Shown: in pieces, positions 1-64,000 of the stretch
How the letters are laid out: each line of letters starts with the position of its first letter
Numbering within the stretch: position 1 is the first letter of the stretch
IMG/VR virus record: IMGVR_UViG_3300020119_000126
Span: 1-64,000 of that record
DNA: 64,000 bases
Strand: one strand, 5' to 3'
Origin: a virus
Program-made: the position numbers and the translations under genes
The notes under the pieces: model-generated
What the model saw: the letters and a program-made list of their open reading frames with translations, nothing else
The model's database searches: none
Told to the model about the DNA's origin: nothing

Positions 1-178
1 CGTCGCACCTACTGTTAATAGCTACAATGTGGTCGCACAACCTAGTAGCGGGTCGCGCTTTGAAATAACGGTTAAAGCCTGAACTCATCTATCTAAGGTC
101 AGGATAACCTCGTGGGGGTCATGACCCGCCTGGCACGGACCTGTGGGCAACGGCTCTATATCCTACGTCCCACGACAT

Positions 179-251
179 GGTGGTTATGGTGTAACGGTTA
201 ACACAATAGATTGTGGCTCTATTGTTCCGGGTTCAAATCCCGGTAATCACC
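179..251 (+). tRNA. tRNA-His(GUG)
   Basis: Cloverleaf: GTGGTTA/TAATCAC acceptor with G-1:C73, anticodon arm ATAGA-TTGTGGC-TCTAT, T-loop TTCAAAT; no encoded CCA. Confidence 0.92.
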
Positions 252-384
252 CTTGCAGGTAAGATAACGGCCTGGAATCCTATTCGGAACAACTCCCTTG
301 GGAGCCGTGAAGTCAGTGTTGCCAGAAGGATTGCTCCTGGGTGACGACCCAGCACGACAAGTGAGACTCGTGTAGCCTGCAAAA

Positions 385-398
385 TTCGGTATGCCGAA
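385..398. repeat. 14-bp palindrome copy 1 (TTCGGTATGCCGAA), intergenic
   Basis: Read directly; one of 15 copies. Confidence 0.95.
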
Positions 399-483
399 TT
401 CTATCTAAGTCCAAGCTAAGCTGTATCTAAGATTTTGTCACGTCCTTGTTATAATCATCGTGGAAAGACGTGACGTTTGTCAT

Positions 484-557
484 GCTCCTATAGCTCAACT
501 GGTTAGAGCACTCGCCTCTTAAGCGATAGGTTGAAGATTCGAGTTCTTCTAGGAGCA
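484..557 (+). tRNA. tRNA-Lys(CUU)
   Basis: GCTCCTA/TAGGAGC acceptor, D arm GCTC/GAGC, anticodon loop CTCTTAA, T-loop TTCGAGT. Confidence 0.9.
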
Positions 558-622
558 TTAGGTCAGGTCGGTTTCGCGAAAAAAGCAGAAAAACTGGCTG
601 AACATACCTGACCTAGTCTTAC

Positions 623-692
623 GGGGAGCTAGTTTATAGTAAAACGTTGCCTTGAACAAGCAAAGTTTGGTGGTCGTTCCATCAGCCCCCCA
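623..692 (+). tRNA. Atypical tRNA, probably Phe(GAA)
   Basis: GGGGAGC/GCCCCCC acceptor (one mismatch), anticodon loop TTGAACA, degenerate T-loop GTCGTTC. Confidence 0.5.
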
Positions 693-1261
693 CTAGACCA
701 AGATAGGTTCAAGCCAGCAGCGCAAGCTGAGACACTGGCGTCACAAATTCCGGTGATTAAAAAGGGTGAGCCGAACTGGTTCCGTCACGGGCCGTTCTGG
801 TCTATGGCACTGAACGCCTTGAAATGTCAGCGGTTTGCGGTGTCCGATAACACTGCTCATGTCCTAAATGGCATACAGTTATGCTTGACCTGTCGTAAGC
901 TTCTCGGACGAGCATGAGAGGCGACTACGTAGGCCATTGGGTGCAACTCCCGCATGGGACACTAGCGCTCCACCTTGGTGTAAAGAAAGGTCACCCATGC
1001 CTTGAAGCACGGCGGTGCTCATCACACCGTTGAACGGTAGAACTCCGTGGGCTGGACGTGAGGGCAGGGGAGTCTCATGGGCATTTGGCTCCCCTATACC
1101 ACTATGAAAGGAGTAGGTCATGCCAACTAATCTGCTTAAAGCGCGACGGTTACAGCGAGAAGTCAATAATCACATCGAAGCCAATAGCTCTGTCTTAATG
1201 CTGATTGACGTAGCACGATTGGGCCTGGCTCTCAATGAACTTGTCTCTACGATGGAGTTAT

Positions 1262-1333
1262 GCTCCCGTAGTTCAATAGTAGAACACTCCCCTTTTAAGG
1301 GACGAAATGCAAGTGCAAATCCTGTCGGGAGCA
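1262..1333 (+). tRNA. tRNA-Lys(UUU)
   Basis: GCTCCCG/CGGGAGC acceptor, anticodon loop CTTTTAA, T-loop TGCAAAT. Confidence 0.85.
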
Positions 1334-1398
1334 CACCGGGGTCAGGTAAAGGTTGAGCGCATTAAACGTAAGATAGGCGTACTTGACTCCGAATATAT

Positions 1399-1485
1399 GG
1401 AGAGATGCTAGAGTGGGAATAGGACGGTCTTGAAAACCGATGCCACGTAGCCATTCGTGCGGGGGTTCGACTCCCTCTCTCTCCT
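1399..1485 (+). tRNA. tRNA-Ser(UGA)
   Basis: GGAGAGA/TCTCTCC acceptor, loop CTTGAAA, long variable arm, T-loop TTCGACT. Confidence 0.9.
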
Positions 1486-1617
1486 CAAGGAAGCAGGTCA
1501 GATGAAGATAGCGCGATTTATCCTAGCGGTTGTCCTGTTATTGTTATTCCTGACCTTCTTCTTTATCTACGTCATATATCCAGCTAACTATTGGCCCATA
1601 ATGCCTGCGGTGTAAAC

Positions 1618-1836
1618 ATGAGCGAACTTGAAAAGCTAACCATGCAGTGGCTGGATAAGGTTCATCCAGATTATGTGGGCTTCAAGCCTTACGTGGTCGA
1701 TAGTCGTGACCCTTACCATCCAATGGCAGGTCAGTGTGTTGTCCAAGTATGGTTTAAGGACAAGCGGTCTATGGAGCTTAAGCTTGGCACCACCTATGAT
1801 GACGCGATAGAGTTTCTGAAAAGCGTCCTCAAATGA
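1618..1836 (+). CDS. Small hypothetical protein
   Basis: ORF track 1591-1836; ATG at 1618 (MSELEK) is the likelier start. Confidence 0.55.
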   Translation: MSELEKLTMQWLDKVHPDYVGFKPYVVDSRDPYHPMAGQCVVQVWFKDKRSMELKLGTTYDDAIEFLKSVLK

Positions 1837-2132
1837 ACCGAGATCAATGGCTCGACATCGCGAAGTTGGTACTCATTGTGCTCCTTCTTCTGGTTTGCAT
1901 ATATTTTGGTCTCAAAAATATGCAGGTCTGCATGGAAAAGGCAGGCACACCGTTTTGTCATGTAGTGGTTACGAAATGATGGTAGACGCAGACGAAAGCT
2001 TTAATCGGGTGTGAGATAGAGACTTCGGGACGCCGCACGGTCTCTAAGCGCACAAAAGGAGCCTCACACGGTCACTACGGCTTGAAACACTAGTCGTGTT
2101 CATTCCGTGACGAAGGGTACCTGCCATCTGAA

Positions 2133-2207
2133 ACTGATGTGACGGGAATTGGCATACCTGCACGCTGACAAAGCGGGCGTTTGGGCGTTCGAATCGCCCC
2201 ATCAGTT
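2133..2207 (+). tRNA. Atypical tRNA, anticodon ambiguous (loop TGACAAA)
   Basis: ACTGATG/CATCAGT acceptor, T arm GGGCG-TTCGAAT-CGCCC; anticodon loop lacks U33. Confidence 0.55.
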
Positions 2208-2330
2208 CTAGGTCAGTGATGTAGGTGCGGTGGTTTACCTGCGGCTTGAATAATGCCGAGCACAGACAAGACACCTACATTGAAATGAGCAACGACTACC
2301 GGAACCTGAAGTCGTTCGTTGACCTTTTAT

Positions 2331-2403
2331 GCTCCTATAGCCTAACGGCAAAGGCAACACGCTTAGGACGTGTACATTGGGGGTTCGAATCCCTCTAGGA
2401 GCA
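2331..2403 (+). tRNA. tRNA with UAG anticodon (nominal Leu), short variable loop
   Basis: ACACG-CTTAGGA-CGTGT anticodon arm, 5-nt variable region, T-loop TTCGAAT. Confidence 0.85.
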
Positions 2404-2468
2404 CAAGAGACCTGGGCATTCGCCTACTAATCCAGGCGCTTAACAAAGTTACCCCAGGTCTCTTATAT

Positions 2469-2539
2469 GCCGCTATCGTCTAATGGTAGGATACCACCCT
2501 TTCAAGGTGATGACGAGAGATCGATACTCTCTAGCGGTA
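2469..2539 (+). tRNA. tRNA-Glu(UUC)
   Basis: GCCGCTA/TAGCGGT acceptor, loop CTTTCAA. Confidence 0.85.
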
Positions 2540-2625
2540 CAAGGTCTCTGACTGGGATAGAGAAAGTTCAGACGGGTAACCGAGGGAGTCCTAATATAGC
2601 GCAAGCCTGACTCCCTGACCTTCAT

Positions 2626-2698
2626 GCTCCTATCGTCTAATCGGTAAAGATCGCTGACCCTCACTCAGCAGTTTGGGGTTCGAGTCCCCATGGGAGCG
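2626..2698 (+). tRNA. tRNA-Glu(CUC)
   Basis: GCTGA-CCCTCAC-TCAGC anticodon arm, T-loop TTCGAGT. Confidence 0.85.
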
Positions 2699-2701
2699 CT
2701 T

Positions 2702-2774
2702 GGTTCCATAGTGTAGTGGTCTAACACGACACCCTGTCACGGTGTTATGCAGGGTTCAAATCCCTGTGGAACCG
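2702..2774 (+). tRNA. tRNA-Asp(GUC)
   Basis: GGTTCCA/TGGAACC acceptor, ACACC-CTGTCAC-GGTGT. Confidence 0.92.
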
Positions 2775-2866
2775 CAGTAAGGTAGGCTTTGAAGTGCGCT
2801 TCAGTCCTGACGGATAATCGCGTGGGGCAGTGTATGAGGTCAGGATATGCCTACCAGCCCCCATTT

Positions 2867-2880
2867 TTCGGCATGCCGAA
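2867..2880. repeat. 14-bp palindrome copy 2 (TTCGGCATGCCGAA), just upstream of an RBS
   Basis: Read directly. Confidence 0.95.
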
Positions 2881-2897
2881 TTTAAAGGATACCACCT

Positions 2898-3302
2898 ATG
2901 AAAGTATTTCTTGACCATATCCCACTCAAATATAAAGATACCTTCGTAGCTGAAGTAACCTTTATGTTTGGCGATGGTGATTTTTATGAGCATGTTGAGG
3001 TTGTCTTAGGCAATCAGGACAGGCTCGTCAGCTTTGTTGACCTATTGAAAAATTTACCTAACCGCCTGGAAGGGTCAGACAAGCTACCACCTATTTTCTT
3101 CGATTTCTTCTCTAATCGTGCTCCTAGCTTCGAGAATGTTTTCCAGAGCGAACTTCAGGCAGGCCAAGACATGTGGTCATGGGAAAATCTATGGCCTGAA
3201 GATAAAACCTGCTCAAATTGCGGATATGCTGAAGAAGCTGGCTACAAACTGTTCTACTACAACGCCGAAGGCGAAAAATGGTCAGTGAGAATTGTTGAAT
3301 GA
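2898..3302 (+). CDS. Hypothetical protein
   Basis: 134-aa ORF, AAGGA RBS. Confidence 0.7.
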   Translation: MKVFLDHIPLKYKDTFVAEVTFMFGDGDFYEHVEVVLGNQDRLVSFVDLLKNLPNRLEGSDKLPPIFFDFFSNRAPSFENVFQSELQAGQDMWSWENLWPEDKTCSNCGYAEEAGYKLFYYNAEGEKWSVRIVE

Positions 3303-3315
3303 TAAGGAGTAAGAC

Positions 3316-3504
3316 ATGATAATCGGTAATACGCTACTACTCGCTCTTGGAGCCTCTTTACTAGGTAATGTCGTTCGTTTCGCCGTCCACAAACTGACCA
3401 ACACGGCCTATACTGAACCACTCTGGTTCTTCGTGGCAATGTGGCTTGGCCTAGCTGTATCTCTGTTTATCATGGCCTCTGGCCCCTTAGTGATTGGCAA
3501 ATAA
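3316..3504 (+). CDS. Small membrane protein
   Basis: Two hydrophobic segments, AAGGAG RBS. Confidence 0.7.
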   Translation: MIIGNTLLLALGASLLGNVVRFAVHKLTNTAYTEPLWFFVAMWLGLAVSLFIMASGPLVIGK

Positions 3505-4206
3505 ATGAAGCCTTACTCAAGCATTGAAACGCTCTACGTTCGCAGTAAAGAGACCAACAAGCTGGACTTTAGCCAGATCAGAAGCCCTGAATGGGAAGCG
3601 GTCAGAGATTGGTGCTTCACTGAGAAGGTAGACGGCACTAACATCCGGGTCATCGTGACCAACCAGGATATTACGGTCAAGGGCCGCAGCGACAATGCTA
3701 CTCTACCACCTGGCATCAAGGATGCAGTCTTTGCTATGTTCAATCACGAACGGATCATCGAACACTTCAAAGAAGGCAAACCGAATGCTATTCTGCCTGA
3801 CGATTGGTGTGTAACCTTCTATGGCGAGGGCTATGGGCCTGGCATCAAAGGGTCTGACCCGATGCAGTACAAGCCCCAGGGAGCTAAGAAAGGCTTCCGC
3901 TGCTTTGACATTAAGTTCGGCGGGCCAGAAAGCAATCACTGGTGTGATATAGAGCAGTGGCAATACCTATGTATCAACTTGGGCATTCTGCCAGTCAATC
4001 TCATCGGTTGGTATAGCGAACCACTTCCAACTGGTCGCGATGCAGCCTATAATATGATGCAAACCTATCTGCCCCGGTCATACTGTGCCCTGGAAGATGG
4101 TGGCACACAGGAACATGGCGAAGGCTTTGTCGCCCGTCCTGAGTACCCACTCTTTAACCGTTGGGGCGAACGCCTGATCTTTAAGCTAACACGGAGAGAA
4201 TTCTAA
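3505..4206 (+). CDS. ATP-dependent RNA ligase (Rnl2-like)
   Basis: Motif I EKVDGTN, YGEGYG, FDI, GEGFV, C-terminal IFKL. Confidence 0.88.
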   Translation: MKPYSSIETLYVRSKETNKLDFSQIRSPEWEAVRDWCFTEKVDGTNIRVIVTNQDITVKGRSDNATLPPGIKDAVFAMFNHERIIEHFKEGKPNAILPDDWCVTFYGEGYGPGIKGSDPMQYKPQGAKKGFRCFDIKFGGPESNHWCDIEQWQYLCINLGILPVNLIGWYSEPLPTGRDAAYNMMQTYLPRSYCALEDGGTQEHGEGFVARPEYPLFNRWGERLIFKLTRREF

Positions 4207-4481
4207 TGGACAACCTCACACCCGGCGAAGTCAACTATGCCGCCTATCGTGCAAAACGCAATGGCAAGACCTTCGATGGTCGCGAAGCCCCCACCTGGGC
4301 ACAGCTTGACCCGGACATCAAAGAAGGCTGGGAAGTTGGCGCAAGGGCAGTCATTGCTGACTATAATTCCATGCGCGAGGATACGGCCTTAACAGCGGGC
4401 CTGCCTTCTACTCTCGACGACGAAGGCACCAGCGACCCTGAGCAAGAAGTCTACGGCGGGAGCGAAGATAGTGGGGTATGA
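4206..4481 (+). CDS. Hypothetical protein
   Basis: TAATG coupling to the ligase gene. Confidence 0.7.
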   Translation: MDNLTPGEVNYAAYRAKRNGKTFDGREAPTWAQLDPDIKEGWEVGARAVIADYNSMREDTALTAGLPSTLDDEGTSDPEQEVYGGSEDSGV

Positions 4482-4692
4482 GCCAGACTGGGTCAAGCTT
4501 GATGAGGCCCATAAAGGTCTCAAGAAAGTAGCACGTGCCCTTGAGATGAAAGACGCTATCCTACGTGAAATCCATGCTCTCTTGGACAACGCACTCAGGG
4601 CCAGCGAGGTCAACGAAGACCTACCTCTGACCATCAGCCTGATCATGAAGGCTTATGAGATGGTCGATGCCGAGCTAGGTCATCCCAAGTAA
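4471..4692 (+). CDS. Hypothetical helical protein
   Basis: Overlapping ORF in operon. Confidence 0.55.
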   Translation: MGYEPDWVKLDEAHKGLKKVARALEMKDAILREIHALLDNALRASEVNEDLPLTISLIMKAYEMVDAELGHPK

Positions 4693-4697
4693 GCAGC

Positions 4698-4768
4698 GCC
4701 TTCTTAGTTCAGCGGCAGAATAACTGATTTGTAATCAGTTGACCTGAGTTCAAATCTCAGAGAAGGCT
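4698..4768 (+). tRNA. tRNA-Thr(UGU)
   Basis: GCCTTCT/AGAAGGC acceptor, ACTGA-TTTGTAA-TCAGT. Confidence 0.9.
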
Positions 4769-4781
4769 TATAGGAGATATC

Positions 4782-5210
4782 ATGATCATAGACACTTTCG
4801 TTCCTTATATCATCGAAGACAAGCGCTACGCTGTCTATATTGCTTTCGCCCTGGAAGGTCATCGCTGCCCGCTTTGTGGTGTGGTCATGATCCCCAAAGT
4901 TGGAAATGGCTTTCCACTCTATAACCTTTATACCCAAACTGAACAGGTCAAGAAGGCACGGCTGAAGTTTGAGGGCTTGGCCTCACCAGTTTATGGTGAC
5001 CAGGTGTTATGTGAAGACTGTAGCAAGACCGAGGTCAAGTTTCAGTGCTCCCACTGTGAGCAGACCCAAGGTATGGACCAAGTCAAGCAGATGATTGGTG
5101 CTGATCCGGCTGATTATCTTTGTCTGACCTGTTTCAAGACAGTCACCGCAGAGAAGTGGGAAGACCTGGTTGACGAGTTACGTGAGCGCCATCGCTACGA
5201 TTACGAATAG
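4782..5210 (+). CDS. Zinc-finger protein (four CxxC)
   Basis: CPLC, CEDC, CSHC, CLTC; AGGAG RBS. Confidence 0.75.
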   Translation: MIIDTFVPYIIEDKRYAVYIAFALEGHRCPLCGVVMIPKVGNGFPLYNLYTQTEQVKKARLKFEGLASPVYGDQVLCEDCSKTEVKFQCSHCEQTQGMDQVKQMIGADPADYLCLTCFKTVTAEKWEDLVDELRERHRYDYE

Positions 5211-5216
5211 TATCAT

Positions 5217-5288
5217 GCGGCAGTAGTTCAGGGGTAGAACACCAGCTTGCCAAGTTGGTTGTCGTGGGTTCGAATCCCACTTGCCGCT
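5217..5288 (+). tRNA. tRNA-Gly(GCC)
   Basis: GCGGCAG/TTGCCGC acceptor, CCAGC-TTGCCAA-GTTGG. Confidence 0.92.
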
Positions 5289-5308
5289 CTAGCCATTCTT
5301 ATGGCGAA

Positions 5309-5377
5309 CTCTCTGTAGCTTAATGCAAAGCACTGGCCTTGTAGCCAGAAATGTAGGTTCAATTCCTGCCAGAGAGT
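5309..5377 (+). tRNA. Atypical tRNA with 6-nt anticodon loop (CTTGTA)
   Basis: CTCTCTG/CAGAGAG acceptor, CTGGC/GCCAG stem, T-loop TTCAATT. Confidence 0.55.
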
Positions 5378-5382
5378 TTGGA

Positions 5383-5474
5383 CTTCCTGTAGCTTAACGA
5401 GGGCAAAGCGTAGATAGTGCGCGTCCTGCCAGGAGCCTATCTAACTGATGTGGGGGCAGTACCCACCAGGAAGT
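5383..5474 (+). ncRNA. tRNA-like RNA with extended anticodon arm
   Basis: CTTCCTG/CAGGAAG acceptor, GCTT/AAGC D stem, TAGATAG/CTATCTA stem enclosing a further hairpin, GTGGG/CCCAC T stem. Confidence 0.55.
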
Positions 5475-5477
5475 TTT

Positions 5478-5707
5478 GGACGCTGAAAAGGGCCGATTAA
5501 AGAAGCCTAAGCCCGCGACGAATAAGGGGAACACAGACCCCGAAATAAACCCAGTCCGTAAAGGCGTGACCTGAATTGACAGGTCAGTGGTCAGTATGCC
5601 GACCAGAAGTAACTGGTGATCCCAGCTTGCCGTAACTGGCTCTATGGCAGGCACTAGGTTGTCAGGCAGGCAATGACCCCACTCTAAAGCCTAAGCGCTC
5701 AGCGTCC
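5478..5707 (+). ncRNA. Putative ~230-nt structured RNA
   Basis: GGACGCTGA/TCAGCGTCC terminal stem followed by a T6 tract; internal hairpins; no credible ORF. Confidence 0.45.
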
Positions 5708-5734
5708 TTTTTTATCTAGTTCAAGGAGTCTCTC

Positions 5735-6001
5735 ATGAAGGTTCGTGCCAAGTTTCGTTGCACATCCATGCGTATGTATGAAAATAATGTCTGGAAAGAC
5801 GGCAAGCCTCAGCCCGGCTTTACCTACGCCTATGAATTCCAGGCAGTTACCGGAGGTTTCGGCAACTCAGAGAACGATGCGTTCTTTGCCTCAACGCCTA
5901 CAGGCAACCTGACCCTTGGTTCAGTGCGTGATGACCTGTTCGTGCCAGGTAAGGAATACTATCTGGACTTCACCATGGCTGTGCCAGTCATTGCCCAATG
6001 A
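5735..6001 (+). CDS. Phage hypothetical protein
   Basis: VRAKFRC...FFASTPTG...FVPGKEYYLDF pattern; AAGGAG RBS. Confidence 0.75.
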   Translation: MKVRAKFRCTSMRMYENNVWKDGKPQPGFTYAYEFQAVTGGFGNSENDAFFASTPTGNLTLGSVRDDLFVPGKEYYLDFTMAVPVIAQ

Positions 6002-6243
6002 AGGGCTTAGGACTGGGCCGCATTGTCCATTACGTGATGCCTAACGGTGAGCATCGGGCGGCTATTGTGACCAAGGTCAGTGATAAGGAAGCAGGCATTG
6101 TCTGCCTGCATGTCTTTGTGATGTTTGCTGAAGCCGTACAAGGCTGGCAGTCAACCAGTCCCAATGCTGGCAATGCAATTAGTGTTGACTATAGCGAGAC
6201 TCCTGAGACTGACACCTGGCACTGGCCGGAGTACGTAGAATGA
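5998..6243 (+). CDS. Phage hypothetical protein
   Basis: GRIVHYV...RAAIVT...WHWP pattern; ATGA coupling. Confidence 0.75.
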   Translation: MKGLGLGRIVHYVMPNGEHRAAIVTKVSDKEAGIVCLHVFVMFAEAVQGWQSTSPNAGNAISVDYSETPETDTWHWPEYVE

Positions 6244-6467
6244 GACTCGTTCTTTCTATCCCACCTGACCTGAAGGTCAAAGAAGTCCTGGTCAGACCAC
6301 CTGAGACTGACTTTGACCCGCCAGGTATCCTGGTTGTCATGGAAGACGGGAAGAAGATTCCCGTCAAAATGCCAATCTTTTGGGATTACTTTTGGGAAAA
6401 AGGTTACGAGCGCGAAGAAAATGAGGCAGCTATCTGGCGCTGGGTCAGATATGTATTGGAGAGTTGA
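6240..6467 (+). CDS. Hypothetical protein
   Basis: ATGA coupling. Confidence 0.6.
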   Translation: MRLVLSIPPDLKVKEVLVRPPETDFDPPGILVVMEDGKKIPVKMPIFWDYFWEKGYEREENEAAIWRWVRYVLES

Positions 6468-6657
6468 CAGAGCCTGGCAATGTGCTGGTTTGCTAAACCA
6501 GAGCCACCCTAACGGGTGCGTGCGTCCGAATCGCACACTCTCCGCTATAAGAAAGGTCAAGTAATGCTTTTTCGCTTTATTCGCTGGCTTCTCCGTATGA
6601 AGCCTGTTACTTACTGGAAGCGTGACGGCTCCTGGGTCGAACGCTAAGGAGATACCA

Positions 6658-6900
6658 ATGCCTAAAGTGACTGGCCCCAAGGGTTATATTACCGTTCAGG
6701 AAGCAGCCCGCAGCCTCTGGAAAGACCGGGCTATCAGCAGTGTGACCTCAGATTGCGTGGGCACCTGGGTACGCCGCGCCTGCAAAGATGGACTCATTCC
6801 CTTCATCGAGCAACCGATTGGCGACCCACATTCGGCAAGCCGAATTGCCAAGCTGGTCAAGATGAGCGATGTCGTGAAGTGGTGGGACACCAATGAGTGA
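6658..6900 (+). CDS. Excisionase/MerR-type HTH protein; contains palindrome copy 3 (6831-6844)
   Basis: YITVQEAA...WVRRAC..GLIP; AAGGAG RBS before ATG 6658. Confidence 0.6.
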   Translation: MPKVTGPKGYITVQEAARSLWKDRAISSVTSDCVGTWVRRACKDGLIPFIEQPIGDPHSASRIAKLVKMSDVVKWWDTNE

Positions 6901-7267
6901 CTGGAAGACCGCCGCCATTGCAGCCCGCAAGGAATATGAACGTCTGAGCAAGCTTGCCACAAAGCTCCATCAGGAAAGTTTCTTTAATCAGCGCCTATGG
7001 AAGCTAGGCATTCAGCCTGATAGCTATGGTGGGCGAATGCCCAAGAGCTTTGGTGAAGTCACTGCCTTTGTGGGCGAATTTGCTTTCGAATGGTGGGCTG
7101 ATAGAAGTGGCAATGCCGCAGATGGCTCCATCCACATGTGGATCAGATGCAAGCAGTGCAATAAGTATCTGCCTCTTGGCTCTATTCATGACCTGGCTGA
7201 TGTTGGCTATCGGCTACTCAACTGGCGCAATGACACTCAATGGCACAAGTGCGATGAACAAGGGTAA
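6893..7267 (+). CDS. Hypothetical protein
   Basis: 124-aa overlapping ORF with CxxC. Confidence 0.6.
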   Translation: MSDWKTAAIAARKEYERLSKLATKLHQESFFNQRLWKLGIQPDSYGGRMPKSFGEVTAFVGEFAFEWWADRSGNAADGSIHMWIRCKQCNKYLPLGSIHDLADVGYRLLNWRNDTQWHKCDEQG

Positions 7268-7643
7268 CCAGCGCTGTGTACGCTGTGGCGATCCTCACTG
7301 GGGTAACTACGGCAATCTATGTAAGATATGCCATAAGGTCAGGCCATTGGCAGTGGCTGGTAAGAAGGCTGCCGTCCCTGGGGTTTACCTCATTCAGTTT
7401 CTCCACTGGTATAAGATAGGCTGCTCGTCAGACCTTGACCTGCGTATTCGCAATCTAGAAGCCCACTTACCTGATGAGTTGGCGATTATCCATATCTGGC
7501 CCTGTCGGAATTACCGCCGACTAGAGCAGCGCTTCCATAACACCTTTCGGGCCAAAAGGGTCAAGGGTGAATGGTTTGTCCTGACGGACGACGATGTGAA
7601 ATTCTTGCAGAGCGTGAGTACCAAAGGTTATGGTGAGCTATGA
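7254..7643 (+). CDS. GIY-YIG-superfamily (T5orf172/MUG113-like) protein
   Basis: GVYLI...YKIGCS..L..R...E..FH..F...RVKGEWF. Confidence 0.8.
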   Translation: MNKGNQRCVRCGDPHWGNYGNLCKICHKVRPLAVAGKKAAVPGVYLIQFLHWYKIGCSSDLDLRIRNLEAHLPDELAIIHIWPCRNYRRLEQRFHNTFRAKRVKGEWFVLTDDDVKFLQSVSTKGYGEL

Positions 7644-8170
7644 ATGATGAACTCAAAGGCTTAGTCGATGCAGTTCTGGCTAATGCCCGTATTGAAGGAC
7701 CAAATGATCTTGATATACGCTGGTCCTGGGAACCCGATAGACTTATCGTTACCGTCTGGCTCAAGGATGAACGGACAGAACTGCGCAAGATACGAGAGCG
7801 CATTGCTATCAAGGTTGGTGTCTACCCGGATGACGGCAACAAGCATTCGACTTATTATCTTCTGACCCAACTCATCGACACACTTGAGAAGGCCGAAACC
7901 TACATGAACACCAAGCATCGGGAGTGGGAAAACGAAGGTTGGGGCAAGATGCAAAGCGCCCTGATGCTGGCAAACCAGCAGTTGAGGCTGCGGGCCTTGG
8001 GTGAGGAGTATGCCCGCAAGAAAACCGAACGCTTGTTAGAGTTAATGACTCCCCACATTGAGCCGCATAAGCTATTGCAGGTCATGATGAGGCTGAACAA
8101 TGAAATACCCCTCTATACACCGCCAGAAGTTACGGCCAACCCTCATGATGAGGTTGACGAACCTGCTTAG
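7640..8170 (+). CDS. Hypothetical protein
   Basis: 176-aa ORF, ATGA coupling. Confidence 0.65.
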   Translation: MNDELKGLVDAVLANARIEGPNDLDIRWSWEPDRLIVTVWLKDERTELRKIRERIAIKVGVYPDDGNKHSTYYLLTQLIDTLEKAETYMNTKHREWENEGWGKMQSALMLANQQLRLRALGEEYARKKTERLLELMTPHIEPHKLLQVMMRLNNEIPLYTPPEVTANPHDEVDEPA

Positions 8171-8310
8171 CTGGCTGGGATTTATTGCTTTTATCCTGCT
8201 TGGCTTGACCTGCCTGGTGGTGTATTGGCTTCATTTGACAACCTGAAATCATAATGTACCAACCTATAGCGCTGTATCTCACAGCGCTTTTTTTATCACC
8301 GAGGTTCACC

Positions 8311-10299
8311 ATGTCTTACCCCCTCACCCCCCTGGGCCAGAAGATTCTCTTGGATCGCTATGCCCTCAAGGACGTTGAACGAACTACCCTGGCAGAAAAT
8401 GACACCGTGCTGGTTATCACTGACAAAGAAACAGGTCAGCGCGAAGTAGGCACTATCTGCCATATTATTGGCAATAAGGTCACAGTTTCCTTTGATAATG
8501 ACCTGACGGCTGTTGTTTATGACGCCGAATTTATTGACAAGCCCCTGGAAACCACCCCCCAGGAAGTTATCGAGCGGGTTGCCAGAGCCGTTGCGATTCA
8601 GGAGACTGACCCTGATTTTTGGCGTGAGCAGTTCATCAGCATCATGGACAACTGGAAGTTCATTCCGGCTGGCCGTATCCTGGCTGCCGCAGGCAATCCG
8701 GGCGAACTAACCTTCAACAACTGCTTCGTCCTTCCATCTCCCCATGACAGCCGCAAAGGTATCTTCGAACGCCTGGCGCAGATGGCTGAAATCATGAGCC
8801 GTGGTGGTGGCGTGGGCTTGAACCTGTCATCCCTTCGCCCCAAGAAAGCTTATGTTCGTGGCGTCAATGGCAGGTCAAGTGGTGCAGTCTCATGGGGCAG
8901 TCTATTCAGCAATGTAACTGGTCTCATCGAGCAAGGCGGCTCAAGACGCGGAGCGCTGATGTTGATTCTCAATGACTGGCACCCTGATATTCTGGACTTC
9001 ATCAATGCCAAGCGCACAGCGGGTCAGATCACCAATGCCAATATCAGTGTGGGTATCAGCGATGCCTTCATGCTGGCTGTGGAGTATGACGAGAACTGGA
9101 CACTGCGCTTTCCTGACACCAGCGAAGCCGACTATGACACTGCCTGGAAGGGTGACTTGACTGAATGGAGTGGGTCAGGCCATAAGATACGCATCTATAA
9201 GACCATCAAAGCGCGGGAGTTATGGCAGGCCATCATCGAGAGTGCATGGAGCAGTGCCGAGCCAGGGATTTGGTTCGTTGACCGCTCTAATGACATGAGC
9301 AACAGTTGGTATTATAATAGATTAGAAGCGACCAACCCCTGCGGAGAGATGCCGCTGCCTGCCTGGTCCGTCTGTAATCTTGGAGCCATCAACCTGGCTC
9401 AGTTCTATGACCCCAAGACACAGGTCAATTGGCCGGAACTGGCACGAGTTATTGCTGTCGCCGTGCGGTTTCTGGATAACGTGATTGATGTCACGTCCTA
9501 CCCATATCCTGAGAATGCTGTCCAGCAGTTCGTCGAGCGGCGCATTGGCCTGAACACGATGGGCCTGGCCGAGCTTATGATTCAGAACGGCATCCGTTAT
9601 GGCTCAGATGAGTCATTGAGTTTCATTGACTGTCTGTATGAGTTCATCGCCTGCAACGCCTATACAACCAGCATTGAACTGGCGATGGAGCGTGGGCCAT
9701 TTCCTGAGTTCAAGGCCCAGGAACATCTTAGGTCAGGCTATATACGGCAGTTACCTGAGATTATCAGGAAGGGTATCGAGCAGCATGGCATTCGTAATGC
9801 CGTCATCTTGACCCAGGCTCCTAATGGAACCATCGGGACCATGACAGGCACTTCAACGGGGATCGAGCCTTTCTTCAGCTTCAAGTGGTATCGTAAGAGC
9901 AGGCTGGGTGTCCATGAGGAGAACATGGCGATTGCACAGGAATGGCTGGATGAGAATCCAGGTCAGGAATTGCCAGACTATTTTGTCACCGCAATGCAGC
10001 TTACGCCGAGCGAACACGTCACTGTGCAGGCGGCAATTCAACGTTGGGTGGACTCCGCGATTAGCAAGACGGTTAATATCCCGTCAAGCCATACCATTGA
10101 GCAAGTTGGAGAAGTTTACCAGCTTATGCACCGCCTGGGAGCTAAAGGTGGCACTGTTTACCGTGACCAGTCCCGCGCCGACCAGGTGTTGTACTTGAAT
10201 GAAGGCGAAGAATGCCCTGAATGTCACAGTAAAACCCTAGTCAAAGAAAGCGGCTGCGCAACGTGCAGCACCTGTGGGTACTCATTATGCACACTATGA
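8311..10299 (+). CDS. nrdJ: Class II (B12-dependent) ribonucleotide reductase
   Basis: NNCFV, GGGVG, QGGSRRGA, TNPCGE, CNLG, APNGT, C-terminal CxxC pairs; no beta-subunit gene nearby. Confidence 0.92.
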   Translation: MSYPLTPLGQKILLDRYALKDVERTTLAENDTVLVITDKETGQREVGTICHIIGNKVTVSFDNDLTAVVYDAEFIDKPLETTPQEVIERVARAVAIQETDPDFWREQFISIMDNWKFIPAGRILAAAGNPGELTFNNCFVLPSPHDSRKGIFERLAQMAEIMSRGGGVGLNLSSLRPKKAYVRGVNGRSSGAVSWGSLFSNVTGLIEQGGSRRGALMLILNDWHPDILDFINAKRTAGQITNANISVGISDAFMLAVEYDENWTLRFPDTSEADYDTAWKGDLTEWSGSGHKIRIYKTIKARELWQAIIESAWSSAEPGIWFVDRSNDMSNSWYYNRLEATNPCGEMPLPAWSVCNLGAINLAQFYDPKTQVNWPELARVIAVAVRFLDNVIDVTSYPYPENAVQQFVERRIGLNTMGLAELMIQNGIRYGSDESLSFIDCLYEFIACNAYTTSIELAMERGPFPEFKAQEHLRSGYIRQLPEIIRKGIEQHGIRNAVILTQAPNGTIGTMTGTSTGIEPFFSFKWYRKSRLGVHEENMAIAQEWLDENPGQELPDYFVTAMQLTPSEHVTVQAAIQRWVDSAISKTVNIPSSHTIEQVGEVYQLMHRLGAKGGTVYRDQSRADQVLYLNEGEECPECHSKTLVKESGCATCSTCGYSLCTL

Positions 10300-10553
10300 T
10301 CTGTCCCAATTGTGGCTCTAATATGATACGGACTGACACTGGCAGCAAAAAGCGTGAAGAACATTACGACTCGACCATCTACCTTCACGCCTGGCGCTGC
10401 GCCTGCGGCAACGAACAACCTGGTCGATGGAACGTCCTGAAAGCCAAGCAATGGAGTGTGAGTCGCTGGCTTGATGTTAACGAAGCCAAGGTCAAGGCTT
10501 TGGTCTTTGCCGAAAGCCCTGCCATGGGCCAGTCCCACCAGGCTCAAGACTAA
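10296..10553 (+). CDS. Zinc-ribbon protein
   Basis: MICPNCG...CACG; ATGA coupling. Confidence 0.6.
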   Translation: MICPNCGSNMIRTDTGSKKREEHYDSTIYLHAWRCACGNEQPGRWNVLKAKQWSVSRWLDVNEAKVKALVFAESPAMGQSHQAQD

Positions 10554-10968
10554 GTGAGATAACACGCACGGCTGTATGGGGCAGGAACGGTCCAAAGCCC
10601 CATACGGCAGTCGTCCCCCAATAGACATACCACATGCTACCCATAGCAGCCACAGCCGTAGGTTCTCCCCAGGCCAGGATATAGTCGCCTAACGGCCTTG
10701 GTGTGACGAAGACTGTAGAGTGAACAATAACCTTTTCGACCTCGCTATAGGTGATATAAATCTCGCCGTTTTGACAGTAGCGAAAGTCTGAGGCATAGTA
10801 GCTTGAATAGCTTCTAAAGCAATCAGCATCAGCAGGAAGTGAAGCACCGGGGCGATAGCGATCCGGGATAGGAATTTCGGCATGCCGAATTTCACTCGTG
10901 GGTAGTGACTGAAATCTCACCAGAAGAAGTAGAATTGCCAGTAGTATCAATGTCAGCTTTGTCGCCAT
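10492..10968 (-). CDS. Secreted or membrane-anchored hypothetical protein; contains palindrome copy 4 (10876-10889)
   Basis: N-terminal hydrophobic signal-like segment. Confidence 0.55.
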   Translation of the reverse strand: MATKLTLILLAILLLLVRFQSLPTSEIRHAEIPIPDRYRPGASLPADADCFRSYSSYYASDFRYCQNGEIYITYSEVEKVIVHSTVFVTPRPLGDYILAWGEPTAVAAMGSMWYVYWGTTAVWGFGPFLPHTAVRVISLSLEPGGTGPWQGFRQRPKP

Positions 10969-11488
10969 TGTGGATGATTACCGTTCCGCCTTCGTTGACC
11001 TGAATGGGGGTAAGTGTCTTGAAGTTCTTAGGCTTGCGCAGGTACTCCATCTCTTTGCTGTCATCCTGTGGAGCTTCCTGAATAGGCTGAATATAGATTT
11101 GATAGAGTAATTCAGCGGCCTGAACCTTCTCATGGTCACGAGCGCCATTCTTGGCGACGTTAACCAGAGAACGCACGATGTTGTCCCACTCGCTGTAGAC
11201 ATAGTTGGAAGTATTGGCTTGCTGAGCCAGCAAAGGCCGGGCATGAAAGCGCCGAGCTTTAGCCATCAGGTCTACCCAGCGTGTCTGGTAGGTTGTGGCT
11301 CTAGCAATCCCTACCTCAGCACAAGCATCGGAAAAGGTCATGCCTTCCAGTTGGAGTGACAGTATCCTGACGCAGACGGTGAAGTCTACGAAGTCATTAT
11401 TATCAATATCCAGGCTCTTAAGCATCTCGTCAGTGAGTTCGATTTGCACCCTGGCAGGCAAAAAAGCAGGGGGACGTATTCTAGGCAT
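10892..11488 (-). CDS. HTH protein, terminase-small-subunit-like
   Basis: TFSDACAEVGIARATTY HTH followed by helical KVQAAELL; AGGAG RBS. Confidence 0.5.
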   Translation of the reverse strand: MPRIRPPAFLPARVQIELTDEMLKSLDIDNNDFVDFTVCVRILSLQLEGMTFSDACAEVGIARATTYQTRWVDLMAKARRFHARPLLAQQANTSNYVYSEWDNIVRSLVNVAKNGARDHEKVQAAELLYQIYIQPIQEAPQDDSKEMEYLRKPKNFKTLTPIQVNEGGTVIIHNGDKADIDTTGNSTSSGEISVTTHE

Positions 11489-11528
11489 AGAGACTCCTTT
11501 CAGCCTGACCCTAACGGGTAAATGTCGC

Positions 11529-11558
11529 TTGAAATATGACGGTTATATCTGCTATAAT
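11529..11558 (+). promoter_or_regulatory. Sigma70-type promoter
   Basis: TTGAAA-18 nt-TATAAT with extended TG. Confidence 0.7.
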
Positions 11559-11586
11559 GTTTATTAAGTACACAAGAGGATGAGCA

Positions 11587-12642
11587 ATGCAGTTCTCAAA
11601 TGCTATTCATATAGCCGACTGGCTAGAAGAAAGCTATGAAGCCTATCTACTCCATCTGGCTGACAACGGCAATCCTGTTGATTACGAAGGCAAGCGTAGT
11701 GGTGACTGGGATGCCCAAGGCGCACTACGGGTCAGCCGCATTGCCAAGGACTGCCCACGCTACCATGCCATGAAGGAGTTTGGCCTGACCGAGCCACAGC
11801 AGCTTAGTGTCCTCAAGGCAGCCCAGTTCGAAGACGCGGTGCGGGCGGCTGAAGTGGTTTATGAGTCCATTGCCTGGTCCTGCTTGAGTAATCCTTACTT
11901 CAAGATAAAAGCTGAAAGACGCACTTTACCGGGTACTCATCACTCAGGACTGGTTGGCACCATTGATGCGGTCTTGGAGTTTCATCGCAACCGCATTGAC
12001 CTTGACCCTGTTCATTTCCCCATAGAGGTCAAGCGTACTGATGCTGATGAATGGTGGGGCAAGCCAAGTGGCATTAGCCTTGACCAATTCTTACAGGTTA
12101 TCGGAGAGATGATCCTGGTCGGCAAAGAGGACTGGGGTGACTGTCCCTTTGGTTTTCTGTTCTCCCGCTATAGCTGGAAGGACAAAACTGATGAAGACCT
12201 GGATAGAAAACCACTATGCCGGGCCTGGACAGTGTACTATCATCCTGAGATGCAAGGCTGGCTGTTGTACTACAAGGCCGAAGCACAGACGGCTGATGAG
12301 GGTAGTGACTGGCCGAGCTTACCGGATGGTCGAATCTTTTTCTCGGTACAGGAATATCTTGACCTTGTCAATCTTCATAAGAAATATCTAGGTCAAGATG
12401 ACCCTATGCAGGGGGAAGCGCCCTATGATTTCCTGACCAACTGGCGCTGTGCCAGCAAGAAGGCTCCCAAGTATTATGCTGACAGTGGTAAACGTAAGGG
12501 CGAAGTAAAGAATGGGACGGGTATCGTCAAGCCGCGATGTGAATTTTTCCATGTATGCTTCGCACAACGCCTGGAAAGCGCGGGGTTTACAGAACCGCAA
12601 GACGAATATCCATATGACGCTTTGGTAGAGGACAATGATTGA
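11587..12642 (+). CDS. PD-(D/E)xK Cas4/RecB-like exonuclease
   Basis: CPR, GTIDAV, IEVKRT, LQV, C-terminal cysteines. Confidence 0.7.
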   Translation: MQFSNAIHIADWLEESYEAYLLHLADNGNPVDYEGKRSGDWDAQGALRVSRIAKDCPRYHAMKEFGLTEPQQLSVLKAAQFEDAVRAAEVVYESIAWSCLSNPYFKIKAERRTLPGTHHSGLVGTIDAVLEFHRNRIDLDPVHFPIEVKRTDADEWWGKPSGISLDQFLQVIGEMILVGKEDWGDCPFGFLFSRYSWKDKTDEDLDRKPLCRAWTVYYHPEMQGWLLYYKAEAQTADEGSDWPSLPDGRIFFSVQEYLDLVNLHKKYLGQDDPMQGEAPYDFLTNWRCASKKAPKYYADSGKRKGEVKNGTGIVKPRCEFFHVCFAQRLESAGFTEPQDEYPYDALVEDND

Positions 12643-13060
12643 ACTGAATACCCGCGATCTGGTAGTGTTATACTGTATTACGACCTGGAATGAGCAGGAG
12701 AATCGCCGCACCTCGCACATTCCCGCTAACGCTCGTGCCTCGATGCAGCAACCCTGCACGATTACCGTACTCTGTGGCAAGAAGGAACCTGGTGGCGGTA
12801 TCGTCAACAAGTTCATTGTGGATAACAACTTGAAAATCGAACTGGCTGATGACAGCGAACAGGTCTATCGAGCCACCACCCGGTTAGCTCAGGCAGGCTT
12901 GCTCTATCCAGTGACCAGTCGTCGGCAGCAGTATTCGCAGACGCCACTGGGTACACAGTTGATTAACTCCATTCGTTCTCAGCCACCAGCACGCTGGCCG
13001 GGCAAGGTCAAGGTTGAAGGAAGCCAGATTAGTCTTCCTGTTTCCTTGATTGCTGGCTAG
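12635..13060 (+). CDS. Winged-HTH protein
   Basis: QVYRATTRLAQAGLL...YSQTPLG. Confidence 0.6.
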   Translation: MIELNTRDLVVLYCITTWNEQENRRTSHIPANARASMQQPCTITVLCGKKEPGGGIVNKFIVDNNLKIELADDSEQVYRATTRLAQAGLLYPVTSRRQQYSQTPLGTQLINSIRSQPPARWPGKVKVEGSQISLPVSLIAG

Positions 13061-13074
13061 GTCTGTGTTATACT
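13046..13074 (+). promoter_or_regulatory. Sigma70-type promoter
   Basis: TTGATT-17 nt-TATACT with extended TG. Confidence 0.55.
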
Positions 13075-13140
13075 GGCTTTGGAATTGGTATCCCATGAAA
13101 GCGGGTAGGTTAACCCTTACCCGTTTTCTTGTGGCTATAG

Positions 13141-13770
13141 TTGTGGAGAAACTTCACATTGCCACTTGAAAAAGAACATCAAACCGAATGCTACCGCACC
13201 CTGGCGACTTTTGGTGGCCTGACCTATAAACTGGTGCAGGACACCACGGTCTGTGACAACTGCCATCGACCTATTCACCCCAAGAACAAAGGTTGGCCGG
13301 ACTATCACAGCGAACTACCTATTCGAGATAGCCACGCTCTACCCATCAAGGTGGAATGCAAAGGTGGTTCTGACCGCTTTAGCTTCAGTGAACTTCGTGA
13401 CGACCAACGGGAATGGCTGGCCGCATACAAGGGTCAGGCTTATCTGTGGCTTCAGATGGGCACGGCACGAGTAGGCACGTCAAGTTTTATGGCACGCAAG
13501 GTATGGATGATCCCCTATAAGGATTATCTACTAGCTGAGCAATTTATTAAAAATCAAACCACGGTTCAATATATCCCCATCAACCTGGAAGCAGCTATCG
13601 CTGCCAATGCGCGAATTAAGCATTCCGCGCATACCGCTTTCCTGCTTTTCTGCGCTTTTGAGATGGAATGGTTAGGAACTCCGCACAATAAATGGCGACC
13701 TAATCAGTATCATCCTATATGGGAGCTACACACAGAGGTAACCTATGAATCTTTCAACATCAACCAATGA
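13141..13770 (+). CDS. Holliday-junction-resolvase-like PD-(D/E)xK nuclease
   Basis: GWPDY...VECK...FSELRDDQREWL. Confidence 0.65.
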   Translation: MWRNFTLPLEKEHQTECYRTLATFGGLTYKLVQDTTVCDNCHRPIHPKNKGWPDYHSELPIRDSHALPIKVECKGGSDRFSFSELRDDQREWLAAYKGQAYLWLQMGTARVGTSSFMARKVWMIPYKDYLLAEQFIKNQTTVQYIPINLEAAIAANARIKHSAHTAFLLFCAFEMEWLGTPHNKWRPNQYHPIWELHTEVTYESFNINQ

Positions 13771-14614
13771 CGTTTTGGCTCTTGCCAGCCTCGCCGCTGA
13801 GCAAAGCATTGACCGCACGACCACGATGGACCAGCAGCTTATTCAGGCCCTGCATTACCAGTTCATTGAGGCTGCCAAGATTGGTCGCAAAGCCGCCTTC
13901 ATCCTGCGTGACCTGGCTGCGCAGATGTGGCTGACCAAGGGTTTCCTTGAACTTCAAGTGCCCTACGACAATGACCCCACACAGAAGCTGACCTTCGGTG
14001 ACTATAGTGCCTGGATTGGCTATGCCGTTGAGAAGTCAGGCTTGAGTGAGGCTACAGCAAGCGCCCTGAAGAATTTCATCCTGAATGTCGTTGACCCGGT
14101 TGCCAAGAAGCTGATCCTCAATCCAGCCACAGGTCAGCCATTCACCGTAGAAGAAGTGCTGGACCTGCGCGAGAACCATACGCAGAAGCTGGCCTCAGCC
14201 GCACGCCGAGCCTTGAATGACCCGGATAAGACTGATGACGAGAAGTATCAGACCATTGGCGAGATGCTAGAGATGGCGAAGACACTGAATGTAGAAGACT
14301 TCGTCGATGAACTACGGGCACGGTCACTTTCGGCACGCCGAAATGCACCAATTGAGGTCAAGCAAGCGCTGGCTCCCAAGAAGATTGTCTATATGATTGT
14401 CATTGACGAGGACCAGCAAGCCATCATGAATATGCTCTTAGATGGCCGCACGACGCTACGGACCAAGACTGTCGATGACCTGATGTCTGACCTGATGGCA
14501 ATTCAGGTAACTGACGCTGCTCTGAACAACGTCAGTTCCATTGAGAACGATGGTCTGGTAGATTTGGGTCAGGTTGAAGAAACAGAAGTCACGACCTGGT
14601 TAGAGGAACAGTAA
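13745..14614 (+). CDS. Helical putative DNA-binding protein; contains palindrome copy 5 (14329-14342)
   Basis: F..W.....GLSEATAS helix pattern reminiscent of ParB-type HTH/DUF3102; family tentative. Confidence 0.45.
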   Translation: MNLSTSTNDVLALASLAAEQSIDRTTTMDQQLIQALHYQFIEAAKIGRKAAFILRDLAAQMWLTKGFLELQVPYDNDPTQKLTFGDYSAWIGYAVEKSGLSEATASALKNFILNVVDPVAKKLILNPATGQPFTVEEVLDLRENHTQKLASAARRALNDPDKTDDEKYQTIGEMLEMAKTLNVEDFVDELRARSLSARRNAPIEVKQALAPKKIVYMIVIDEDQQAIMNMLLDGRTTLRTKTVDDLMSDLMAIQVTDAALNNVSSIENDGLVDLGQVEETEVTTWLEEQ

Positions 14615-15625
14615 ATGAACCTGCTCAGCCTGGTGGAACACGTCACTGGCGCTGAGTTCAAATGGCAAGCTCGAAAGGACGGGGGAGAGTATGGTGGTCC
14701 CTGTCCTTTTTGTCACGATGGTACTGACCGTTTTCGAGTCTGGCCTAATCACCCTCAGACACCGATGTGGTGGTGCAGAGTCTGTGGTAAGCATGGCGGC
14801 TCCATATTGCTGATGACACAACTATATCAATTAAGTGTGCCGCAAGCAAAGGAGCGCCTACTCGAAATGGGCTACCAGCTTGATGAGCAGCCTTATGAAC
14901 CACGCCGCGAGAAGAAGGTCACGGTTCTGGCCCCAAGCGAAGCTGACCTTCGGCAATTCGTCTTTGATGTCAATGCAGTCTATGCCTGGCATAAAGAACA
15001 CAGGCAGAAAGCGATTGACTACTTTAGCCAGTGGCAGCTAACGCCAGAGGATGTGGACCGCCATTGGTTGGGCTATGGCTCCTATAACAACGGCCAGGGC
15101 TATTCCATTCCTCACTGGTGGCTGGACCACTATGGCAACTATATCCTGAAGGGCGTGAAGTTTCGCCATGAAACCACTGACCCTAAGCGTCGCTTCAGCA
15201 CAGTCACCAACAGCCTGACCAGAGGGATATGGAATCCAAGATGGGTCAGTAATCCTGATGGCACGCGAGAAGGGCCTATCCTTAATCACCTGTTCATCCT
15301 TGAGGCCGAGAAAGATGCCGCCTTGCTCGATGGCTATGGCTATCCGGCTGTGGCACTCTTTCCTGAAGCCGCCTGGATGCACTATATGCCAGTTGTCCTG
15401 CGCAATGTCATTCAACCCATCATTGTCTACGATGAAGATGGTGGCAAGGGACTTGAACGGGCACTCACTATCGCTGATTACCTGAAAACTCGCCCGATAC
15501 TCGCGTCAACTCACGAGTGGCAGATCAAATCACCATCTGACCTGGCAAAAGAATATGGTCGAAATGCTATCCACGACTGGGTACGGAGTTTAAAACTTGA
15601 CATTACTACCTATGAATCTAATTGA
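14615..15625 (+). CDS. DNA primase (zinc finger + TOPRIM)
   Basis: CPFCHDGTDRF...WWCRVCG, ILEAEKDA, YDEDGGKG. Confidence 0.88.
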   Translation: MNLLSLVEHVTGAEFKWQARKDGGEYGGPCPFCHDGTDRFRVWPNHPQTPMWWCRVCGKHGGSILLMTQLYQLSVPQAKERLLEMGYQLDEQPYEPRREKKVTVLAPSEADLRQFVFDVNAVYAWHKEHRQKAIDYFSQWQLTPEDVDRHWLGYGSYNNGQGYSIPHWWLDHYGNYILKGVKFRHETTDPKRRFSTVTNSLTRGIWNPRWVSNPDGTREGPILNHLFILEAEKDAALLDGYGYPAVALFPEAAWMHYMPVVLRNVIQPIIVYDEDGGKGLERALTIADYLKTRPILASTHEWQIKSPSDLAKEYGRNAIHDWVRSLKLDITTYESN

Positions 15626-16337
15626 CCCCCGCAGCGCTGGTTTCATCTACGTCATGAAAGTGCAATCCTGGGAGGCTACTGTTGAACAACCCTACTATAA
15701 AATCGGTCTCAGTATACACCCCGACATCCGAGTGGACGAAATCCAACGCGGCCTGGCTCCCTTCCTGGCTATCTCACTCGTCTTTAGCTTGCCAGTGTCC
15801 AGTATGTATGATGTGGAGCAGAAGCTACACCTTCTGTTCGACGATAAACGGATATACAACGAGTGGTTCCTACTCCAAGAACATGACCTGGAATCCATCC
15901 GTAACCTAGCAGGTCAAGTCTCAGATATAGTGCGGCCTACCAGAGTGCGTCGAGCCATGGCTGACATCAAGTATGTGGCTCCCGCTAACGCGATGACGAC
16001 AGAAACCGCCAGTGAGCCAGTCAATACTGAACTTGAGAGTCTTATCCTGACCTATATTAAACATGCCCGGAAGAAGGTCAGCCAGGAGCATCGCACCTTA
16101 CTCAATATGCCAGTGGTCCTGGCCGGGCACACTTACGGCAGCCCTGAGCAGCTATGGTCCACTGACCCAATGTTCAAGGTATGGGTGGAGCGCCAACTGC
16201 AAGGCTTAGCCAATGTACCCAATATGACGGTTCGCTGGGCCATCAATTCCTTGCGCCAGTATGACCATGCCAAGCATGGCTGGGTCAAGCCCAAGGCGAG
16301 TCTCACTGAAGAATACGACATTTCCTATGGAGAATAA
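15612..16337 (+). CDS. T5orf172/GIY-YIG-like domain protein with extra C-terminal domain
   Basis: GFIYV...YKIGLS..P..R...EQKLH..F...RIYNEWF. Confidence 0.75.
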   Translation: MNLIDPRSAGFIYVMKVQSWEATVEQPYYKIGLSIHPDIRVDEIQRGLAPFLAISLVFSLPVSSMYDVEQKLHLLFDDKRIYNEWFLLQEHDLESIRNLAGQVSDIVRPTRVRRAMADIKYVAPANAMTTETASEPVNTELESLILTYIKHARKKVSQEHRTLLNMPVVLAGHTYGSPEQLWSTDPMFKVWVERQLQGLANVPNMTVRWAINSLRQYDHAKHGWVKPKASLTEEYDISYGE

Positions 16338-16339
16338 TT

Positions 16340-17941
16340 ATGACCAAAATTCCTGACTCATCAACCCTGGTTGCTGCTGAAGTAGCCTATGTTGGGTCAT
16401 TTCTGAAGGATGGTAGGTATAAGCGCGACAAGGACTTCTTCTCGCTGCGCACCTCTATCATCAATCCCAAAGACGTGAATGATCCCGTAGTTGGGGCTGC
16501 CCTGGAAGCTGTAGTTCGGCTTTACCACCAGAACGAGATACCGACCATTGACAACGTGGCACATGTTATCCTCACGGATGGATTGGTCACACCTGAAGCA
16601 GCCGGGATCAGTGGTGAGTCACAGACCTGGCAGGCATTGACTGACCTGCTGCATTACTGCGCTCAGCGCGGGGCCAAGTCCCTCAAGGACTTCCGGGTCA
16701 GAGAACGAGCAGTGCGCGAGAACTGGCGCAACCAGACTCTGTCGGCCAAGAACCTGGAAAAGTTTCTAGAGAATGCCCGCCGCCAGGCAGGGAGCAGCTT
16801 AGAGTTAGCGCTGGCTTTGCGCAACTATGCTGACAGTCTGATTGGCGACTCGGAAGTGGTCTCACAGACTGCTGACTGGGAAAAACAGAAAGAACTATTC
16901 GTGGAAATCCCTGAGCGCCAGCGTGCCTTACTGGGCCAGCCGCGCTTTACCTTTCCACCCCATTGGAACCTGAACTCGCTTATCCCGGTCCTGCGGCCTG
17001 GGGAGAAGATAGTACTCTCAGGCGGGACAGGCGATGGCAAGTCAGCCCTCTGTATGCAGTTTGCCGAGTGGGGCTGCATCACAGGCAAGAATGTCCTGGT
17101 CATCCATATGGAAGACAGTGACGAGATTATCCTGATGCGGCAGACGGTCAGGTGGATTGGTGGCACGCTAGAAGAACTGGAAAAGGGCGACCCCAAGGGC
17201 AAGATGGCAAAGATGTCTGCCCTGCGTGAGAAGTGGATGGAACGTGGCGGCAGTATTACCTATAAATATCTGGCCGGACACAGCATCCCACTCATCGTCG
17301 AGCAAATCAAAGAGACTGCCAATGAGATGGAAGCCCAAGGCAAGCATCTGGACCTGGTCGTCATGGACTACTTCCAGAAGGCTGACTTTGATACCAACAT
17401 CAAGGCAGGTCAGAACTATGTCAACGTAGCGAATGCCGGGGCTGAACTACTCAAGATTACAGCGCAACGTCTACAGCTTGTCCTGATGGTCATTAGTCAA
17501 GAGACCAGTGATGGCAATGGTGGTAAGCATACAGCCTGGACCAAAGCACTTGAGCAGAAGCCGCAGGTCTATATCAGCCTGACCCGTCATCTGGTCAAGA
17601 GGACTGAGGATGAAGAATGGGTCACTATGATGTTTGGCACTGAGCTTAAGCGCGTCCCTGTCGCCAAAGTAGGTGACCGTTCCTGCTGGTTGCAAGTTGA
17701 TGTCAAGAAAGCTAACCAGTCACGGCAAGGACGTATCTGGTTATTCTTTGAAGGGCCTCGCTTCCGTGCCTTTGACCCGACCTTTATGAATGAGGTTGAG
17801 AGCGGCGCACGCAATGAATTCGATGTACCTATCCTCAAAGCTGCCGATGATGCCTTCTTCAAGCGTACCGATAATTTGCTGGAAAGCTACCGCCTGGCCC
17901 GCACGCAACTACCCATGCCCGGCACTCATCAGCTTGATTAA
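16340..17941 (+). CDS. DnaB-like replicative helicase
   Basis: Walker A GGTGDGKS, HMED, VVMDYFQ, ISQ, KKAN. Confidence 0.88.
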   Translation: MTKIPDSSTLVAAEVAYVGSFLKDGRYKRDKDFFSLRTSIINPKDVNDPVVGAALEAVVRLYHQNEIPTIDNVAHVILTDGLVTPEAAGISGESQTWQALTDLLHYCAQRGAKSLKDFRVRERAVRENWRNQTLSAKNLEKFLENARRQAGSSLELALALRNYADSLIGDSEVVSQTADWEKQKELFVEIPERQRALLGQPRFTFPPHWNLNSLIPVLRPGEKIVLSGGTGDGKSALCMQFAEWGCITGKNVLVIHMEDSDEIILMRQTVRWIGGTLEELEKGDPKGKMAKMSALREKWMERGGSITYKYLAGHSIPLIVEQIKETANEMEAQGKHLDLVVMDYFQKADFDTNIKAGQNYVNVANAGAELLKITAQRLQLVLMVISQETSDGNGGKHTAWTKALEQKPQVYISLTRHLVKRTEDEEWVTMMFGTELKRVPVAKVGDRSCWLQVDVKKANQSRQGRIWLFFEGPRFRAFDPTFMNEVESGARNEFDVPILKAADDAFFKRTDNLLESYRLARTQLPMPGTHQLD

Positions 17942-17962
17942 AGCACCGGACTATGTTATACT
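17934..17962 (+). promoter_or_regulatory. Sigma70-type promoter
   Basis: TTGATT-17 nt-TATACT with extended TG. Confidence 0.6.
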
Positions 17963-17989
17963 TAGCAACAACAAAATGAGGAATACACG

Positions 17990-18376
17990 ATGAATAAACA
18001 GACTCAGGCAGCCATCAACGTCATCAAGGATCAGGCTAACTATCTACGGGATGTGGCTGCGGGCTATTATGACCTCAACGCGCAGACCAACCAGAATATG
18101 GAGCGGCCCATTGCAGAATTCGGCACGCCGAATACCAGGGCGGTTTACAATAAGTGGCTGCGCTTTCTCCATGCACCCCTCAACAATCTAAACTTCCGGC
18201 TGAATGACGATGAGCGACATTATGTCTTCTCCATCATCTTTGGGCGTCCCATTGCCTCAGCCGTTGAACTGACCAACATTGAATCCTGGGCCTGGAACAA
18301 ATTTGCCGGGAAAAACCCTGAGCTAACCAGCGCCATGATTAAGGACATTCTGCGTGAACGACACACCGCCCGATAG
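17990..18376 (+). CDS. Hypothetical protein; contains palindrome copy 6 (18119-18132)
   Basis: GAGGA RBS, 128 aa. Confidence 0.7.
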   Translation: MNKQTQAAINVIKDQANYLRDVAAGYYDLNAQTNQNMERPIAEFGTPNTRAVYNKWLRFLHAPLNNLNFRLNDDERHYVFSIIFGRPIASAVELTNIESWAWNKFAGKNPELTSAMIKDILRERHTAR

Positions 18377-18740
18377 CAATTTCCAGCTTGACCCCGAACT
18401 CGAAAAGCAGCTAATCGAAGCCCTTGAACATGAAGGGCTTCTGGCTGAAGTTGAAGGCGATGCCCATGACTGGGTTGCCTCACGTGGGTCAGAACTGGTT
18501 CTGAAATACACCCTGACCGCCTTGACCTGGTTAGCTCGTGCTCTGGCCCGTCCCTCGGAAGATGAGGAGATGGATGAGCGCACCCGTATGTGGATATGGG
18601 TAGTCGCTAACCGTCTGGTGCTCAGTGCTCCCAAGTCCATGACCCCTGAGATGTTTCAGGCATGGACCTTCGGCCTGCTCTCAATGGGCTATATGATGAG
18701 GGTTGAACATGAGCCAGGTCAGGACAAAGGCAGCGCTTGA
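18354..18740 (+). CDS. Hypothetical protein
   Basis: Overlapping ORF in operon. Confidence 0.6.
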   Translation: MNDTPPDSNFQLDPELEKQLIEALEHEGLLAEVEGDAHDWVASRGSELVLKYTLTALTWLARALARPSEDEEMDERTRMWIWVVANRLVLSAPKSMTPEMFQAWTFGLLSMGYMMRVEHEPGQDKGSA

Positions 18741-19116
18741 AATCGCAGTATGTGCCTACCAGCATCGCCTCAAGCCACGATGTCAGGTTTGTGACTCAAC
18801 CGGGGCCTTACGGCTCCATCACATCATACGGCGTGAGATTATCAATGATCGGCAACTTGTGTTGCTCATGCCCCTAGTCTTACACGCCCTCATCTGTGAC
18901 CGTTGCAATAATAACGAAGGACCGTTCATCGTAGACAACCCCGAAGGTCGAGCCATCATGCTGGCGGCTAACGCCGATATTTTTGGCCTTGACCAGATCA
19001 TCTCAGCCTTTGCCGAGTGGGATGCTATTGTGCCAAACGGCCACAACGACGAAATAGTCTCGCTTGAGCGAGTAAAGGAAATTTATCATGCCCGCCTCAG
19101 CAGTACCCGCAAGTAA
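18703..19116 (+). CDS. HNH-like nuclease
   Basis: CQVC...LHHII.R...LICDRCNN. Confidence 0.65.
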   Translation: MNMSQVRTKAALEIAVCAYQHRLKPRCQVCDSTGALRLHHIIRREIINDRQLVLLMPLVLHALICDRCNNNEGPFIVDNPEGRAIMLAANADIFGLDQIISAFAEWDAIVPNGHNDEIVSLERVKEIYHARLSSTRK

Positions 19117-19984
19117 AATCAAGGCTCCCGTCCTTGAGTTCGACGATGAAATCTTCCAGCTTGATACCTCAGTGGCTCCCAGGGGTATCTGGCGGGATGC
19201 CAGTTATATTGTCTATTCCATGCCAGGCCGAGGTAAATCCACCTTCCTGCGCTCGGTAGTAGACCATTGGGGAGCCGAAGCCATTGTCGGCGTAGATATC
19301 GAGAAACGACTATACCAGGTCGATGTGCCGCGCATCACCATGCCTTACCTGACCCAATATCATGACAGTGAACACTATGCCCGTATCTTCGCCTGGTGGG
19401 ACATGATCCTTGACCTGGCTGAGCGACGAGCCACACCCTTCAATCCGCAGAGCCGGGTCATTGCCATCGACACCTTCAACACACTGTATGACCTCATGTA
19501 TGATGCTGACCTGGTCCGACACTGGTCAGGTAAAGATATTCCGCGTGAGAAGTGGTCATACTCATTCACATGGTATAAGGGTTTGTATGACGACATACTC
19601 CGTCGTTTTCGCCGTATGCTCCGCCTGACCAATCCAGAGCATGGCTACAGCGTCATCTTCAATTGCCATGTCAGTCTCAAACATCGCAAGGTCGATGGCG
19701 ACGAGATTGATCAGTATTAACCGCAGCTTCCGCCTGTCCTGCAATCGGTCATCAATAAGGAAATCCATGTCGCGTTCTACCTCAAGGCCGCCGATGGCAC
19801 GACCCCTAATTACTTCGTGACCGGAGCTAATGATAGCATCCCTTGCAAGGATCAGACAGGGCTATATCCACGGACTATCTGGCCGACCTGGGCTGCACTT
19901 GAGGCCGCACAGCTTGGCAAGAACTGGCAGGACTTCCCACCCAAGAACCTGCGCCTGGCGAAGCCCAAGGAAGAAAAGAAATAA
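19088..19984 (+). CDS. Sak4/AAA_24-family ATPase interrupted by an in-frame TAA at 19718-19720
   Basis: YSMPGRGKST, IAIDT, FNCH; the frame stays open after the TAA for 87 codons (PQLPPV...CKDQTGLYPRTIWPTW) up to a TAATG overlap with recA. Confidence 0.75.
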
Positions 19985-21108
19985 TGGACCTCAAAGAACA
20001 CGACGATAAATATGGCAAGAAAGGACTGAGCCGTCAATTAGGTGGCGGCTCCTATCAGTCCATCTTGCTGGATAGTGGTGTCTTTGGCTTGAATATTGCC
20101 CATGGCATTGGTGGCATTAAGACCGGGTCAGTGGTCCAACTCATTGGACCGCCCGGTCTTGGTAAGTCATCTATTGCCTATCGGTTGGTTGCCAATGGCA
20201 TGAAAGCAGGCATGAGCGGCTTCATCGTTGATACCGAAGGTGGCTTCAATGAGCCAATCCTCATGGATACGCTGGAAGACTATGGCGTTGACCTGACCAA
20301 TCCTAATCTGCCTTTGCGCTATGCTACCGCCACGAACCTGCGTGATGTAAAGTGGGTCAAGGGTAAGCCATCACAGAGCGCCGAGAAGCCTATCATGACT
20401 CTTGAGCGAATCATTCCCATGATTGAGGATTGGGTCATCAGTGAGGACATCTCCCCCAAGGGTGCTGTGGTCGTCTTTGACTCGCTGGACTTTATGCTCA
20501 GCGACGTGATGGTTGGCTCTACAGTAGATACTGCTACCGTGGCTTTGATTGCCCGTCGCATGAAGCACTGGCTGCGCAGTTTCATTGGCACTATCCGAGG
20601 CACTGGCTCCATGGTCATCATCATTCACCAGGTCAGCAGTAAGATTGACCCGGCAGCCAAGGATACTGAGACCTTCACCGGGGGTAATGCCTTACGCCAC
20701 GCGGCTCACTTTGCTTTGCGACTGAAGGATATAGGTCAGGAGAAGCCAGGTGAAGAAGTCCTGGGACGACAGGTACGGGCTTTTATCACGAAATCTAAAC
20801 AGGGGTTGCCCTACCGCACCTTTGAGTACGTCATCCGGTACGATGTGGGACCAGATAACATTGGTGCAGTTTTTGACTACGCTAAACGGCTCAAAGTTAT
20901 ACAAGGTGACTCCTGGGTCAGTGTGCCAACTACCACTGGGATACAGAAGATTAACGGCAAAGAACAGGTCAGGCAGTTCTGGATGAGCAATCCCGCCGAA
21001 CTTCGGCATGCCGAAAGTCTGGTGTACCAGCAGGTCCAGACCAATCTCAATGAAGTAGCACCGAGCATGTCAGCCGAGGAACGAGCGGAAAATGAAGCAG
21101 TCGATTAG
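19984..21108 (+). CDS. recA: RecA-like recombinase; contains palindrome copy 7 (21002-21015)
   Basis: GPPGLGKSS, VDTE, VFDSL, TGGNALRH, KSK. Confidence 0.9.
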   Translation: MDLKEHDDKYGKKGLSRQLGGGSYQSILLDSGVFGLNIAHGIGGIKTGSVVQLIGPPGLGKSSIAYRLVANGMKAGMSGFIVDTEGGFNEPILMDTLEDYGVDLTNPNLPLRYATATNLRDVKWVKGKPSQSAEKPIMTLERIIPMIEDWVISEDISPKGAVVVFDSLDFMLSDVMVGSTVDTATVALIARRMKHWLRSFIGTIRGTGSMVIIIHQVSSKIDPAAKDTETFTGGNALRHAAHFALRLKDIGQEKPGEEVLGRQVRAFITKSKQGLPYRTFEYVIRYDVGPDNIGAVFDYAKRLKVIQGDSWVSVPTTTGIQKINGKEQVRQFWMSNPAELRHAESLVYQQVQTNLNEVAPSMSAEERAENEAVD

Positions 21109-21868
21109 ACACGCTACTACGCGAGACATCATCGTTGCCGACATGCCGTGGCACCATGAGACTTGGAGTGCGAAGGGTCAGGGTAGAACGGCTTCTTCGC
21201 ACTATGGAGTCATGAAGCCCCAGGATATGCTTGACCTGAAGCCCTATATGCAAGCAGCTTTCCCTGGGGATAGTCTGTTATTCTGTTGGACGACAGGGCC
21301 TCAGATGGACTTCACCATCGAACTTATTGAGCATTGGGGCTGGGAGTTCAAAACCATTGCTTTCACCTGGATTAAGTTCAACACTGGCTTTGGTGATACC
21401 GTGCGTAAAGCAGTGCGAACTACGGCAATGCTGCCGTTTACTGATGGAGATATTGTCGATGTGGTACAGAAAGCCACCTTCACCGGGATGGGGCACTGGT
21501 CACGAGCGAATGCCGAGTTCATCCTTGCCGCCAAACGTGGAAAGGGTAACCTGGCACGAGTGCGCCGCAACGTTCATTCGGTTATTTATGCACCGCGTGG
21601 AGCGCACAGTGAAAAGCCTGATGAAGCGAATAAGCGCATAGAACTCATGGTCAGGCGACCACAGGATGAATGCTTTGAGCTTTTCGCCCGAAGGCAGTAC
21701 CCCGGATGGCAATGCACAGGCTTAGAACTTGATGGCCTGGATATACATGATGCTTTAGCGAATATCAGTGATGGATGGCGATGGGAGCCAGAAGAATTCA
21801 ATGACAGTAACGACGAACATACCGATAGAAATCCAGTCAGCGAAAGCAGTCTTGGAACGACTCTCTGA
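21092..21868 (+). CDS. MT-A70-family adenine methyltransferase
   Basis: VADMPW, LFCWTT, WGWEFKT, GMGHWSRANAE, HSEKP, ELFAR. Confidence 0.88.
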   Translation: MKQSIRHATTRDIIVADMPWHHETWSAKGQGRTASSHYGVMKPQDMLDLKPYMQAAFPGDSLLFCWTTGPQMDFTIELIEHWGWEFKTIAFTWIKFNTGFGDTVRKAVRTTAMLPFTDGDIVDVVQKATFTGMGHWSRANAEFILAAKRGKGNLARVRRNVHSVIYAPRGAHSEKPDEANKRIELMVRRPQDECFELFARRQYPGWQCTGLELDGLDIHDALANISDGWRWEPEEFNDSNDEHTDRNPVSESSLGTTL

Positions 21869-22079
21869 AGTCCAAGATGGTTTACCTGCTGGCGAACTAC
21901 GCAAAGTAGCTTTGCTGAATGGACAGGTCAAGGAGAGTCAGCGCGATGCCGTACTGGAAGGCTTACGCACCTTGCAAGCCATTTCGCCCTATGGGGGTAG
22001 TGGTCGAGGTAGAAGCTATATCCTGACCCTGGTTGGTACTCGCCTGCTGGATGCTTACCGCTTCTTGCACACGAGTTGA
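21801..22079 (+). CDS. Winged-HTH protein
   Basis: GRGRSYILTLVG wing motif. Confidence 0.55.
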   Translation: MTVTTNIPIEIQSAKAVLERLSEVQDGLPAGELRKVALLNGQVKESQRDAVLEGLRTLQAISPYGGSGRGRSYILTLVGTRLLDAYRFLHTS

Positions 22080-22141
22080 TCTCTAGTAGGACTAGTGGTA
22101 CACTATGGTAGCACACGAGTTAGACTATAGGATACCAACCA

Positions 22142-23215
22142 ATGTTAAACCCGTCCTCAAGTGCCCCTGGCCTGGTCGTAGTGGATCAGGGGTCAATCAA
22201 AACCAAACTGGCAACGAGTACCCTCTGCACTGACTATTTGTCAGTTCATGCTCCCCTGGCAACAGGCCATGCTCTTGGCTCCCTCAGTTACCTGGATACA
22301 GTTCGCGTGGACAACGATCCGACCTGGTGGGTCTTTGGTGACAACATGGTCAAGTTCGCTGACCTGCAACGTGTCCAACATGTCTCCTCTAATGCCCGCT
22401 ATATCTCAGACAGCTATCGCCGGGGCATGGCTTATGCCTTGTTCCGCACTCATGCTGACATCCTGCCGGGCAAGGAAGTGTTCGAGCCAGTGGTCGTGGT
22501 CAGTGTTCCGGCCAATGAATTCAAGCGCAATAAGACCAAGATTGAAGAAAACCTGGTAGGCAGCTATAAGGTTACTGCTTCCATTGAGGAGAAGGAACGA
22601 CCATGGCGCTTCAAGGTGACCCTCGACAATCTGAACGTCCTGCCGGAAGGGGCTGGCACACTGTATGACTACATCCAGTCGGAGGAGCAAGGACTCTCGG
22701 ATACACGCTTTAGCACCGAAACCATTGCCGTCGCTTCTTGGGGCTGGTACACGTTATCCGTCCTTATCTTCCAGGGCGGGGTTCACATCAGTGACATTAC
22801 GGACTCAAATGATACAGTGGGTCAGTCATCCGTTGCCGAAGCCACCTTTGGTCGGCTTGGTATTGAACCGGGAGCGTCAATTGAGGAAATTGATCGGCAG
22901 ATGCGGTCTAATGATTTCACCTACATGGGACGACCCTATCCTGCCTTTGCTGCTATCAAAGCAGAGGAAATTCAGGCGGCTTTCAACCAGGGTCTTAGCT
23001 GGCTCCAAGCGAAAATCAAAAGGTCAAGGCTAAGCGTCAGCACGCTGGTCTTCACCGGGGGCACCAGCGAGATGTTCTGGCCTTACGTAGACCTAGAAAA
23101 CCATCCCTTGCGGGAGTTGCTGCCTGCCAACATCATCAAGGTCAAGAACGCAGCGCGGGAAGATGCCGATGGCGCATTCAGGTACTTCTATTACATGATG
23201 TCAAAGGGTATCTAG
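22142..23215 (+). CDS. parM: ParM/StbA-family actin-like ATPase
   Basis: VVDQGSIKTK, VVSVP, VLPEGAG, VFTGGTS. Confidence 0.82.
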   Translation: MLNPSSSAPGLVVVDQGSIKTKLATSTLCTDYLSVHAPLATGHALGSLSYLDTVRVDNDPTWWVFGDNMVKFADLQRVQHVSSNARYISDSYRRGMAYALFRTHADILPGKEVFEPVVVVSVPANEFKRNKTKIEENLVGSYKVTASIEEKERPWRFKVTLDNLNVLPEGAGTLYDYIQSEEQGLSDTRFSTETIAVASWGWYTLSVLIFQGGVHISDITDSNDTVGQSSVAEATFGRLGIEPGASIEEIDRQMRSNDFTYMGRPYPAFAAIKAEEIQAAFNQGLSWLQAKIKRSRLSVSTLVFTGGTSEMFWPYVDLENHPLRELLPANIIKVKNAAREDADGAFRYFYYMMSKGI

Positions 23216-23217
23216 AT

Positions 23218-23532
23218 ATGCGCAATAAACGGCGGTCAAGCACCACTCAGCGGCGGAAGGGTACAGAAACAGGAAGCGTGACCTATCAGGTCACGTTTTA
23301 TCCTGACCGCTTTGAGCAGGACAAGTATATCTGTGAGAACCTTGACCTGTTAAAAGGCGTTGGCTCAGGAGCCAGCGGCTGGTTACGTGAGGCGGCGATT
23401 GCTAAAGCATTCGGCATGCCGAATGAGCCAGAGGTCAAGAAAGCGGTAGCTTCCAAAGCACCACCTGTTGAGGGTGTAGCTGATAAGGTAGCCGACTCAA
23501 TGGGGTTGAAATTTGGCAAGAAGAAAGAGTGA
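23218..23532 (+). CDS. ParR-like adaptor; contains palindrome copy 8 (23410-23423)
   Basis: Small basic ORF directly after parM; SGWLREA ribbon-helix-helix-like segment. Confidence 0.55.
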   Translation: MRNKRRSSTTQRRKGTETGSVTYQVTFYPDRFEQDKYICENLDLLKGVGSGASGWLREAAIAKAFGMPNEPEVKKAVASKAPPVEGVADKVADSMGLKFGKKKE

Positions 23533-23652
23533 CCTATCTTCCTTGGGGCTACTATGATGTTACTCATCGTAGCTGTCCTTGGAAGCAACCCTTTGTTTCC
23601 ATCGGGCTTTTAGTCACTCTTTCCATAATCTATTATAGGAAGGTCAATCTAA

Positions 23653-23850
23653 ATGTCAAGTAGTTCAATGGTAGACATACTCATCCTTATCTTTTCCTTA
23701 ATGCTTGTCGGTCCCATAGTTGGCTGGGGGCTGACAATTATCTGGAACAAGAAAAAGGTCAGGCCAGTTCATCTGCCTGACCAGACTACGATTTATACAG
23801 ACAACCCGGTCATCACGGTATTAGTGGATGAACGGTATCGAGACAGGTGA
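23653..23850 (+). CDS. Small membrane protein
   Basis: Single hydrophobic segment. Confidence 0.5.
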   Translation: MSSSSMVDILILIFSLMLVGPIVGWGLTIIWNKKKVRPVHLPDQTTIYTDNPVITVLVDERYRDR

Positions 23851-24772
23851 CCCATTGCTCTGCCACCTTCTCCTGCACAAAGGATACTGCGCCTAGCGTA
23901 CCAGGCTTCCACTTGGCCTGGTAACCCACTTTATAACCCTCGATGACGGGCATACCTGCCATGCCCGGTTCGACAAGCGCCAGAAAACCACCTCGCTTGA
24001 ACTGGTATGACCATTGATGACTGTGAAATTGGATACAAAGGGTAGGTTCGGGCCAGCCTAGAAGCTGATGCCATTCGTCTAGCCATTTGCTGAGCTTTCC
24101 AACGGCGGCTCCTGGTTCTGATCCACTGAAGTTGCAATGCGAGATGATAGCGTCACCGAGTTGTCCGAGATAAGCCACCTTTCCAAGAGTTTCCGTGGAA
24201 AGACGTGGGTGATGTGCAGTAACATCGGTGCTGGCTGTGGCGATTCGCTTGGAAGCAAGGCTGGACACAAGTAGGTCAAGGGGGTCGTTAAACAAGGATC
24301 GGGGAGCGGCAGGGAAGTAGTCACATATCCGCCGCCAGAATCTGTCGTCATGGTTGCCTCTCCTGATGATGATTTGGGCTGGTGTCTTGAGTAGAAGGGT
24401 TTCGAAGTAAGCGGTCACGCGCTTATGTTCCTGACCAAATTCATCCTTCTCCTCATCCCAACCTCTAGGGTGAGCACTGAAGCAGGCCAGGTCATAGATG
24501 TCGCCACCTACTTCAATATGGTCAGGTTGTTCAGCGATAATCAGGGGTAGGAGAGCCGGGTGGGGATTGCCATGTAAGTCGCCTAGAGCAACGACCTTGC
24601 GCCGCTTAGAGGGTTTGGCAGGCTGCTTGTATTTATTGGTATCAAGAGTCATGCCAAGAAAGGCGCGAATGGCGTCCACAGAGTCGTCATTTCGGCGTGC
24701 CGAAAGTGGAGAGGGGGCTGCGACCCCCTTTCGTTTAACCTTGGTTGGTGTAAGTGAAGGACGGCGTGGCAT
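23813..24772 (-). CDS. Calcineurin-like metallophosphoesterase; contains palindrome copy 9 (24691-24704)
   Basis: GDLH, GGDIYD, GNHD, HSH. Confidence 0.85.
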   Translation of the reverse strand: MPRRPSLTPTKVKRKGVAAPSPLSARRNDDSVDAIRAFLGMTLDTNKYKQPAKPSKRRKVVALGDLHGNPHPALLPLIIAEQPDHIEVGGDIYDLACFSAHPRGWDEEKDEFGQEHKRVTAYFETLLLKTPAQIIIRRGNHDDRFWRRICDYFPAAPRSLFNDPLDLLVSSLASKRIATASTDVTAHHPRLSTETLGKVAYLGQLGDAIISHCNFSGSEPGAAVGKLSKWLDEWHQLLGWPEPTLCIQFHSHQWSYQFKRGGFLALVEPGMAGMPVIEGYKVGYQAKWKPGTLGAVSFVQEKVAEQWVTCLDTVHPLIP

Positions 24773-25157
24773 CGTTGTTCGCTGTGGTTGTTGCAGGAAC
24801 GGTTTCTTCACCCCAAGCCTTATGCACGCCATCGCGCAGGGCACCTTCGATAATCATATCCAGGTCAGAAGCGCTGATCTTGATCTTATGGGCATCGGCA
24901 AAGCTTTGAATGGCTTCAATGACTCCAGCTTTCTTGATTGACCCAATATTCTCAATCTGCCCCTTCAGGCCCATCTGCTCAAAGGCTTGCACAGCCAGAC
25001 GACCAAATTCCACAATCAAGTCCCACTGCTTGGTCGTTGCCTGAGCCTTGACCCAAACGCTAACCCGATAACTAAGGAAGCTTAAGAGGGTCAAGATTAG
25101 CGGGAAGGCTACCTGAAGGAAGATTGAGAGTGCTTCGTTCGGGTTGGTTGTGTTCAA
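24735..25157 (-). CDS. Holin, LL-H-like
   Basis: N-terminal TM, AVQAFEQ...KK...DLDMIIEGAL; GAGGT RBS before TTG. Confidence 0.7.
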   Translation of the reverse strand: MNTTNPNEALSIFLQVAFPLILTLLSFLSYRVSVWVKAQATTKQWDLIVEFGRLAVQAFEQMGLKGQIENIGSIKKAGVIEAIQSFADAHKIKISASDLDMIIEGALRDGVHKAWGEETVPATTTANNDATPSFTYTNQG

Positions 25158-25554
25158 GTTTCTTATACCTCTGTAGTTCAATTTCCAGTTCGATGATTCG
25201 CTTTTGTAAGCGGGTGATTTCTTGTCGTGCCTCTAGCAGTTCGGCATTGACTGCTTTAAGCTGCTTCTGGTTTTCAACTTCTTTGTTCTTTTGTTCTTCC
25301 AGTTCTCGTTCTACATCAGCCAGGCGCGATGAGTTTTGCAGGGATGTTTGGGCAACCTGTAAGACGAAGCGCAGACTATCAGACTCAAGCAATTCTCGTG
25401 AAGCTGACGCCTTTGAACGCAGGCTATCAGCTTCAGCTTGTGCTTCGACTCGTTTACCACGAGCACGAAGATAGAATGGCGCAACAGTCAGCGCTGCCAC
25501 AATGAACCCTACTAACCCGGTTAAGATTGCCTGAACCTGGGTTGTAGTGAACAT
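25072..25554 (-). CDS. Membrane-anchored coiled-coil protein
   Basis: N-terminal TM plus coiled coil, next to the holin. Confidence 0.65.
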   Translation of the reverse strand: MFTTTQVQAILTGLVGFIVAALTVAPFYLRARGKRVEAQAEADSLRSKASASRELLESDSLRFVLQVAQTSLQNSSRLADVERELEEQKNKEVENQKQLKAVNAELLEARQEITRLQKRIIELEIELQRYKKLEHNQPERSTLNLPSGSLPANLDPLKLP

Positions 25555-25560
25555 CGTCAG

Positions 25561-26049
25561 TTAGTTGATTTGTGCGACGTGCAGCTTAACAGTCAGGTCA
25601 GCTACTGTGGTATAGGTCGGTGTCGCAGTGCAAACCAACTGACCCCACAACCGATAGTCACCATTAGCCCGATAAGCAATCGGGTTACTGAAGGCGACGG
25701 TATAGATACTGTTGCTTGACGCAATGTCTACATAGGTACCTGTGGCAAGAATGCCCACAAGCTTAAGTGAGTCGGTGTCTGACACATCGAAAGCCGCATT
25801 GTCTGCGACAGCCGTGAAATCAGCACCAAACAAAAAGAGCTTAAGCGCCGCCTTGACCTGGGATTTATCGATAACGGTAAAACCCCAAATGAGACCGGAA
25901 CCGCTGCGTTGGAGTGACACGCCGGGGAAGAACAGCTTGCCACCAACTGCATCGTTTGCGCTATAAGCCCCTGCGGTGATCACAGGGTCAAAGTTGCCAG
26001 TGGCAGAGTCCTTGGCCCGAATGACGGTAGTTCTTTGAGCAGGAAACAT
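25561..26049 (-). CDS. Putative virion beta-sandwich protein
   Basis: AYSANDAVGG...LFLF...DNAAF pattern; GGAG RBS. Confidence 0.6.
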   Translation of the reverse strand: MFPAQRTTVIRAKDSATGNFDPVITAGAYSANDAVGGKLFFPGVSLQRSGSGLIWGFTVIDKSQVKAALKLFLFGADFTAVADNAAFDVSDTDSLKLVGILATGTYVDIASSNSIYTVAFSNPIAYRANGDYRLWGQLVCTATPTYTTVADLTVKLHVAQIN

Positions 26050-26116
26050 GGGTGCTCCCCTTTGCAGGAATGCTTAACGATGCACTCATGCTAGGGGGAG
26101 GCTGTCAAGTGGATAC

Positions 26117-26815
26117 TTACGAGGGTTCGGGATAGACTGTGGCATGGCCTTTGACCACCACAGTGCGATGTCCATTGCCAAAAGTAATGATCAGGGCATA
26201 CTTATCACGGCCAAGAGTCATCAGACTGGTTTGGGCAGCCGGAAGTTCAACAGTGACTGTGTTAGCATTGGCATCCACTACCCCGACAAAGCTCTGACCT
26301 GAGACATTAAAGACGGCTTCAGCCGAGGTCAGGTCCAGACCGCTGAAGGTCCAGATGAGTGCCCGGTCTTCACTTTCATAATAGTCTGACCCCTGGAAGA
26401 TTTCTGGAATATCCCCGGTCTCATTGACCATAGAAGTCAAGGTCACTTCCGTTGAGAAAGCGAATGAGGTCAGAGTACGCGTAGCATACTCCCATACCTC
26501 AGCCGCCGTTAGACCTACCACTTCTGCCTGCACCTCAAACTCCTGGTCATAAGCCAGACTTGAGGCCAGGGGGTCATCGACCAGAATGGCGATATAGTAT
26601 GGCCCGGACTGAGTCACATTATCGGCTGGCAGGGTATAGGTGTATTGCAAGTTGGCAGCATCCCAGGTCAGGACAGGCGTAGGCGTAATGACTGTCTGGT
26701 CAGGATAAAGGGCAGTGTCTACTGTTGGTGGCGAAGCTGGCTGGAAGCGAGTGCCATCCGACATTCGCCTGACCTGAAAGTTAAACAGCAGGGCCTGGTT
26801 CAGCGGATACGACAT
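26117..26815 (-). CDS. Putative virion protein with Ig/BppU-like domains
   Basis: Beta-rich; AAEVWEYATRTLT linker. Confidence 0.55.
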   Translation of the reverse strand: MSYPLNQALLFNFQVRRMSDGTRFQPASPPTVDTALYPDQTVITPTPVLTWDAANLQYTYTLPADNVTQSGPYYIAILVDDPLASSLAYDQEFEVQAEVVGLTAAEVWEYATRTLTSFAFSTEVTLTSMVNETGDIPEIFQGSDYYESEDRALIWTFSGLDLTSAEAVFNVSGQSFVGVVDANANTVTVELPAAQTSLMTLGRDKYALIITFGNGHRTVVVKGHATVYPEPS

Positions 26816-26981
26816 TTTCTTTCCAGTCTTCAAGCTGCGCAAAGGCCAACTGAGCGCGGGCCTGCACGACACTATTATTCAACTGTTCGGGCACCAAGAC
26901 GGCAGTAACAGTGACCCCGTACTGCTGGACCAGAGATTCCAGTGCCTTCTTAAAGGCTTGCTGACGTTCTTCGATAGACAT
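26781..26981 (-). CDS. Small hypothetical protein
   Basis: 66-aa ORF in operon. Confidence 0.55.
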   Translation of the reverse strand: MSIEERQQAFKKALESLVQQYGVTVTAVLVPEQLNNSVVQARAQLAFAQLEDWKENVVSAEPGPAV

Positions 26982-26984
26982 GAA

Positions 26985-27266
26985 TTAACCCCTTGCAGCC
27001 AGGTTGGACAACGCGGCATAATTAGCCTGTAGTACAGGCAGGACGAGTGCGGTTAGAACGTACATGCTGTCATTCAACTGTGAGTCGGTCAGGCCCGACA
27101 GTGAGGGTGTGGCATCTAGATTGGGTTGCGTGACCGTATTCTTGACATTGCCCAGGCCGTCGAAGTTGATATTGATCTTGTGCAGTAGCGCTTCCAGTTC
27201 TAGCGCCTTCCCTGCGGCTGCAATGCCGTTTGAGATAGTGTTGCTTTCGAGACTCGTGAGAGCCAT
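26985..27266 (-). CDS. Hypothetical protein
   Basis: 93-aa ORF, AAGG RBS. Confidence 0.6.
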   Translation of the reverse strand: MALTSLESNTISNGIAAAGKALELEALLHKININFDGLGNVKNTVTQPNLDATPSLSGLTDSQLNDSMYVLTALVLPVLQANYAALSNLAARG

Positions 27267-27309
27267 TTGTCTTGACCTTTCTTATATGGCGGTAGTGCCA
27301 TTTAATCGT

Positions 27310-30063
27310 TTATGTGTAAAGCGGAAGGTAACGCGCCGTGGTGCCATCCCATACTTTCAGCCACTTGGTAACTGTGGCTGTATTAGCAGGCGTACCACTC
27401 ACATCATTGGTGAATGTTTCGGTACTGGCTGCGCCGGAGCCGGGGTCGCTGTGGACGCGCACGCCGCCTGCTGCCGGGATAGACGCTTGAATAGTTCCAC
27501 TTGTCCGAAGCTGAATAGGCTGTGCATCTGTCACGTAAATTTCAAAGGGAGCGCCAATCGCGCCAGCCATTCTAAAGCTAGTACTGTCGCGAACGATGAT
27601 GGCAAAAGTATCGCGAAACGCGAGAGATGAACTTGATCCAGCGGCAGGATCGATGGTGACTCGATGGTTTACTGGATCAAGGCTTAGCAAGTCAACTTCA
27701 GTGCCGATGTTGTAGGCGCTAAATGTCATAAGCGCATTGCGACTCGCATCCGTTGCCGTGGTCCAGATGGTGCGGATGTGGCCCATTGCCCGCTGCGTGT
27801 TAGTTGATGAGTGGCCGTCGAACTCAAGGCCAGTGCCAAAGCCAGCGGCGGGAGTGCCGGATGAGTTGTGTAATACTGTAAGCACGTTGGTTACGGTAGC
27901 GGTAGCAGCGTCTGTAGCGACTTCAGTGATTATCCCGCGAATGGCAACTGCATTAGCGGTATTGTTTGTTCCGATGACCACCGGGCCATTGGAGCCAGTT
28001 GCGATATTTACAGTACCGCCACCAGAGCTATTGTCGAAGCGACCCGATCCGTTGATAAATATATTGGTGGAAACCTGAAGACTACCAACTATGTCCAGCG
28101 CTTGCGTTGGCGTGACCCCGATCCCCACGCGGCCATTCGTAGTATCCACGGTCAGCACAGCAGTGCTACCGTCAGCCTTCGTGAGCTTGAGGGCCGTGGT
28201 AGAGTCGGCTAGTGGGGCGATGGTGGATAGAGCCAACACACCAGCAGAGGTAATCTTGACTTTACTAACACTACCTGTCTGAAAATCCGCCAGAAGCTTC
28301 GATCCAGCAGCGGCAAGCGCGTTTGTCTCAGTTACGTTGATTTGAAGTGCCGTGTAAGGCTGAGCGGCTGGTGCGGTCTGATTGATCTCAGGTTTGATGT
28401 TGACCATGATAAGCGAAGTGCTGCCAGCGGTAGCATTGTAGATGCCTGAGACTTCAACCTGAGTCATGCCGTTTTGCGAAAAGGTATTTGCTGCCCCGCC
28501 GAAAATCGTTCTCAGACCAAAACCGGGCTGCACGGTCAGCGTTCCTGGTGAACTAAAGGTGCTTAGTGTGGCCCCGCCGCCATTACCCAGAGACAATCCC
28601 GTAGCGCCAATTCGAAAGGAGGCGATATTTGGGCTTAGCAAACCAGTGCCGTCAGCATTAAGGTTGAGAAGGTCAACTTCAGTTCCGCTGTTGTTATACG
28701 TTGAGACAGCGAAGTTTACCGTTCGGCTGGCATCTGTAGCCGTACCCCAGGAGAACCTAAAGCGCCCCATATCGCGACTTACTGTCGTGCTACTTTGACC
28801 CTTGAAGGCCAGCCCAGTTCCGTATGATGCGGCGGGGGTTCCGCTGGTGCTATGGTCCAGCACGAGGACGTTGGTGACGGCGGCGGTGGCGGTGTCGGTG
28901 TCGATGACGTGCAAACGAGCGGAAGGCGCGGCTGTTGTTGCGCCGCCTATTGACACGAAGCCCGTCTTGTCGATGAACATGTTAACGGTTTAGGTTGACC
29001 CGCTTGGCGTGCCAGAAATGAAACGGATTTGCCCTTCGCCTTGTACGGGGGTAGTAGGATAACCTGCCGTCAGAAAAATATTGCCGCGTTGAGTGCTGGC
29101 CGCACTAAACGCATTGCCGCGTGCGCCGAAATACGGGCCATTTGTGTTCAGGAAGCCCGTACCATACCCGGCAACCATAAACCCAAATGTGTTGTTGACG
29201 GCCCCAGTTGATGTACTGCCTACATAAATGACATTTACAGACGTGCCACTAGCTTGATTGAGAAGTAGACCGCTACGTGTCTCAACAATATCACTTGCGC
29301 TAACAAGCAGGCCAGCCAACGTATTGCCGCCACGATTCAAGGTCAGGTAGGAGTTGGAGGTATCGTAAAAGAGCGACCCCTCAAGGGTTGACCCGTTGAA
29401 AAGAGAGACTGACGGAAACGTAAACCCGGCGCGATCAACCCTTACGCCCTGCGAGTTTCCGTCATTAAAGACATGAAACTTGCCAGTGGGAGTTCCGCCG
29501 ATCCCGATCCGGCTGTTCGTCGTATCCACGGTTAGCACTGCCGTAGTGCCATCGGCCTTCGTGAGCTTCAAGGCTGTAGTGGAATCAGCGGAAGGCGCAA
29601 GGATTGGCCCGACAAATCGGGTCGTAGCGGTGATAATGGTGCCCGTAATCGCCGCTGGCGTCGTATTGCCAATGGCGGGTGGCGCAGCGAAGTCACTCAG
29701 CAGGCTTACTGTTCCGGCTTTATCAGGCAGGACATACACCCTATCCGCCGTGTTGCTGGTACCGTCGAAGGTGCGGACGAAGCCGTTCGTCCCCTTCCAG
29801 CTAAAGCGATTGCTGCTGTCAATGTAAATCCGACTGGCGGCGGTAGGCGTACCCGGCGCAGTGCTATTAGCAAGCTCAAGGTAGTCGCTAATGGTAGGGT
29901 GAGCGATAGTCGGTCCCGTCGCCAGCACGACACTGCCGCTGCCTGTCGTTGGTGCAGCCGAAGCAGCCGTGACACGGCCCTTGGCATCAATGGTGATGGT
30001 AGCCAGCACCACAGTAGCAGGTGTAACGATATTAGGCAGGATATTGAGCGAGCTACCAGGCAT
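27310..30063 (-). CDS. Tail fibre, split into two in-frame ORFs by TAA at 28990-28992
   Basis: G/T/S-rich, VGIG.TP fibre motifs; module ADSTTALKLTKADG.TAVLTVDTTN occurs on both sides of the stop. Confidence 0.75.
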
Positions 30064-30064
30064 A

Positions 30065-31237
30065 CTAGACCTTCTTCAGATATTCAGACTTGATCCACGC
30101 CGGGAGTAGAACTTGCGTCCAGCCAGACTGGTCGCCTACCGCTTCTATCTGTTCGCCTGTATTCATCATCTTGATGATGGTGCCATTAGGGGTCAGGCGA
30201 ACACGAACAGGACCATCCACTACTTCGGCTGTGCCGTAAATAGGTTCTGGCTGCTTTGTCTGGACAAAGAGGCATTGCCTGCCGTAGCCCATGTCAGTCA
30301 GCGCCTTATCGACCTGACCTGTTGGTACAACGAGGCTTTTGCCGCTATTAGGTGCCCAATAGTCAGGGTCATGAATAATAAAATTATCCTGATCGTCGTA
30401 TCCTATAACGACAAAAAAGTGCCCATCACTGCCCGGCACCCTATCAGCCTGATCCAGTCGGCCTAGAATATCCCTATAAGCGACAAGACAAATAACAGGT
30501 CGGCCTGCATCAATCTCTGCCTTGATAGTGGGAATAGCGACGTTGCTCACGGTCTTGGTGGTCAGGTTATAGAGGCCAGCCAGAGTCACAAGCTGCGGCA
30601 CGGTTAGACCCGCATCGGTATAGCGCAGTGGCGTGTCCATACTCAGGCGGTCAACTGTGGCATTAGACTTATTGTAGAAAGCTAACAGCATGGCTACGCA
30701 GGCGACTCCACAGTCGTTTCTACGGCCATTAGCTCCAATGCCCCATTGTGTGATGTAAGGTACGTTGAGAGTGACCACTTTAGATTCCTTTGGCAAAACT
30801 TGAATGAATTGATTATCCATTGCAGCTAGACCCTGGCTAAGATGCTCTGGCGTGATATCTTGACGGCCAATATTCGGATCAATGATGGTAAAATTCGGCG
30901 TGCCGAACCCAATCACGACGATAGCGTGTGGTCCATACCAATCTACAGCCACAATGACTGGTCTACCTTGACGCAGTTCTGACCTGAGATAATCCAGGGT
31001 CAGGCCAATGCCATAAGTCACAGGCACGCCCTGGCTGGTGATGAAGTCGGAGAGGTCCATCAGGTAGACCCCTGTATCTGCCTTTGGCATCAGACGGGCA
31101 CTAATCTGATCTACAGTTATAGTAAGTTTGCTATAAAACTTCAGCAGCATAGCCGCGCAGGTCGGGGCACAGTCATTGATGAACTTACCTGCATCGGGTT
31201 CGGTTTGCAGGAGCACAGGGACATTGATAATGGTCAT
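30065..31237 (-). CDS. Tandem C39-like cysteine peptidase with SH3-like C-terminus (putative lysin); contains palindrome copy 10 (30894-30907)
   Basis: Two repeats of NDC..[TA]C.AMLL...H..VVIG...I.DP; terminal VRVRLTP...GWTQV...WIKSEYL. Confidence 0.78.
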   Translation of the reverse strand: MTIINVPVLLQTEPDAGKFINDCAPTCAAMLLKFYSKLTITVDQISARLMPKADTGVYLMDLSDFITSQGVPVTYGIGLTLDYLRSELRQGRPVIVAVDWYGPHAIVVIGFGTPNFTIIDPNIGRQDITPEHLSQGLAAMDNQFIQVLPKESKVVTLNVPYITQWGIGANGRRNDCGVACVAMLLAFYNKSNATVDRLSMDTPLRYTDAGLTVPQLVTLAGLYNLTTKTVSNVAIPTIKAEIDAGRPVICLVAYRDILGRLDQADRVPGSDGHFFVVIGYDDQDNFIIHDPDYWAPNSGKSLVVPTGQVDKALTDMGYGRQCLFVQTKQPEPIYGTAEVVDGPVRVRLTPNGTIIKMMNTGEQIEAVGDQSGWTQVLLPAWIKSEYLKKV

Positions 31238-31959
31238 GCGGCTGCTAAGCCGTATTCATCGTTGAAATAGTTGGATATATCAGCTTGCTCTGTAGAATTT
31301 AGAGCCTTATTGAATAAAGCAAGTTCAGCAAACTGACCAGAAAAGACCGCAGTGAATCCAGTGTTAGGGCCAAAGCCAACATACAAGGACGTGTTACACG
31401 TGTTAACTGACAGGCCAGAACTTGCTTGAGAGGCCAGATTTGAACCTCTATAGAGAGTGCCAGAACTCAATATCCCGTAGATCAAGTACCAGGCACCTGT
31501 TGATACAGAGACACCGCTACTGTTTGTATTCCAGATGTCCACGTAGGCTGACGAGGATTGCACGGTCCACTGCCACATCTGGTCGTTACTAAAGGTGCAG
31601 CCCCAACCCAAGAAACTAGCTCTGGTGCTCACATCAGAAAACTTCACAATGGCATACATCGAGCGGGCAGCAGAGCCAGAGATACCAATGTTGCCTGATG
31701 TAGCCATATAACTACTGCCCCAGGTCAGAGCAGGTTTACCGTTAATTTGATTGGTGTGGTAAGTTGCTGTCGCGCCGCTCAAGCCAAAGCCGTTGCCAGC
31801 GCTATCGGCCCACGTTGTTGTTGTAGCTCCATCGGCCAGGGCAAGACTGCTGGCTTTATACCAGGCATAAACGCCAATATCAGCGGGCGTCCTGAGATAA
31901 CTCAGCGCTTTAGGGTCAATAGGGCCTGGATTACGAGAGCGAGTTCGCTGAGTAGGCAT
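31234..31959 (-). CDS. LamG/ConA-like tail receptor-binding protein
   Basis: W.D..GNG...ING.PAL...FSGQFAELALFNKALN. Confidence 0.7.
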   Translation of the reverse strand: MPTQRTRSRNPGPIDPKALSYLRTPADIGVYAWYKASSLALADGATTTTWADSAGNGFGLSGATATYHTNQINGKPALTWGSSYMATSGNIGISGSAARSMYAIVKFSDVSTRASFLGWGCTFSNDQMWQWTVQSSSAYVDIWNTNSSGVSVSTGAWYLIYGILSSGTLYRGSNLASQASSGLSVNTCNTSLYVGFGPNTGFTAVFSGQFAELALFNKALNSTEQADISNYFNDEYGLAAA

Positions 31960-32309
31960 TAAGTAATCCTGTTCACGAAGCCACTGATGACGATAACGTT
32001 GGCTGTCGCGCAGTATGCTTTGACAACCAGTGAATTTTGCAGCAATTCACCAGATACCACCAAAACCTTGCCTTCTCGTGGTGCAAGTGTTAAAGCTATA
32101 TCATCATCAGGTGAAGTGGTTCCACCCCATTGAATAATCAGTTCGCGATTGGCGGTATCAGTATTAACGGCATATAACCATATTTCATCAAGGTCAGATG
32201 TTCCGCTGACCGCCGTATGTATCGTGGTTCCCGGCGAAGATGTGGCTGCAACCTTAATTTGCTTGCCATTGGTGCTGCCGCTCAGTGGATATTTTGTGTA
32301 TGTCGCCAT
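31959..32309 (-). CDS. Virion beta-sandwich protein
   Basis: DEIWLYAVN...ISGFVNRIT. Confidence 0.65.
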   Translation of the reverse strand: MATYTKYPLSGSTNGKQIKVAATSSPGTTIHTAVSGTSDLDEIWLYAVNTDTANRELIIQWGGTTSPDDDIALTLAPREGKVLVVSGELLQNSLVVKAYCATANVIVISGFVNRIT

Positions 32310-33446
32310 TTAACTAAAGACCTGCACTTCTAGAATACTTCCGCCACCACCTGTACCGAAGTCGAGTTGAGCAACGCCACCACCAAGGTCAGTCAATGTC
32401 CCATTGGTCACATGGATTTCTGTGGCAGTGACCGAAGGGGTACCATCCTGCTCTTGGACAATGACTGATGTTGCGCCTGCTGTGTTGGTCAGTTCAATCC
32501 ATAGGGCTGCCCCGACTGAAGCGCTAAAACAGGCGTAAAGCCGCGAGTGTGTCTGATCCCACCAGAATGATTTATTGCTATAGCCTGCGCTAGAGTCGTC
32601 GCTTACCGAGGGGGCCGACGAAGCGCCAAAGTTACATTTAATGGCAGTTAGCGCACCATTGGCCGATGCTTGCTGAATGAGTCCTGGTCCACTGCTGGAT
32701 GACAGGTCACTGCCTGTACCGCCACGAGCTTGACCTAGTTGACCTGTGGTAAGTTTGGACGTATCCAGATTAGGGATGTCGCCAGAAGCCAAGGCTGCTA
32801 CTGTGACATTCGCGCCTGTGGTCGCTTGCTTGAGAAAGCCAGCACCAGTGGCAGACAGGTCAGCATTAGTGCCGCCTGCGGAAAGCGCCACTTTGGTCAT
32901 CGGCGTGGCCGTCACCCAGGCAGTCCAACCTGACTTATTCCACTTAATATCAACTGACCTGACCCGGACTGATTTGACCGTTGAACTGACATAAGGTAGA
33001 ACACTACCTGCAATCATCAGATTGACTGCACCAGTTTCGGCAGTATCATCAGCTACTTCAAACTCAAGGGTAACTGGTGTATCAACCCCCACTGTACAAC
33101 GAGCCAGGAAGCCACCCAGGACAGGAATGATGGTCAGGTTAGAAGGAGCCAGGGCATTCGTCGAGGTTGAACTGGTATTGCCTGCGGCTTGAGGATTGGC
33201 GTAGGAACCTATCACTATCCAGCGGGCTGTGCGGGGAGAGCGAATGAGGACTACGCGGTCATTCTGCTGTAGGGTTAGACCTTTGGCCGCATAAGCTGAT
33301 TGATATTTATTGCCTTCAAGTTTGACACGCACCTCAGAAGTAGCAACAGAAATAACGGTGCCTTCTTTAACCAGAACCTCAAGAGCGTCATCAACCAGTT
33401 TGCGAGTAGCATCAACGTCTGTCTTGTTGTAGAAGGTCTTTCTCAT
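32310..33446 (-). CDS. Tail tip/fibre protein
   Basis: N-terminal OB-like segment, FN3-like segment, GGT repeats. Confidence 0.65.
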   Translation of the reverse strand: MRKTFYNKTDVDATRKLVDDALEVLVKEGTVISVATSEVRVKLEGNKYQSAYAAKGLTLQQNDRVVLIRSPRTARWIVIGSYANPQAAGNTSSTSTNALAPSNLTIIPVLGGFLARCTVGVDTPVTLEFEVADDTAETGAVNLMIAGSVLPYVSSTVKSVRVRSVDIKWNKSGWTAWVTATPMTKVALSAGGTNADLSATGAGFLKQATTGANVTVAALASGDIPNLDTSKLTTGQLGQARGGTGSDLSSSSGPGLIQQASANGALTAIKCNFGASSAPSVSDDSSAGYSNKSFWWDQTHSRLYACFSASVGAALWIELTNTAGATSVIVQEQDGTPSVTATEIHVTNGTLTDLGGGVAQLDFGTGGGGSILEVQVFS

Positions 33447-34648
33447 GGTTCGCCGTAGAAATACTTTCGTCCTGTACCACTCACCCGGAAGGTACCTGCT
33501 TCACTTGACCAGTTCAGGCTATCAACGATATAGCTGGTCGTACCAGCATTCAGGTCAGAAATAGCCAGACGGTCTTCTAGTTCAAGTAAGACTAGGCCAA
33601 AACTGTCAAAGCGTGCTTGAAAGGCTTGCTCTTTGGAGCGAATCAGCATCTCTAGGCCGATGGCATAGCAATCATCAGCATTCCAGGCCGAGGTATTCTG
33701 AAGTTCCTTAAAGCGGGTCTTATAACCCCTGACCATGTCATAGTCAAAGACCCGCACCCAATGGAATGCCCCAAGCACTCGCGCCTCAGTAAAGATTTGC
33801 CGAATATCAATAACCTCATTGATATAGAACTGCTTGGAACGGGTCAGAGATAAGCTGACTGACCTGGCTTTAGGTTTCCAGACCTTCAACTTCCCATTCC
33901 AGCGCATCCAATATTTAATATAGCGATCCTCAATCGCCCGCTGAATGGCACCAATAGGCGCTTCACCAGGATCGAGACTGCTGATAGTGATAATCTCACC
34001 CAGGTTTGCCACGCGAATATCGCTGAAGATAAGCTCGCCTGCCGATAGGTTCTGAGCCACCATGAGACCCATCTTAAGGAGTGATGAACTGGCGCTATTA
34101 TCAGCAATAGTCGCCACCAGTTCATCGTTGACCCATACTGAGATATAGAGTGTGCGCAGTGGCGAGTCAGAAGATGCTTGAGCATCACGCACGGCAATTC
34201 GCGCTCGACCCCAATCAACTATCTCAAGGCCCGATAGCTCCTTCTCATAAAGCATAGAGGTAATGCCATCGACGCCTTTCATCAGAGAAAGATAGCCACC
34301 TGAGTCATACTTCACCCGATACCAGTTATTATTGCCATCTGACCTGATATAAATCCCCCACACGCCGACATGAAAGGTAAAGTCAATAACATAGGAGTGA
34401 GGCATGTTGTCGCTGTACCACACGATAGAGTCAGCCACGGCAGCCGTAGTCGTGATGTCATTGCTATTCACGTCGATATGTAGACTGTCGGGTGTCCACT
34501 TCAGAGCATCGAAGGTATTGATAGTGTCCTCGAACTCAAAGCCGTGCAGTCCAGCAAAGGCCGCATACTTCTGAAAAACGCCTTCAATAGTCAGGGCATC
34601 GGCGTTGTCAGACATGTCAAACGAGTAGAAGCTGGCTACACTGGTCAT
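33443..34648 (-). CDS. Minor tail protein (hub-like C-terminus)
   Basis: Position in tail module; LELEDRL...YIVDSL. Confidence 0.6.
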   Translation of the reverse strand: MTSVASFYSFDMSDNADALTIEGVFQKYAAFAGLHGFEFEDTINTFDALKWTPDSLHIDVNSNDITTTAAVADSIVWYSDNMPHSYVIDFTFHVGVWGIYIRSDGNNNWYRVKYDSGGYLSLMKGVDGITSMLYEKELSGLEIVDWGRARIAVRDAQASSDSPLRTLYISVWVNDELVATIADNSASSSLLKMGLMVAQNLSAGELIFSDIRVANLGEIITISSLDPGEAPIGAIQRAIEDRYIKYWMRWNGKLKVWKPKARSVSLSLTRSKQFYINEVIDIRQIFTEARVLGAFHWVRVFDYDMVRGYKTRFKELQNTSAWNADDCYAIGLEMLIRSKEQAFQARFDSFGLVLLELEDRLAISDLNAGTTSYIVDSLNWSSEAGTFRVSGTGRKYFYGEP

Positions 34649-37600
34649 GGATGGACACCTCCAATGTCATAACGTTCAGTCAGATCAGCAATGGCATTGC
34701 AGATAAAATGGCCTAAACCACCAGGGTCAAGGGCAATCTGAGTAGCAAAGCCGTCAAAGGTAACATTGAGATTGGTGTCTGGCATGATTCCTACATCGGG
34801 ATTAGTCGGCCAGCCATTTAGCCGTGAGGCGAAATTGGCAAAGAAGTCATTACCGCCAACAGTGGCCTTGGCCCAGGTCTGTCCACCATCGGAAGTGCGC
34901 TGTACACTGCCGCTACTATATCTGATGTTGATATAATCACCATTGACGGTCAGGCTGTTGATAGAGCGAGAACGTCCTACCGTATTGCCAAAAGGTTCAG
35001 GAGAATAAAGCTGGTGCCATGTCCCATTGGCATCAAGGAATTGGTGATGATACGGAGTGCCGTTGTCATACCCTAGAACCATCACGGTCTTTTCGGCAGT
35101 ATTAGGCGTTCCGCCACTAAGGGTATAAGGAATATTGATCGCCCACCAGGGTATAGACGTATAGCTAGGGCCAGACGGGACTGCCCTGGTGGAAAAGGTT
35201 TGGCCGCCATCAAAGGATTCGCCTACAACGCCCCCATAAGAGCTAACGACAACATGTATATTGGTCCAGTTAGTAGCCCGCTGACCGATAGACAGGTCAC
35301 ATGGATAACCTGTGGGAAGGGCCGTGCGATGGATAGTAGCGAAATTATCGTAGGTATAAACGAAGTGAGTGCTGACACCAGTTTCCAGCCAGCAGAAATA
35401 ACCTTCCCAGTTGATACTGGCTGTGATGTCACCGAAATTACCCCAATCAGGATACTGGTGATGGCAACACCAGCGGTTATTCGTTAATGGCGTATGGGAA
35501 GTTAGCACCCATGAATTAGTGTGGACGTTGCTATTTATGGCTATACCCTGATCGCCTAGCATAATGAAGCGGTGCAGATGATAGGGGTCAGCCACAAAAT
35601 CAAACTGCGGTTCTGCAAATCCAGTTTTAAGAGCGTTCTGGATCGTGCTCCCAGGACTGAGGTCTGTCCATGATGGACTTCCTAATGCACCAGAACCATA
35701 GAAGAAGTAGCCCAATGAATCTACTGTGTAATAGCGTGAAGGCTTGAAACTATCCATCGGCCCCCAGGCTGAAGGCGCAGCAATAGAGATAATCGGCCCT
35801 GGGTCAGTAATGTCACCTGTGTCTTCGTCTGAATAAGCGCAAATAATATAACCGACATAACCTTGCAGCATGGCGGTAGAAGTATGGCCGACGATATAGG
35901 TATAAGACGGGTTGTATCGAGCACCGATAGCACTATAGAGAATAGTGCTCTCATAAATCTTGATGGTCGCGCCCTTGAACTCGACCCGAATACCAATAGT
36001 GAGAGCATTATCAGAGCGGTCAGTGAAGTCTGTGGTTGGCGTGAACGAGGCGCGAATACTATCTACACCACTATTGCGCTCGACCAGTTCAATCTTGCCT
36101 GACCAATAGTTGTACCAGACTGCCCAAAAGTTATCCTTATCCTGCGCCCGAATAAGCACGCCACCAAAGGTAGGGCTATCCGAGGCATTGGTTCCACCAA
36201 AGCTGGTAGGCGTGGGCAGGTCAAAGATTGCTGCGGCATGACCATCCTGCACTCGTCCTGAGCCAGTCGTATGAAAGCCAATGCTCTCACGATACTTGGG
36301 TTTGGCAACAAGCGCATTATTCTCAGTAGTAAAGACGCCTTTGACCGTGTCAGTATGGGCTAAACCAGAGTCAGTCTCGCCATTGATATTAGTAAAAGTG
36401 TCCAGGGCAGCCAGTTGGTTGTCCCATTGTTCAGCATGAGCACTTTCAATGCGGTCAGTTAACCAGGCCAGACGGTCACGAGTAGTAATCTGGATATTCT
36501 CAGATAGAGACTGACCATTACCTCTGACCTCTGGTCCAAGACTATCAATCTCCTCAATAGAAACCTGCACAGTGCCAAACTTGGCAATCAGGGTATAGAC
36601 CCCTGGGTTAATAAAGAATGAAGTCCAGAGAGCCTGGTCACGATTATCCAGCACGATGTTTTATGAACGAGCACTATTGATGCTAGACGTATAAGACAAG
36701 ACCCGGCTGGTCAGGTCCATGGTGAGGGCTTCAGGCGTATTATAGAATTCCAGGCAGCCCTCTGAGCTAACTAAAGCCGTTGGAGTTGCCAGGTAAAGCT
36801 TCTCACCTGACCTGACAATGGCAGCAGAGTCAGTGAAGTCACCATCCCCATCAGTGTCTACATCCAGGGGAATAATCTGCTCACTTGACCAATGTTTGCC
36901 ATCGCGTGAGGAGTAATAGGATGCCACCCTGTAGCCATAGCTGGTATCTACTTCATTACGGTCACCTTCAAAGCCGACGCTGGTTACCCATAGGGTGTCA
37001 TGAGAGTTCGGCACGCCGAATATTGAGTTCGTGCCCATAATCTTGGCTGAAGTGCGACACTGAATAGCCAAATCCCACTCGTCAAAAACCTGAACAGGAT
37101 ACCAGCGTGAAGTCTGAGCCAGACGCGAGTCCTGTGGTGGACGAATAATGAAGCTAATCAAGCCACCTGCGGGCACTGCCTGTTTAACAGGTAATCCTGC
37201 CACTGTCTTATAGGTATAAGTCGATGGCAGCATGGCTGACATGACAATGCAATGCCTGACCTCGGTTGTGGTATGGTCACCTGTCGTATCATCAGCTTTA
37301 GCCGTGAAGTCAATAGCATCCATCTCAAAGATGGTATTGGCCCAGGTCAAGTTCAGGTCATATTGATCCGTGGTATCTGCTGCAATAAGCGTATAAGTAC
37401 CATTTACATCGGTAGTTATGACATAAAGCAGAGGAATAGTGCCGACGACCACACTAAAAAAGGCAGGTTGAACAAAGTTCACTGAGGAATAACTCGTGTT
37501 AGTGCCCCAGGTCAAACCATCTAATGAGGTAGCCCGATAGACATAACCCAGGCTATTGATGGCATACACTTCCCAGGTCGAGCCATTCTTGATGACCTTG

Positions 37601-37899
37601 GGTTGGATACCAGGATACTGGTCAGTGTCAATTAGCTCTGGCGAAGCCCAGGAGCCACTGACATAAGCCTCGCAATACAGACTGAGTGTTGCCTGATCAA
37701 TATAGGCCCGAACCAGGGTAGTGTCATCAGCGTCAATTGAGAACTGGGTAGTCACATCTCGACTGATCCGACTCAGATAGGTATCAAAGGAAGGATTTTG
37801 ACGTTGGACCGTGAGTTCTGGCACAATATTGGCTGTAGCAGCCAAAAGCGCGTTGTAGTCATCTGAAGAAAGGCCAGACTCAGCTTGAGTGATGGTCAT
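34645..37899 (-). CDS. Large minor tail protein split by an in-frame TAA at 36661-36663; contains palindrome copy 11 (37007-37020)
   Basis: ORFs 36661-37899 and 34645-36654 are in frame (SARS*NIVLDNRD); BNR-like S.DG..W/F motifs in both halves. Confidence 0.65.
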
Positions 37900-38363
37900 A
37901 TAGCTCCTACCGTATTCATATCGACGAAGGCCAGATTGACGATTTGATATTGCAGCATTGGGTCAAGGTTACTGTCATAGCTCATGTCGTCGAAGAAGTA
38001 GATTTTTACAAATGAGGTGTGGCTGACCGTATCCTCACAGTGGTAGTTATCTACCAGAAACACCCGGCGCTTGAGCAAATGAATGAGCAGGTCAAAGGTC
38101 TCCGGGTCAACACGGACCTCATAGCGCATATCCTTGAAGATGATGGGTTCGCCTGATGATTTCAACACATGATCATGCGGCACGCCATTCAAAGCGCGTT
38201 CTAGACTTGACATGGTACTGAAGACTGGCAAGCGCTTTTGGACATGACCTATTCGATAAGGTGGCTCACCATAGACGCCGAAGCCAGTAGGACTGGTAGA
38301 CCATACACCAAGATGAAGATGATTGGTCAGGGTTTTAGGGGTATAGGAATATCCTGCTAACAT
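37896..38363 (-). CDS. Distal-tail-like protein
   Basis: Directly follows the tape measure gene via TAATG. Confidence 0.55.
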   Translation of the reverse strand: MLAGYSYTPKTLTNHLHLGVWSTSPTGFGVYGEPPYRIGHVQKRLPVFSTMSSLERALNGVPHDHVLKSSGEPIIFKDMRYEVRVDPETFDLLIHLLKRRVFLVDNYHCEDTVSHTSFVKIYFFDDMSYDSNLDPMLQYQIVNLAFVDMNTVGAI

Positions 38364-41300
38364 TACTGGCTCCATGTCTTGTCATACATATTGCTGATTG
38401 TGCTGATGGCCTTGCCCGGCTTGCTGTCTGGCACCATGATGATGGCATTAGCCCCCTCAGAATGAATAACCTTGAGCAAGTCACGAATTTCTTTGAGCAA
38501 TTCAGTCTGCTCAGGTGACATCACCACAGGCGCACCTGCCTGGGGAATGACATATTCGCCCTTATGGACTGTACCTGCGGCCTGGTATTTACTGCCTGAC
38601 CCGGTATAGCCACCCTCAGCAAAACCATGATAGCTTGTCGTCCCATCAGGATGGCTAACTGCGGTGATGCCCATCGGCTGCTGAGTAATGGTTGGGCTAT
38701 TATAAGTTGACTGCACATGCCACTGACCATCAGCCCCAGCCACAAGAGCACCACCACTAGGAACAACGGTTGCTCCACCTGTGCCAGCATAGCTACCACT
38801 ACCAGAAGGCATAGGGGCTGAAGCTAATTGTTGAAGTTTGGCTGCCACATTGCCAAGAGTCGTTATTGCCCCTTGTCCAGTCGTTGAGACATACTGAAGG
38901 GCAGCCGCATTCTGGCTATAAAGCGTATTGGCCGCTGTGATTGATCCGGCCAGATCATCGATAGCTCGTTTTTCAGCCTGATGGAAGGTCAGGCTTTGCT
39001 GAGCTTGAGTCAGTTCTTCCTGAGTAATCTGGCGGTTGAAACGGCGCTTCTCATCATCAAGCTGGCGTTCTTCATGGGCAAACTCGATTTGCTTCTGGTA
39101 GTTCTGCTGCGCCAGTTGGAAGTTCTGGACCTGGAACTGCTTGTCCTGTTGGAAATGCTGCTCATCACGCTTATATTGCTCGTCACCCCACTTAATCCTG
39201 GTCTTGGCCCGTTCTTCCTCGGTATCCAGATGGCCCATTTGCATGGAGTGTTGAACCACAGCCTCATCACGATGCCGCATTGCCACCCGGCGTTCACGAC
39301 CTCGCGAATAGCGCACGCTTTCATCAGCATCAATCATCGAGAAGCCAAAATTGACCTCGCTGACATTGCGCTGGAAAGCCATGTCTTGCAGGCCCCATTG
39401 CTGCTCAGACACCTGATGACTACGCTGAATCTGCATACTCTGCTGCTGGTAGTTCAGGTTATAGTTCATCTGCTGGCCTTGCAGCGCCATCTGCTGACCC
39501 TGGTACTGGAAGCCCCAGTCCTGCTGAGCACGCTGCTGAGCTACGCCACGATCCTCAAAGCCCCAGTTGGCCTGAGTCGAGCGTACCTGCCGATTAAGGT
39601 CAACCTGAGCCAGATTGAAGTCATATTCCCTGACCTTATATTGCTCGGCATTCATAGCCGTGGTCAGTTGGACCTGGTTCATGCTGCTCAGTTGGCTGCC
39701 ACTATAGAGGCTGTTGCCTGTGACCATACGCTGACTTGAAGCGATACCAGCCCGCTGTGAAGCAATGTCACCAGTAATCCGCTCGTCATAACCCGCCTGC
39801 ATCCCCAGTGAACCACCACGAGAGCCAGTCTGGACCAGGCGACGATTATTACCGACCATGCCACGGTCAGCCGCAATGGAGTTAGCGATAGGATCACCAC
39901 CTACTACAGCCATACCGAAGGCAAAGTCCTGACCACTGGCATTAGCAGCGAAGGAGTCGAAGGCTTGCATGGTGGCTGGATTAGCATTGCCATAGCGGGT
40001 ATAACCAGCGTAAGTGTTGAAAGCGCCCTGTGCCTGGCGACCAATCCGATTAGCCAGTGCGTAGTCGCCCGATAATTCGGCACGCCGAACTCCCTGGAAG
40101 GCGGCTGAAGACTGGTCATTGAAGCCCAGGCCAGCATTAGCCATACCGCCGAACATCTGTGCCCCTTGCAAGATGCCCTGTTGCTGCTCGGTGTTCAGAC
40201 CCATGAAGGTCTGTTCATTCGTTGAGGTCAGACCAGTCTGCCGGGCAAAGGCGTTATAGCTGCCTGCATAGGCAGTGGCTACTGTCAGGTTCTTGCCTGC
40301 GGTGCCTGTCATCCCATTCATCTGATTAATGGCATTGACCCGGTATTGGTACATTGCCGCATCATCTGAGGTACCCTTACCTGCCATCTGTGCCCTGGCC
40401 TGTGCTAACGCTTCAGGGTCAAGGCCGCGCATCTGCAAGGTGGCATAGCTCAAACCGATGTGATTGATGTCACCAGAGGATTGAGTCTGGTCAAAGGCAT
40501 TGATATTATTGAGGTAGTTCCAACCTTGCTGCATATTCCCAGTGCTCATCTCGCCTGCATTCAGGACGTAGGAAGCACCCATATTGCCAGCCGATGTGGT
40601 GTCCATACCTCGACCCAGTTGAAGCTGGTTAGTCATACCAGCCTTCATGCCTGTTCGACCTAGTAAGCGCTGGAATTGAGCCGGGTCAGAGGTTCTGACA
40701 CTGTTCAGGATATTGCCCCACAGGTCGCCCTTGGTAGAGTCGTTAAACTGTGACTGGTAGTCAATACCATACTGCGCCCAGGCACCAGACTGCTGGATAC
40801 CACCCAGGATGTCGCGCATCGAGCCGGGATTGGCAGTGAACTGGTTGAGCAGGTCAAGAGGATTAACTATCTGCTGGCCTGCGGCATATTGCTGCTGCTG
40901 AGTAGACTGCGCCTGGCCTGAGAAGAAACCCAGTTGTTGCTGCTGAGCGATAGATAGTCCTGTGACTGCTGTAGCGGCTGTCTGGTAAGCTTTAGAGCCA
41001 TAAGTGCTGGCTTGAGGACCGCCTTGAGCAAAAGCCACCCCACCCATGATGCCAGCCGCATCAAAGCCATACTGCTTACCTGCGGCAAACAGTTGGGCGA
41101 CATTGCCAAAGTTGGCATAATCATTGCCTGCGGCTCCCCCACGCGCTCCACGACCACGCAGTCTGTCTTCAGGAATGCCACCAAAGATAGCTTCAGCCTG
41201 TACCGTGCCAGCAAACTGAGCAGTGGCATCATATTGGCCGAGCAGTTCGCCGTGCTCTGAGATGTAGCCCTGCGTAATACGCTGCATCATCTCTGACCCG

Positions 41301-44300
41301 TACTTCGGTTTCCCATCAGGACCAATAGTGTAGAGGCCAGCATTCAGCGAACTACTCTGCATCCAGTTGCTTGCCAGACCAGTCTGACCACGTGAAGCAG
41401 ATTGAGCAGCAAAGATAGCCGCATAGTCAGCCTGTTTTTGGTTAGGGTCAGCTAAGCCAGCCAGAACAGTGCCCACATTCTCAATGGGATGTGACCAGGC
41501 ATCTGAACCAAGCAAATCCATCCGGGTGCTACGGTCTGTAGCTGCCGTATGGATCATGCCTGCCACACCCAGGGCAGCCGCCGTACCACCAGCCACTAAA
41601 CCAGCCGTAGGGCTTTTTGTGGCAAAACCCACACCCATGCCAGCAGCAAGAGCAGGGCCACCAATGGAAGCCAGTTCACCCAGGAAGCCGCCTGTGCCCA
41701 CTTGAGCTAGACTGCCAACCAATGGCTGCCAGGTACCTTCGAACATCTTGCCGATAGATAGCTGCTGAGCTAACTGCGCATTGGAGATTTGAGTCCGAGC
41801 ATCCTGGCGAGAGGTCGGCTGGTAGAGACTGCCCATACCAGCGGCTTGCAACTGCTGTATCTGACTAGTGTCAGTTTTGCCATAAAGTTCAGCCGCTTGC
41901 TGCAAGGGACCAACGGTCTCCTGCGCGATGTTGCGGAACATACGGTAGCCCATGACTGAACTATTGAGGGTACTAAGGGCGGAACCACCCACTTCCCAGG
42001 CCAGGCGACCAAGACTGCCGTCCTGACCATACCAACCATTTGCCCGCGCCTCTTTACGAGCGTTATAGCCTGACCTACCGCCAGCCATGAAGGGTGCCAG
42101 CTTCTCGCGGAAGTCAGGCTCCACATCCATATCGCCAAGGCCCTCGTACTTCTGCGCAAGCATCCGGTTATACAGACCACCACCACGGGCACCTGTGGCA
42201 TCAGCACGGCCAAAAAGTCGGTCTTCAGTTCGAGCAAGACCACCAATAGCTTCGCCGTTCTGCCAGACATTAGCATGACGGTCAAGAACGGCTTGGGCCA
42301 TCGCCCCACCTGCGCCGCCTTGCTTGACCATGTCTTCAGCATCGCGCAAAGTAGAGGTCAAGCTGGCATACATCTTGGCCGAGACATCGACGGACTTCAT
42401 CTGTTCTTCAGTCAGGCGGCCTGTACTGGTTGAGGCTTTACCAGCCGCGTCACTCAGGCCCAGGAAGGACTTGGCAATATCAGTAAGGTTCTTGTTGACC
42501 CCATCCAACGAGCCAACCTGAGCTTGAAGTGTTGCCACAGACTGGTCAGTGCCAAACTTACGCATCCCAGCCCGGTCATTCTCTGGAGTCTTGGCAACCC
42601 CAGCTTGCTGCTGGTTCTGCATGAACTGCTGCAAGAGAGCAGGATTGCCAGTCGCCTGACCATTAATGTCTGACCCGAACATCTGCTGGTAAGCACCATA
42701 AGCATCACCTGCATTGACATTAAGGCCAGTAATTGCCGCCGCCATAGGATCGTTATTGCCACCAGCCTGAGAAGCCACCGCCAGCCCTGCGGATTTAAAG
42801 TAACCACGGAGAGAGTTGGCAATAGCCTTAAAGCGTTTACTCTGGTCAGTGCCAAGCTTGCCTTGACCCATGGCTGAGGTCAGAGTTGCTAGTTCAGCCT
42901 GTAGTGTGGCATGACCCCCTTGTGGCGCGAGAATGCCAGCAGCTTTTAGTGCAGCATCGCGCTGACTCTCAGTCACCATCTTAGGTGGCTTATCTGATTT
43001 CTGACCGCTAGTAATTACCCCTTCAGCACGAGCCTCAAGACTGCCACCCTGGAACATTGCGTCAAGGTTTTCGAAGGGTGTATTGATAGAGTCAGCCGGA
43101 ACCGTCTGGCCTGACCCATAGTCATAGGCAGTACCAGTCTTCTCGTTAATATCATACTGACTAGGGTCATGCTTCAGATAACCATAGTCATCGAGAATTT
43201 TCTCAGCCCAGCCATAGGTACGCTCACCTGTAGGGTCATCGGCTGACCCCCATTGTTCAGTTAGTGCGCCACGCTCCACAGCCAGGTTACGTGCTTCACG
43301 GTACAGATTTTTGTAAGCACCGAAGTCATTCTTCTTGGTCTCAGCCATCCATTGGCTGAAACGCGTGGAGCCGTCATAGCCATACTTTTGTTCAGCAACT
43401 TCCTGAGCAACACCCCAGGCAGCCCGGTGAGCAGTACGCCAGACCTGACCTGCCATACCCAGGCCCTTACCAACAGTCTTGATATATTTGCCTGTGCGCT
43501 TTAGTTCCCTAGCTTCCTCAAGACTTAATTGTGACTGACCCGCCAGAGTAGCTGCACGAGCAAACCGACTGCTCATTGCTCCCTGAACTGAGTTAGGGTC
43601 ATCAGTGTTAATATCGCCCATTGCCAGACCGCCCAAAGCAATAGTTGTTTTGTTCAACATACTACGACCAGGCAGGTCAGGCGCTAAGCGTGTCCAGAAG
43701 GCATTGGCCTTACTATTAGGGAAGCCCGGACCACTGGGTGGCATTGCCATCGCTCCACCAGCAACAGGCGGCATTGGAGGCACTGGTGGCATATTGCCAG
43801 CACCCGGAGGCATAGCCGCCGCCGAGGTCTGTTGACCCAGGATATTCGCCATCACGTCAGCCGTGGTGGTATTCGTGTCAAAGCCTTGCTGGAATGCAGC
43901 CCAGTCCATGTCCATATTGTTGCCTGCTTCTATTCCGAGTTCCGCTTGCATCGCCGCGATTGCTTCTGGCGAAGCATTGTTGGGCATATTGGAGAGCATA
44001 GGGATAGCGGGATGGTCAGGAGTTGAGCCATCCCACACTGTTGATTTACCGTCATGACTTGTCGTGTAGAACGAAGCCGGACCTTGCGCAGCCGCGAACT
44101 GTTCCACAATGGGCTTGAGTTCAGAAGCCGCTTGAGCCAGCACCAGTGGCTCTGCCGTTGTCGTTTCTTTTCTATTCTTGGTAGCTGCATAAGCAGCCTG
44201 CATCGCTGAGATAACCTTCTTGCGACGGTCAGGGTTCTTACCTACCCAGGCTTTGAACTTCCGGCCATCAGTGAAGTGCTCAGCGAACTCAGTCTCACTG

Positions 44301-47300
44301 ACCCCGGCTCCCTTGAGATGATTGGCAAAAGTCTCAAAGTCCAAGAAGGCAGTGGTCGCTGAGGAAGCTCCGGTGCCCGCCATATATGCATTCAACTGCC
44401 GGGTGTGCCTGACCTGGTCTTCAGGGTCAGACATATCACTGAAGGTCAGGTTCCAAACCGAGTTATTCTCCTGGTCATACCAGGCTGCCTGACCATTGAC
44501 CCACACCCCGCCAATATTCAAGCCACCAGTGAACTTCTCACCAGAAGGATCAAAGTAAAGGGACTGTTTCTTGGAGCGGGCAATGCCATTCATCGTGCCA
44601 GGCTTCAAGCCAAGCACCTGCGCGGCAATCTCATGACCAAAGCCTGATGGGTCAGACTGCCAGATAGGTGCGCCTGACTTAGATTTGCCCATCTTCTCTG
44701 ACTGGAAGGGCACACGCAGTACGGTACGACCTACGGCACGAGCCAGTGAGACACCGCCCATTTCACCAGCACCAAGTAGAGTCTCCATGGCTGCTTCCGC
44801 AGTCAGGGCATAAGCTGGCACATGGAAGCGGGCATAAGACTCCTCAGAGTAAGGAGCGCGAGGCATCATCTGACCCCGGTCTACATTCATTCGTCCCGGT
44901 TGAGTAGGTGGAGCACCCATCCCAGCATTGAAACTAGCTGAGAATTCAGCCCAGTCACCCGGATCAGGTGGCAGGTCAGCCGCCATAACCATAGGTTCCA
45001 CAGGAGCCTTAGTCTGCATTCCTGTTAATGCCGTGGCAAAGGCGGTTGGAAATGCCTGACCTTTTGACCATGGCTGCTCAAAGAAAGTTGTGGCTGCGGT
45101 CTTGATTTGATCTATTTGCCGAGCAAAGACTGCTGAAAGTTCTTGAGCACTCTCATAAAATAAATCGACATGTTCTTGAGACAGTTGGATAGGGTCAGTA
45201 ATTAGCTGAGTCGTCAAAGCCCAGGTCATGATGTCACTACGATGAGACAAGGCTCGCGACTCAATGCCCGACACAGCCATTTCAGCCGCAACACCAGCTA
45301 GAAGCCGCTTGGCCTGAGCCTTGCGGTCACTGGTCACGGTAACAATAGCCGCACCTTTACGACTTAGCTCAGCATCACGCTCAGAACCAATGCTAATGCC
45401 CTCTAGACTGCCTGGGGTCAGGAATTCGGCTACTAGAGCATGACCTATCTCATGAACGCCTGTGCTTAGTGCGCCAAGGATTGGATGCTCTGGACGAACT
45501 GGAAGCAATTCATGAAGCTTGTCTCGGAAGTCGAGATTTTTATATGATTCTTCGATTTGCTCCCGATAGCGCTGGCGAGTGGCATCACTCAAGCGGTTGG
45601 GGTTAAGCGCCGCCGCTCTAATATTAGAGAAGTCAATTACATCTACTGGCGCAGTCGGTTCGGCAACATTCGGCATGCCGAAATCTTGCGGAGCCTTGCC
45701 AAAGTCCCAGGCTACACCCTTTGAGGTTGGTTTGCCTACCTTATTACGTAGGTCAACTGCCCGCTGAGCATATTTTGCCAATGGATCATCAAAGGTTGAC
45801 CCCTTGAGATGGACCAGTTGGGCAGCCCGCTGAATGGCTTCATTGCCTGCTTCACCAGTCGGGAAGAACTCCTTATTGTGGTAAAGTGCGTCCATCAGGT
45901 CAGTGGCAGACATCTCACCTGACCCATAGAGTCCACCAGTGCCAACGGCCAGTTCTAGCCGAGCCGCTTGAGCAGCAATCTCCCGGTAGCGGTCAGCCCG
46001 TTGTTGAGAACCAAAGCGCTCCTTGGTGAAGAAGGTCGCCACATCATAGGGTAGATACTCGCGTTGTTTCTCCTTGGTAGTGAAGTTCTGGCCGACTTCC
46101 TTAGTAATCTGGTTGAGGACCATCTTGCCTGTGAAGTACGAGGCAAAGGAATTACCCAGGGCAACCCCTGACCCTAGTAACTGGCTGATCTTGCCAGAGG
46201 CTGAGCTATCACCATTACGGAAATCTTCCACATGGCGAGTAACTTCAATTAAGGTCTTCTCATAACTATTTTGGTCAACCGGAACCATGAGCCGCGCAAT
46301 GTCCTGCGCTGTCATGTTCTCCTTTTTATTGACCAGGAAAGCTTGAATAAGTTTATTGGAGACACTACGGTCACTACTCAGGTTGGTATAGTCAACCTTA
46401 CCCTTCAGATCAGGAAAGAAAGTGCCAAGACTCTCATTAGACAGCTTGAGTAGTTCCGCACCAGCCGGGTCAAGTGGTTTGGTGTCGAGCACCGTCTGAT
46501 ACTGGTAGGCACGAAAGTTCTCAGAGGCAGTTAGCGCCGCTTCATTATTGCCAAGGGTCTTATACCAGGCCCTCATGCCAAAGGTCATATTGAATATCTG
46601 ACCCATCGCAGCTTTGGCTGTGGCAGTATCCTGCGTACCCTGACCAAGCACATTGATTGCGGCTGTGGCTGAGTTCTGCTTATTGGCAATGGTATTGGCG
46701 ATACCAGAGATGGTCAGGCCGCCATAGTCCGTGTTCTGAATTTCAAGCCAGGTTCCGGCCTGACCCGCTGGATGATTAGGATCAAGAGAGGCAGCCAAAA
46801 TTTCGGCATGAGGCGTAGGCCGCTGGATACTGACCAGCTTGCCATCACGCAGCGTAACCATAGCTGGACCAATGGTTGTGGTATCTTTGTCGAAGTCACC
46901 GCCCTGCTTGAACTGGTCAAGAGGTGAAATCATCAACTGGTCTTCGTTGAATTCCATGTCGCTCAGACCAAGCCGACGACTTAAGCCCTCACTCATAATT
47001 GAGGTATAGCTGGCCTGCTTCAAGGTCATATGAGGTGACCTGAAGATAGGCGCAACGGGCAGAATGCCTGCATCCAAAGCACCGACCAGACCTACCTGAT
47101 GCACTGCCCCCAGGAACTCATGTTCCTTGGCTTTGATAAGGTTAGTAAGGTCTTGCTCAGACAGGTCATGACCAAGTTCTTTCAGGTTGGCCTTGATGTA
47201 CTCCCGGTAGCGATGACTGCTCATTCCAGCCAGGCCAGCCGTCATCATCGGGTCACCACCCACTGGCAAATGGGCTGCCGCATCACCACGACGACCAATG

Positions 47301-50300
47301 ACTGAGTCGCGAGTTGCCTCTCGACTAGCCAGCTTGGAGACTGCCTCAACTGCACCACGAGCTATCTTGTTATAGTCAAGACCACCACTCAAGCCGCGCT
47401 TGCGAGAGCGCAAGGCCATGAGTACACTTTCGTTCAGTGCCCCAATAATTGAGGTCGCTTCACCGCTGGCCCGGTCATCATCCGTATCCCTGACCATGCC
47501 CATAATGGACTCAGGGGTAGGCATGAAGAAACCACGTCGCTGGCCTTCCAGAGTAGTTGAGATAACTGAGAACTTGTTCGAGCCACCAAGAATGTGTTCC
47601 TGGTAAGCCTGAAGCTGAAGCTCAAGCTTATTGGTCGCACCAGAAGCCTTGATTTCCTCAAAGCGATTGCCAAAAGCTTCCAGTGAGGAATAAGGCGCAT
47701 TACCAGGTACGACATACTGGTCAGCACCCATACCTTCCACGCCAGCGCCTTCATTGATAGCTGCTGCATAGAGCACATCAGCCTTGCGCTGAGCACCAGC
47801 CGCACCAAAGCGACTCAAGCGGTCATGCACCGCAGGGTTATCTGCCACAGAACGGGTCAGAGCCAATAAGTCCTGAGTGTTAACCGTACCACCCTGACCT
47901 GCAATCTTGGCTTCAGGCCGAGTCAGCAAAGGTAGCCGAGTTACGGCTTGCCGAATTGTTATCTGTGCCTGGTTGTTCTGACCATACTCGACGTTCTGCA
48001 CCAACCCTGATGGCAACAATGAGCCAAAGTAATTCTGCTGCATGGCCTGATGCTGCTTATTCAGCATCTCACCTGGCGCAAAGAGCGGTAGCATGTCCTG
48101 GCTGACCGTGCGAGTGTGAAGTTCTACACGAGTACGATTGGCAATAAGGTCTTCGAAAGCCCCACGGAAGACTTCACGGTTTCTGCCAGACCACTGGACT
48201 GACCCTTCGTAATCCTGCATGAGACTGCGGTCCCAGGCAGGACGGGACAGCATTTGACTGACCTCAGCATTGCTTAATTGCTCATTGCCACGCAGATACT
48301 TCTCGCGTATGCCCTTGTCAAACTGAGCATACATCAGGGTCATGTATTCTTCAGGCCGCGAGGTCGCTAGAGCATTAAGCGCACTAAAGGCAAAAGCTTG
48401 CGGGTCATTGATCTTGTTATAGACCAGGTCAGCGTTATATTGCTCTCGTGCTGAGCGATTCCAGGTGGCAAACGCCTTGGTGCCAGACATGTCCGTGTCG
48501 AAAGGCGCACCACGCTCGACATACCCTACCTGGCTATTGAGAGTGTCAATGCGATTGATATAAGCTTCGTCAAAGCCTCGACCAAGGGTAATCTCCTTGG
48601 GTGTACCCGGATTGAGTGTGGTGTCACGACCTGTGCGCAGCCAGTTGCCAGCCATCTTATTAAGCTGGTCAAGGGTTTCGCCCTCAATCCCCGCATAGAG
48701 GTCCAGACTGGCTCGACGTTGCACACCAAGGCGAGGGTCAACGACCACACCACCATCGGTGTCCAGAGAGCCATAATGGATAACAGCCGCATCCATCAAG
48801 TAACCTGTCAGACCCTGGTTACCATAAGATGTGGTAATGCGTGTACTGCTAGTGAGCGGCAGTTCCTGACCCGTCTGGCGGTCATAGAACTCAGCCATGG
48901 GACGACCACCAAGCTGCTGTGACTTGAGACCCTTGGCCGGATCAGACTTCTTGGTCAGGTCAGACTTGATACCCTTGATGTCATACATGGTCATGGGCTG
49001 ACCAAACTCATTCAGTTCAATGGTGCCACCAGGAGCATCGAAGACTGACTTGATGGTCTGCATGTCGGAATTGCGGGTATAGCCAATGTTCCCGGCAATA
49101 GTCCGAGGTGAGGCTACGGCTGAATAGCGTTCATTGGTGTCAGGATTGCGGGCATAGAGCCACTTGCGGGCATAGTCTGGTACCTGATAACGCGGGTCTT
49201 CCTTGATCTGCTTCCGCACTTCATTGAGGTCAAGATAATTAGGCACACCCCCTGCCCCAAAGTTCACATCATGGGCAATGCGAGTATCGACGACATATTT
49301 ATTCTGTGTCGAAGCAGCAGCCGGAGGCAGGTACTCCTCAAAGTTAATGCGCGAGACCACATCATCAGAACTTCTCGACCTGTGAGAAGCATAGGTCATA
49401 CGCTGCTTCAGGTCATTGATAGGTTTCTTGGTGAAGGTATCGCGACCCTGCTCATCAACCTCAATCTGTGCCACATGGCCCGGCAAGCCACCACCCAACA
49501 GGATATTCTGCACTGAAGCCCGCTGGTAAGCCATGTTACCTGCTAGAGCGCCTTTGACCTCACGGAAAGAATTCGGGTCAGTGATATTGCCGCCTGCGTC
49601 CATCTCAGCCGTAGAGTAGCCAACCACCTGATTGCCACGAGCATCCAGAGTCATAACAGGCAGCATGGCATAGCCATTGGCATACAACTGCCGCCGCTCT
49701 TGCACCTGACCCTGGTCATCCATGTACTCACCAGTCTTGAGTACTGCCACATTCTGTGTCCAGCGCTGGTTGCCCTGAGCATCGAAGTAACTTACCGCCA
49801 CATGAGGCTGATTGCCTACGAAGGTAATGGCATCATCAATCTTGACCTGACCGACTCCTGGCCGTTTATTCAGGTTATTGATTAATGGTTCTAGCACTTC
49901 AGTGCGGGTTTTCTTCAGACGGTCAATCTGTTCCTGCTGCCAGCCGACAGTGCGGCGGGCATTCTCTAGACTATAGGGGCCATTGGCGTGCAGGTAAGAC
50001 AATTGACTACGTAGGGATACGTAGGCAGCCTGGCGTTCTGCTTCGGGCAGAGTGTCATTGTGCATTCGACTGAGGACAGGATTGACGACATCAGGGTGAA
50101 GATAGCCAGCTTGAATACCCTTCTTGACGGCAAGGGCAGTTTGGCTGGCTAGTTTACTGCGGATATGAGAACGGACACCGGGTTCAGGAATGATCGAAGG
50201 ATCACGTTTGATGTGCTCAAACGCTTCTTGTCCATACTGGTTAATAATACCAGAATGCGCGAGTTGCCTAGCTTGTTCGCCACTGACCCCGATACCCTCA

Positions 50301-50356
50301 AGTTCATTGACGAGGCGGTCAGCATAGCGGTCATGCAGTTCCGGGGTTAGGTCCAT
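38363..50356 (-). CDS. 3997-aa tape-measure polyprotein with putative two-barrel RNA polymerase, M41-like protease and PD-(D/E)xK-like domains; palindrome copies 12 and 13 at 40076-40089 and 45669-45682
   Basis: Follows tail tube and chaperone genes; C-terminal FAEGGYTG...GTVHKGEYVIP; RSP (aa 1106), GGDFDKD (aa 1152-1158), HEIGH (aa 1635). Confidence 0.85.
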   Translation of the reverse strand: MDLTPELHDRYADRLVNELEGIGVSGEQARQLAHSGIINQYGQEAFEHIKRDPSIIPEPGVRSHIRSKLASQTALAVKKGIQAGYLHPDVVNPVLSRMHNDTLPEAERQAAYVSLRSQLSYLHANGPYSLENARRTVGWQQEQIDRLKKTRTEVLEPLINNLNKRPGVGQVKIDDAITFVGNQPHVAVSYFDAQGNQRWTQNVAVLKTGEYMDDQGQVQERRQLYANGYAMLPVMTLDARGNQVVGYSTAEMDAGGNITDPNSFREVKGALAGNMAYQRASVQNILLGGGLPGHVAQIEVDEQGRDTFTKKPINDLKQRMTYASHRSRSSDDVVSRINFEEYLPPAAASTQNKYVVDTRIAHDVNFGAGGVPNYLDLNEVRKQIKEDPRYQVPDYARKWLYARNPDTNERYSAVASPRTIAGNIGYTRNSDMQTIKSVFDAPGGTIELNEFGQPMTMYDIKGIKSDLTKKSDPAKGLKSQQLGGRPMAEFYDRQTGQELPLTSSTRITTSYGNQGLTGYLMDAAVIHYGSLDTDGGVVVDPRLGVQRRASLDLYAGIEGETLDQLNKMAGNWLRTGRDTTLNPGTPKEITLGRGFDEAYINRIDTLNSQVGYVERGAPFDTDMSGTKAFATWNRSAREQYNADLVYNKINDPQAFAFSALNALATSRPEEYMTLMYAQFDKGIREKYLRGNEQLSNAEVSQMLSRPAWDRSLMQDYEGSVQWSGRNREVFRGAFEDLIANRTRVELHTRTVSQDMLPLFAPGEMLNKQHQAMQQNYFGSLLPSGLVQNVEYGQNNQAQITIRQAVTRLPLLTRPEAKIAGQGGTVNTQDLLALTRSVADNPAVHDRLSRFGAAGAQRKADVLYAAAINEGAGVEGMGADQYVVPGNAPYSSLEAFGNRFEEIKASGATNKLELQLQAYQEHILGGSNKFSVISTTLEGQRRGFFMPTPESIMGMVRDTDDDRASGEATSIIGALNESVLMALRSRKRGLSGGLDYNKIARGAVEAVSKLASREATRDSVIGRRGDAAAHLPVGGDPMMTAGLAGMSSHRYREYIKANLKELGHDLSEQDLTNLIKAKEHEFLGAVHQVGLVGALDAGILPVAPIFRSPHMTLKQASYTSIMSEGLSRRLGLSDMEFNEDQLMISPLDQFKQGGDFDKDTTTIGPAMVTLRDGKLVSIQRPTPHAEILAASLDPNHPAGQAGTWLEIQNTDYGGLTISGIANTIANKQNSATAAINVLGQGTQDTATAKAAMGQIFNMTFGMRAWYKTLGNNEAALTASENFRAYQYQTVLDTKPLDPAGAELLKLSNESLGTFFPDLKGKVDYTNLSSDRSVSNKLIQAFLVNKKENMTAQDIARLMVPVDQNSYEKTLIEVTRHVEDFRNGDSSASGKISQLLGSGVALGNSFASYFTGKMVLNQITKEVGQNFTTKEKQREYLPYDVATFFTKERFGSQQRADRYREIAAQAARLELAVGTGGLYGSGEMSATDLMDALYHNKEFFPTGEAGNEAIQRAAQLVHLKGSTFDDPLAKYAQRAVDLRNKVGKPTSKGVAWDFGKAPQDFGMPNVAEPTAPVDVIDFSNIRAAALNPNRLSDATRQRYREQIEESYKNLDFRDKLHELLPVRPEHPILGALSTGVHEIGHALVAEFLTPGSLEGISIGSERDAELSRKGAAIVTVTSDRKAQAKRLLAGVAAEMAVSGIESRALSHRSDIMTWALTTQLITDPIQLSQEHVDLFYESAQELSAVFARQIDQIKTAATTFFEQPWSKGQAFPTAFATALTGMQTKAPVEPMVMAADLPPDPGDWAEFSASFNAGMGAPPTQPGRMNVDRGQMMPRAPYSEESYARFHVPAYALTAEAAMETLLGAGEMGGVSLARAVGRTVLRVPFQSEKMGKSKSGAPIWQSDPSGFGHEIAAQVLGLKPGTMNGIARSKKQSLYFDPSGEKFTGGLNIGGVWVNGQAAWYDQENNSVWNLTFSDMSDPEDQVRHTRQLNAYMAGTGASSATTAFLDFETFANHLKGAGVSETEFAEHFTDGRKFKAWVGKNPDRRKKVISAMQAAYAATKNRKETTTAEPLVLAQAASELKPIVEQFAAAQGPASFYTTSHDGKSTVWDGSTPDHPAIPMLSNMPNNASPEAIAAMQAELGIEAGNNMDMDWAAFQQGFDTNTTTADVMANILGQQTSAAAMPPGAGNMPPVPPMPPVAGGAMAMPPSGPGFPNSKANAFWTRLAPDLPGRSMLNKTTIALGGLAMGDINTDDPNSVQGAMSSRFARAATLAGQSQLSLEEARELKRTGKYIKTVGKGLGMAGQVWRTAHRAAWGVAQEVAEQKYGYDGSTRFSQWMAETKKNDFGAYKNLYREARNLAVERGALTEQWGSADDPTGERTYGWAEKILDDYGYLKHDPSQYDINEKTGTAYDYGSGQTVPADSINTPFENLDAMFQGGSLEARAEGVITSGQKSDKPPKMVTESQRDAALKAAGILAPQGGHATLQAELATLTSAMGQGKLGTDQSKRFKAIANSLRGYFKSAGLAVASQAGGNNDPMAAAITGLNVNAGDAYGAYQQMFGSDINGQATGNPALLQQFMQNQQQAGVAKTPENDRAGMRKFGTDQSVATLQAQVGSLDGVNKNLTDIAKSFLGLSDAAGKASTSTGRLTEEQMKSVDVSAKMYASLTSTLRDAEDMVKQGGAGGAMAQAVLDRHANVWQNGEAIGGLARTEDRLFGRADATGARGGGLYNRMLAQKYEGLGDMDVEPDFREKLAPFMAGGRSGYNARKEARANGWYGQDGSLGRLAWEVGGSALSTLNSSVMGYRMFRNIAQETVGPLQQAAELYGKTDTSQIQQLQAAGMGSLYQPTSRQDARTQISNAQLAQQLSIGKMFEGTWQPLVGSLAQVGTGGFLGELASIGGPALAAGMGVGFATKSPTAGLVAGGTAAALGVAGMIHTAATDRSTRMDLLGSDAWSHPIENVGTVLAGLADPNQKQADYAAIFAAQSASRGQTGLASNWMQSSSLNAGLYTIGPDGKPKYGSEMMQRITQGYISEHGELLGQYDATAQFAGTVQAEAIFGGIPEDRLRGRGARGGAAGNDYANFGNVAQLFAAGKQYGFDAAGIMGGVAFAQGGPQASTYGSKAYQTAATAVTGLSIAQQQQLGFFSGQAQSTQQQQYAAGQQIVNPLDLLNQFTANPGSMRDILGGIQQSGAWAQYGIDYQSQFNDSTKGDLWGNILNSVRTSDPAQFQRLLGRTGMKAGMTNQLQLGRGMDTTSAGNMGASYVLNAGEMSTGNMQQGWNYLNNINAFDQTQSSGDINHIGLSYATLQMRGLDPEALAQARAQMAGKGTSDDAAMYQYRVNAINQMNGMTGTAGKNLTVATAYAGSYNAFARQTGLTSTNEQTFMGLNTEQQQGILQGAQMFGGMANAGLGFNDQSSAAFQGVRRAELSGDYALANRIGRQAQGAFNTYAGYTRYGNANPATMQAFDSFAANASGQDFAFGMAVVGGDPIANSIAADRGMVGNNRRLVQTGSRGGSLGMQAGYDERITGDIASQRAGIASSQRMVTGNSLYSGSQLSSMNQVQLTTAMNAEQYKVREYDFNLAQVDLNRQVRSTQANWGFEDRGVAQQRAQQDWGFQYQGQQMALQGQQMNYNLNYQQQSMQIQRSHQVSEQQWGLQDMAFQRNVSEVNFGFSMIDADESVRYSRGRERRVAMRHRDEAVVQHSMQMGHLDTEEERAKTRIKWGDEQYKRDEQHFQQDKQFQVQNFQLAQQNYQKQIEFAHEERQLDDEKRRFNRQITQEELTQAQQSLTFHQAEKRAIDDLAGSITAANTLYSQNAAALQYVSTTGQGAITTLGNVAAKLQQLASAPMPSGSGSYAGTGGATVVPSGGALVAGADGQWHVQSTYNSPTITQQPMGITAVSHPDGTTSYHGFAEGGYTGSGSKYQAAGTVHKGEYVIPQAGAPVVMSPEQTELLKEIRDLLKVIHSEGANAIIMVPDSKPGKAISTISNMYDKTWSQ

Positions 50357-51100
50357 TCGCCTGCTGCTTCAAGAATGCTTCAAATTTACGTTCGCCGGAT
50401 AGTGCCGCCTCTAGCATGACGCACAGACAATACGGTTGGTCGTAATATCCGCCTTCAACTAAGAGGGGAAGCCCACCAGTGGGGCCAGCAAACGTTCTGA
50501 GCTTCCTGAGCATGAGATATTCTTCAGGGATGGGTAGTTCTTCCGCCAACATGAGTTGACGCCCCGCATCATCAGTTTTGGCTAAATCGACCTGAAACGA
50601 GAGGTGAGCGTAGACCTCTCGTTCAATACGATACTGCTCCTGGTCGATTAGCCCTTCCAGTTTGGGTTCCACTGAGGATTCACCTGTAGAACCGCATCGT
50701 GGATAGCTTCTGCCCATTCTTCGGGCAATAAGCCCCAGGCATCATTGAATTCTGCCTCAGACATGGATAAAACCATCTTGCCACCATCTTTGCGATAGCG
50801 GAATAGACTGTGGGTTGCCGCACCATCAGAGTCAGGGGGAGCCTGAATATTTGAGCCAGCCAGGGTCAGGTAGACCTCAAGGCGCTTTTGCTCCTCAATG
50901 CTCCAACGTTGCTTGACCTCAACTTCCTGAGTGCCAGAACGGAAAATACGACTGGCATCAGCCGTTAGTTCTGCCCGACGCTCGACCTCGCGCTGAGTAG
51001 CCTGACGGACTTCAACATAAGTATCCTGATCCGGGTCAGACTCAGTATCAAGGGTGAGGAAGATTTTCTTCTGGATGGGCAGCTTTAAAACAGCAGGCAT
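50331..51100 (-). CDS. Tail assembly chaperone (G form 50648-51100; GT form by -1 frameshift to 50331)
   Basis: Slippery heptamer C CCA AAC at 50660-50666 just before the stop; -1 frame open (KLEGLIDQ...). Confidence 0.8.
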
Positions 51101-51166
51101 AATAAACTCCTACAAGGTGATGTCTCACCCTGTAGGATATGAAGTTTTGTCGTGAGGTTTGTGACG

Positions 51167-51562
51167 CTATTCGGTGTAGTAGCCGATAGTATAGTTGTGA
51201 GCGTTCGCGCCACTCAGGTTGAGAATGAGGGCAGTAGCAGCAGTTAACTTAGGCCGGGCATCGGGCGGATAGACCCGGTCACGACCATAACCTGCTGTCA
51301 GCAAGGTTACCTGTTCGATAATTGCGCCACTGGCTCCATCAGACAGTTTTGACAGCGTAGAAACGGCTGTCGCATTCTGAATTGAGACATAGACCAGGAC
51401 AATCCTGACTCCTGAAGCCGGAGCCGCAATCAAGGAGTTATCACCACTGGAAGCAGCCTGACCAGAGACATAGGTGATAGTCTTTTGCTCTGGCGTGGTT
51501 TGAAGACTGCCATTAGCACTGGCAGTCACGAGAAGGTTCTGAAGACGGTCAGTTGTACTCAT
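51167..51562 (-). CDS. Small virion beta-sandwich protein
   Basis: 131 aa, directly after the tail tube gene. Confidence 0.6.
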   Translation of the reverse strand: MSTTDRLQNLLVTASANGSLQTTPEQKTITYVSGQAASSGDNSLIAAPASGVRIVLVYVSIQNATAVSTLSKLSDGASGAIIEQVTLLTAGYGRDRVYPPDARPKLTAATALILNLSGANAHNYTIGYYTE

Positions 51563-51565
51563 GGC

Positions 51566-53374
51566 TTACGGCTCCGAAGGAACGGTGTAACCCGTTGTGT
51601 TACCGTTGATGAGAATGAACTCACAGTAACCCGCCGCATCATAGAGAACCGTACCAATGATTTCCAGCATGACGATGTCACCCGCCCGTAGACGGATAGG
51701 CAGCGGTTGCCAGAAGACCTGGTTGGCTCGGATACGCAAGCTATAGGGTGTCGTGGTGTTCGTGATGCTGAAGGGACTCTCTACTTCAAGGTCAACCGCA
51801 TAGTTCGAGCCGCTGGTTGCGGTGATGAATGGCGTTGGTGTCCAGGCAGTCGCCTTGAGTTGGTTACCAAATAGATAGTTGGCGAGATTGGCGTCCTTCC
51901 ACTTATAGCTGAAACGCAGGGTCAAGGCACGAGTACGGGTCACCACATCATCCATGAAGTAGCTACCCACGACCATTTCCTCGCGGGGTGTGGTTGTGAC
52001 GTTACTCATCTCGACAATAACCTGAGTGACAGGCAGTGGATTAGGCAGCCCGGCCACAGTAGGCAGACTGAACGTACCCTTGCAGGCCAGAGGGATACTG
52101 CGGAAGTCTTCAAAGCTATTGCCTGCCCACACTTCGGGATGATTGTCGTATTCAGGAACACGACCCATCAACTGCATCATCATTTCAACCGGAGCCGTGG
52201 CTGCTACAGTCGTGCGCAACAGATTGACCTTGTTGTCAAAGCCAATCACGCCCTGACCATAGACATTGTCACGCCCAGGGATCATCTTACGAGCCGCAAT
52301 CCAGGGCATGTTCGCTTCGTTGGTCTGGAAGGTAAAGACATGCTGACCAACACCCGTTGAAGGATTAGTGGTCGTTGCCTTGCCAAGAGCAGCCAGGAGC
52401 AAGACACCGATACTGTCCTGCAAACGCGGCATGATCTGAGCGCCACCTGCCACAGCCACGCCTGACTTATAAGCGCCCGTTGGCGTCATGGTACCACCCA
52501 CTTCTAGTGGGATGGTTTCCTGCATCTGGCTTTCGCCATAGTCTACTTCGCGAGTACGCAGTCTCCACCAGGTCAACTGATTGCGGTTAAAGTCCTTGGC
52601 CGCATAACCACCCAGGATACCCAGGGTCACAACTGCTGTCGCATCGACGACAGTTTCATATAGGGGTACCGAGTTGGCAGCCACCCCTGTGGTCACAGTG
52701 CGGAAGCTGATGATGGTGCCTTCATAGGCAATACTGGTTACGGCTGAGTTAGAAGCCAGACGTGTAGCAATCGTCGCAGCCAAACCAAGGATAGTGCTCT
52801 GGCCTGTCGCTGTGATGTCGATGTTATTGCCAGTGTTGCTGCTGGTTGAGAAGGTATAGGTTGTTGAACCAACGACCAGGGTTTCAGTGTTGAGTGGCAT
52901 AGCAGCAATCGCTACGCGGCCAAAGCCTGCACGCAGGTCACCACCATTCAAGCCACCTGTGAAGGTTGAACCTGAAAGGGTAATAACCGAGCTTGACTTC
53001 GCCAGAGTGAAGGCATTACCAGCCTGACCTGGTATCCAGGCTTCGAAGAACAGAGTCGTCACACTACCAGAAGCCGTGACATGGATTGCCGGGCGAGTAG
53101 CCGTATAATAGCCACCATTGCCTGTACCCTTCATGGCTGACACGGCATTAGCCAAGGTGTCCGTCAGAAGTGTACCAATGGCAATATCATTGGCCGCAGC
53201 CGGGGTTGTCTTGAAACGATAAGCGATGCCATTGACGGTCAGTGTGTCGGAATCGGCTGGATTGGCTGAGAACGTGGCATAAGCCTGAGCCGCAATAGCT
53301 TCGGGCTGACCATCCTCATACTTGCCATATTGGAGAGCAACAGCGAATTCGCCTTGCTGAGTAGTAATCGTCAT
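51566..53374 (-). CDS. Major tail (tube) protein with N-terminal inserted repeats
   Basis: LLLAALG...HVFT tube-like core; duplicated ~115-aa module. Confidence 0.72.
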   Translation of the reverse strand: MTITTQQGEFAVALQYGKYEDGQPEAIAAQAYATFSANPADSDTLTVNGIAYRFKTTPAAANDIAIGTLLTDTLANAVSAMKGTGNGGYYTATRPAIHVTASGSVTTLFFEAWIPGQAGNAFTLAKSSSVITLSGSTFTGGLNGGDLRAGFGRVAIAAMPLNTETLVVGSTTYTFSTSSNTGNNIDITATGQSTILGLAATIATRLASNSAVTSIAYEGTIISFRTVTTGVAANSVPLYETVVDATAVVTLGILGGYAAKDFNRNQLTWWRLRTREVDYGESQMQETIPLEVGGTMTPTGAYKSGVAVAGGAQIMPRLQDSIGVLLLAALGKATTTNPSTGVGQHVFTFQTNEANMPWIAARKMIPGRDNVYGQGVIGFDNKVNLLRTTVAATAPVEMMMQLMGRVPEYDNHPEVWAGNSFEDFRSIPLACKGTFSLPTVAGLPNPLPVTQVIVEMSNVTTTPREEMVVGSYFMDDVVTRTRALTLRFSYKWKDANLANYLFGNQLKATAWTPTPFITATSGSNYAVDLEVESPFSITNTTTPYSLRIRANQVFWQPLPIRLRAGDIVMLEIIGTVLYDAAGYCEFILINGNTTGYTVPSEP

Positions 53375-53394
53375 GATGAAACCTCATTGACCTA

Positions 53395-53408
53395 TTCGGT
53401 ATGCCGAA
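53395..53408. repeat. 14-bp palindrome copy 14 (TTCGGTATGCCGAA), upstream of the tail tube RBS
   Basis: Read directly. Confidence 0.95.
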
Positions 53409-53437
53409 TTCTCAGCCATGTCGAAGCGGGACGGTGA

Positions 53438-53986
53438 CTAGAGAGTTTTTCCGGTTAAGACCTGGAACCATATCTTGCCGTACCAGATGAATTGGCCTTC
53501 GCCACCCCCTTGGGTCAAGGTCGAAGACATCACGCGAGTTTGAAGCGGTTCCTCGCCAAATTCATCAATTCCAAGGGCTACCGGAGCCAGAGCGACAGAG
53601 CGCTCGGCGCGAGAGATAATGACAGCAGCTAACTGGCGGGCGTTGTCGCGGGTAATTCGTGTGCTGAAGAACATTTCTAACTGCACGGTGAAACGGCGAT
53701 ACCACATCTCACCACCCCCTAGTTCATAGGGCGGCGGGTTGTGCTCAGCACCATTGGCATTCGGGACCACAATCTCGTGTCGCCATTGTCCATCGGCGTC
53801 GGGATCATTGGGGAATGTCATAACACTGACCTTGAATCGAGTCGGGTCATCTTGCAGTAGACCGGGACGAACTAAGCCTGCGCGAGTTGAATCACTGGTG
53901 TCAACATCATCTTGTAGTAATTCCGTCAAATGATCATTGACGCTTTCAATAATCATATTAATGATGGCATCAGTCATCGAGGCCAC
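53438..53986 (-). CDS. Tail terminator/completion-like protein
   Basis: Synteny and size. Confidence 0.55.
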   Translation of the reverse strand: MASMTDAIINMIIESVNDHLTELLQDDVDTSDSTRAGLVRPGLLQDDPTRFKVSVMTFPNDPDADGQWRHEIVVPNANGAEHNPPPYELGGGEMWYRRFTVQLEMFFSTRITRDNARQLAAVIISRAERSVALAPVALGIDEFGEEPLQTRVMSSTLTQGGGEGQFIWYGKIWFQVLTGKTL

Positions 53987-54083
53987 CTTTCACATAACTC
54001 ATCAATAGTTTTACAGAGCCAGCGCCAATGGCACCTGAAGATAATGGTGTCAAGACGGTCAAGAAGAAAAACTATCCACCATT

Positions 54084-54785
54084 TCATCGTTGGGGCTTCC
54101 TGGGGTTAAGTAGATAGAAGCTTTCGCGATCCTGGGGTGCAATCTTGGACAACACCCGTTGAGCTTGTTCAATGAACCACTTGGCCTGCTTCTGCGCCGG
54201 GTTATGTTCAGGATTACCGCTGTCTTGCTTACGATTCCACTGCCGCACGTTAGCAGCCTGCACACTGATTGGCTCCATTGCCATGGCTGCCACCAGGTAG
54301 ACGAAGGGCTGCTCCATCCACTGCGGAAATTCCATCAGGTCATCATCCTGTTCCGGGGGATGCCAGATACGAAAATAATTGAGCACCAGTTTCTGTGAGG
54401 CAGAAGGAGTAAAGCCAAGGGTCAGGTTGCCTGTCGGCCATTCCCAATAGGCTTCACGAGGTAGGCCAGTCACATCAGTCGGCCAGCTTACTTCGGGCAA
54501 GCGTTTATAGGGTGGAATGAACCTTGTGGAAGATGTGTCTACCAGAGCGACGAGACCTGATTTTTCGACAGTGTCTATAAGGTCGGAAGGCAGGACGAAG
54601 CGACTCTGTGTCCCATCGCCCTGGTAGACATATTCATCAGCCCGCGCTGTATGCTGTGATAGCTCAGCGCAGGCCCAGCGTGCGTAGGCCGCGAATTGGA
54701 GTGCGGTGTAACGACTATCAGCAGTGTCATCCTTGAGAATACCCTCTTGGATGTACGTCTTCATCGTGGCCCACGTCACGCTCAT
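54084..54785 (-). CDS. Head-tail adaptor-like protein
   Basis: Synteny; LGFTP...LNYF...DDLMEFP...FVYLVA. Confidence 0.6.
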   Translation of the reverse strand: MSVTWATMKTYIQEGILKDDTADSRYTALQFAAYARWACAELSQHTARADEYVYQGDGTQSRFVLPSDLIDTVEKSGLVALVDTSSTRFIPPYKRLPEVSWPTDVTGLPREAYWEWPTGNLTLGFTPSASQKLVLNYFRIWHPPEQDDDLMEFPQWMEQPFVYLVAAMAMEPISVQAANVRQWNRKQDSGNPEHNPAQKQAKWFIEQAQRVLSKIAPQDRESFYLLNPRKPQR

Positions 54786-54788
54786 GAG

Positions 54789-55199
54789 TTAGAGACCCCC
54801 GACGATGTTGACCGGGATGTCATCGCGCCGGACATACTTGCCTGCATACGTGCCATTCAGAATCTTGAGGTAGCCATAGGTCGTGTTGGAGTCCAGATAG
54901 ACATGGCGGTCAACGGCGAATGAGGTAGCCGCAGGCAGGTTACCTTCAAAGGTGTAGACGCCATTGGATGCACTGTAGTAAGCAGTGCCACCTGTGGCAG
55001 TGCCCCACTGTGCTGTTGCCTGGTCACCATAAGCAGCAATCACGGCAGTACGGACAGCATCTGAGGTCAGGCCAGGTGCCTGGATGGTGCCTGTGTCCGT
55101 ATAGATATAAATCTTGGCGGTGCCTGTTGCCAGAGCAGCGACAAGACCTGCAACAGTCGTCACATCGACGGCAGATGAAGGCGGGTTAGTCGGTGTCAT
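54789..55199 (-). CDS. Putative capsid decoration protein
   Basis: After the capsid gene, A/T/G-rich protein. Confidence 0.5.
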   Translation of the reverse strand: MTPTNPPSSAVDVTTVAGLVAALATGTAKIYIYTDTGTIQAPGLTSDAVRTAVIAAYGDQATAQWGTATGGTAYYSASNGVYTFEGNLPAATSFAVDRHVYLDSNTTYGYLKILNGTYAGKYVRRDDIPVNIVGGL

Positions 55200-55249
55200 T
55201 GATTTCTCCTTGGAAAAGGGTCAGGTTATTGGTCTGACCCTCTCATTAA

Positions 55250-56659
55250 CTAGCCTTGCAGCATCGCGCCGACCTGACGGAAGGACGCGCTGAGGAATAG
55301 GGTTTCCAGAACGTTCGGGTTATAGTTGCAATAGCCCTGGTAGCTATCCCACGAAAAGCGCCAGATGCTGTCGAAGTCATCAATGGGACCAGGCGCGTGC
55401 AAACGCGGCGGGCGACCAACACCCATGACGATGCCATCTGACCCACCCACGAAAATGCAGGAGTGGATGTGCAGACCCTTGGTCACATAAGCGTAAACAC
55501 CAGCACCCAGGTTGGTGCTCATGTCTACCATGATCGGCTGGTCAAAGCTCAACCGCTTGTTGGTCGTGTCGATGTCCACGATACGACGATTGGTCAACTT
55601 ACCATCGCGGAAGTCCACACCGTTCGACACGCCAAAATCGCTGGTGCGCTGAACATGGATAGACACGATGTCATTGATGGCGAAGTTGGTCATGGTCGTA
55701 CCACTGTCAAGCTGGACATAGTGCGTAGCACCAGGTTGTCCAACCTTCCAGGTTGAATCGACCATCTTGGTCGGATCATTCGGGTCAGGTGAGCCGTCAC
55801 CAGCCGCAATTGCTGCGGAGACACTGGCCTGCACCGTGATAGTGCCTGCATTGAACAGAGTCGCCTTGGGTGTCTCGACGAAACGCACGTTACGATAGGT
55901 GCCGACTTCATAGTTCAACAGACGGCTCGGATCAGCATAGGCCATGGGGGTTAGCCAATCCTTGGGGTCTGTCTGCTGCTGAAGGTCGAAGATCACGCCG
56001 GGTGAGGTGATGCAGACGATGGTACCGACTGTACCATTCAGGTTCTGCGCATAGGGCACACCACGATACTTCATGCCCAGGTGAATTTCGTTCAACTGGC
56101 TGGTGGAGATTTTGTCGTCACTGGTCAAGCCAGCAAAGCTGCTTGCGCCAGAGGCGTAGAGTTTGAAAGGAACACTGAGCATAGCATTGCGGGCCAGCAT
56201 GTCCTGCACGTCAATCATGTGCTGACCGAGCTTGTCCTGAACGATGCGGCGAATAGCCGACATATTGCCGCCCTGGTACTGCCAGTAGGTCACCAGTTCG
56301 TCGTAGACATGGTAGCTAACCTTGCCACCATAACGCTCGAACGTGATTTCCTGACCCTTGCTGTCGAAATGTGCTGAGGGCGCACTCATATCGCGCAGGC
56401 CAATGCGGTTGAAGTCGGGGTGAATGTCATACAGGCTGGTGACCGACATCGTCTTGGCGGCGCGGTTTGCCAGGTTCTGCTGGAATGAGATATACGGTGA
56501 GAAGACTGAGCGCCAGCGGTAAACATCACGCAAGACCGGATCGTAGAACATACGCTCCTTGGTCGTGATGCCTGCCCAGGGATGGTTGGCGTACAGACTC
56601 GTGTCGAATGTGGGAGAGAAGTCAGACCGTTGGTACGGTGAACCGATGATGTCAGCCAT
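55250..56659 (-). CDS. Major capsid protein (N4-gp56-like)
   Basis: YEVGTYRNVRFVET, DDFDSIWRFSW; GAGGT RBS; synteny. Confidence 0.82.
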   Translation of the reverse strand: MADIIGSPYQRSDFSPTFDTSLYANHPWAGITTKERMFYDPVLRDVYRWRSVFSPYISFQQNLANRAAKTMSVTSLYDIHPDFNRIGLRDMSAPSAHFDSKGQEITFERYGGKVSYHVYDELVTYWQYQGGNMSAIRRIVQDKLGQHMIDVQDMLARNAMLSVPFKLYASGASSFAGLTSDDKISTSQLNEIHLGMKYRGVPYAQNLNGTVGTIVCITSPGVIFDLQQQTDPKDWLTPMAYADPSRLLNYEVGTYRNVRFVETPKATLFNAGTITVQASVSAAIAAGDGSPDPNDPTKMVDSTWKVGQPGATHYVQLDSGTTMTNFAINDIVSIHVQRTSDFGVSNGVDFRDGKLTNRRIVDIDTTNKRLSFDQPIMVDMSTNLGAGVYAYVTKGLHIHSCIFVGGSDGIVMGVGRPPRLHAPGPIDDFDSIWRFSWDSYQGYCNYNPNVLETLFLSASFRQVGAMLQG

Positions 56660-56668
56660 TGTTACCTC

Positions 56669-57394
56669 TTAGAAGGTCTTACGGGAAGCCATCGCTGCAT
56701 CCATTTCCCGTTCCAGCGTAATGTACTGCTGCTGGTACTTTGGATCGCGATAATCAAGCTTCTCCATGTCATCTTGAATTTCGTTCATCGAGCGTGCCCG
56801 ATTATTGTCACGTGAGCCGAGGCTGACGGTTGGGGTAGCACCTGCCAGAAAGTTACGACGCTGTGCAGCCAGGCCCTGTTCTTCGGTGTCAGTCTGTTGT
56901 GTCTGCTGCTGCGTGGTATCTGTCTTGGTCTCATCTTGCTTGGAAGGCGTAATCTTGTCGCTCAGGCGCTTCAGGTAGGCTTCGTAGTCTTCCGGCTTGT
57001 CGAAGTCGTCCGGTGCCCGGAGGTCTTCTGGCTCAAACACCTTAAAGACATCTTTGTACTTGTCTTTAACCACGGTTGAGGTCTTAAGCAGGCTGTGCTC
57101 ACGTTCCCACTTGGTAGCTAACTTCTCGAACTTGTCTTTCTCGGAAGTCATGTCATTCAGTTGCTTCTGAATGTCCTTGGTTCCTGTGCGAACCTTGCCT
57201 TCGGCTTCTTCAGCGCGAGAGACTGCATCGTCGTAGAGTTCTTGCAGTTTTTCCTGGTCTTTTTCCAGCTTGGTGTACTTTTTGGACAGGCCGCGATACT
57301 TGGCTTCGTAGTCCACTGATTTGACGCCGTCAGTGTCGCGCTTCACCGCTTCTGAACGCGAGGCTGTAGTGTCAAGGTCAGATGTGTCAGGCAT
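56669..57394 (-). CDS. Capsid scaffolding protein
   Basis: Charged coiled coil (DYEAKYRGL) immediately before the capsid gene. Confidence 0.72.
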   Translation of the reverse strand: MPDTSDLDTTASRSEAVKRDTDGVKSVDYEAKYRGLSKKYTKLEKDQEKLQELYDDAVSRAEEAEGKVRTGTKDIQKQLNDMTSEKDKFEKLATKWEREHSLLKTSTVVKDKYKDVFKVFEPEDLRAPDDFDKPEDYEAYLKRLSDKITPSKQDETKTDTTQQQTQQTDTEEQGLAAQRRNFLAGATPTVSLGSRDNNRARSMNEIQDDMEKLDYRDPKYQQQYITLEREMDAAMASRKTF

Positions 57395-57468
57395 GAGAGA
57401 ACCCCCAAATAAAATAGTCGGATTTCTCCGACTATCGTCAACTATGCCCGACAAGTGAAACCTGACAC

Positions 57469-57666
57469 TTATATGGACTTCTGAACTTTCCTGATCAGTT
57501 CGATGTCAGCCAGGTTCAGCTTGACCTTTTCTTCCCAAAAGGCCAGTTCAACCTCAACCCTGTCCTTGTCGATGTAGCGAATGAAGTAGCCCTGCGGGAA
57601 GGACTGCAAGTCTCCCCGCAATGCTTCCCGGCGTATCTTGACCGTGTCACCGTACTGAAAGGTCAT
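57469..57666 (-). CDS. Small KOW/SH3-fold-like protein
   Basis: FQYGDTVKI...RVEVEL...LNLADIELI. Confidence 0.45.
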   Translation of the reverse strand: MTFQYGDTVKIRREALRGDLQSFPQGYFIRYIDKDRVEVELAFWEEKVKLNLADIELIRKVQKSI

Positions 57667-59303
57667 TACTGCTCACCGGGTTCCTTCATGATGGTCGAGA
57701 TAGCCTGCGTTTTGGTGTGGACCTGGACTTTGCCCTGGGATGGAGCACTGGTCGTTTCCTTGGTTTCGCTTGAGCCTGCCAACTGCTGCAAGAACTGCAA
57801 CCACTTCATGACATCTTCCTCAGTGCGCTGCGCGTCTTCGGTCAGGTTTAGCAGCTTATTGCCATCGCGGGGCGTAATCATCTGGCTCTGGATGCCAATC
57901 GCCACTTCATTCAGGTCAGCTTCACGATCACGCGGGATCATGGGTGACCAATCAACTGCCCAATCGACTTCTTCCAGATGTTTCGTGGTGATGCCAGCAA
58001 TACCCTTCTGTGCAGCCAACTGTGCTATAGCCTTGGCAATCAGGATCAGACCAGTGGTCCAGTATGTCCTGACTGCTCTAACCTTAGCCGTGAGGGGGTG
58101 CATACGGAAAGCCAGGGTCAAGGCTGAACGCTGGCTACCTTCGTCTTCGCCTTCAGCCACACCAGGGATAAACGTATCTCGACCAAACTGCTGGCGCAGG
58201 GTTTCGACATGGTTGACCATCGCCTCATTAAGTGGAGGTGGGTCAATAGCAAACACGTCTGGTTCTTCACCACCTGGCGGTGTCTGACCCAAATTGATGG
58301 CTGGCCTGGTTCCACCAATGTCCATAGTCTTGGGAGCCGTATTAACATTACGGATATAGGTGTCACGATGGCTCACTTCTTCAATCACGTCAGAAATGTC
58401 AGCCTGCCGAGCATTCATTTCCTTGGCAAGTTCAACCACGTCATCTAGCAGACTCAAGCCATAAAAGCTGCCAGCCCGTTCGCGAGGGATATAGAAGAAA
58501 GGCACCTTACCAAAGGGATTATCCATGTCATCAAACAGGAACTCGGTACTGCCAATCTTATACTTCAGCGGCTTATCACCTAGCTTGATGGTGACCTTCT
58601 TTTCGGTCCAATGCTCGATGAACAAAGGATCAGCCGCGCCATCAGCAAGGTCATAGCCAAAACGAAGATGAGCTTCGCGACCTGACATTCGGTAAATAAC
58701 CCAGGCTTCAAGCAAATACTCTGGTCGCCCAGTGTCCCATACAGGTAGAAAAAAATCAGGAAGGATATGTTCCAGCCGGATGCCATATTCCAGCTTAAGG
58801 TCTTCAGGATTCCAGCCCAGGCGAAAGACGATACCGCCCAGGAACGACTGAAGTAGCCCGGCTTCTTGCTGTAAGGAGCGCCCATTATTATCAGTCCACA
58901 CCCGGTTGATGAAGTCTTCAAGCTCATCGGCTCGTGTTCTGGCCGCATCATCCACCTTGTCTTTGCCTGGTTTATTGCGTGGCGTAATGCGGATAGGAGC
59001 CAGTGGACCTGGCGTATCATTGACCTCGCCAAATAGAACATAGCTATGCTCCATGCACACTTTCTTCAGGTAGTTAATCTGAAGGGGATAACGCAGCGCC
59101 GGATTGCCATGATCATCCACGCCTTCAGGCATAGTCTCATTGAGCCATTGCCCAGTAAAGCCCCACCAATACTTCAGGTAGCGGTCTGCCTGATAGGACC
59201 AGCGGGCAAAGGGAAAGATAGCGGGGAACTCATCCTGGGTAAAAGGAACAGTTGTGCCCGTACCTATGCGGCGGTCTTCGATGTCTTGAAAATATGAAGG
59301 CAT
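57666..59303 (-). CDS. Portal protein
   Basis: 545 aa after terminase; NYLK, NPFGKVPF, SALTL, WSPMIPRD. Confidence 0.85.
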   Translation of the reverse strand: MPSYFQDIEDRRIGTGTTVPFTQDEFPAIFPFARWSYQADRYLKYWWGFTGQWLNETMPEGVDDHGNPALRYPLQINYLKKVCMEHSYVLFGEVNDTPGPLAPIRITPRNKPGKDKVDDAARTRADELEDFINRVWTDNNGRSLQQEAGLLQSFLGGIVFRLGWNPEDLKLEYGIRLEHILPDFFLPVWDTGRPEYLLEAWVIYRMSGREAHLRFGYDLADGAADPLFIEHWTEKKVTIKLGDKPLKYKIGSTEFLFDDMDNPFGKVPFFYIPRERAGSFYGLSLLDDVVELAKEMNARQADISDVIEEVSHRDTYIRNVNTAPKTMDIGGTRPAINLGQTPPGGEEPDVFAIDPPPLNEAMVNHVETLRQQFGRDTFIPGVAEGEDEGSQRSALTLAFRMHPLTAKVRAVRTYWTTGLILIAKAIAQLAAQKGIAGITTKHLEEVDWAVDWSPMIPRDREADLNEVAIGIQSQMITPRDGNKLLNLTEDAQRTEEDVMKWLQFLQQLAGSSETKETTSAPSQGKVQVHTKTQAISTIMKEPGEQ

Positions 59304-59537
59304 TTAGAGTTCCTTTAACCAGAGTGTCTTGACCCATCCAATGAGGCCACCATACTCCACCAGGGAATAGGGGTCTTGGATTGGCAAGGTATAGATGTGA
59401 TAAACGGTTTCACCTGCATCAGCGCAACCACCCCGGTAGCCTTTACAGCGCCGGGCAGTTTCAGATGGCCCCATACGTATTTGGACATTGACCAGCGTTT
59501 CGCGTGGTTCAAGTTCCATGATTCGCTTTAAGGTCAT
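59304..59537 (-). CDS. Small hypothetical protein
   Basis: Coupled ORF between terminase and portal. Confidence 0.45.
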   Translation of the reverse strand: MTLKRIMELEPRETLVNVQIRMGPSETARRCKGYRGGCADAGETVYHIYTLPIQDPYSLVEYGGLIGWVKTLWLKEL

Positions 59538-59676
59538 CGTCGTCTGCGCCTGATGACCTGCTTGGTCCCTACAATCGGACTATCATAGAAGCCTTTGGCT
59601 ATCCAGAAGCAGAGTCGAGCCAGTTTATGGTCCAGCATGAGCAATTGACCCCAACGGTTGAAGGTCAGGCCAATAA

Positions 59677-59690
59677 TTCGGCATGCCGAA
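59677..59690. repeat. 14-bp palindrome copy 15, 3 nt beyond the terminase stop
   Basis: Read directly. Confidence 0.95.
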
Positions 59691-59693
59691 AAT

Positions 59694-61499
59694 CTAACGT
59701 CTGCGATGGCGTCTGAAATGTCGGTCTTTAAGCGGCCTATCTCGACGATCAGTGCGCGTAGTAGCAACCGGATACGTTCCATCATCATCCTGTGCGTCTT
59801 CCCAATAATATCTGCGCATGTAAAGTGCGCTCATACAGATTCCCATGACTAAATCTTGTCGAATCTTGGTATCCGGCAAAACATAGTTGGTCAGTTGGTT
59901 CGAGAGGTGCGATATATAGGGGAAAACCATCAATCGCTTGCCCATAAACATCTTGGCGGCGTTCAAAGCCAGGTATTTGCCATTTTGGGCCATGTTCAAC
60001 CCCTCAGCATGGAGACTCATCATGGCAAACACCAACTCATCGAAGCCTTTTTGCACCCCAGTGGCATCAAAAGCATTCCTACCCTGCGCCCGGTAGAGTT
60101 TGACGTACCTTTCATACTCGGTCAGGAAGGGCCAGTAGCTGCCATTGCCAAAAACCCAGTTAAAACCACGCAGATAGGCAGGTTTTTCGGGAAACTCGGT
60201 AATATCCCAGGCAAAAATGGCTGCCGAGTTACGGTCAGGTGGATTGCCTTGACCCGGATCAGCTATAACGATGTACTGCCGACCCGCTTTATGGTCTGGT
60301 GGCATCTCCCACTGGTAAACCCCGATTTTTTGGCTGGTTTTCTTGATGAAATAGTATTCCGGCAGGTCTTCCAGCTTAATCGGCGTCTTCCCCCTGGTCC
60401 GTTCTATCACCTCACGTGCTTCTTTGACCGTGGCCTGCGCCTGATCCATGATATGGTCCAATCCATCATCTGTGCAATCCTTCACCATATCAGGTGGGAA
60501 GTGCTCACCGCGACCCATAGGTCGCTTGGCGGCCATCCACTGGTCAACATCAACGCCTTCACCACCCACGCGGCGCTTGAGGTTCGTGATGTCAGACTTG
60601 GTCAGGTAGATATTGTCCCAGGACGCGGGGTTGAAGGACTTATAGGTGTCCGGCTCCCACTCCGCCATGTCATAGCGCATCCATAACTGAGGGTTATCAC
60701 CTGCATTGGCGACCAAATTGAGCTTTCCCAGTTTGGCACGACCCTGAATCTGGCCGCGCAAACGGCTGCCCAAGTCCCTAATCAGATCATCCAGTTCCAT
60801 AATCTTCTCAGCCTGGTCCAAGAAGATGATGTCCCCTTCCAATGTCCTGACCTTTTCCGGGTCATGCTCGATGGATAGGATTTCGATAGTGCTCTCCCCT
60901 ATATAGTCCGACTTCAGCACGAACTGTGGATAGGGCTTCTTGGGGAAGTTCCAGACAAAGCGGTCAAACCAGGGCGTGCCAGAGAAGTTCATCATGATGT
61001 ACTTATAGACTTCCATGGCCTGGATCATCTGCGGAGCCACAGCGAAGCCTCGGAAGTTAGGCGTGGTCATCGCCAATACCGCCAGGATGGTGGCAATGGC
61101 GGCTGTTTTACCTGACCCAAAGCCACCTACTACTGTCACTTCCGGCTGAGGACACAAAAACCAGTCCTTCTGCCAGGGTTGCCATAACCAACCATGCTTG
61201 TGCCAGAACAGTGGGTAGCCTTCCATGTCCCACTGCATGGTGTATTCGATGTCATCATGGACAAACAGGCGTTCGGGCCGATCCGCCTCATTCCACTTCT
61301 GATAAAGAAAAGCCCAACCACGAGCCTTGTCCTCATCAAAGGGCTGCGGAGTACGCATCCAGCGAGTGCCAGAAGTGGGCGCACGCATATAGTAGTCTGT
61401 AATATAGTTCGGGTCAGTCTTACCCCGTTCCATAATTTCATAGTCAGCCTGCGACATGCGGTAAATCTGGCGCTGGGCGTTAACCGGGCGCTTGCTCAT
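59694..61499 (-). CDS. terL: Terminase large subunit
   Basis: QPWQ, GGFGSGKT, IFLDQ, nuclease motifs VIADPG, FDATG, QDLVM. Confidence 0.9.
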   Translation of the reverse strand: MSKRPVNAQRQIYRMSQADYEIMERGKTDPNYITDYYMRAPTSGTRWMRTPQPFDEDKARGWAFLYQKWNEADRPERLFVHDDIEYTMQWDMEGYPLFWHKHGWLWQPWQKDWFLCPQPEVTVVGGFGSGKTAAIATILAVLAMTTPNFRGFAVAPQMIQAMEVYKYIMMNFSGTPWFDRFVWNFPKKPYPQFVLKSDYIGESTIEILSIEHDPEKVRTLEGDIIFLDQAEKIMELDDLIRDLGSRLRGQIQGRAKLGKLNLVANAGDNPQLWMRYDMAEWEPDTYKSFNPASWDNIYLTKSDITNLKRRVGGEGVDVDQWMAAKRPMGRGEHFPPDMVKDCTDDGLDHIMDQAQATVKEAREVIERTRGKTPIKLEDLPEYYFIKKTSQKIGVYQWEMPPDHKAGRQYIVIADPGQGNPPDRNSAAIFAWDITEFPEKPAYLRGFNWVFGNGSYWPFLTEYERYVKLYRAQGRNAFDATGVQKGFDELVFAMMSLHAEGLNMAQNGKYLALNAAKMFMGKRLMVFPYISHLSNQLTNYVLPDTKIRQDLVMGICMSALYMRRYYWEDAQDDDGTYPVATTRTDRRDRPLKDRHFRRHRRR

Positions 61500-61708
61500 C
61501 GAACAATGCCACCCAATGAGGTCGCATTCCACAACGAATTGTCATCAGTGTCGAGCTTGATGAAGAAAATGGTGCTATCTGAGTCCAACTTCATCCACTG
61601 CGACCCGTTGGTCATATGGACTATGGCAGGCTTATCACCTTGCAGCCATGCCTGGAAGATAGCTAAATAGCCCTGGTCAGTCGGGCCGAGCTTGATTGGT
61701 TCAGTCAT
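61496..61708 (-). CDS. Hypothetical protein
   Basis: Coupled ORF. Confidence 0.55.
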   Translation of the reverse strand: MTEPIKLGPTDQGYLAIFQAWLQGDKPAIVHMTNGSQWMKLDSDSTIFFIKLDTDDNSLWNATSLGGIVR

Positions 61709-62165
61709 AGAGATATTCCACGTAATCCATTAGTGTCCAGCCCCGGTCTCCAAAGTTCGTCACCGGAATGCCAGCCTGACTGAGCAGGTCGAATTGACGA
61801 TATATAGTCTGCCGCCTGACCCCACTGCTTTTGGCATACTTGGTCGGGGAGACTTCATTACCTCGCACCAAATCCTGGTACAGACTGACCAGTCTTTGTG
61901 CTGCCGTCTTGTGTGTATTGCCGTAAGTCATGGACAGCAGGTCAAAGCTAACGTCCTGAAAACTACCAAAAGCCCACTCGCCGTGGTCGATATTGGCGAT
62001 AGGGAAACCCATGCGCTTGAGCAGCGCGAGTTGGTAGTAAACTGATTGCCTCTTGATGCCATGTTCTGCGGCGTATTGCGCTGGTGAGACTGGAAACCCT
62101 TGGGCCAGGTGTCTGTAAAGCATGACTAGCCGTTGGCTTCCGGTGTATTGAGGCTCGTCGTTCAC
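61701..62165 (-). CDS. Tandem winged-HTH protein
   Basis: Two repeats of QRLV.LY..L..G..VSP..YA...G..RQ..Y.Q..LL...G.P..N.....W. Confidence 0.75.
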   Translation of the reverse strand: MNDEPQYTGSQRLVMLYRHLAQGFPVSPAQYAAEHGIKRQSVYYQLALLKRMGFPIANIDHGEWAFGSFQDVSFDLLSMTYGNTHKTAAQRLVSLYQDLVRGNEVSPTKYAKSSGVRRQTIYRQFDLLSQAGIPVTNFGDRGWTLMDYVEYLYD

Positions 62166-62590
62166 GCCAGTTCTTCGTCATCCTCCTCATCATCATCAAA
62201 GTCAATGCCGTTGATGCGGGCCATCAGTTCGCCAGCCAGCTTCATGGCTATATAGTCATTCGGAAGCTCACTGCGAACTCCCAGGAAAACGCGGGCCATC
62301 GCTGACCCCATGTCGAAGTAAGGGTCGTTTTCATGATTGGATGGTTCGGGGTTCATGTCGCGTAGAAACTCCCCCAGGTTGTAGTAGAAGCGTTGTGGTG
62401 GCAGCATCGGAATCCCCCTTACGAGTAGTGTTGAGCTTGGCTGACAAGCAGGACTTGACATCTCACGTGGGAACCCCCCGGAAAAATAGAGAAGCCTCAC
62501 ATGACCACCCCAAGAATTCAAATGGGTGTGGTCTGTTAGTTGGGCAATCTCGTAAGTGAACCTATAGGGGGGTCTACATGTTACGCACAC
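62162..62590 (-). CDS. Hypothetical protein with acidic tail (true start probably at internal MLPPQ)
   Basis: GTGA coupling to the wHTH gene. Confidence 0.5.
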   Translation of the reverse strand: MCVTCRPPYRFTYEIAQLTDHTHLNSWGGHVRLLYFSGGFPREMSSPACQPSSTLLVRGIPMLPPQRFYYNLGEFLRDMNPEPSNHENDPYFDMGSAMARVFLGVRSELPNDYIAMKLAGELMARINGIDFDDDEEDDEELA

Positions 62591-62949
62591 TCACATCTGT
62601 GACAGTCTCTGCATCTGGTCATGTTTCAGCGTCTTCTGGTGAAGAAGACAATCGTCGTGTCCGTGTCTCGGCTGGCAATGGCTTGGACAACGTCTTCCTG
62701 GCTTGGGTCAAGGCCAAGGCTGAAGCTAAGGGTTTGAGCATCAAGGTCATTCCCAATCGCAGCAACGGTCAGACGCTCTTGTTCATCGGCAAGGATGACA
62801 AGGACCGTGAAGCCCAGGCTGAATTGGTCATCGACTTCGGCACATTCCTCAGCAATGCTCGTGACAGCGAGTACAACGGTACGTTGCAGAGGACGTATTG
62901 GCTTGGTGCTCCTCGCATCAGTGTCAATCTCGGTGCCTTTGGCGAGTAA
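62578..62949 (+). CDS. Hypothetical (putative early) protein
   Basis: 123 aa, G-run RBS. Confidence 0.6.
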   Translation: MLRTLTSVTVSASGHVSASSGEEDNRRVRVSAGNGLDNVFLAWVKAKAEAKGLSIKVIPNRSNGQTLLFIGKDDKDREAQAELVIDFGTFLSNARDSEYNGTLQRTYWLGAPRISVNLGAFGE

Positions 62950-63025
62950 TCAACATTGTCCCTCGCTCATTGAGTGGGGGACATCTCAATTCTTTCGCAA
63001 TCATCTATATATAGGGGTAAACATC

Positions 63026-63223
63026 ATGTTCAAGAATTTTCTGATTGTTGCAGCTAATGACTATGCCAAAGCAATGTCATCCTCAAATCCGAGCATTGCA
63101 CAGCGTCAACTCATCACTGTCTACACGGCAGTGAATACCGCAGTGAAAGATGGGTCAGGCTCAATGAGCATGGCTGTGGCAAAGAAGTATGGTGAGTTCA
63201 TTTCTCGTTACACCAGGGCTTAG
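63026..63223 (+). CDS. Small hypothetical protein
   Basis: ATG 63026 after AGGGG. Confidence 0.55.
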   Translation: MFKNFLIVAANDYAKAMSSSNPSIAQRQLITVYTAVNTAVKDGSGSMSMAVAKKYGEFISRYTRA

Positions 63224-63565
63224 GCTCTGGTTCTTTTGGCAACTATCAGGCGTAATTGAACGAGCGTTTGATTAGCAGGGTAATCCTCTTACCTCAAATT
63301 ACAGGATTGGCACTACATTTAATCCTTTCATTAATGTGCAAATATATACTTTGCATCATAGCAGCAGTTATCCACCCCCTTTAGCTGCTGCTATGTCCTT
63401 TATATATATAGGGGCTTATCCATATAGGGTTTATCATGAACAGCCAGAATGATGCGCCGAGCATACAGTCTATTCGTTCTCTATCGTCAGAAGACAAGGC
63501 TAAGGTCTGTGTATCAGTCAAAGCCTTGATTGAGAAGCTTAAGTCTAATAAGGAGAAGGGTAATA

Positions 63566-63940
63566 ATGAGTATCATGCGGTTACAGTCCACCAAGAACGG
63601 CATGACAGGTAAGGATAAGAACGGACACACCTGGGTAATGATGGGTGTTGTTAACCGTGACCTGAGTGCCCCTGAGAAACCGTTCTTTGCTACACTCAAG
63701 GCTTTTGGCAAGCAGGCAGATGCACTGCTGGCGGTTATCAAGCCTATCGTTGCTGAGGATGGCAAGTTCATCACCGCCAAGAGCTATCCGGTGAACATCA
63801 ACACGGATAACGTGGTGGAAGCCATTGACCTGAATGGCGAAGCTCGTGTGAGCTACATCTGGTCAGAGGCCAAGGAAGAAGAAGTGGTCACAGAAGCTCC
63901 TGCACCAAGCAGTGAAGCGGCTGCACCCTTCAACGTCTAA
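63566..63940 (+). CDS. Hypothetical protein with acidic C-terminus ending PFNV (SSB-like tail)
   Basis: AGGAG RBS. Confidence 0.6.
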   Translation: MSIMRLQSTKNGMTGKDKNGHTWVMMGVVNRDLSAPEKPFFATLKAFGKQADALLAVIKPIVAEDGKFITAKSYPVNINTDNVVEAIDLNGEARVSYIWSEAKEEEVVTEAPAPSSEAAAPFNV

Positions 63941-64000
63941 CCTGGTTAATTGGCTATATAAGCTCCTACACGTAAGTGTGGGAGCTATCCATATATAGTA

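Follow-up and report, generated by a model that had tools for sequence, protein, structure and literature searches.

What draws a short palindrome into a phage chromosome again and again, mostly inside genes? The stretch analysed here (the window) comprises bases 1–64,000 of a 90,156-bp virus record from an uncultured phage. An earlier note on it had listed 15 copies of a 14-bp palindrome, 13 with TTCGGC and two with TTCGGT. A scan of the window with TTCGGYNNGCCGAA recovered 15 sites at exactly those positions and with the same division: its 28 strand-matches consist of 13 self-complementary sites, each matched twice, and the TTCGGT sites at 385 and 53395. In 100 dinucleotide-preserving shuffles of the window, the pattern was never matched (mean 0, maximum 0). 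The half-site reads TTCGGCA, and the sites, which carry no strand assignment, are as follows.

385..398, site TTCGGTATGCCGAA (Y variant at one position), flanked by tRNA-His and tRNA-Lys
2867..2880, site TTCGGCATGCCGAA, intergenic; an ATG at 2898 begins 17 nt downstream
6831..6844, site TTCGGCAAGCCGAA, within ORF 6622–6900, frame 2
10876..10889, site TTCGGCATGCCGAA, 2 bp past the stop codon of the HTH-like gene 10892–11488 (minus strand); in a doubtful 68-aa ORF
14329..14342, site TTCGGCACGCCGAA, within the candidate reader gene 13745–14614, frame 2 (LSARRN)
18119..18132, site TTCGGCACGCCGAA, within ORF 17990–18376, frame 0
21002..21015, site TTCGGCATGCCGAA, close to the 3' end of the RecA/UvsX-like gene 19984–21108, frame 1
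23410..23423, site TTCGGCATGCCGAA, within the 104-aa ORF 23218–23532, frame 0
24691..24704, site TTCGGCGTGCCGAA, in the 5' part of the minus-strand ORF 23813–24844, start codon uncertain
30894..30907, site TTCGGCGTGCCGAA, within the minus-strand ORF 30065–31237, frame 0
37007..37020, site TTCGGCACGCCGAA, within the minus-strand ORF 36661–37899, frame 0
40076..40089, site TTCGGCACGCCGAA, within the 3997-aa ORF 38363–50356, frame 1
45669..45682, site TTCGGCATGCCGAA, within the 3997-aa ORF 38363–50356, frame 0
53395..53408, site TTCGGTATGCCGAA (Y variant), intergenic, with two conserved tail-region genes either side
59677..59690, site TTCGGCATGCCGAA, intergenic, directly downstream of the large terminase gene

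The full-genome scan that the earlier note had proposed showed that the lattice continues past the window: the 90,156-bp record holds 23 palindrome sites and no match to a reversed control pattern. Across the record, TTCGGCNNGCCGAA is matched exactly 20 times against 0.005 expected; with one mismatch, 5 matches face 0.19 expected, with two, 7 face 3.2, and with three, 26 face 31.9 (all expectations at equal base frequencies). The sites occupy both transcription arms of the chromosome at about one per 4 kb, the smallest gap being 1281 bp and the largest 7726 bp. Their genome-wide spread, already claimed from the letters alone, is that of an evenly spaced system: the CV of the spacing is 0.44, and only 2 of 100,000 random placements were equally even.

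Selection on this lattice acts on DNA rather than on protein, as had been proposed. Among the 18 sites of the record that lie within greedily called ORFs, nine are in frame 0, five in frame 1 and four in frame 2, and the translations are FG[MTV]P, R[HRPQ]AE and SA[RSC]R, confirming those given before. Lone half-sites are not enriched (44 observed here against 49.8 expected) and occur as expected in all eight records that carry a lattice; the selected unit is thus the palindrome and not the half-site. It is the use of all three frames together with this lack of half-site enrichment that places the selection at the DNA level. Most copies are indeed intragenic, with 11 of the 15 window sites inside crude ORF calls, of which those around 10876 and 24691 are doubtful, and four between genes (385, 2867, 53395 and 59677). 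Across the record there is an intergenic preference, five of 23 sites lying in the 8% of the genome that is non-coding by crude ORF call (p = 0.03). The A/T flanking also held: positions −4 to −1 are 71% A+T compared with 49% genome-wide, and flank conservation is limited to short A-rich stretches. So compact a site resembles a protein footprint. The divergent region between the arms (~62.6–62.8 kb) is free of sites, as is the gap upstream of 10892–11488, although classical operators would be expected at both.

To place the lattice in its lineage, we used a comparison set of 10 records of an uncultured siphovirus clade. The scan of related phages suggested by the earlier note upheld the lattice, which is kept in eight of the 10 records, but not its sequence, which is absent from all five related records searched. 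Each of the eight has its own 11–15-bp palindrome in 15–35 copies; the private motifs are TTCGA-N4-TCGAA (35 copies), CTTCC-N3-GGAAG (24), GGAACGTTCC (31), GGGAA-W-TTCCC (15), TGGGA-N2-TCCCA (24), CTCCAA-S-TTGGAG (25) and TTTCC-N4-GGAAA (23), and locus L194 carries TTCTGC-S-GCAGAA 10 times in 21 kb. Spacing is significantly even in G001 (CV 0.53, 0 of 20,000 random placements) and G007 (CV 0.52, p = 0.0004); the CV is below 1 in all eight lattice records, five of which do not reach significance (p = 0.09–0.31). Site positions are mostly unshared between this phage and G001, with density kept, and between loci 90% identical both of the two alignable sites are retained. In the intergenic gap that holds site 53395, G001 (58366) and G007 (2232) carry their own motifs. 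Two related fragments of structural genes, G003 (39.7 kb) and G004 (34.7 kb), have no lattice at all, so the system is dispensable for this virion type. That each lattice-bearing record has its own palindrome suggests that site and reader co-evolve, which would in turn yield a private palindrome per lineage. Half-site geometry also varies by lineage (7+7, 5-3-5, 6-1-6), an awkward fit to one conserved reader.

On balance, we lean towards the palindromes being docking sites for a two-fold symmetric, sequence-specific, phage-made DNA-binding protein that reaches the whole chromosome. From the patterns above we infer the binding, the phage origin and dimeric state of the protein, and a function among segregation, compaction, stepwise entry, packaging and silencing, between which the evidence does not discriminate. 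The phage retains one exact site per ~4 kb round its chromosome wherever coding permits, and the selected property would be chromosome coverage rather than promoter-specific control. The effect of the bound protein would extend a few kilobases from each site, either by sliding or spreading, as KorB, ParB and Noc do, or by blocking polymerase, as stoperator-bound repressors do; either way, the whole phage genome would be marked, silenced or organised as a single unit. Genome-wide silencing would be of use to a phage in a carried state, and two features point to such a state: G002 and G007 encode large serine recombinases, and this phage has a ParM-like gene. Parts of the clade look temperate. 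Of the genome-wide marking system for a dimeric protein that had been postulated, an even, DNA-level, phage-specific lattice is supported, and it fits a dimeric, co-evolving reader; no binder was identified.

Five genes of this phage bear on the identity of such a reader.

13745–14614, plus strand, candidate reader of 289 aa, directly upstream of primase; HTH-like signature by eye (F..W..Y..GLS..S.LKNF)
10892–11488, minus strand, second candidate reader or repressor, a 198-aa HTH-like protein whose gene runs opposite to its neighbours; HTH by eye
61701–62165, minus strand, third candidate, a 154-aa winged-helix protein with a tandem duplication, encoded upstream of the large terminase
22142–23215, plus strand, ParM/actin-like ATPase gene (phrog_691 'partition protein', E = 3e-18)
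23218–23532, plus strand, 104-aa ORF downstream of the ParM-like gene; RHH by eye only

The protein encoded at 13745–14614 is the best lead, a weak one, and as the predicted reader we consider it possible but doubtful. Its structural neighbours in the ESM Atlas are mostly ParB/Noc/RepB-type clusters, at TM scores of only 0.31–0.41 and a model pLDDT of 0.64, and it has no sequence match to Pfam, NCBIfam or PDB chains. The family has 40 representatives, with members in G001, G002 and G009, perhaps also in G010 and G007, and was not detected in the lattice genome G005. For 10892–11488, homologues in G001, G002 and G005 are all oriented opposite to their neighbours, and the HTH stretch is missing from the G005 homologue in the alignment. 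Its Atlas neighbours with a named family carry HTH_23 or HTH_Tnp_1; Pfam and PHROG gave no match. HTH_3 was not found in any of five lattice genomes tested.

Packaging offers another way to read the lattice: the palindromes would act as multiple pac-like sites, recognised by the winged-helix protein 61701–62165, so that packaging could start, or be recognised as self, anywhere on a concatemer. This protein, encoded next to TerL and a candidate small-terminase-like protein or late regulator, is the only DNA-binding protein of the phage that Pfam detects (HTH_20 and HTH_11, near or below cut-offs). Its internal repeat makes it a single-chain pseudo-dimer here and in L184, while the homologues in G001, G002, G003, L118 and L186 have a single domain; and the assembled record closes into a circle through an end overlap of 127 bp, consistent with either a permuted genome or an artefact of assembly. 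Yet the family is detectable in the closer subclade only and is missing from the lattice genomes G005, G007, G009 and G010, G003 has the gene without a lattice, no site lies in or beside 61701–62165, and known pac sites are single loci, all of which makes packaging quite unlikely. We rate as very improbable a dispersed centromere, through which the 23218–23532 protein and the ParM-like 22142–23215 would segregate a plasmid-form prophage, comparable to the sopC-like sites of phage N15. The two genes form a possible type II partition pair on sequence grounds, the smaller product looking like an adaptor beside the ATPase; one site falls within its gene, and no integrase was found in this phage. 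The NCBIfam matches of the ATPase (PRTRC_D 6e-8, ParM 3e-5) are, however, far below cut-offs, and its partner is classed by eye. None of the other records has a homologue of the pair, although the lattice is clade-wide: G002, G005, G007, G009 and G010 keep theirs without a partition gene detectable at the sensitivity of the search. Type II centromeres are clustered direct repeats adjoining parM, as opposed to 23 dispersed palindromes.

A reading on single strands, in which the inverted repeat forms a small hairpin in RNA or unwound DNA, appears unlikely even with its possible roles taken together: lagging-strand priming by a DnaG-type primase, a virion RNA polymerase promoter or an RNA-processing site. 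The palindrome would yield the same hairpin from either strand copied; apart from structural proteins, the only families present in nearly all lattice genomes are primase, DnaB-like helicase and SSB, with none beyond these common to all; Okazaki fragments are of a scale comparable to the 2–4 kb site spacing; and the middle four bases of the G010 motif are free to vary, as in a loop. But the hairpins have little stability (−2.2 to −7.3 kcal/mol as RNA, −2.3 to −4.3 as DNA), and each genome keeps its stem sequence constant, without compensatory changes; those variants that occur disrupt pairing, as TTCGGC..ACCGAA at 86794 does. The site is not followed by a U-tract or by any other conserved flank, known DnaG-type primases recognise ~3 bases, and the mostly intragenic sites are unoriented to transcription except for a weak purine bias. 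There is likewise only a slim chance that the signal belongs to the host, as the site of a regulator, nucleoid-occlusion or nucleoid protein or as a chromosomal repeat, with phages differing as their hosts differ. No universal phage reader was found, the 43–58% range of GC content among relatives suggests different hosts, and the 5-4-5 geometry resembles CRP/FNR-type dimer sites. Against this, the host repeat that the earlier note named as a refutation did not appear in the genomes sampled: in 301 bacterial genomes (drawn from the phylum of the one bacterial MAG with a distant TerL relative, which may not be the host's phylum) the motif occurs 0–8 times in each, a count that the reversed control pattern equals, compared with 23 times in 90 kb of phage. 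The exact 14-mer occurs only once per stretch among the first ~111 stretches listed from other viral contigs, and G003 and G004, as relatives, lack any lattice.

Known systems resemble a lattice of docking sites in different respects. Cluster A mycobacteriophages carry many 13–14-bp repressor sites, stoperators, genome-wide and away from promoters, and their site and repressor specificities co-evolve between lineages, as site and reader would here (PMC6550527, PMC9283540). The temperate lifestyle of Cluster A has its counterpart in the temperate look of parts of this clade. Stoperators are reported to be asymmetric, transcription-oriented and monomer-bound (PMC9283540), whereas the sites here are palindromic and unoriented; this phage also has no operator at the arm-junction promoter region, and its repressor is only a candidate. 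The lattice sites outnumber the OB sites of IncP plasmid RK2. KorB is a dimeric HTH protein that loads at OB, short palindromes dispersed over a similar-sized replicon, many far from promoters, and acts distantly by sliding (PMC11790492). Such loading and action at a distance would explain selection for coverage, and ParB-parS and Noc-NBS are broader kin of this comparison. The ParB N-terminal CTPase domain that defines KorB was, however, not found in any of six lattice genomes tested, no KorA-like partner is known, and the lattice is more even and differs between close lineages.

A precedent missing from the earlier list of analogues is found in the Cluster O mycobacteriophages, Corndog and its relatives. 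Unlike the sites here, those of Corndog lack even spacing (CV 1.06, p = 0.77) and are concentrated in one arm, and Corndog has a ParB-like nuclease-domain protein, gp90, where none was found in this clade. Homology to Cluster O was not detectable: a tblastn search with TerL matched none of 50,697 phage records, and none of Corndog gp53, gp76 and gp90 has a relative in this clade. The Cluster O repeats are 17-bp dyads of unknown function, reported to be absent from the host genomes checked and attributed to an unidentified dimeric DNA-binding protein (PMC4351075). As in our phage, dozens of invariant inverted repeats with a variable spacer are described there in a siphovirus genome, inter- and intragenic and with no clear orientation to transcription (PMC4351075). 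We confirmed 34 copies of the repeat in the Corndog record AY129335, and its core, TTCGG-N3-CCGAA, resembles the TTCGG-N4-CCGAA of this phage.

The palindrome TTCGGY-NN-GCCGAA, written as the pattern TTCGGCATGCCGAA or TTCGGYNNGCCGAA, is set along the phage chromosome as a lattice. The earlier note had read 15 copies from the window, and a search for TTCGGYNNGCCGAA reproduces these positions exactly, 13 with TTCGGC and two (385 and 53395) with TTCGGT. No copy arose in 100 dinucleotide-preserving shuffles of the window. The whole 90,156-bp record holds 23 palindromes, compared to 0 matches of the reversed control pattern; its termini share a 127-bp overlap, which suggests a circular assembly. 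Matches to TTCGGCNNGCCGAA with 0, 1, 2 and 3 mismatches number 20, 5, 7 and 26 in the whole record, where 0.005, 0.19, 3.2 and 31.9 are expected: the mismatch spectrum is all-or-none. All copies have one or both of their two central bases lengthening a half-site to TTCGGCA, and the 23 sites permit no centers other than AT, AC/GT, AA/TT and AG/CT. The four bases flanking either side are 71% A+T (genome, 49%), no conserved flank was found beyond them, and origin-like A/T-rich flanks are ruled out past this distance.

The unit under selection is the palindrome rather than its half-site. Outside the palindromes, TTCGGC occurs 44 times where 49.8 copies are expected, and lone half-sites are not enriched in any of the eight lattice records. 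This points to two-fold symmetric recognition; it also rules out single words of the Chi or uptake-sequence type. The sites are palindromic, the center forms AC and GT are both present in both transcription arms, and the sense-strand purine bias is weak in two related virus records (9 of 11 in G001 and 14 of 19 in G002, counted by hand).

The 23 circular gaps average 3.9 kb with a CV of 0.44, and equally even placements made up 2 of 100,000 random ones. The smallest gap (1281 bp, p about 1e-4) and the largest (7726 bp, p about 1e-3) are each unusual alone. The spacing of the palindromes is regulated in this phage. Palindromes are present in both transcription arms; none was found at the arm junction at 62.6-62.8 kb.

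Transcription arms and main genes of the phage (window coordinates unless stated)
~62.8 kb, across the end of the record, to 23.8 kb, plus strand: replication arm
62.6 kb down to 23.8 kb, minus strand: structural arm
59694-61532, minus strand: TerL, structural arm
57666-59303, minus strand: portal, structural arm
55250-56659, minus strand: major capsid, structural arm
38363-50356, minus strand: 3997-aa ORF in the tape-measure position (2200-3750 aa in clade relatives)
14615-15625, plus-strand arm: DnaG-type primase, in nearly all lattice genomes
16340-17941, plus-strand arm: DnaB-like helicase, in nearly all lattice genomes
82153-82566 of the record: SSB, in nearly all lattice genomes

A crude greedy ORF call puts 18 of the 23 sites inside ORFs, with frames 0, 1 and 2 used 9, 5 and 4 times. 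The peptide types FG[MTV]P, R.AE and SA.R, which the earlier note had assigned to the sites, are the ones found in translation. Five sites are intergenic, compared to a non-coding share of ~8% of the genome by the same crude call (p = 0.03), and several lie immediately 3′ of a stop codon or 11-40 nt 5′ of a start. Both features are expected if sites are placed at the cheapest available spot. Eight tRNA genes (His, two Lys, Ser, Leu, two Glu and Asp) lie at window positions 180-2775, with sites 385 and 2867 in spacers of the cluster.

An alignment of 24 TerL relatives led to 31 loci in IMG/VR, 19 in metagenomes and one contig from a MAG. Metagenomes contain 109 relatives of the large terminase, and one TerL relative with 85% identity (P0002) lies on a 92-kb contig. 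Single-protein scans for closer relatives found none. The metagenome scan gave relatives at or below 58% identity throughout, and the genome scan gave one Anaerolineales MAG contig, which has no lattice. Searching the phage collection by tblastn with TerL or a 556-aa protein revealed no cultured relatives. Searched for in five related records, this phage's motif was present in none of them, and each near-complete relative carries a motif of its own.

Lattice motifs in related records of the uncultured siphovirus clade
G001, 73.9 kb, 43% GC: TTCGA-N4-TCGAA, 35 copies
G002, 79.9 kb, 56% GC: CTTCC-N3-GGAAG, 24 copies
G005, 83.7 kb: GGAACGTTCC, 31 copies
G006, 24.7-kb fragment: GGGAA-W-TTCCC, 15 copies
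G007 (G008 is the same phage), 85.8 kb: TGGGA-N2-TCCCA, 24 copies
G009, 90.8 kb: CTCCAA-S-TTGGAG, 25 copies
G010, 84.2 kb: TTTCC-N4-GGAAA, 23 copies

Three further motifs are found in shorter loci: TTCTGC-S-GCAGAA (10 in 21 kb), TACGAC-S-GTCGTA (4 in 20 kb) and the asymmetric TTTGTCCGGTCAAA. Even spacing is significant in G001 (CV 0.53, 0 of 20,000) and G007 (CV 0.52, p = 0.0004) and not significant in G002, G005, G006, G009 and G010 (CV 0.76-0.85, p = 0.09-0.31). No repeated motif was found in the structural-arm fragments G003 (39.7 kb) and G004 (34.7 kb); the lattice is thus present in 8 of 10 records and can be absent. The feature is real, under strong selection and spread across the clade.

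Site positions mostly differ between this phage and G001. The exception is one gap between two conserved tail-region genes, which holds site 53395 here, 58366 in G001 and 2232 in G007. Between two loci that are 90% identical, both alignable sites are kept, a weak comparison of two sites only. Where a site in the gene at 13745 encodes LSARRN in this phage, the homologous protein of a relative (P0111) has LSTRRN. The lattice thus keeps its density and spacing even as the sites change in place and sequence, as would be predicted by a coverage function with a co-evolving reader, that is, a putative protein recognizing the palindrome.

Individual relatives have peculiarities of their own. All 35 sites of G001 hold exactly one GATC, the fully symmetric center with two GATC is never present, and the fixed asymmetric form TTCGATCCGTCGAA accounts for about a third of the sites. 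Four motif copies in G002 (75190-76822; locus L155) lie 120-1270 bp apart in one 1023-aa ORF and have the longer flank CATCCACTTCCACAGGAAGC in common, a pattern more like a repeated protein module than like independent sites. In G006, the major capsid gene appears in pieces with minus-strand ORFs between them (16963-18500; locus L165), and this splitting may reflect an intron or intein-like insertion.

On balance, we favor the reading that the palindromes serve as docking sites for a DNA-binding protein that is made by the phage, has two-fold symmetry and acts over a few kb; we infer its binding, its dimeric state and its effect alike. With sites 2-4 kb apart and a reach of a few kb from each, such a reader would cover the whole chromosome. 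Within this reading, KorB-like loading and sliding and stoperator-like silencing by roadblocks are about equally open as modes of action. Genome-wide silencing would make sense in a phage carried as a prophage or plasmid.

Several other explanations have to be weighed. Clustering of ORFs from 10 records by BLASTP and jackhmmer places only structural genes, primase, helicase and SSB in nearly all lattice genomes, and the palindrome could act as a hairpin recognized by this conserved primase or by some other reader of single strands. We consider this unlikely: the motif hairpins are weak, with energies between -2.2 and -7.3 kcal/mol for RNA and between -2.3 and -4.3 kcal/mol for DNA, there is no compensatory stem variation among the sites, and no T run was found in their flanks. 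The weak folding and the missing T run argue against any stable hairpin signal, including an intrinsic terminator. That the palindromes are pac-like sites for the terminase appears improbable. A role as sites for a host factor is similarly hard to credit. An Anaerolineales MAG carries one distant TerL relative; in this MAG and 300 genomes sampled from its phylum, the motif is present 0-8 times per genome of 0.9-8 Mb, with the reversed control equally frequent, versus 23 times in the 90 kb of the phage. Four of the sampled genomes are flagged as unpublished, and no result depends on any one of them. Within the one phylum sampled, the palindrome does not look like a host repeat. Other viral contigs have the exact 14-mer as a single copy per stretch among the matches listed.

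The palindromes might instead form a dispersed centromere for a ParM-like pair, which we regard as very improbable. The phage does encode an actin-type ATPase resembling ParM/PRTRC_D, followed by a 104-aa basic protein (22142-23532, plus strand), with ParM-like matches that fall below the cut-offs. Against this reading, the sites are dispersed palindromes, not the clustered repeats (parC) that a ParR adaptor binds beside the operon in a type II ParMRC system, and no lattice genome other than this phage's has the pair.

Among known systems, KorB on RK2 is the best mechanistic analog (PMC11790492). ParB, KorB and Noc likewise use 13-16-bp palindromes dispersed on a replicon, comparable to the 23 copies of a 14-bp palindrome round 90 kb. 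In contrast to those systems, the ParB N-terminal (CTPase) domain PF02195 gave no match at E <= 1 in a six-frame HMM search of six of the eight lattice records (this phage's whole record, G000, and G001, G002, G005, G007 and G009); the control was positive in 11 of 14 known genomes. Stoperators are the best analog for repressor sites that co-evolve across a whole genome (PMC6550527, PMC9283540). Many genome-wide sites with lineage-specific specificity are found in both, but those of Cluster A are asymmetric and oriented with transcription, whereas those described here are palindromic. Cluster A systems also comprise a temperate phage whose known repressor binds an operator at the early promoter; the corresponding observations here are serine recombinases in two relatives and an arm junction free of sites.

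The closest likeness is to the Cluster O mycobacteriophages, the one cultured group in which genome-wide palindromes have been noted, with a function unexplained since 2015. Their describers count >30 copies of TGTTCGG-N3-CCGAACA, suggest a dimeric regulator, doubt a transcriptional role and leave the function open (PMC4351075). Our count in the Corndog record reproduces 34 copies, unevenly spaced (CV 1.06). In both systems, invariant inverted repeats around a variable spacer number in the tens and lie between as well as within genes. They differ in that TerL of this phage has no match in the phage collection, the Corndog DNA-binding candidates gp53, gp76 and gp90 have no relatives among clade ORFs, and Corndog encodes a protein with a ParB-like nuclease domain. 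Given the lack of a ParB N-domain match, the symmetric sites and the lack of Cluster O homology, the lattice lies outside the ParB/KorB, stoperator and Cluster O families. Literature searches by motif strings gave nothing on these palindromes, and those for dispersed phage palindromes gave nothing relevant besides the Cluster O and stoperator work; these searches returned no description of this clade or of an evenly spaced lattice. This kind of lattice has been glimpsed in print and left unexplained there; particular to the present one are its regulated spacing, its lineage-private motifs and the fact that no ParB-type reader was found.

Three proteins are candidate readers. The first (13745-14614, 289 aa) is encoded directly upstream of the primase gene and contains a helix-turn-helix (HTH)-like stretch, FGDYSAWIGYAVEKSGLSEATASALKNF, read by eye. 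Most of the 10 structural-neighbor rows for its ESM Atlas model are ParB, Noc, RepB or HTH_ParB clusters, at TM values of only 0.31-0.41 and a model pLDDT of 0.64. Among 1.8 billion proteins, 40 represent the family, and its 45 members have no sequence match in Pfam or PDB. Searching with its profile reveals members in G001, G002 and G009 (E = 9e-9; hhalign 92.6%), a weak match in G010 (22%) and none in G005. The G010 protein is a clear homolog of one in G007, and comparison of the two profiles gives a probability of 50% (E = 1.6e-4). A search for related loci with a closer alignment of the family (A5) found none.

The second candidate (10892-11488, 198 aa) is HTH-like and antiparallel to its neighbors here and in G001, G002 and G005. 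A palindrome lies 2 bp beyond its stop codon in this phage and within the 3′ end of the gene in G002; the G005 homolog is without the HTH stretch. The third (61701-62165, minus strand), encoded upstream of TerL, is a winged-helix protein with a tandem duplication, the sole DNA-binding domain found among ~70 proteins of this phage searched against Pfam, PHROGs or NCBIfam. Its family is restricted to a closer subclade and is present in the lattice-free G003. The internal duplication makes it a single-chain pseudo-dimer; the protein has the tandem form in locus L184 too and one domain, of 76-114 aa, in G001, G002 and G003. No HTH_3 domain was found in five lattice genomes.

A further reading, which we put forward tentatively, is a ParB-independent, chromosome-wide ‘address lattice’. 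Here, a private palindrome at regulated spacing would let a fast-evolving reader of an unrecognized fold family, perhaps the 13745 family, tag the entire viral DNA as self and treat it as one unit, whether by silencing it, protecting it or recruiting replication or packaging machinery to it. A whole uncultured clade keeps the lattice while the motif sequence changes by lineage. Finding the reader would show how a virus can address the whole of its chromosome via a few dozen sites, explain a hidden constraint on phage coding sequences and offer orthogonal protein-site pairs as possible tools. For annotation, lattice motifs are easily taken for promoters, terminators or host repeats.

The lifestyle of the clade bears on these possibilities. 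No integrase was found in this phage, which, together with the ParM-like pair, suggests that it may persist as a plasmid prophage. Large serine recombinases are present in G002 and G007 only, no tyrosine integrase was found in the five records searched, and IMG/VR classes G002 and G008 as provirus. The recombinases and this classing make at least part of the clade look temperate.

Other genes of the phage deserve mention. A primase, helicase, SSB, RNase H and RecA-like gene are present, and no DNA polymerase was recognized. A protein of 819 aa (67492-69951 of the record; L182:3492-5951), which is conserved in G001 and G006, has no match in Pfam, PHROG or NCBIfam. Two genes with T5orf172/MUG113 (GIY-YIG-like) domains lie on the plus strand of the window (7026-7643 and 15597-16337), one of them wedged between the primase and helicase genes in a homing-endonuclease-like placement. 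Finally, the early arm encodes a protein of 418 aa in which a PARP catalytic domain is recognized (72969-74225 of the record; L182:8969-10225; Pfam E = 2e-23) and which may be an ADP-ribosyltransferase for host takeover.

Follow-up and report, generated by a model that had tools for sequence, protein, structure and literature searches.

A candidate two-barrel RNA polymerase in the tape-measure protein of an uncultured phage

Tape-measure-fused and other two-barrel polymerases

The closest described system is gp96 of Thermus phage P23-45, a virion two-barrel RNA polymerase fused to the tape-measure protein (Chaban et al., 2024; PMC10770324). The sequence-only reading of the locus studied here had invoked this protein as a precedent, which stands as described in that paper (PMC10770324). 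In the account given there, gp96, the one fusion to have been studied, transcribes pre-early genes; phages with this type of protein are Thermus P23-45, P74-26, G20c, TSP4 and P23-45_stolb1-3, and the remainder of gp96 is reported to have no detectable similarity to known RNA polymerases (PMC10770324). When GenBank phages were searched with tblastn for the gp96 type, all matches (10/10) fell in Thermus phages. In the literature and in this search, only P23-45 and its relatives, all on Thermus, have a tape-measure-fused first-acting polymerase.

Other two-barrel enzymes also occur as single chains. The phi14:2 vRNAP (2180 aa; gp66 of its paper, gp077 of KC821624), of a type that crAss-like phages package in the virion, is not fused to a tape measure, and the QDE-1-type RdRPs (PF05183) are eukaryotic. 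The virion RNA polymerase of coliphage N4, a podovirus, is a T7-like single-subunit enzyme of unrelated fold, and serves here as a working analogy only, that of a giant virion protein injected for early-gene transcription. N4-related phages also appear in the discussion of the gp96 paper (PMC10770324).

We analysed a window of 64,000 nucleotides from an uncultured phage with a genome of ~90 kb and ~51% G+C, for which there are no GenBank relatives. Its tape-measure gene (38363..50356, minus strand, as are all protein features below) encodes a 3997-aa protein, P0001, whose first third, the best-conserved part, has signature motifs of cell-type RNA polymerases, suggesting that this phage may deliver an RNA polymerase of its own into the host. 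We favour, with some reserve, the view that the first ~1550 residues of P0001 form an RNA polymerase of the two-barrel (double-psi beta-barrel) type, highly diverged and made of a single chain. It also seems fairly probable that P0001 represents a second lineage of virion RNA polymerases fused to the tape measure, of the kind known from gp96 but unrelated to it in sequence. That this lineage diverged independently outside Thermus, with a DFDKD loop, a possible clamp of ~420 residues and, in some members, an HExxH protease that could free the enzyme once ejected, we rate at even chances.

The tape-measure gene and its conserved regions

P0001 is read from a single open frame and contains no cysteine. 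By C-terminal homology and gene position it is the tape measure, in agreement with the sequence-only reading. Its C-terminal 599 aa matched phrog_24 (E 4.3e-13), phrog_1506 (1.6e-8), phrog_339 (1.5e-4) and phrog_21845, although a PHROG scan with the full-length protein gave no match. The homology region (aa 3704-3940; 38537..39247) includes GGYTG (aa 3915-3919; 38600-38614) and VHKGEYV (aa 3930-3936; 38549-38569), and residues 3912-3966 were matched by three IMG/VR loci, in one of which (L002) the scanned ORF is a tape measure by PHROGs. The gene lies downstream of the terminase, portal, major head and tail-tube genes and of a frameshifted tail assembly chaperone pair, and before the distal tail genes. 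The pair consists of overlapping ORFs of 150 and 128 aa (50331..51100), which carry the -1 slippery heptamer C_CCA_AAC (50660-50666).

The family set comprised four members, P0001 to P0004, at 36-78% identity. Conservation is highest toward the N-terminus: 18.7% of positions are invariant in aa 1-1556 versus 10.5% beyond, and of the ten 15-residue windows with the strongest conservation, nine fall within aa 615-1486. A first conserved region (aa 1-395; 49172..50356), with invariant DDVVS and FVGNQPH in the family alignment, had no Pfam or PHROG match. A variable linker around aa 365-400 divides it from the candidate polymerase region (aa 396-1556; 45689..49171), a block conserved in P0003 and P0004. 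Further along, HEIGH (aa 1635-1639; 45440..45454) marks a possible zinc-peptidase module, matched by Peptidase_M50B at E 0.0013, which is below the curated cut-off, and by nothing in the PDB; an HExxH module occurs in two of the four relatives, P0001 and P0002. A Gly/Ala-rich hydrophobic segment (aa 2889-2935; 41552..41692) is kept in all four.

This layout resembles that of gp96. At 5002 aa and 3997 aa, gp96 and P0001 are both giant tape measures; the polymerase of gp96 and its candidate counterpart in P0001 lie toward the N-terminus, with hydrophobic and tape-measure parts downstream (PMC10770324 for gp96). In contrast, a regular-expression search for HExxH found none in gp96, and the two proteins share no sequence or profile similarity.

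Polymerase-like motifs and their possible fold

The polymerase-like motifs named in the sequence-only reading (FRSPH, DFDKD, TDGGVVVD and SGTKAF) are all present in P0001 at the residues given, and the two C-terminal motifs are present too. The catalytic-type pair lies in a candidate catalytic, beta'-like barrel (DPBB-A, aa 1085-1185; 46802..47104). FRSPH (aa 1105-1109; 47030-47044) contains R1106-S-P (47033-47041; R1106 codon, 47039-47041), and 48 residues from R1106 to D1154 it is followed by the putative metal loop D1154-F-D1156-K-D1158 (46883-46897), preceded by G1153 (46883-46900); the range 46883-46903 given earlier corresponds to GGDFDKD, not to DFDKD alone. Upstream, a candidate beta-like barrel (DPBB-B, aa 480-666; 48359..48919) carries TDGGVVVD (aa 533-540, with D534; 48737-48760), SGTKAF (aa 624-629, with K627; 48470-48487) and NADLVYNKIND (48404-48436), of the form NxDhVhNKIND. 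Beta-like motifs upstream and beta'-like motifs downstream is the order expected of a two-barrel polymerase.

R-S/T-P, GDFDKD, DGG and G-x-KAF are unchanged in all four family members, the only variation being R-T-P in P0004, with R and P invariant. GDFDKD is the longest unchanged run in the whole 3997-aa protein, and the windows holding R-x-P, DFDKD, GTKAF and NKIND are among the nine noted above.

To gauge chance, P0001, which has only two DxDxD, was shuffled 20,000 times. D[FY]DxD arose in 762 shuffles, R.P.{28,60}D[FY]D.D in 52 and a stricter pattern that also requires [GAN][GAV] before the loop in 6; the gap range was chosen after seeing P0001, so that these counts are best-case estimates and not blind. 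The R.P.{28,60}D[FY]D.D pattern has a single match, at the catalytic site, in each of E. coli beta', gp96, gp64 and the phi14:2 vRNAP, and is found at the homologous place in all four family members. The invariance of GDFDKD, the rarity of the pattern, the motif order and the tape-measure site all count in favour of a polymerase.

Departures from these four references were also evident. The R-to-DxDxD spacing is 48 in P0001 versus 35-39 in the references, five to six polar residues separate the third Asp from the next hydrophobic strand, and loop position 4 is Lys rather than Gly or Ile. R-x-P followed by G-x-DFD-x-D is common to gp96 and P0001, both of which have no detectable similarity to standard polymerase families, but the loop reads DFDKD at 1154 in P0001 and DFDGD at 779 in gp96; a residue other than Gly at position 4 is shared with the phi14:2 vRNAP (DFDID).

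Parallels with E. coli RpoB/RpoC can be drawn: YGSLDTDGGVVVD with NGYNFEDSILVSE, GTKAF...ADLVYNK with beta GNKGV...VDIVLNP, and IFRSPH...GGDFDKD with beta' NRAPTLH...NADFDGD. This likeness is drawn by eye and from marginal shuffle tests, and P0001 differs in being one chain rather than separate beta and beta' subunits and in being unmatched by PF00562 and PF00623. For the partner barrel, which the sequence-only reading had proposed with less assurance, DGG and the lysine of G-x-KAF (K627) are invariant in the family, but no second conserved lysine stands out and the register is ambiguous. The pattern is similar to beta NFEDSILV / GNKGV / VDIVLNP, in an alignment that is not significant, and HMMER aligns TLGRGFDEAYI, rather than GTKAF, with beta GRHGNKGVI (30/1000 shuffles as good), which makes the assignment ambiguous. 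Comparison of candidate barrel B with the barrel B of gp96 or gp64 gave no significant match.

The candidate barrels would be joined by a connector of ~420 residues (aa 667-1084; 47105..48358), mostly helical in a low-confidence model (pLDDT 70-85 around aa 875-935 only); a structure search with it returned only generic helical-bundle matches. In clampless gp96, by comparison, the paper describes a short disordered connector at 613-679 (PMC10770324). The most conserved 15-residue window of P0001, MGQIFNMTFGMRAWY (aa 1251-1265; 46562..46606), sits in a long helix predicted in low-confidence models ~95 residues past DFDKD, and may be a bridge helix.

Searches, models and competing readings

Searches of Pfam and PHROGs with the whole of P0001 and with 8-9 pieces gave no significant polymerase match, and sequence and profile searches of the PDB gave no polymerase. 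With cut-offs of E <= 10 for the genome and E <= 5 for the pieces, the PF05183, PF00623 and PF00562 HMMs found nothing; the same search with PF00562 and PF00623 matched all of 14 control genomes. A profile comparison with gp96 and gp64, proposed at the outset, did not bear out a relationship: full-length hhalign gave P 0.18 for gp96, 0.16 for gp64 and 0.073 for the gp96 family, the last aligning another region, and the best BLASTP E against gp96 was 0.55. When aa 1085-1320 was aligned with gp96-family 700-1060, P was 0.02, and the alignment paired VA..FRsPhM with VAFTFRNPVMGH and GDFDKD with VDFDGD.

We also scored the family HMM against eight reference segments and their shuffles. Scores as good arose in 21/1000 shuffles for beta' 405-505, 15/1000 for gp96 720-820 and 30/1000 for beta 1050-1120, three results that lean largely on DFDxD itself. 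The other five were unremarkable: gp64 (114/1000), the catalytic segment of phi14:2 gp66 (258/1000, no excess), gp96 barrel B (326/1000), gp64 barrel B (389/1000) and beta 790-850, which returned no score.

Two AlphaFold2 models had mean pLDDT of 40.8 and 44.1 and were therefore unusable, with no barrel seen; Foldseek and VIA searches with them returned nothing informative. Around the motifs, these low-confidence models place a beta strand ahead of the RSP loop, then two strands and a helix leading to the DFDKD loop, and after it a beta hairpin and a helix. This is the secondary-structure order of the catalytic barrel. In the ESM Atlas, whose protein-language-model neighbours are leads below the tool's evidence level, the first-ranked named cluster for aa 1035-1325 was a PF05183 RdRP cluster (score 0.90, 163 shared features, PF05183 on 25% of members), and rank 3 likewise carried PF05183 (14%). 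With aa 396-1556, rank 13 (score 0.87) went to a PF05183 cluster from phages (76%). The clusters next to the DFDKD segment are of phage RdRPs of the QDE-1 type. The PF05183 type had been predicted before this result; the PF05183 HMM itself finds nothing in the genome.

These results bear on what else the N-terminal third might be. Conceivably, though we think it unlikely, it is a conserved, non-polymerase ejection or 'pilot' domain, serving for instance to cross the envelope, form a channel or assemble the tail, its likeness to polymerases having arisen by chance in a long, Asp-rich protein. That no polymerase emerged from the profile, HMM and fold comparisons fits such a domain, as do the frequency of D[FY]DxD by itself among shuffles, the atypical loop spacing and post-loop residues and the ambiguous barrel-B alignment. 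Chance, however, fits poorly with the rarity of the full R-x-P...DFDxD, which holds the most conserved run in four lineages, with invariant barrel-B-like motifs upstream in the expected order and with Atlas neighbours that are RdRP clusters of the family predicted beforehand.

A different metal enzyme with an acidic loop, be it an RlpA/MltA-like wall-degrading double-psi barrel, a nucleotidyltransferase or a nuclease, appears improbable. Tape measures commonly embed lytic domains, MltA/RlpA-type domains are double-psi barrels with a conserved Asp, and the low-pLDDT models are compatible with a non-polymerase barrel. Against this, nine pieces gave no Pfam or PHROG match to lytic, nuclease or transferase families, R-x-P with G-DFD-x-D and an upstream Lys motif is the polymerase signature, the ~1150 conserved residues far exceed a lytic domain, and the Atlas leads point to RdRP.

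Possible role of the polymerase-like region

We infer the fold and activity of the polymerase-like region from sequence, and by analogy with gp96 the candidate polymerase would travel inside the tail within the tape measure and leave it for the cell together with the DNA or before it. There it would transcribe the phage genes expressed first, independently of the host polymerase. The HExxH module of two of the four relatives might cut it free.

Quick looks at the genome revealed neither a gp64-like second, non-virion polymerase nor a repeated promoter-like motif. DxDxD is present in only two other ORFs of at least 300 aa (351 and 412 aa), outside a D[FY]DxD context, and ten ORFs of the 64-90 kb arm had no Pfam polymerase, in a search of a kind that gp64-like proteins evade. 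The missing partner and promoter motif, together with a position-4 Lys and altered post-loop residues that lack precedent among the references fetched, would suit a two-barrel homologue with another job, making a primer or non-coding RNA at DNA entry or persisting as an inactivated structural relic, but this seems very improbable, as the invariance of three Asp and R-x-P over 36-78% identity argues for a working site and gp96, as described, transcribes pre-early genes (PMC10770324).

If P0001 does contain a virion RNA polymerase, fusion of polymerase and tape measure arose or persisted more widely, and building a polymerase into the ruler, so that it is delivered down the tail tube, could be a recurrent phage strategy rather than a thermophile oddity. 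Siphovirus tails could then regularly let through a large enzyme, either folded or as an unfolded chain, and giant tape measures would be worth screening for hidden enzymes. DFDKD would add a new catalytic-loop variant to the two-barrel superfamily, and the protein would be a test case for release of a tape-measure-fused enzyme. Among ~15 billion proteins, only five sequences of the lineage are known.

Genomic setting and identity of the tape measure gene

The virus record is a single sequence of 90,156 bp, rated 100% complete, with a direct terminal repeat of exactly 127 bp (genome 1-127 and 90030-90156). Because 127 is also a maximum assembler k-mer in common use, the repeat may mark a circular assembly rather than physical ends. 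Between about 62.8 and 23.8 kb the minus strand carries the structural block, with the terminase (59694-61532), for which no match was found among GenBank phages, the portal (57666-59303) and the major head protein (55250-56659). The tail-tube position is held by a 602-aa ORF (51566-53374, minus strand). Its one match was to phrog_28344, a family of unknown function (E 1.9e-5), and tube proteins are seldom so large. Two small overlapping chaperone ORFs follow on the same strand (150 aa, 51100-50648; 128 aa, 50717-50331). A canonical -1 slippery heptamer, C_CCA_AAC (50660-50666, minus strand), occurs close to where the 150-aa ORF ends, and the shift enters the frame of the 128-aa ORF, which overlaps the start of the gene under study. 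That gene, on the minus strand from 50356 to 38363, is one open frame of 3997 residues (P0001).

Scanned at its whole length, P0001 gave no PHROG match and, in Pfam, only a weak match to Peptidase_M50B. The last 599 residues scanned alone, however, matched tape measure families (phrog_24, E 4.3e-13; phrog_1506; phrog_339). Residues 3912-3966 were matched by three IMG/VR loci, and PHROGs identified the scanned ORF of one of these (L002) as a tape measure; among GenBank phages the C-terminus had no match. The C-terminal homology, together with the position of the gene behind the chaperone pair with its C_CCA_AAC heptamer, bears out the earlier assignment of the gene as a tape measure. Cysteine is absent from all four tape measure proteins P0001-P0004 (3426-4139 aa).

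Motifs and conservation of the N-terminal region

The sequence-only reading had placed two-barrel RNA polymerase motifs within the tape measure, and all of them were found in the P0001 translation at the residues proposed: TDGGVVVD (aa 533-540), SGTKAF (aa 624-629), FRSPH (aa 1105-1109) and GGDFDKD (aa 1152-1158, 48 residues after R1106), as well as GGYTG and VHKGEYV near the C-terminus. DxDxD occurs only twice in the whole protein. The pattern R.P.{28,60}D[FY]D.D has one match in each of four two-barrel polymerases taken as references (E. coli beta', gp96 and gp64 of Thermus phage P23-45, and the 2180-aa virion polymerase of phi14:2), each time at the catalytic loop, and the homologous place was matched in all four members of the P0001 family. 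In 20,000 shuffles of P0001 the pattern arose 52 times, a rate to be read with the fact that its gap range was picked with P0001 already in view; a stricter form arose 6 times and D[FY]DxD alone 762 times. The spacing from R to D is 48 in P0001 and 35-39 in the four reference polymerases. Compared by eye, the upstream motifs of P0001 and those of E. coli beta can be paired as YGSLDTDGGVVVD with NGYNFEDSILVSE and as GTKAF...ADLVYNK with GNKGV...VDIVLNP; they also echo a motif common to gp96 and gp64 (LKGTVIVDP / WKGVIVTHP). A HAD-type DxDxT reading of DKDTT was rejected, again by eye, because the hydrophobic strand is missing ahead of DKDTT.

Relatives of P0001 are few. A word-indexed search found P0002 (76% identity) and P0003 (40%), and in an exhaustive phmmer search of 1.84 billion cluster representatives aa 400-1599 returned three proteins at E <= 0.001, namely P0001, P0003 and P0004 (37%). 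In all, only P0002-P0005 were found, the four clusters amounting to five sequences, whose contigs measure 20.8 to 92 kb. The alignment of the polymerase-like region found no relatives in IMG/VR, JGI metagenome contigs or 185,579 species genomes, and the region had no match among GenBank phages.

Across four lineages, 18.7% of columns are invariant in the N-terminal 1556 residues, as against 10.5% behind them. The longest invariant run in the whole protein is GDFDKD, so that the DFDKD variant did prove to be conserved in homologues. Of the ten 15-residue windows with the highest conservation, all but one fall within aa 615-1486, among them those that hold GTKAF, NADLVYNKIND, DFDKD, the strand ahead of R-S-P and, at aa 1251-1265, MGQIFNMTFGMRAWY. 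The peaks of conservation thus coincide with the proposed active-site elements. A copy of a 14-bp palindrome, TTCGGYNNGCCGAA, lies inside the gene at 45669, at about aa 1562, where the conservation of the polymerase-like region stops.

Comparison with known polymerases

No search for homology reached significance. Neither Pfam nor PHROGs returned a polymerase for whole P0001 or for 8-9 pieces of it, and neither did phmmer and hmmsearch against the PDB. PF05183, PF00623 and PF00562 had no match in the genome at E <= 10, whereas PF00623 and PF00562 each matched 14 of 14 control genomes. A word-indexed profile search among proteins of 613-2032 aa likewise found none at E <= 10. With hhalign, the family profile was not significantly similar to gp96 1-1200 (P 0.18), although GDFDKD did fall on VDFDGD, nor to gp64 (P 0.16); against a three-row profile of the gp96 family the alignment fell at another place (P 0.073), and barrel B gave no polymerase match in gp96. 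When both sides were cut to the region of the catalytic barrel, a single collinear alignment was obtained (P 0.02), pairing VA..FRsPhM with VAFTFRNPVMGH and GDFDKD with VDFDGD.

We also scored the family HMM on polymerase segments, counting how many of 1000 shuffles of each segment scored at least as well as the real one. The counts were 15 for gp96 720-820, 21 for beta' 405-505, 30 for beta 1050-1120, 114 for gp64 268-368, 258 for phi14:2 1301-1405, 326 for gp96 520-600 and 389 for gp64 120-200, and beta 790-850 gave no score at all. Three of the eight tests were marginally good, and they owe this largely to DFDxD. The alignment to beta 1050-1120 took TLGRGFDEAYI rather than GTKAF, which makes the register of the partner barrel ambiguous.

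AlphaFold2 models had mean pLDDT values of 40.8 (aa 396-1556) and 44.1 (aa 1010-1330), a low confidence that reflects the shallow alignment, and fold searches with both models returned nothing meaningful. A complex prediction for aa 476-680 with aa 1076-1310 and Mg gave no verdict (score 0.00), the partner's own fold being uncertain, and counts neither for nor against a two-barrel fold. At low confidence, the models place a strand, the RSP loop, two further strands, a short helix, the DFDKD loop, a beta hairpin and a helix one after another around the motifs, the order of elements in the catalytic barrel. An independent lead came from ESM Atlas features. Among named clusters, the first-ranked for aa 1035-1325 was 'RNA dependent RNA polymerase' (PF05183 on 25% of members, score 0.90, 163 shared features), and the third also carried PF05183 (14%). 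For aa 396-1556 the top three were unnamed viral clusters, and rank 13 (score 0.87) went to a phage cluster in which 76% of members carry PF05183. On the tool's calibration, such neighbours count as leads; PF05183 had nonetheless been predicted beforehand, out of thousands.

A precedent for a polymerase fused to a tape measure had been put forward in gp96, and Chaban et al. (PMC10770324) agree: the 5002-aa tape measure gp96 has an active RNA polymerase as its N-terminal part, DFDGD lying at 779-783, and behind it come metallopeptidase and membrane domains. They describe a flat structure that lacks a clamp and has a short connector (613-679), which is disordered. The order in P0001 is similar, with the candidate polymerase, an HExxH module, a hydrophobic Gly/Ala segment and the tape-measure C-terminus. 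The two proteins differ in that sequence similarity is absent, DFDKD stands in place of DFDGD, and about 420 mostly helical residues separate the candidate barrels of P0001. The HExxH motif, HEIGH (45440-45454, minus strand; Peptidase_M50B E 0.0013, under the Pfam cut-off), and its surrounding module occur in two of the family of four, P0001 and P0002, and are deleted or diverged in P0003 and P0004; a PDB search with the module gave no match, and a regex found no HExxH in gp96. Among GenBank phages, all 10 records with the gp96 type were of Thermus phages. Chaban et al. was the only publication found on tape-measure-fused two-barrel polymerases, and its Supplementary Data 3 and 4, which give alignments of 23 polymerase families and a survey across viral genomes, may already include the P0001 family. 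No literature on DFDKD, judged by title, concerned polymerases.

The weak homology scores are not disqualifying, since the rest of gp96 itself is reported to lack detectable similarity to known polymerases and many families are alike only around DxDxD (Chaban et al., PMC10770324). The two-barrel proposal held for the motifs, their order and their invariance; the hhalign, Pfam and PDB comparisons fell short of significance and the models were of low pLDDT. With a motif pair specific a priori and lying at the conservation maximum, the correct motif order, the architecture of the precedent and the Atlas lead, the N-terminal region of P0001 is probably a two-barrel RNA polymerase, the best available reading. 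A non-enzymatic ejection domain is a distinctly less probable explanation of the region. That the invariant acidic loop belongs to another kind of enzyme appears unlikely, and a polymerase homologue that has taken on another role is slightly less likely still.

Second-polymerase and promoter searches, and other genome features

According to Chaban et al. (PMC10770324), gp96 transcribes pre-early genes from AT-rich promoters before the second polymerase, gp64, takes over. No gp64-like candidate was found in the present genome, either by a D[FY]DxD context among ORFs of at least 300 aa or by Pfam on 10 ORFs of the 64-90 kb arm, searches that can miss gp64-like proteins. A crude scan of intergenic gaps for promoter-like 10-mers returned only the genome-wide word YTGACCTG. 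The octamer YTGACC[TG]G has 98 copies on both strands of the genome, mostly within genes, whereas a uniform composition would predict about 11; the excess may come from codon pairs such as GAC-CTG or from a real site. The only 12-mers with at least five exact copies were those of the palindrome core; the palindrome has 22 copies in the 90-kb genome, 15 of them within the window (385-59677, continuing to 85081).

None of the scanned ORFs was recognised as a DNA polymerase. The arm for replication and nucleotide metabolism, outside the window, includes an 819-aa ORF (67492-69951, plus strand; 3492-5951 of L011, the 64-90 kb arm) with neither a Pfam match nor DxDxD. A 418-aa ORF, also outside the window (72969-74225, plus strand; L011:8969-10225), carries a PARP catalytic (ADP-ribosyltransferase) domain (E 2.2e-23). 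By analogy with the ADP-ribosyltransferases of T4, which modify host RNA polymerase, this enzyme could modify host proteins.
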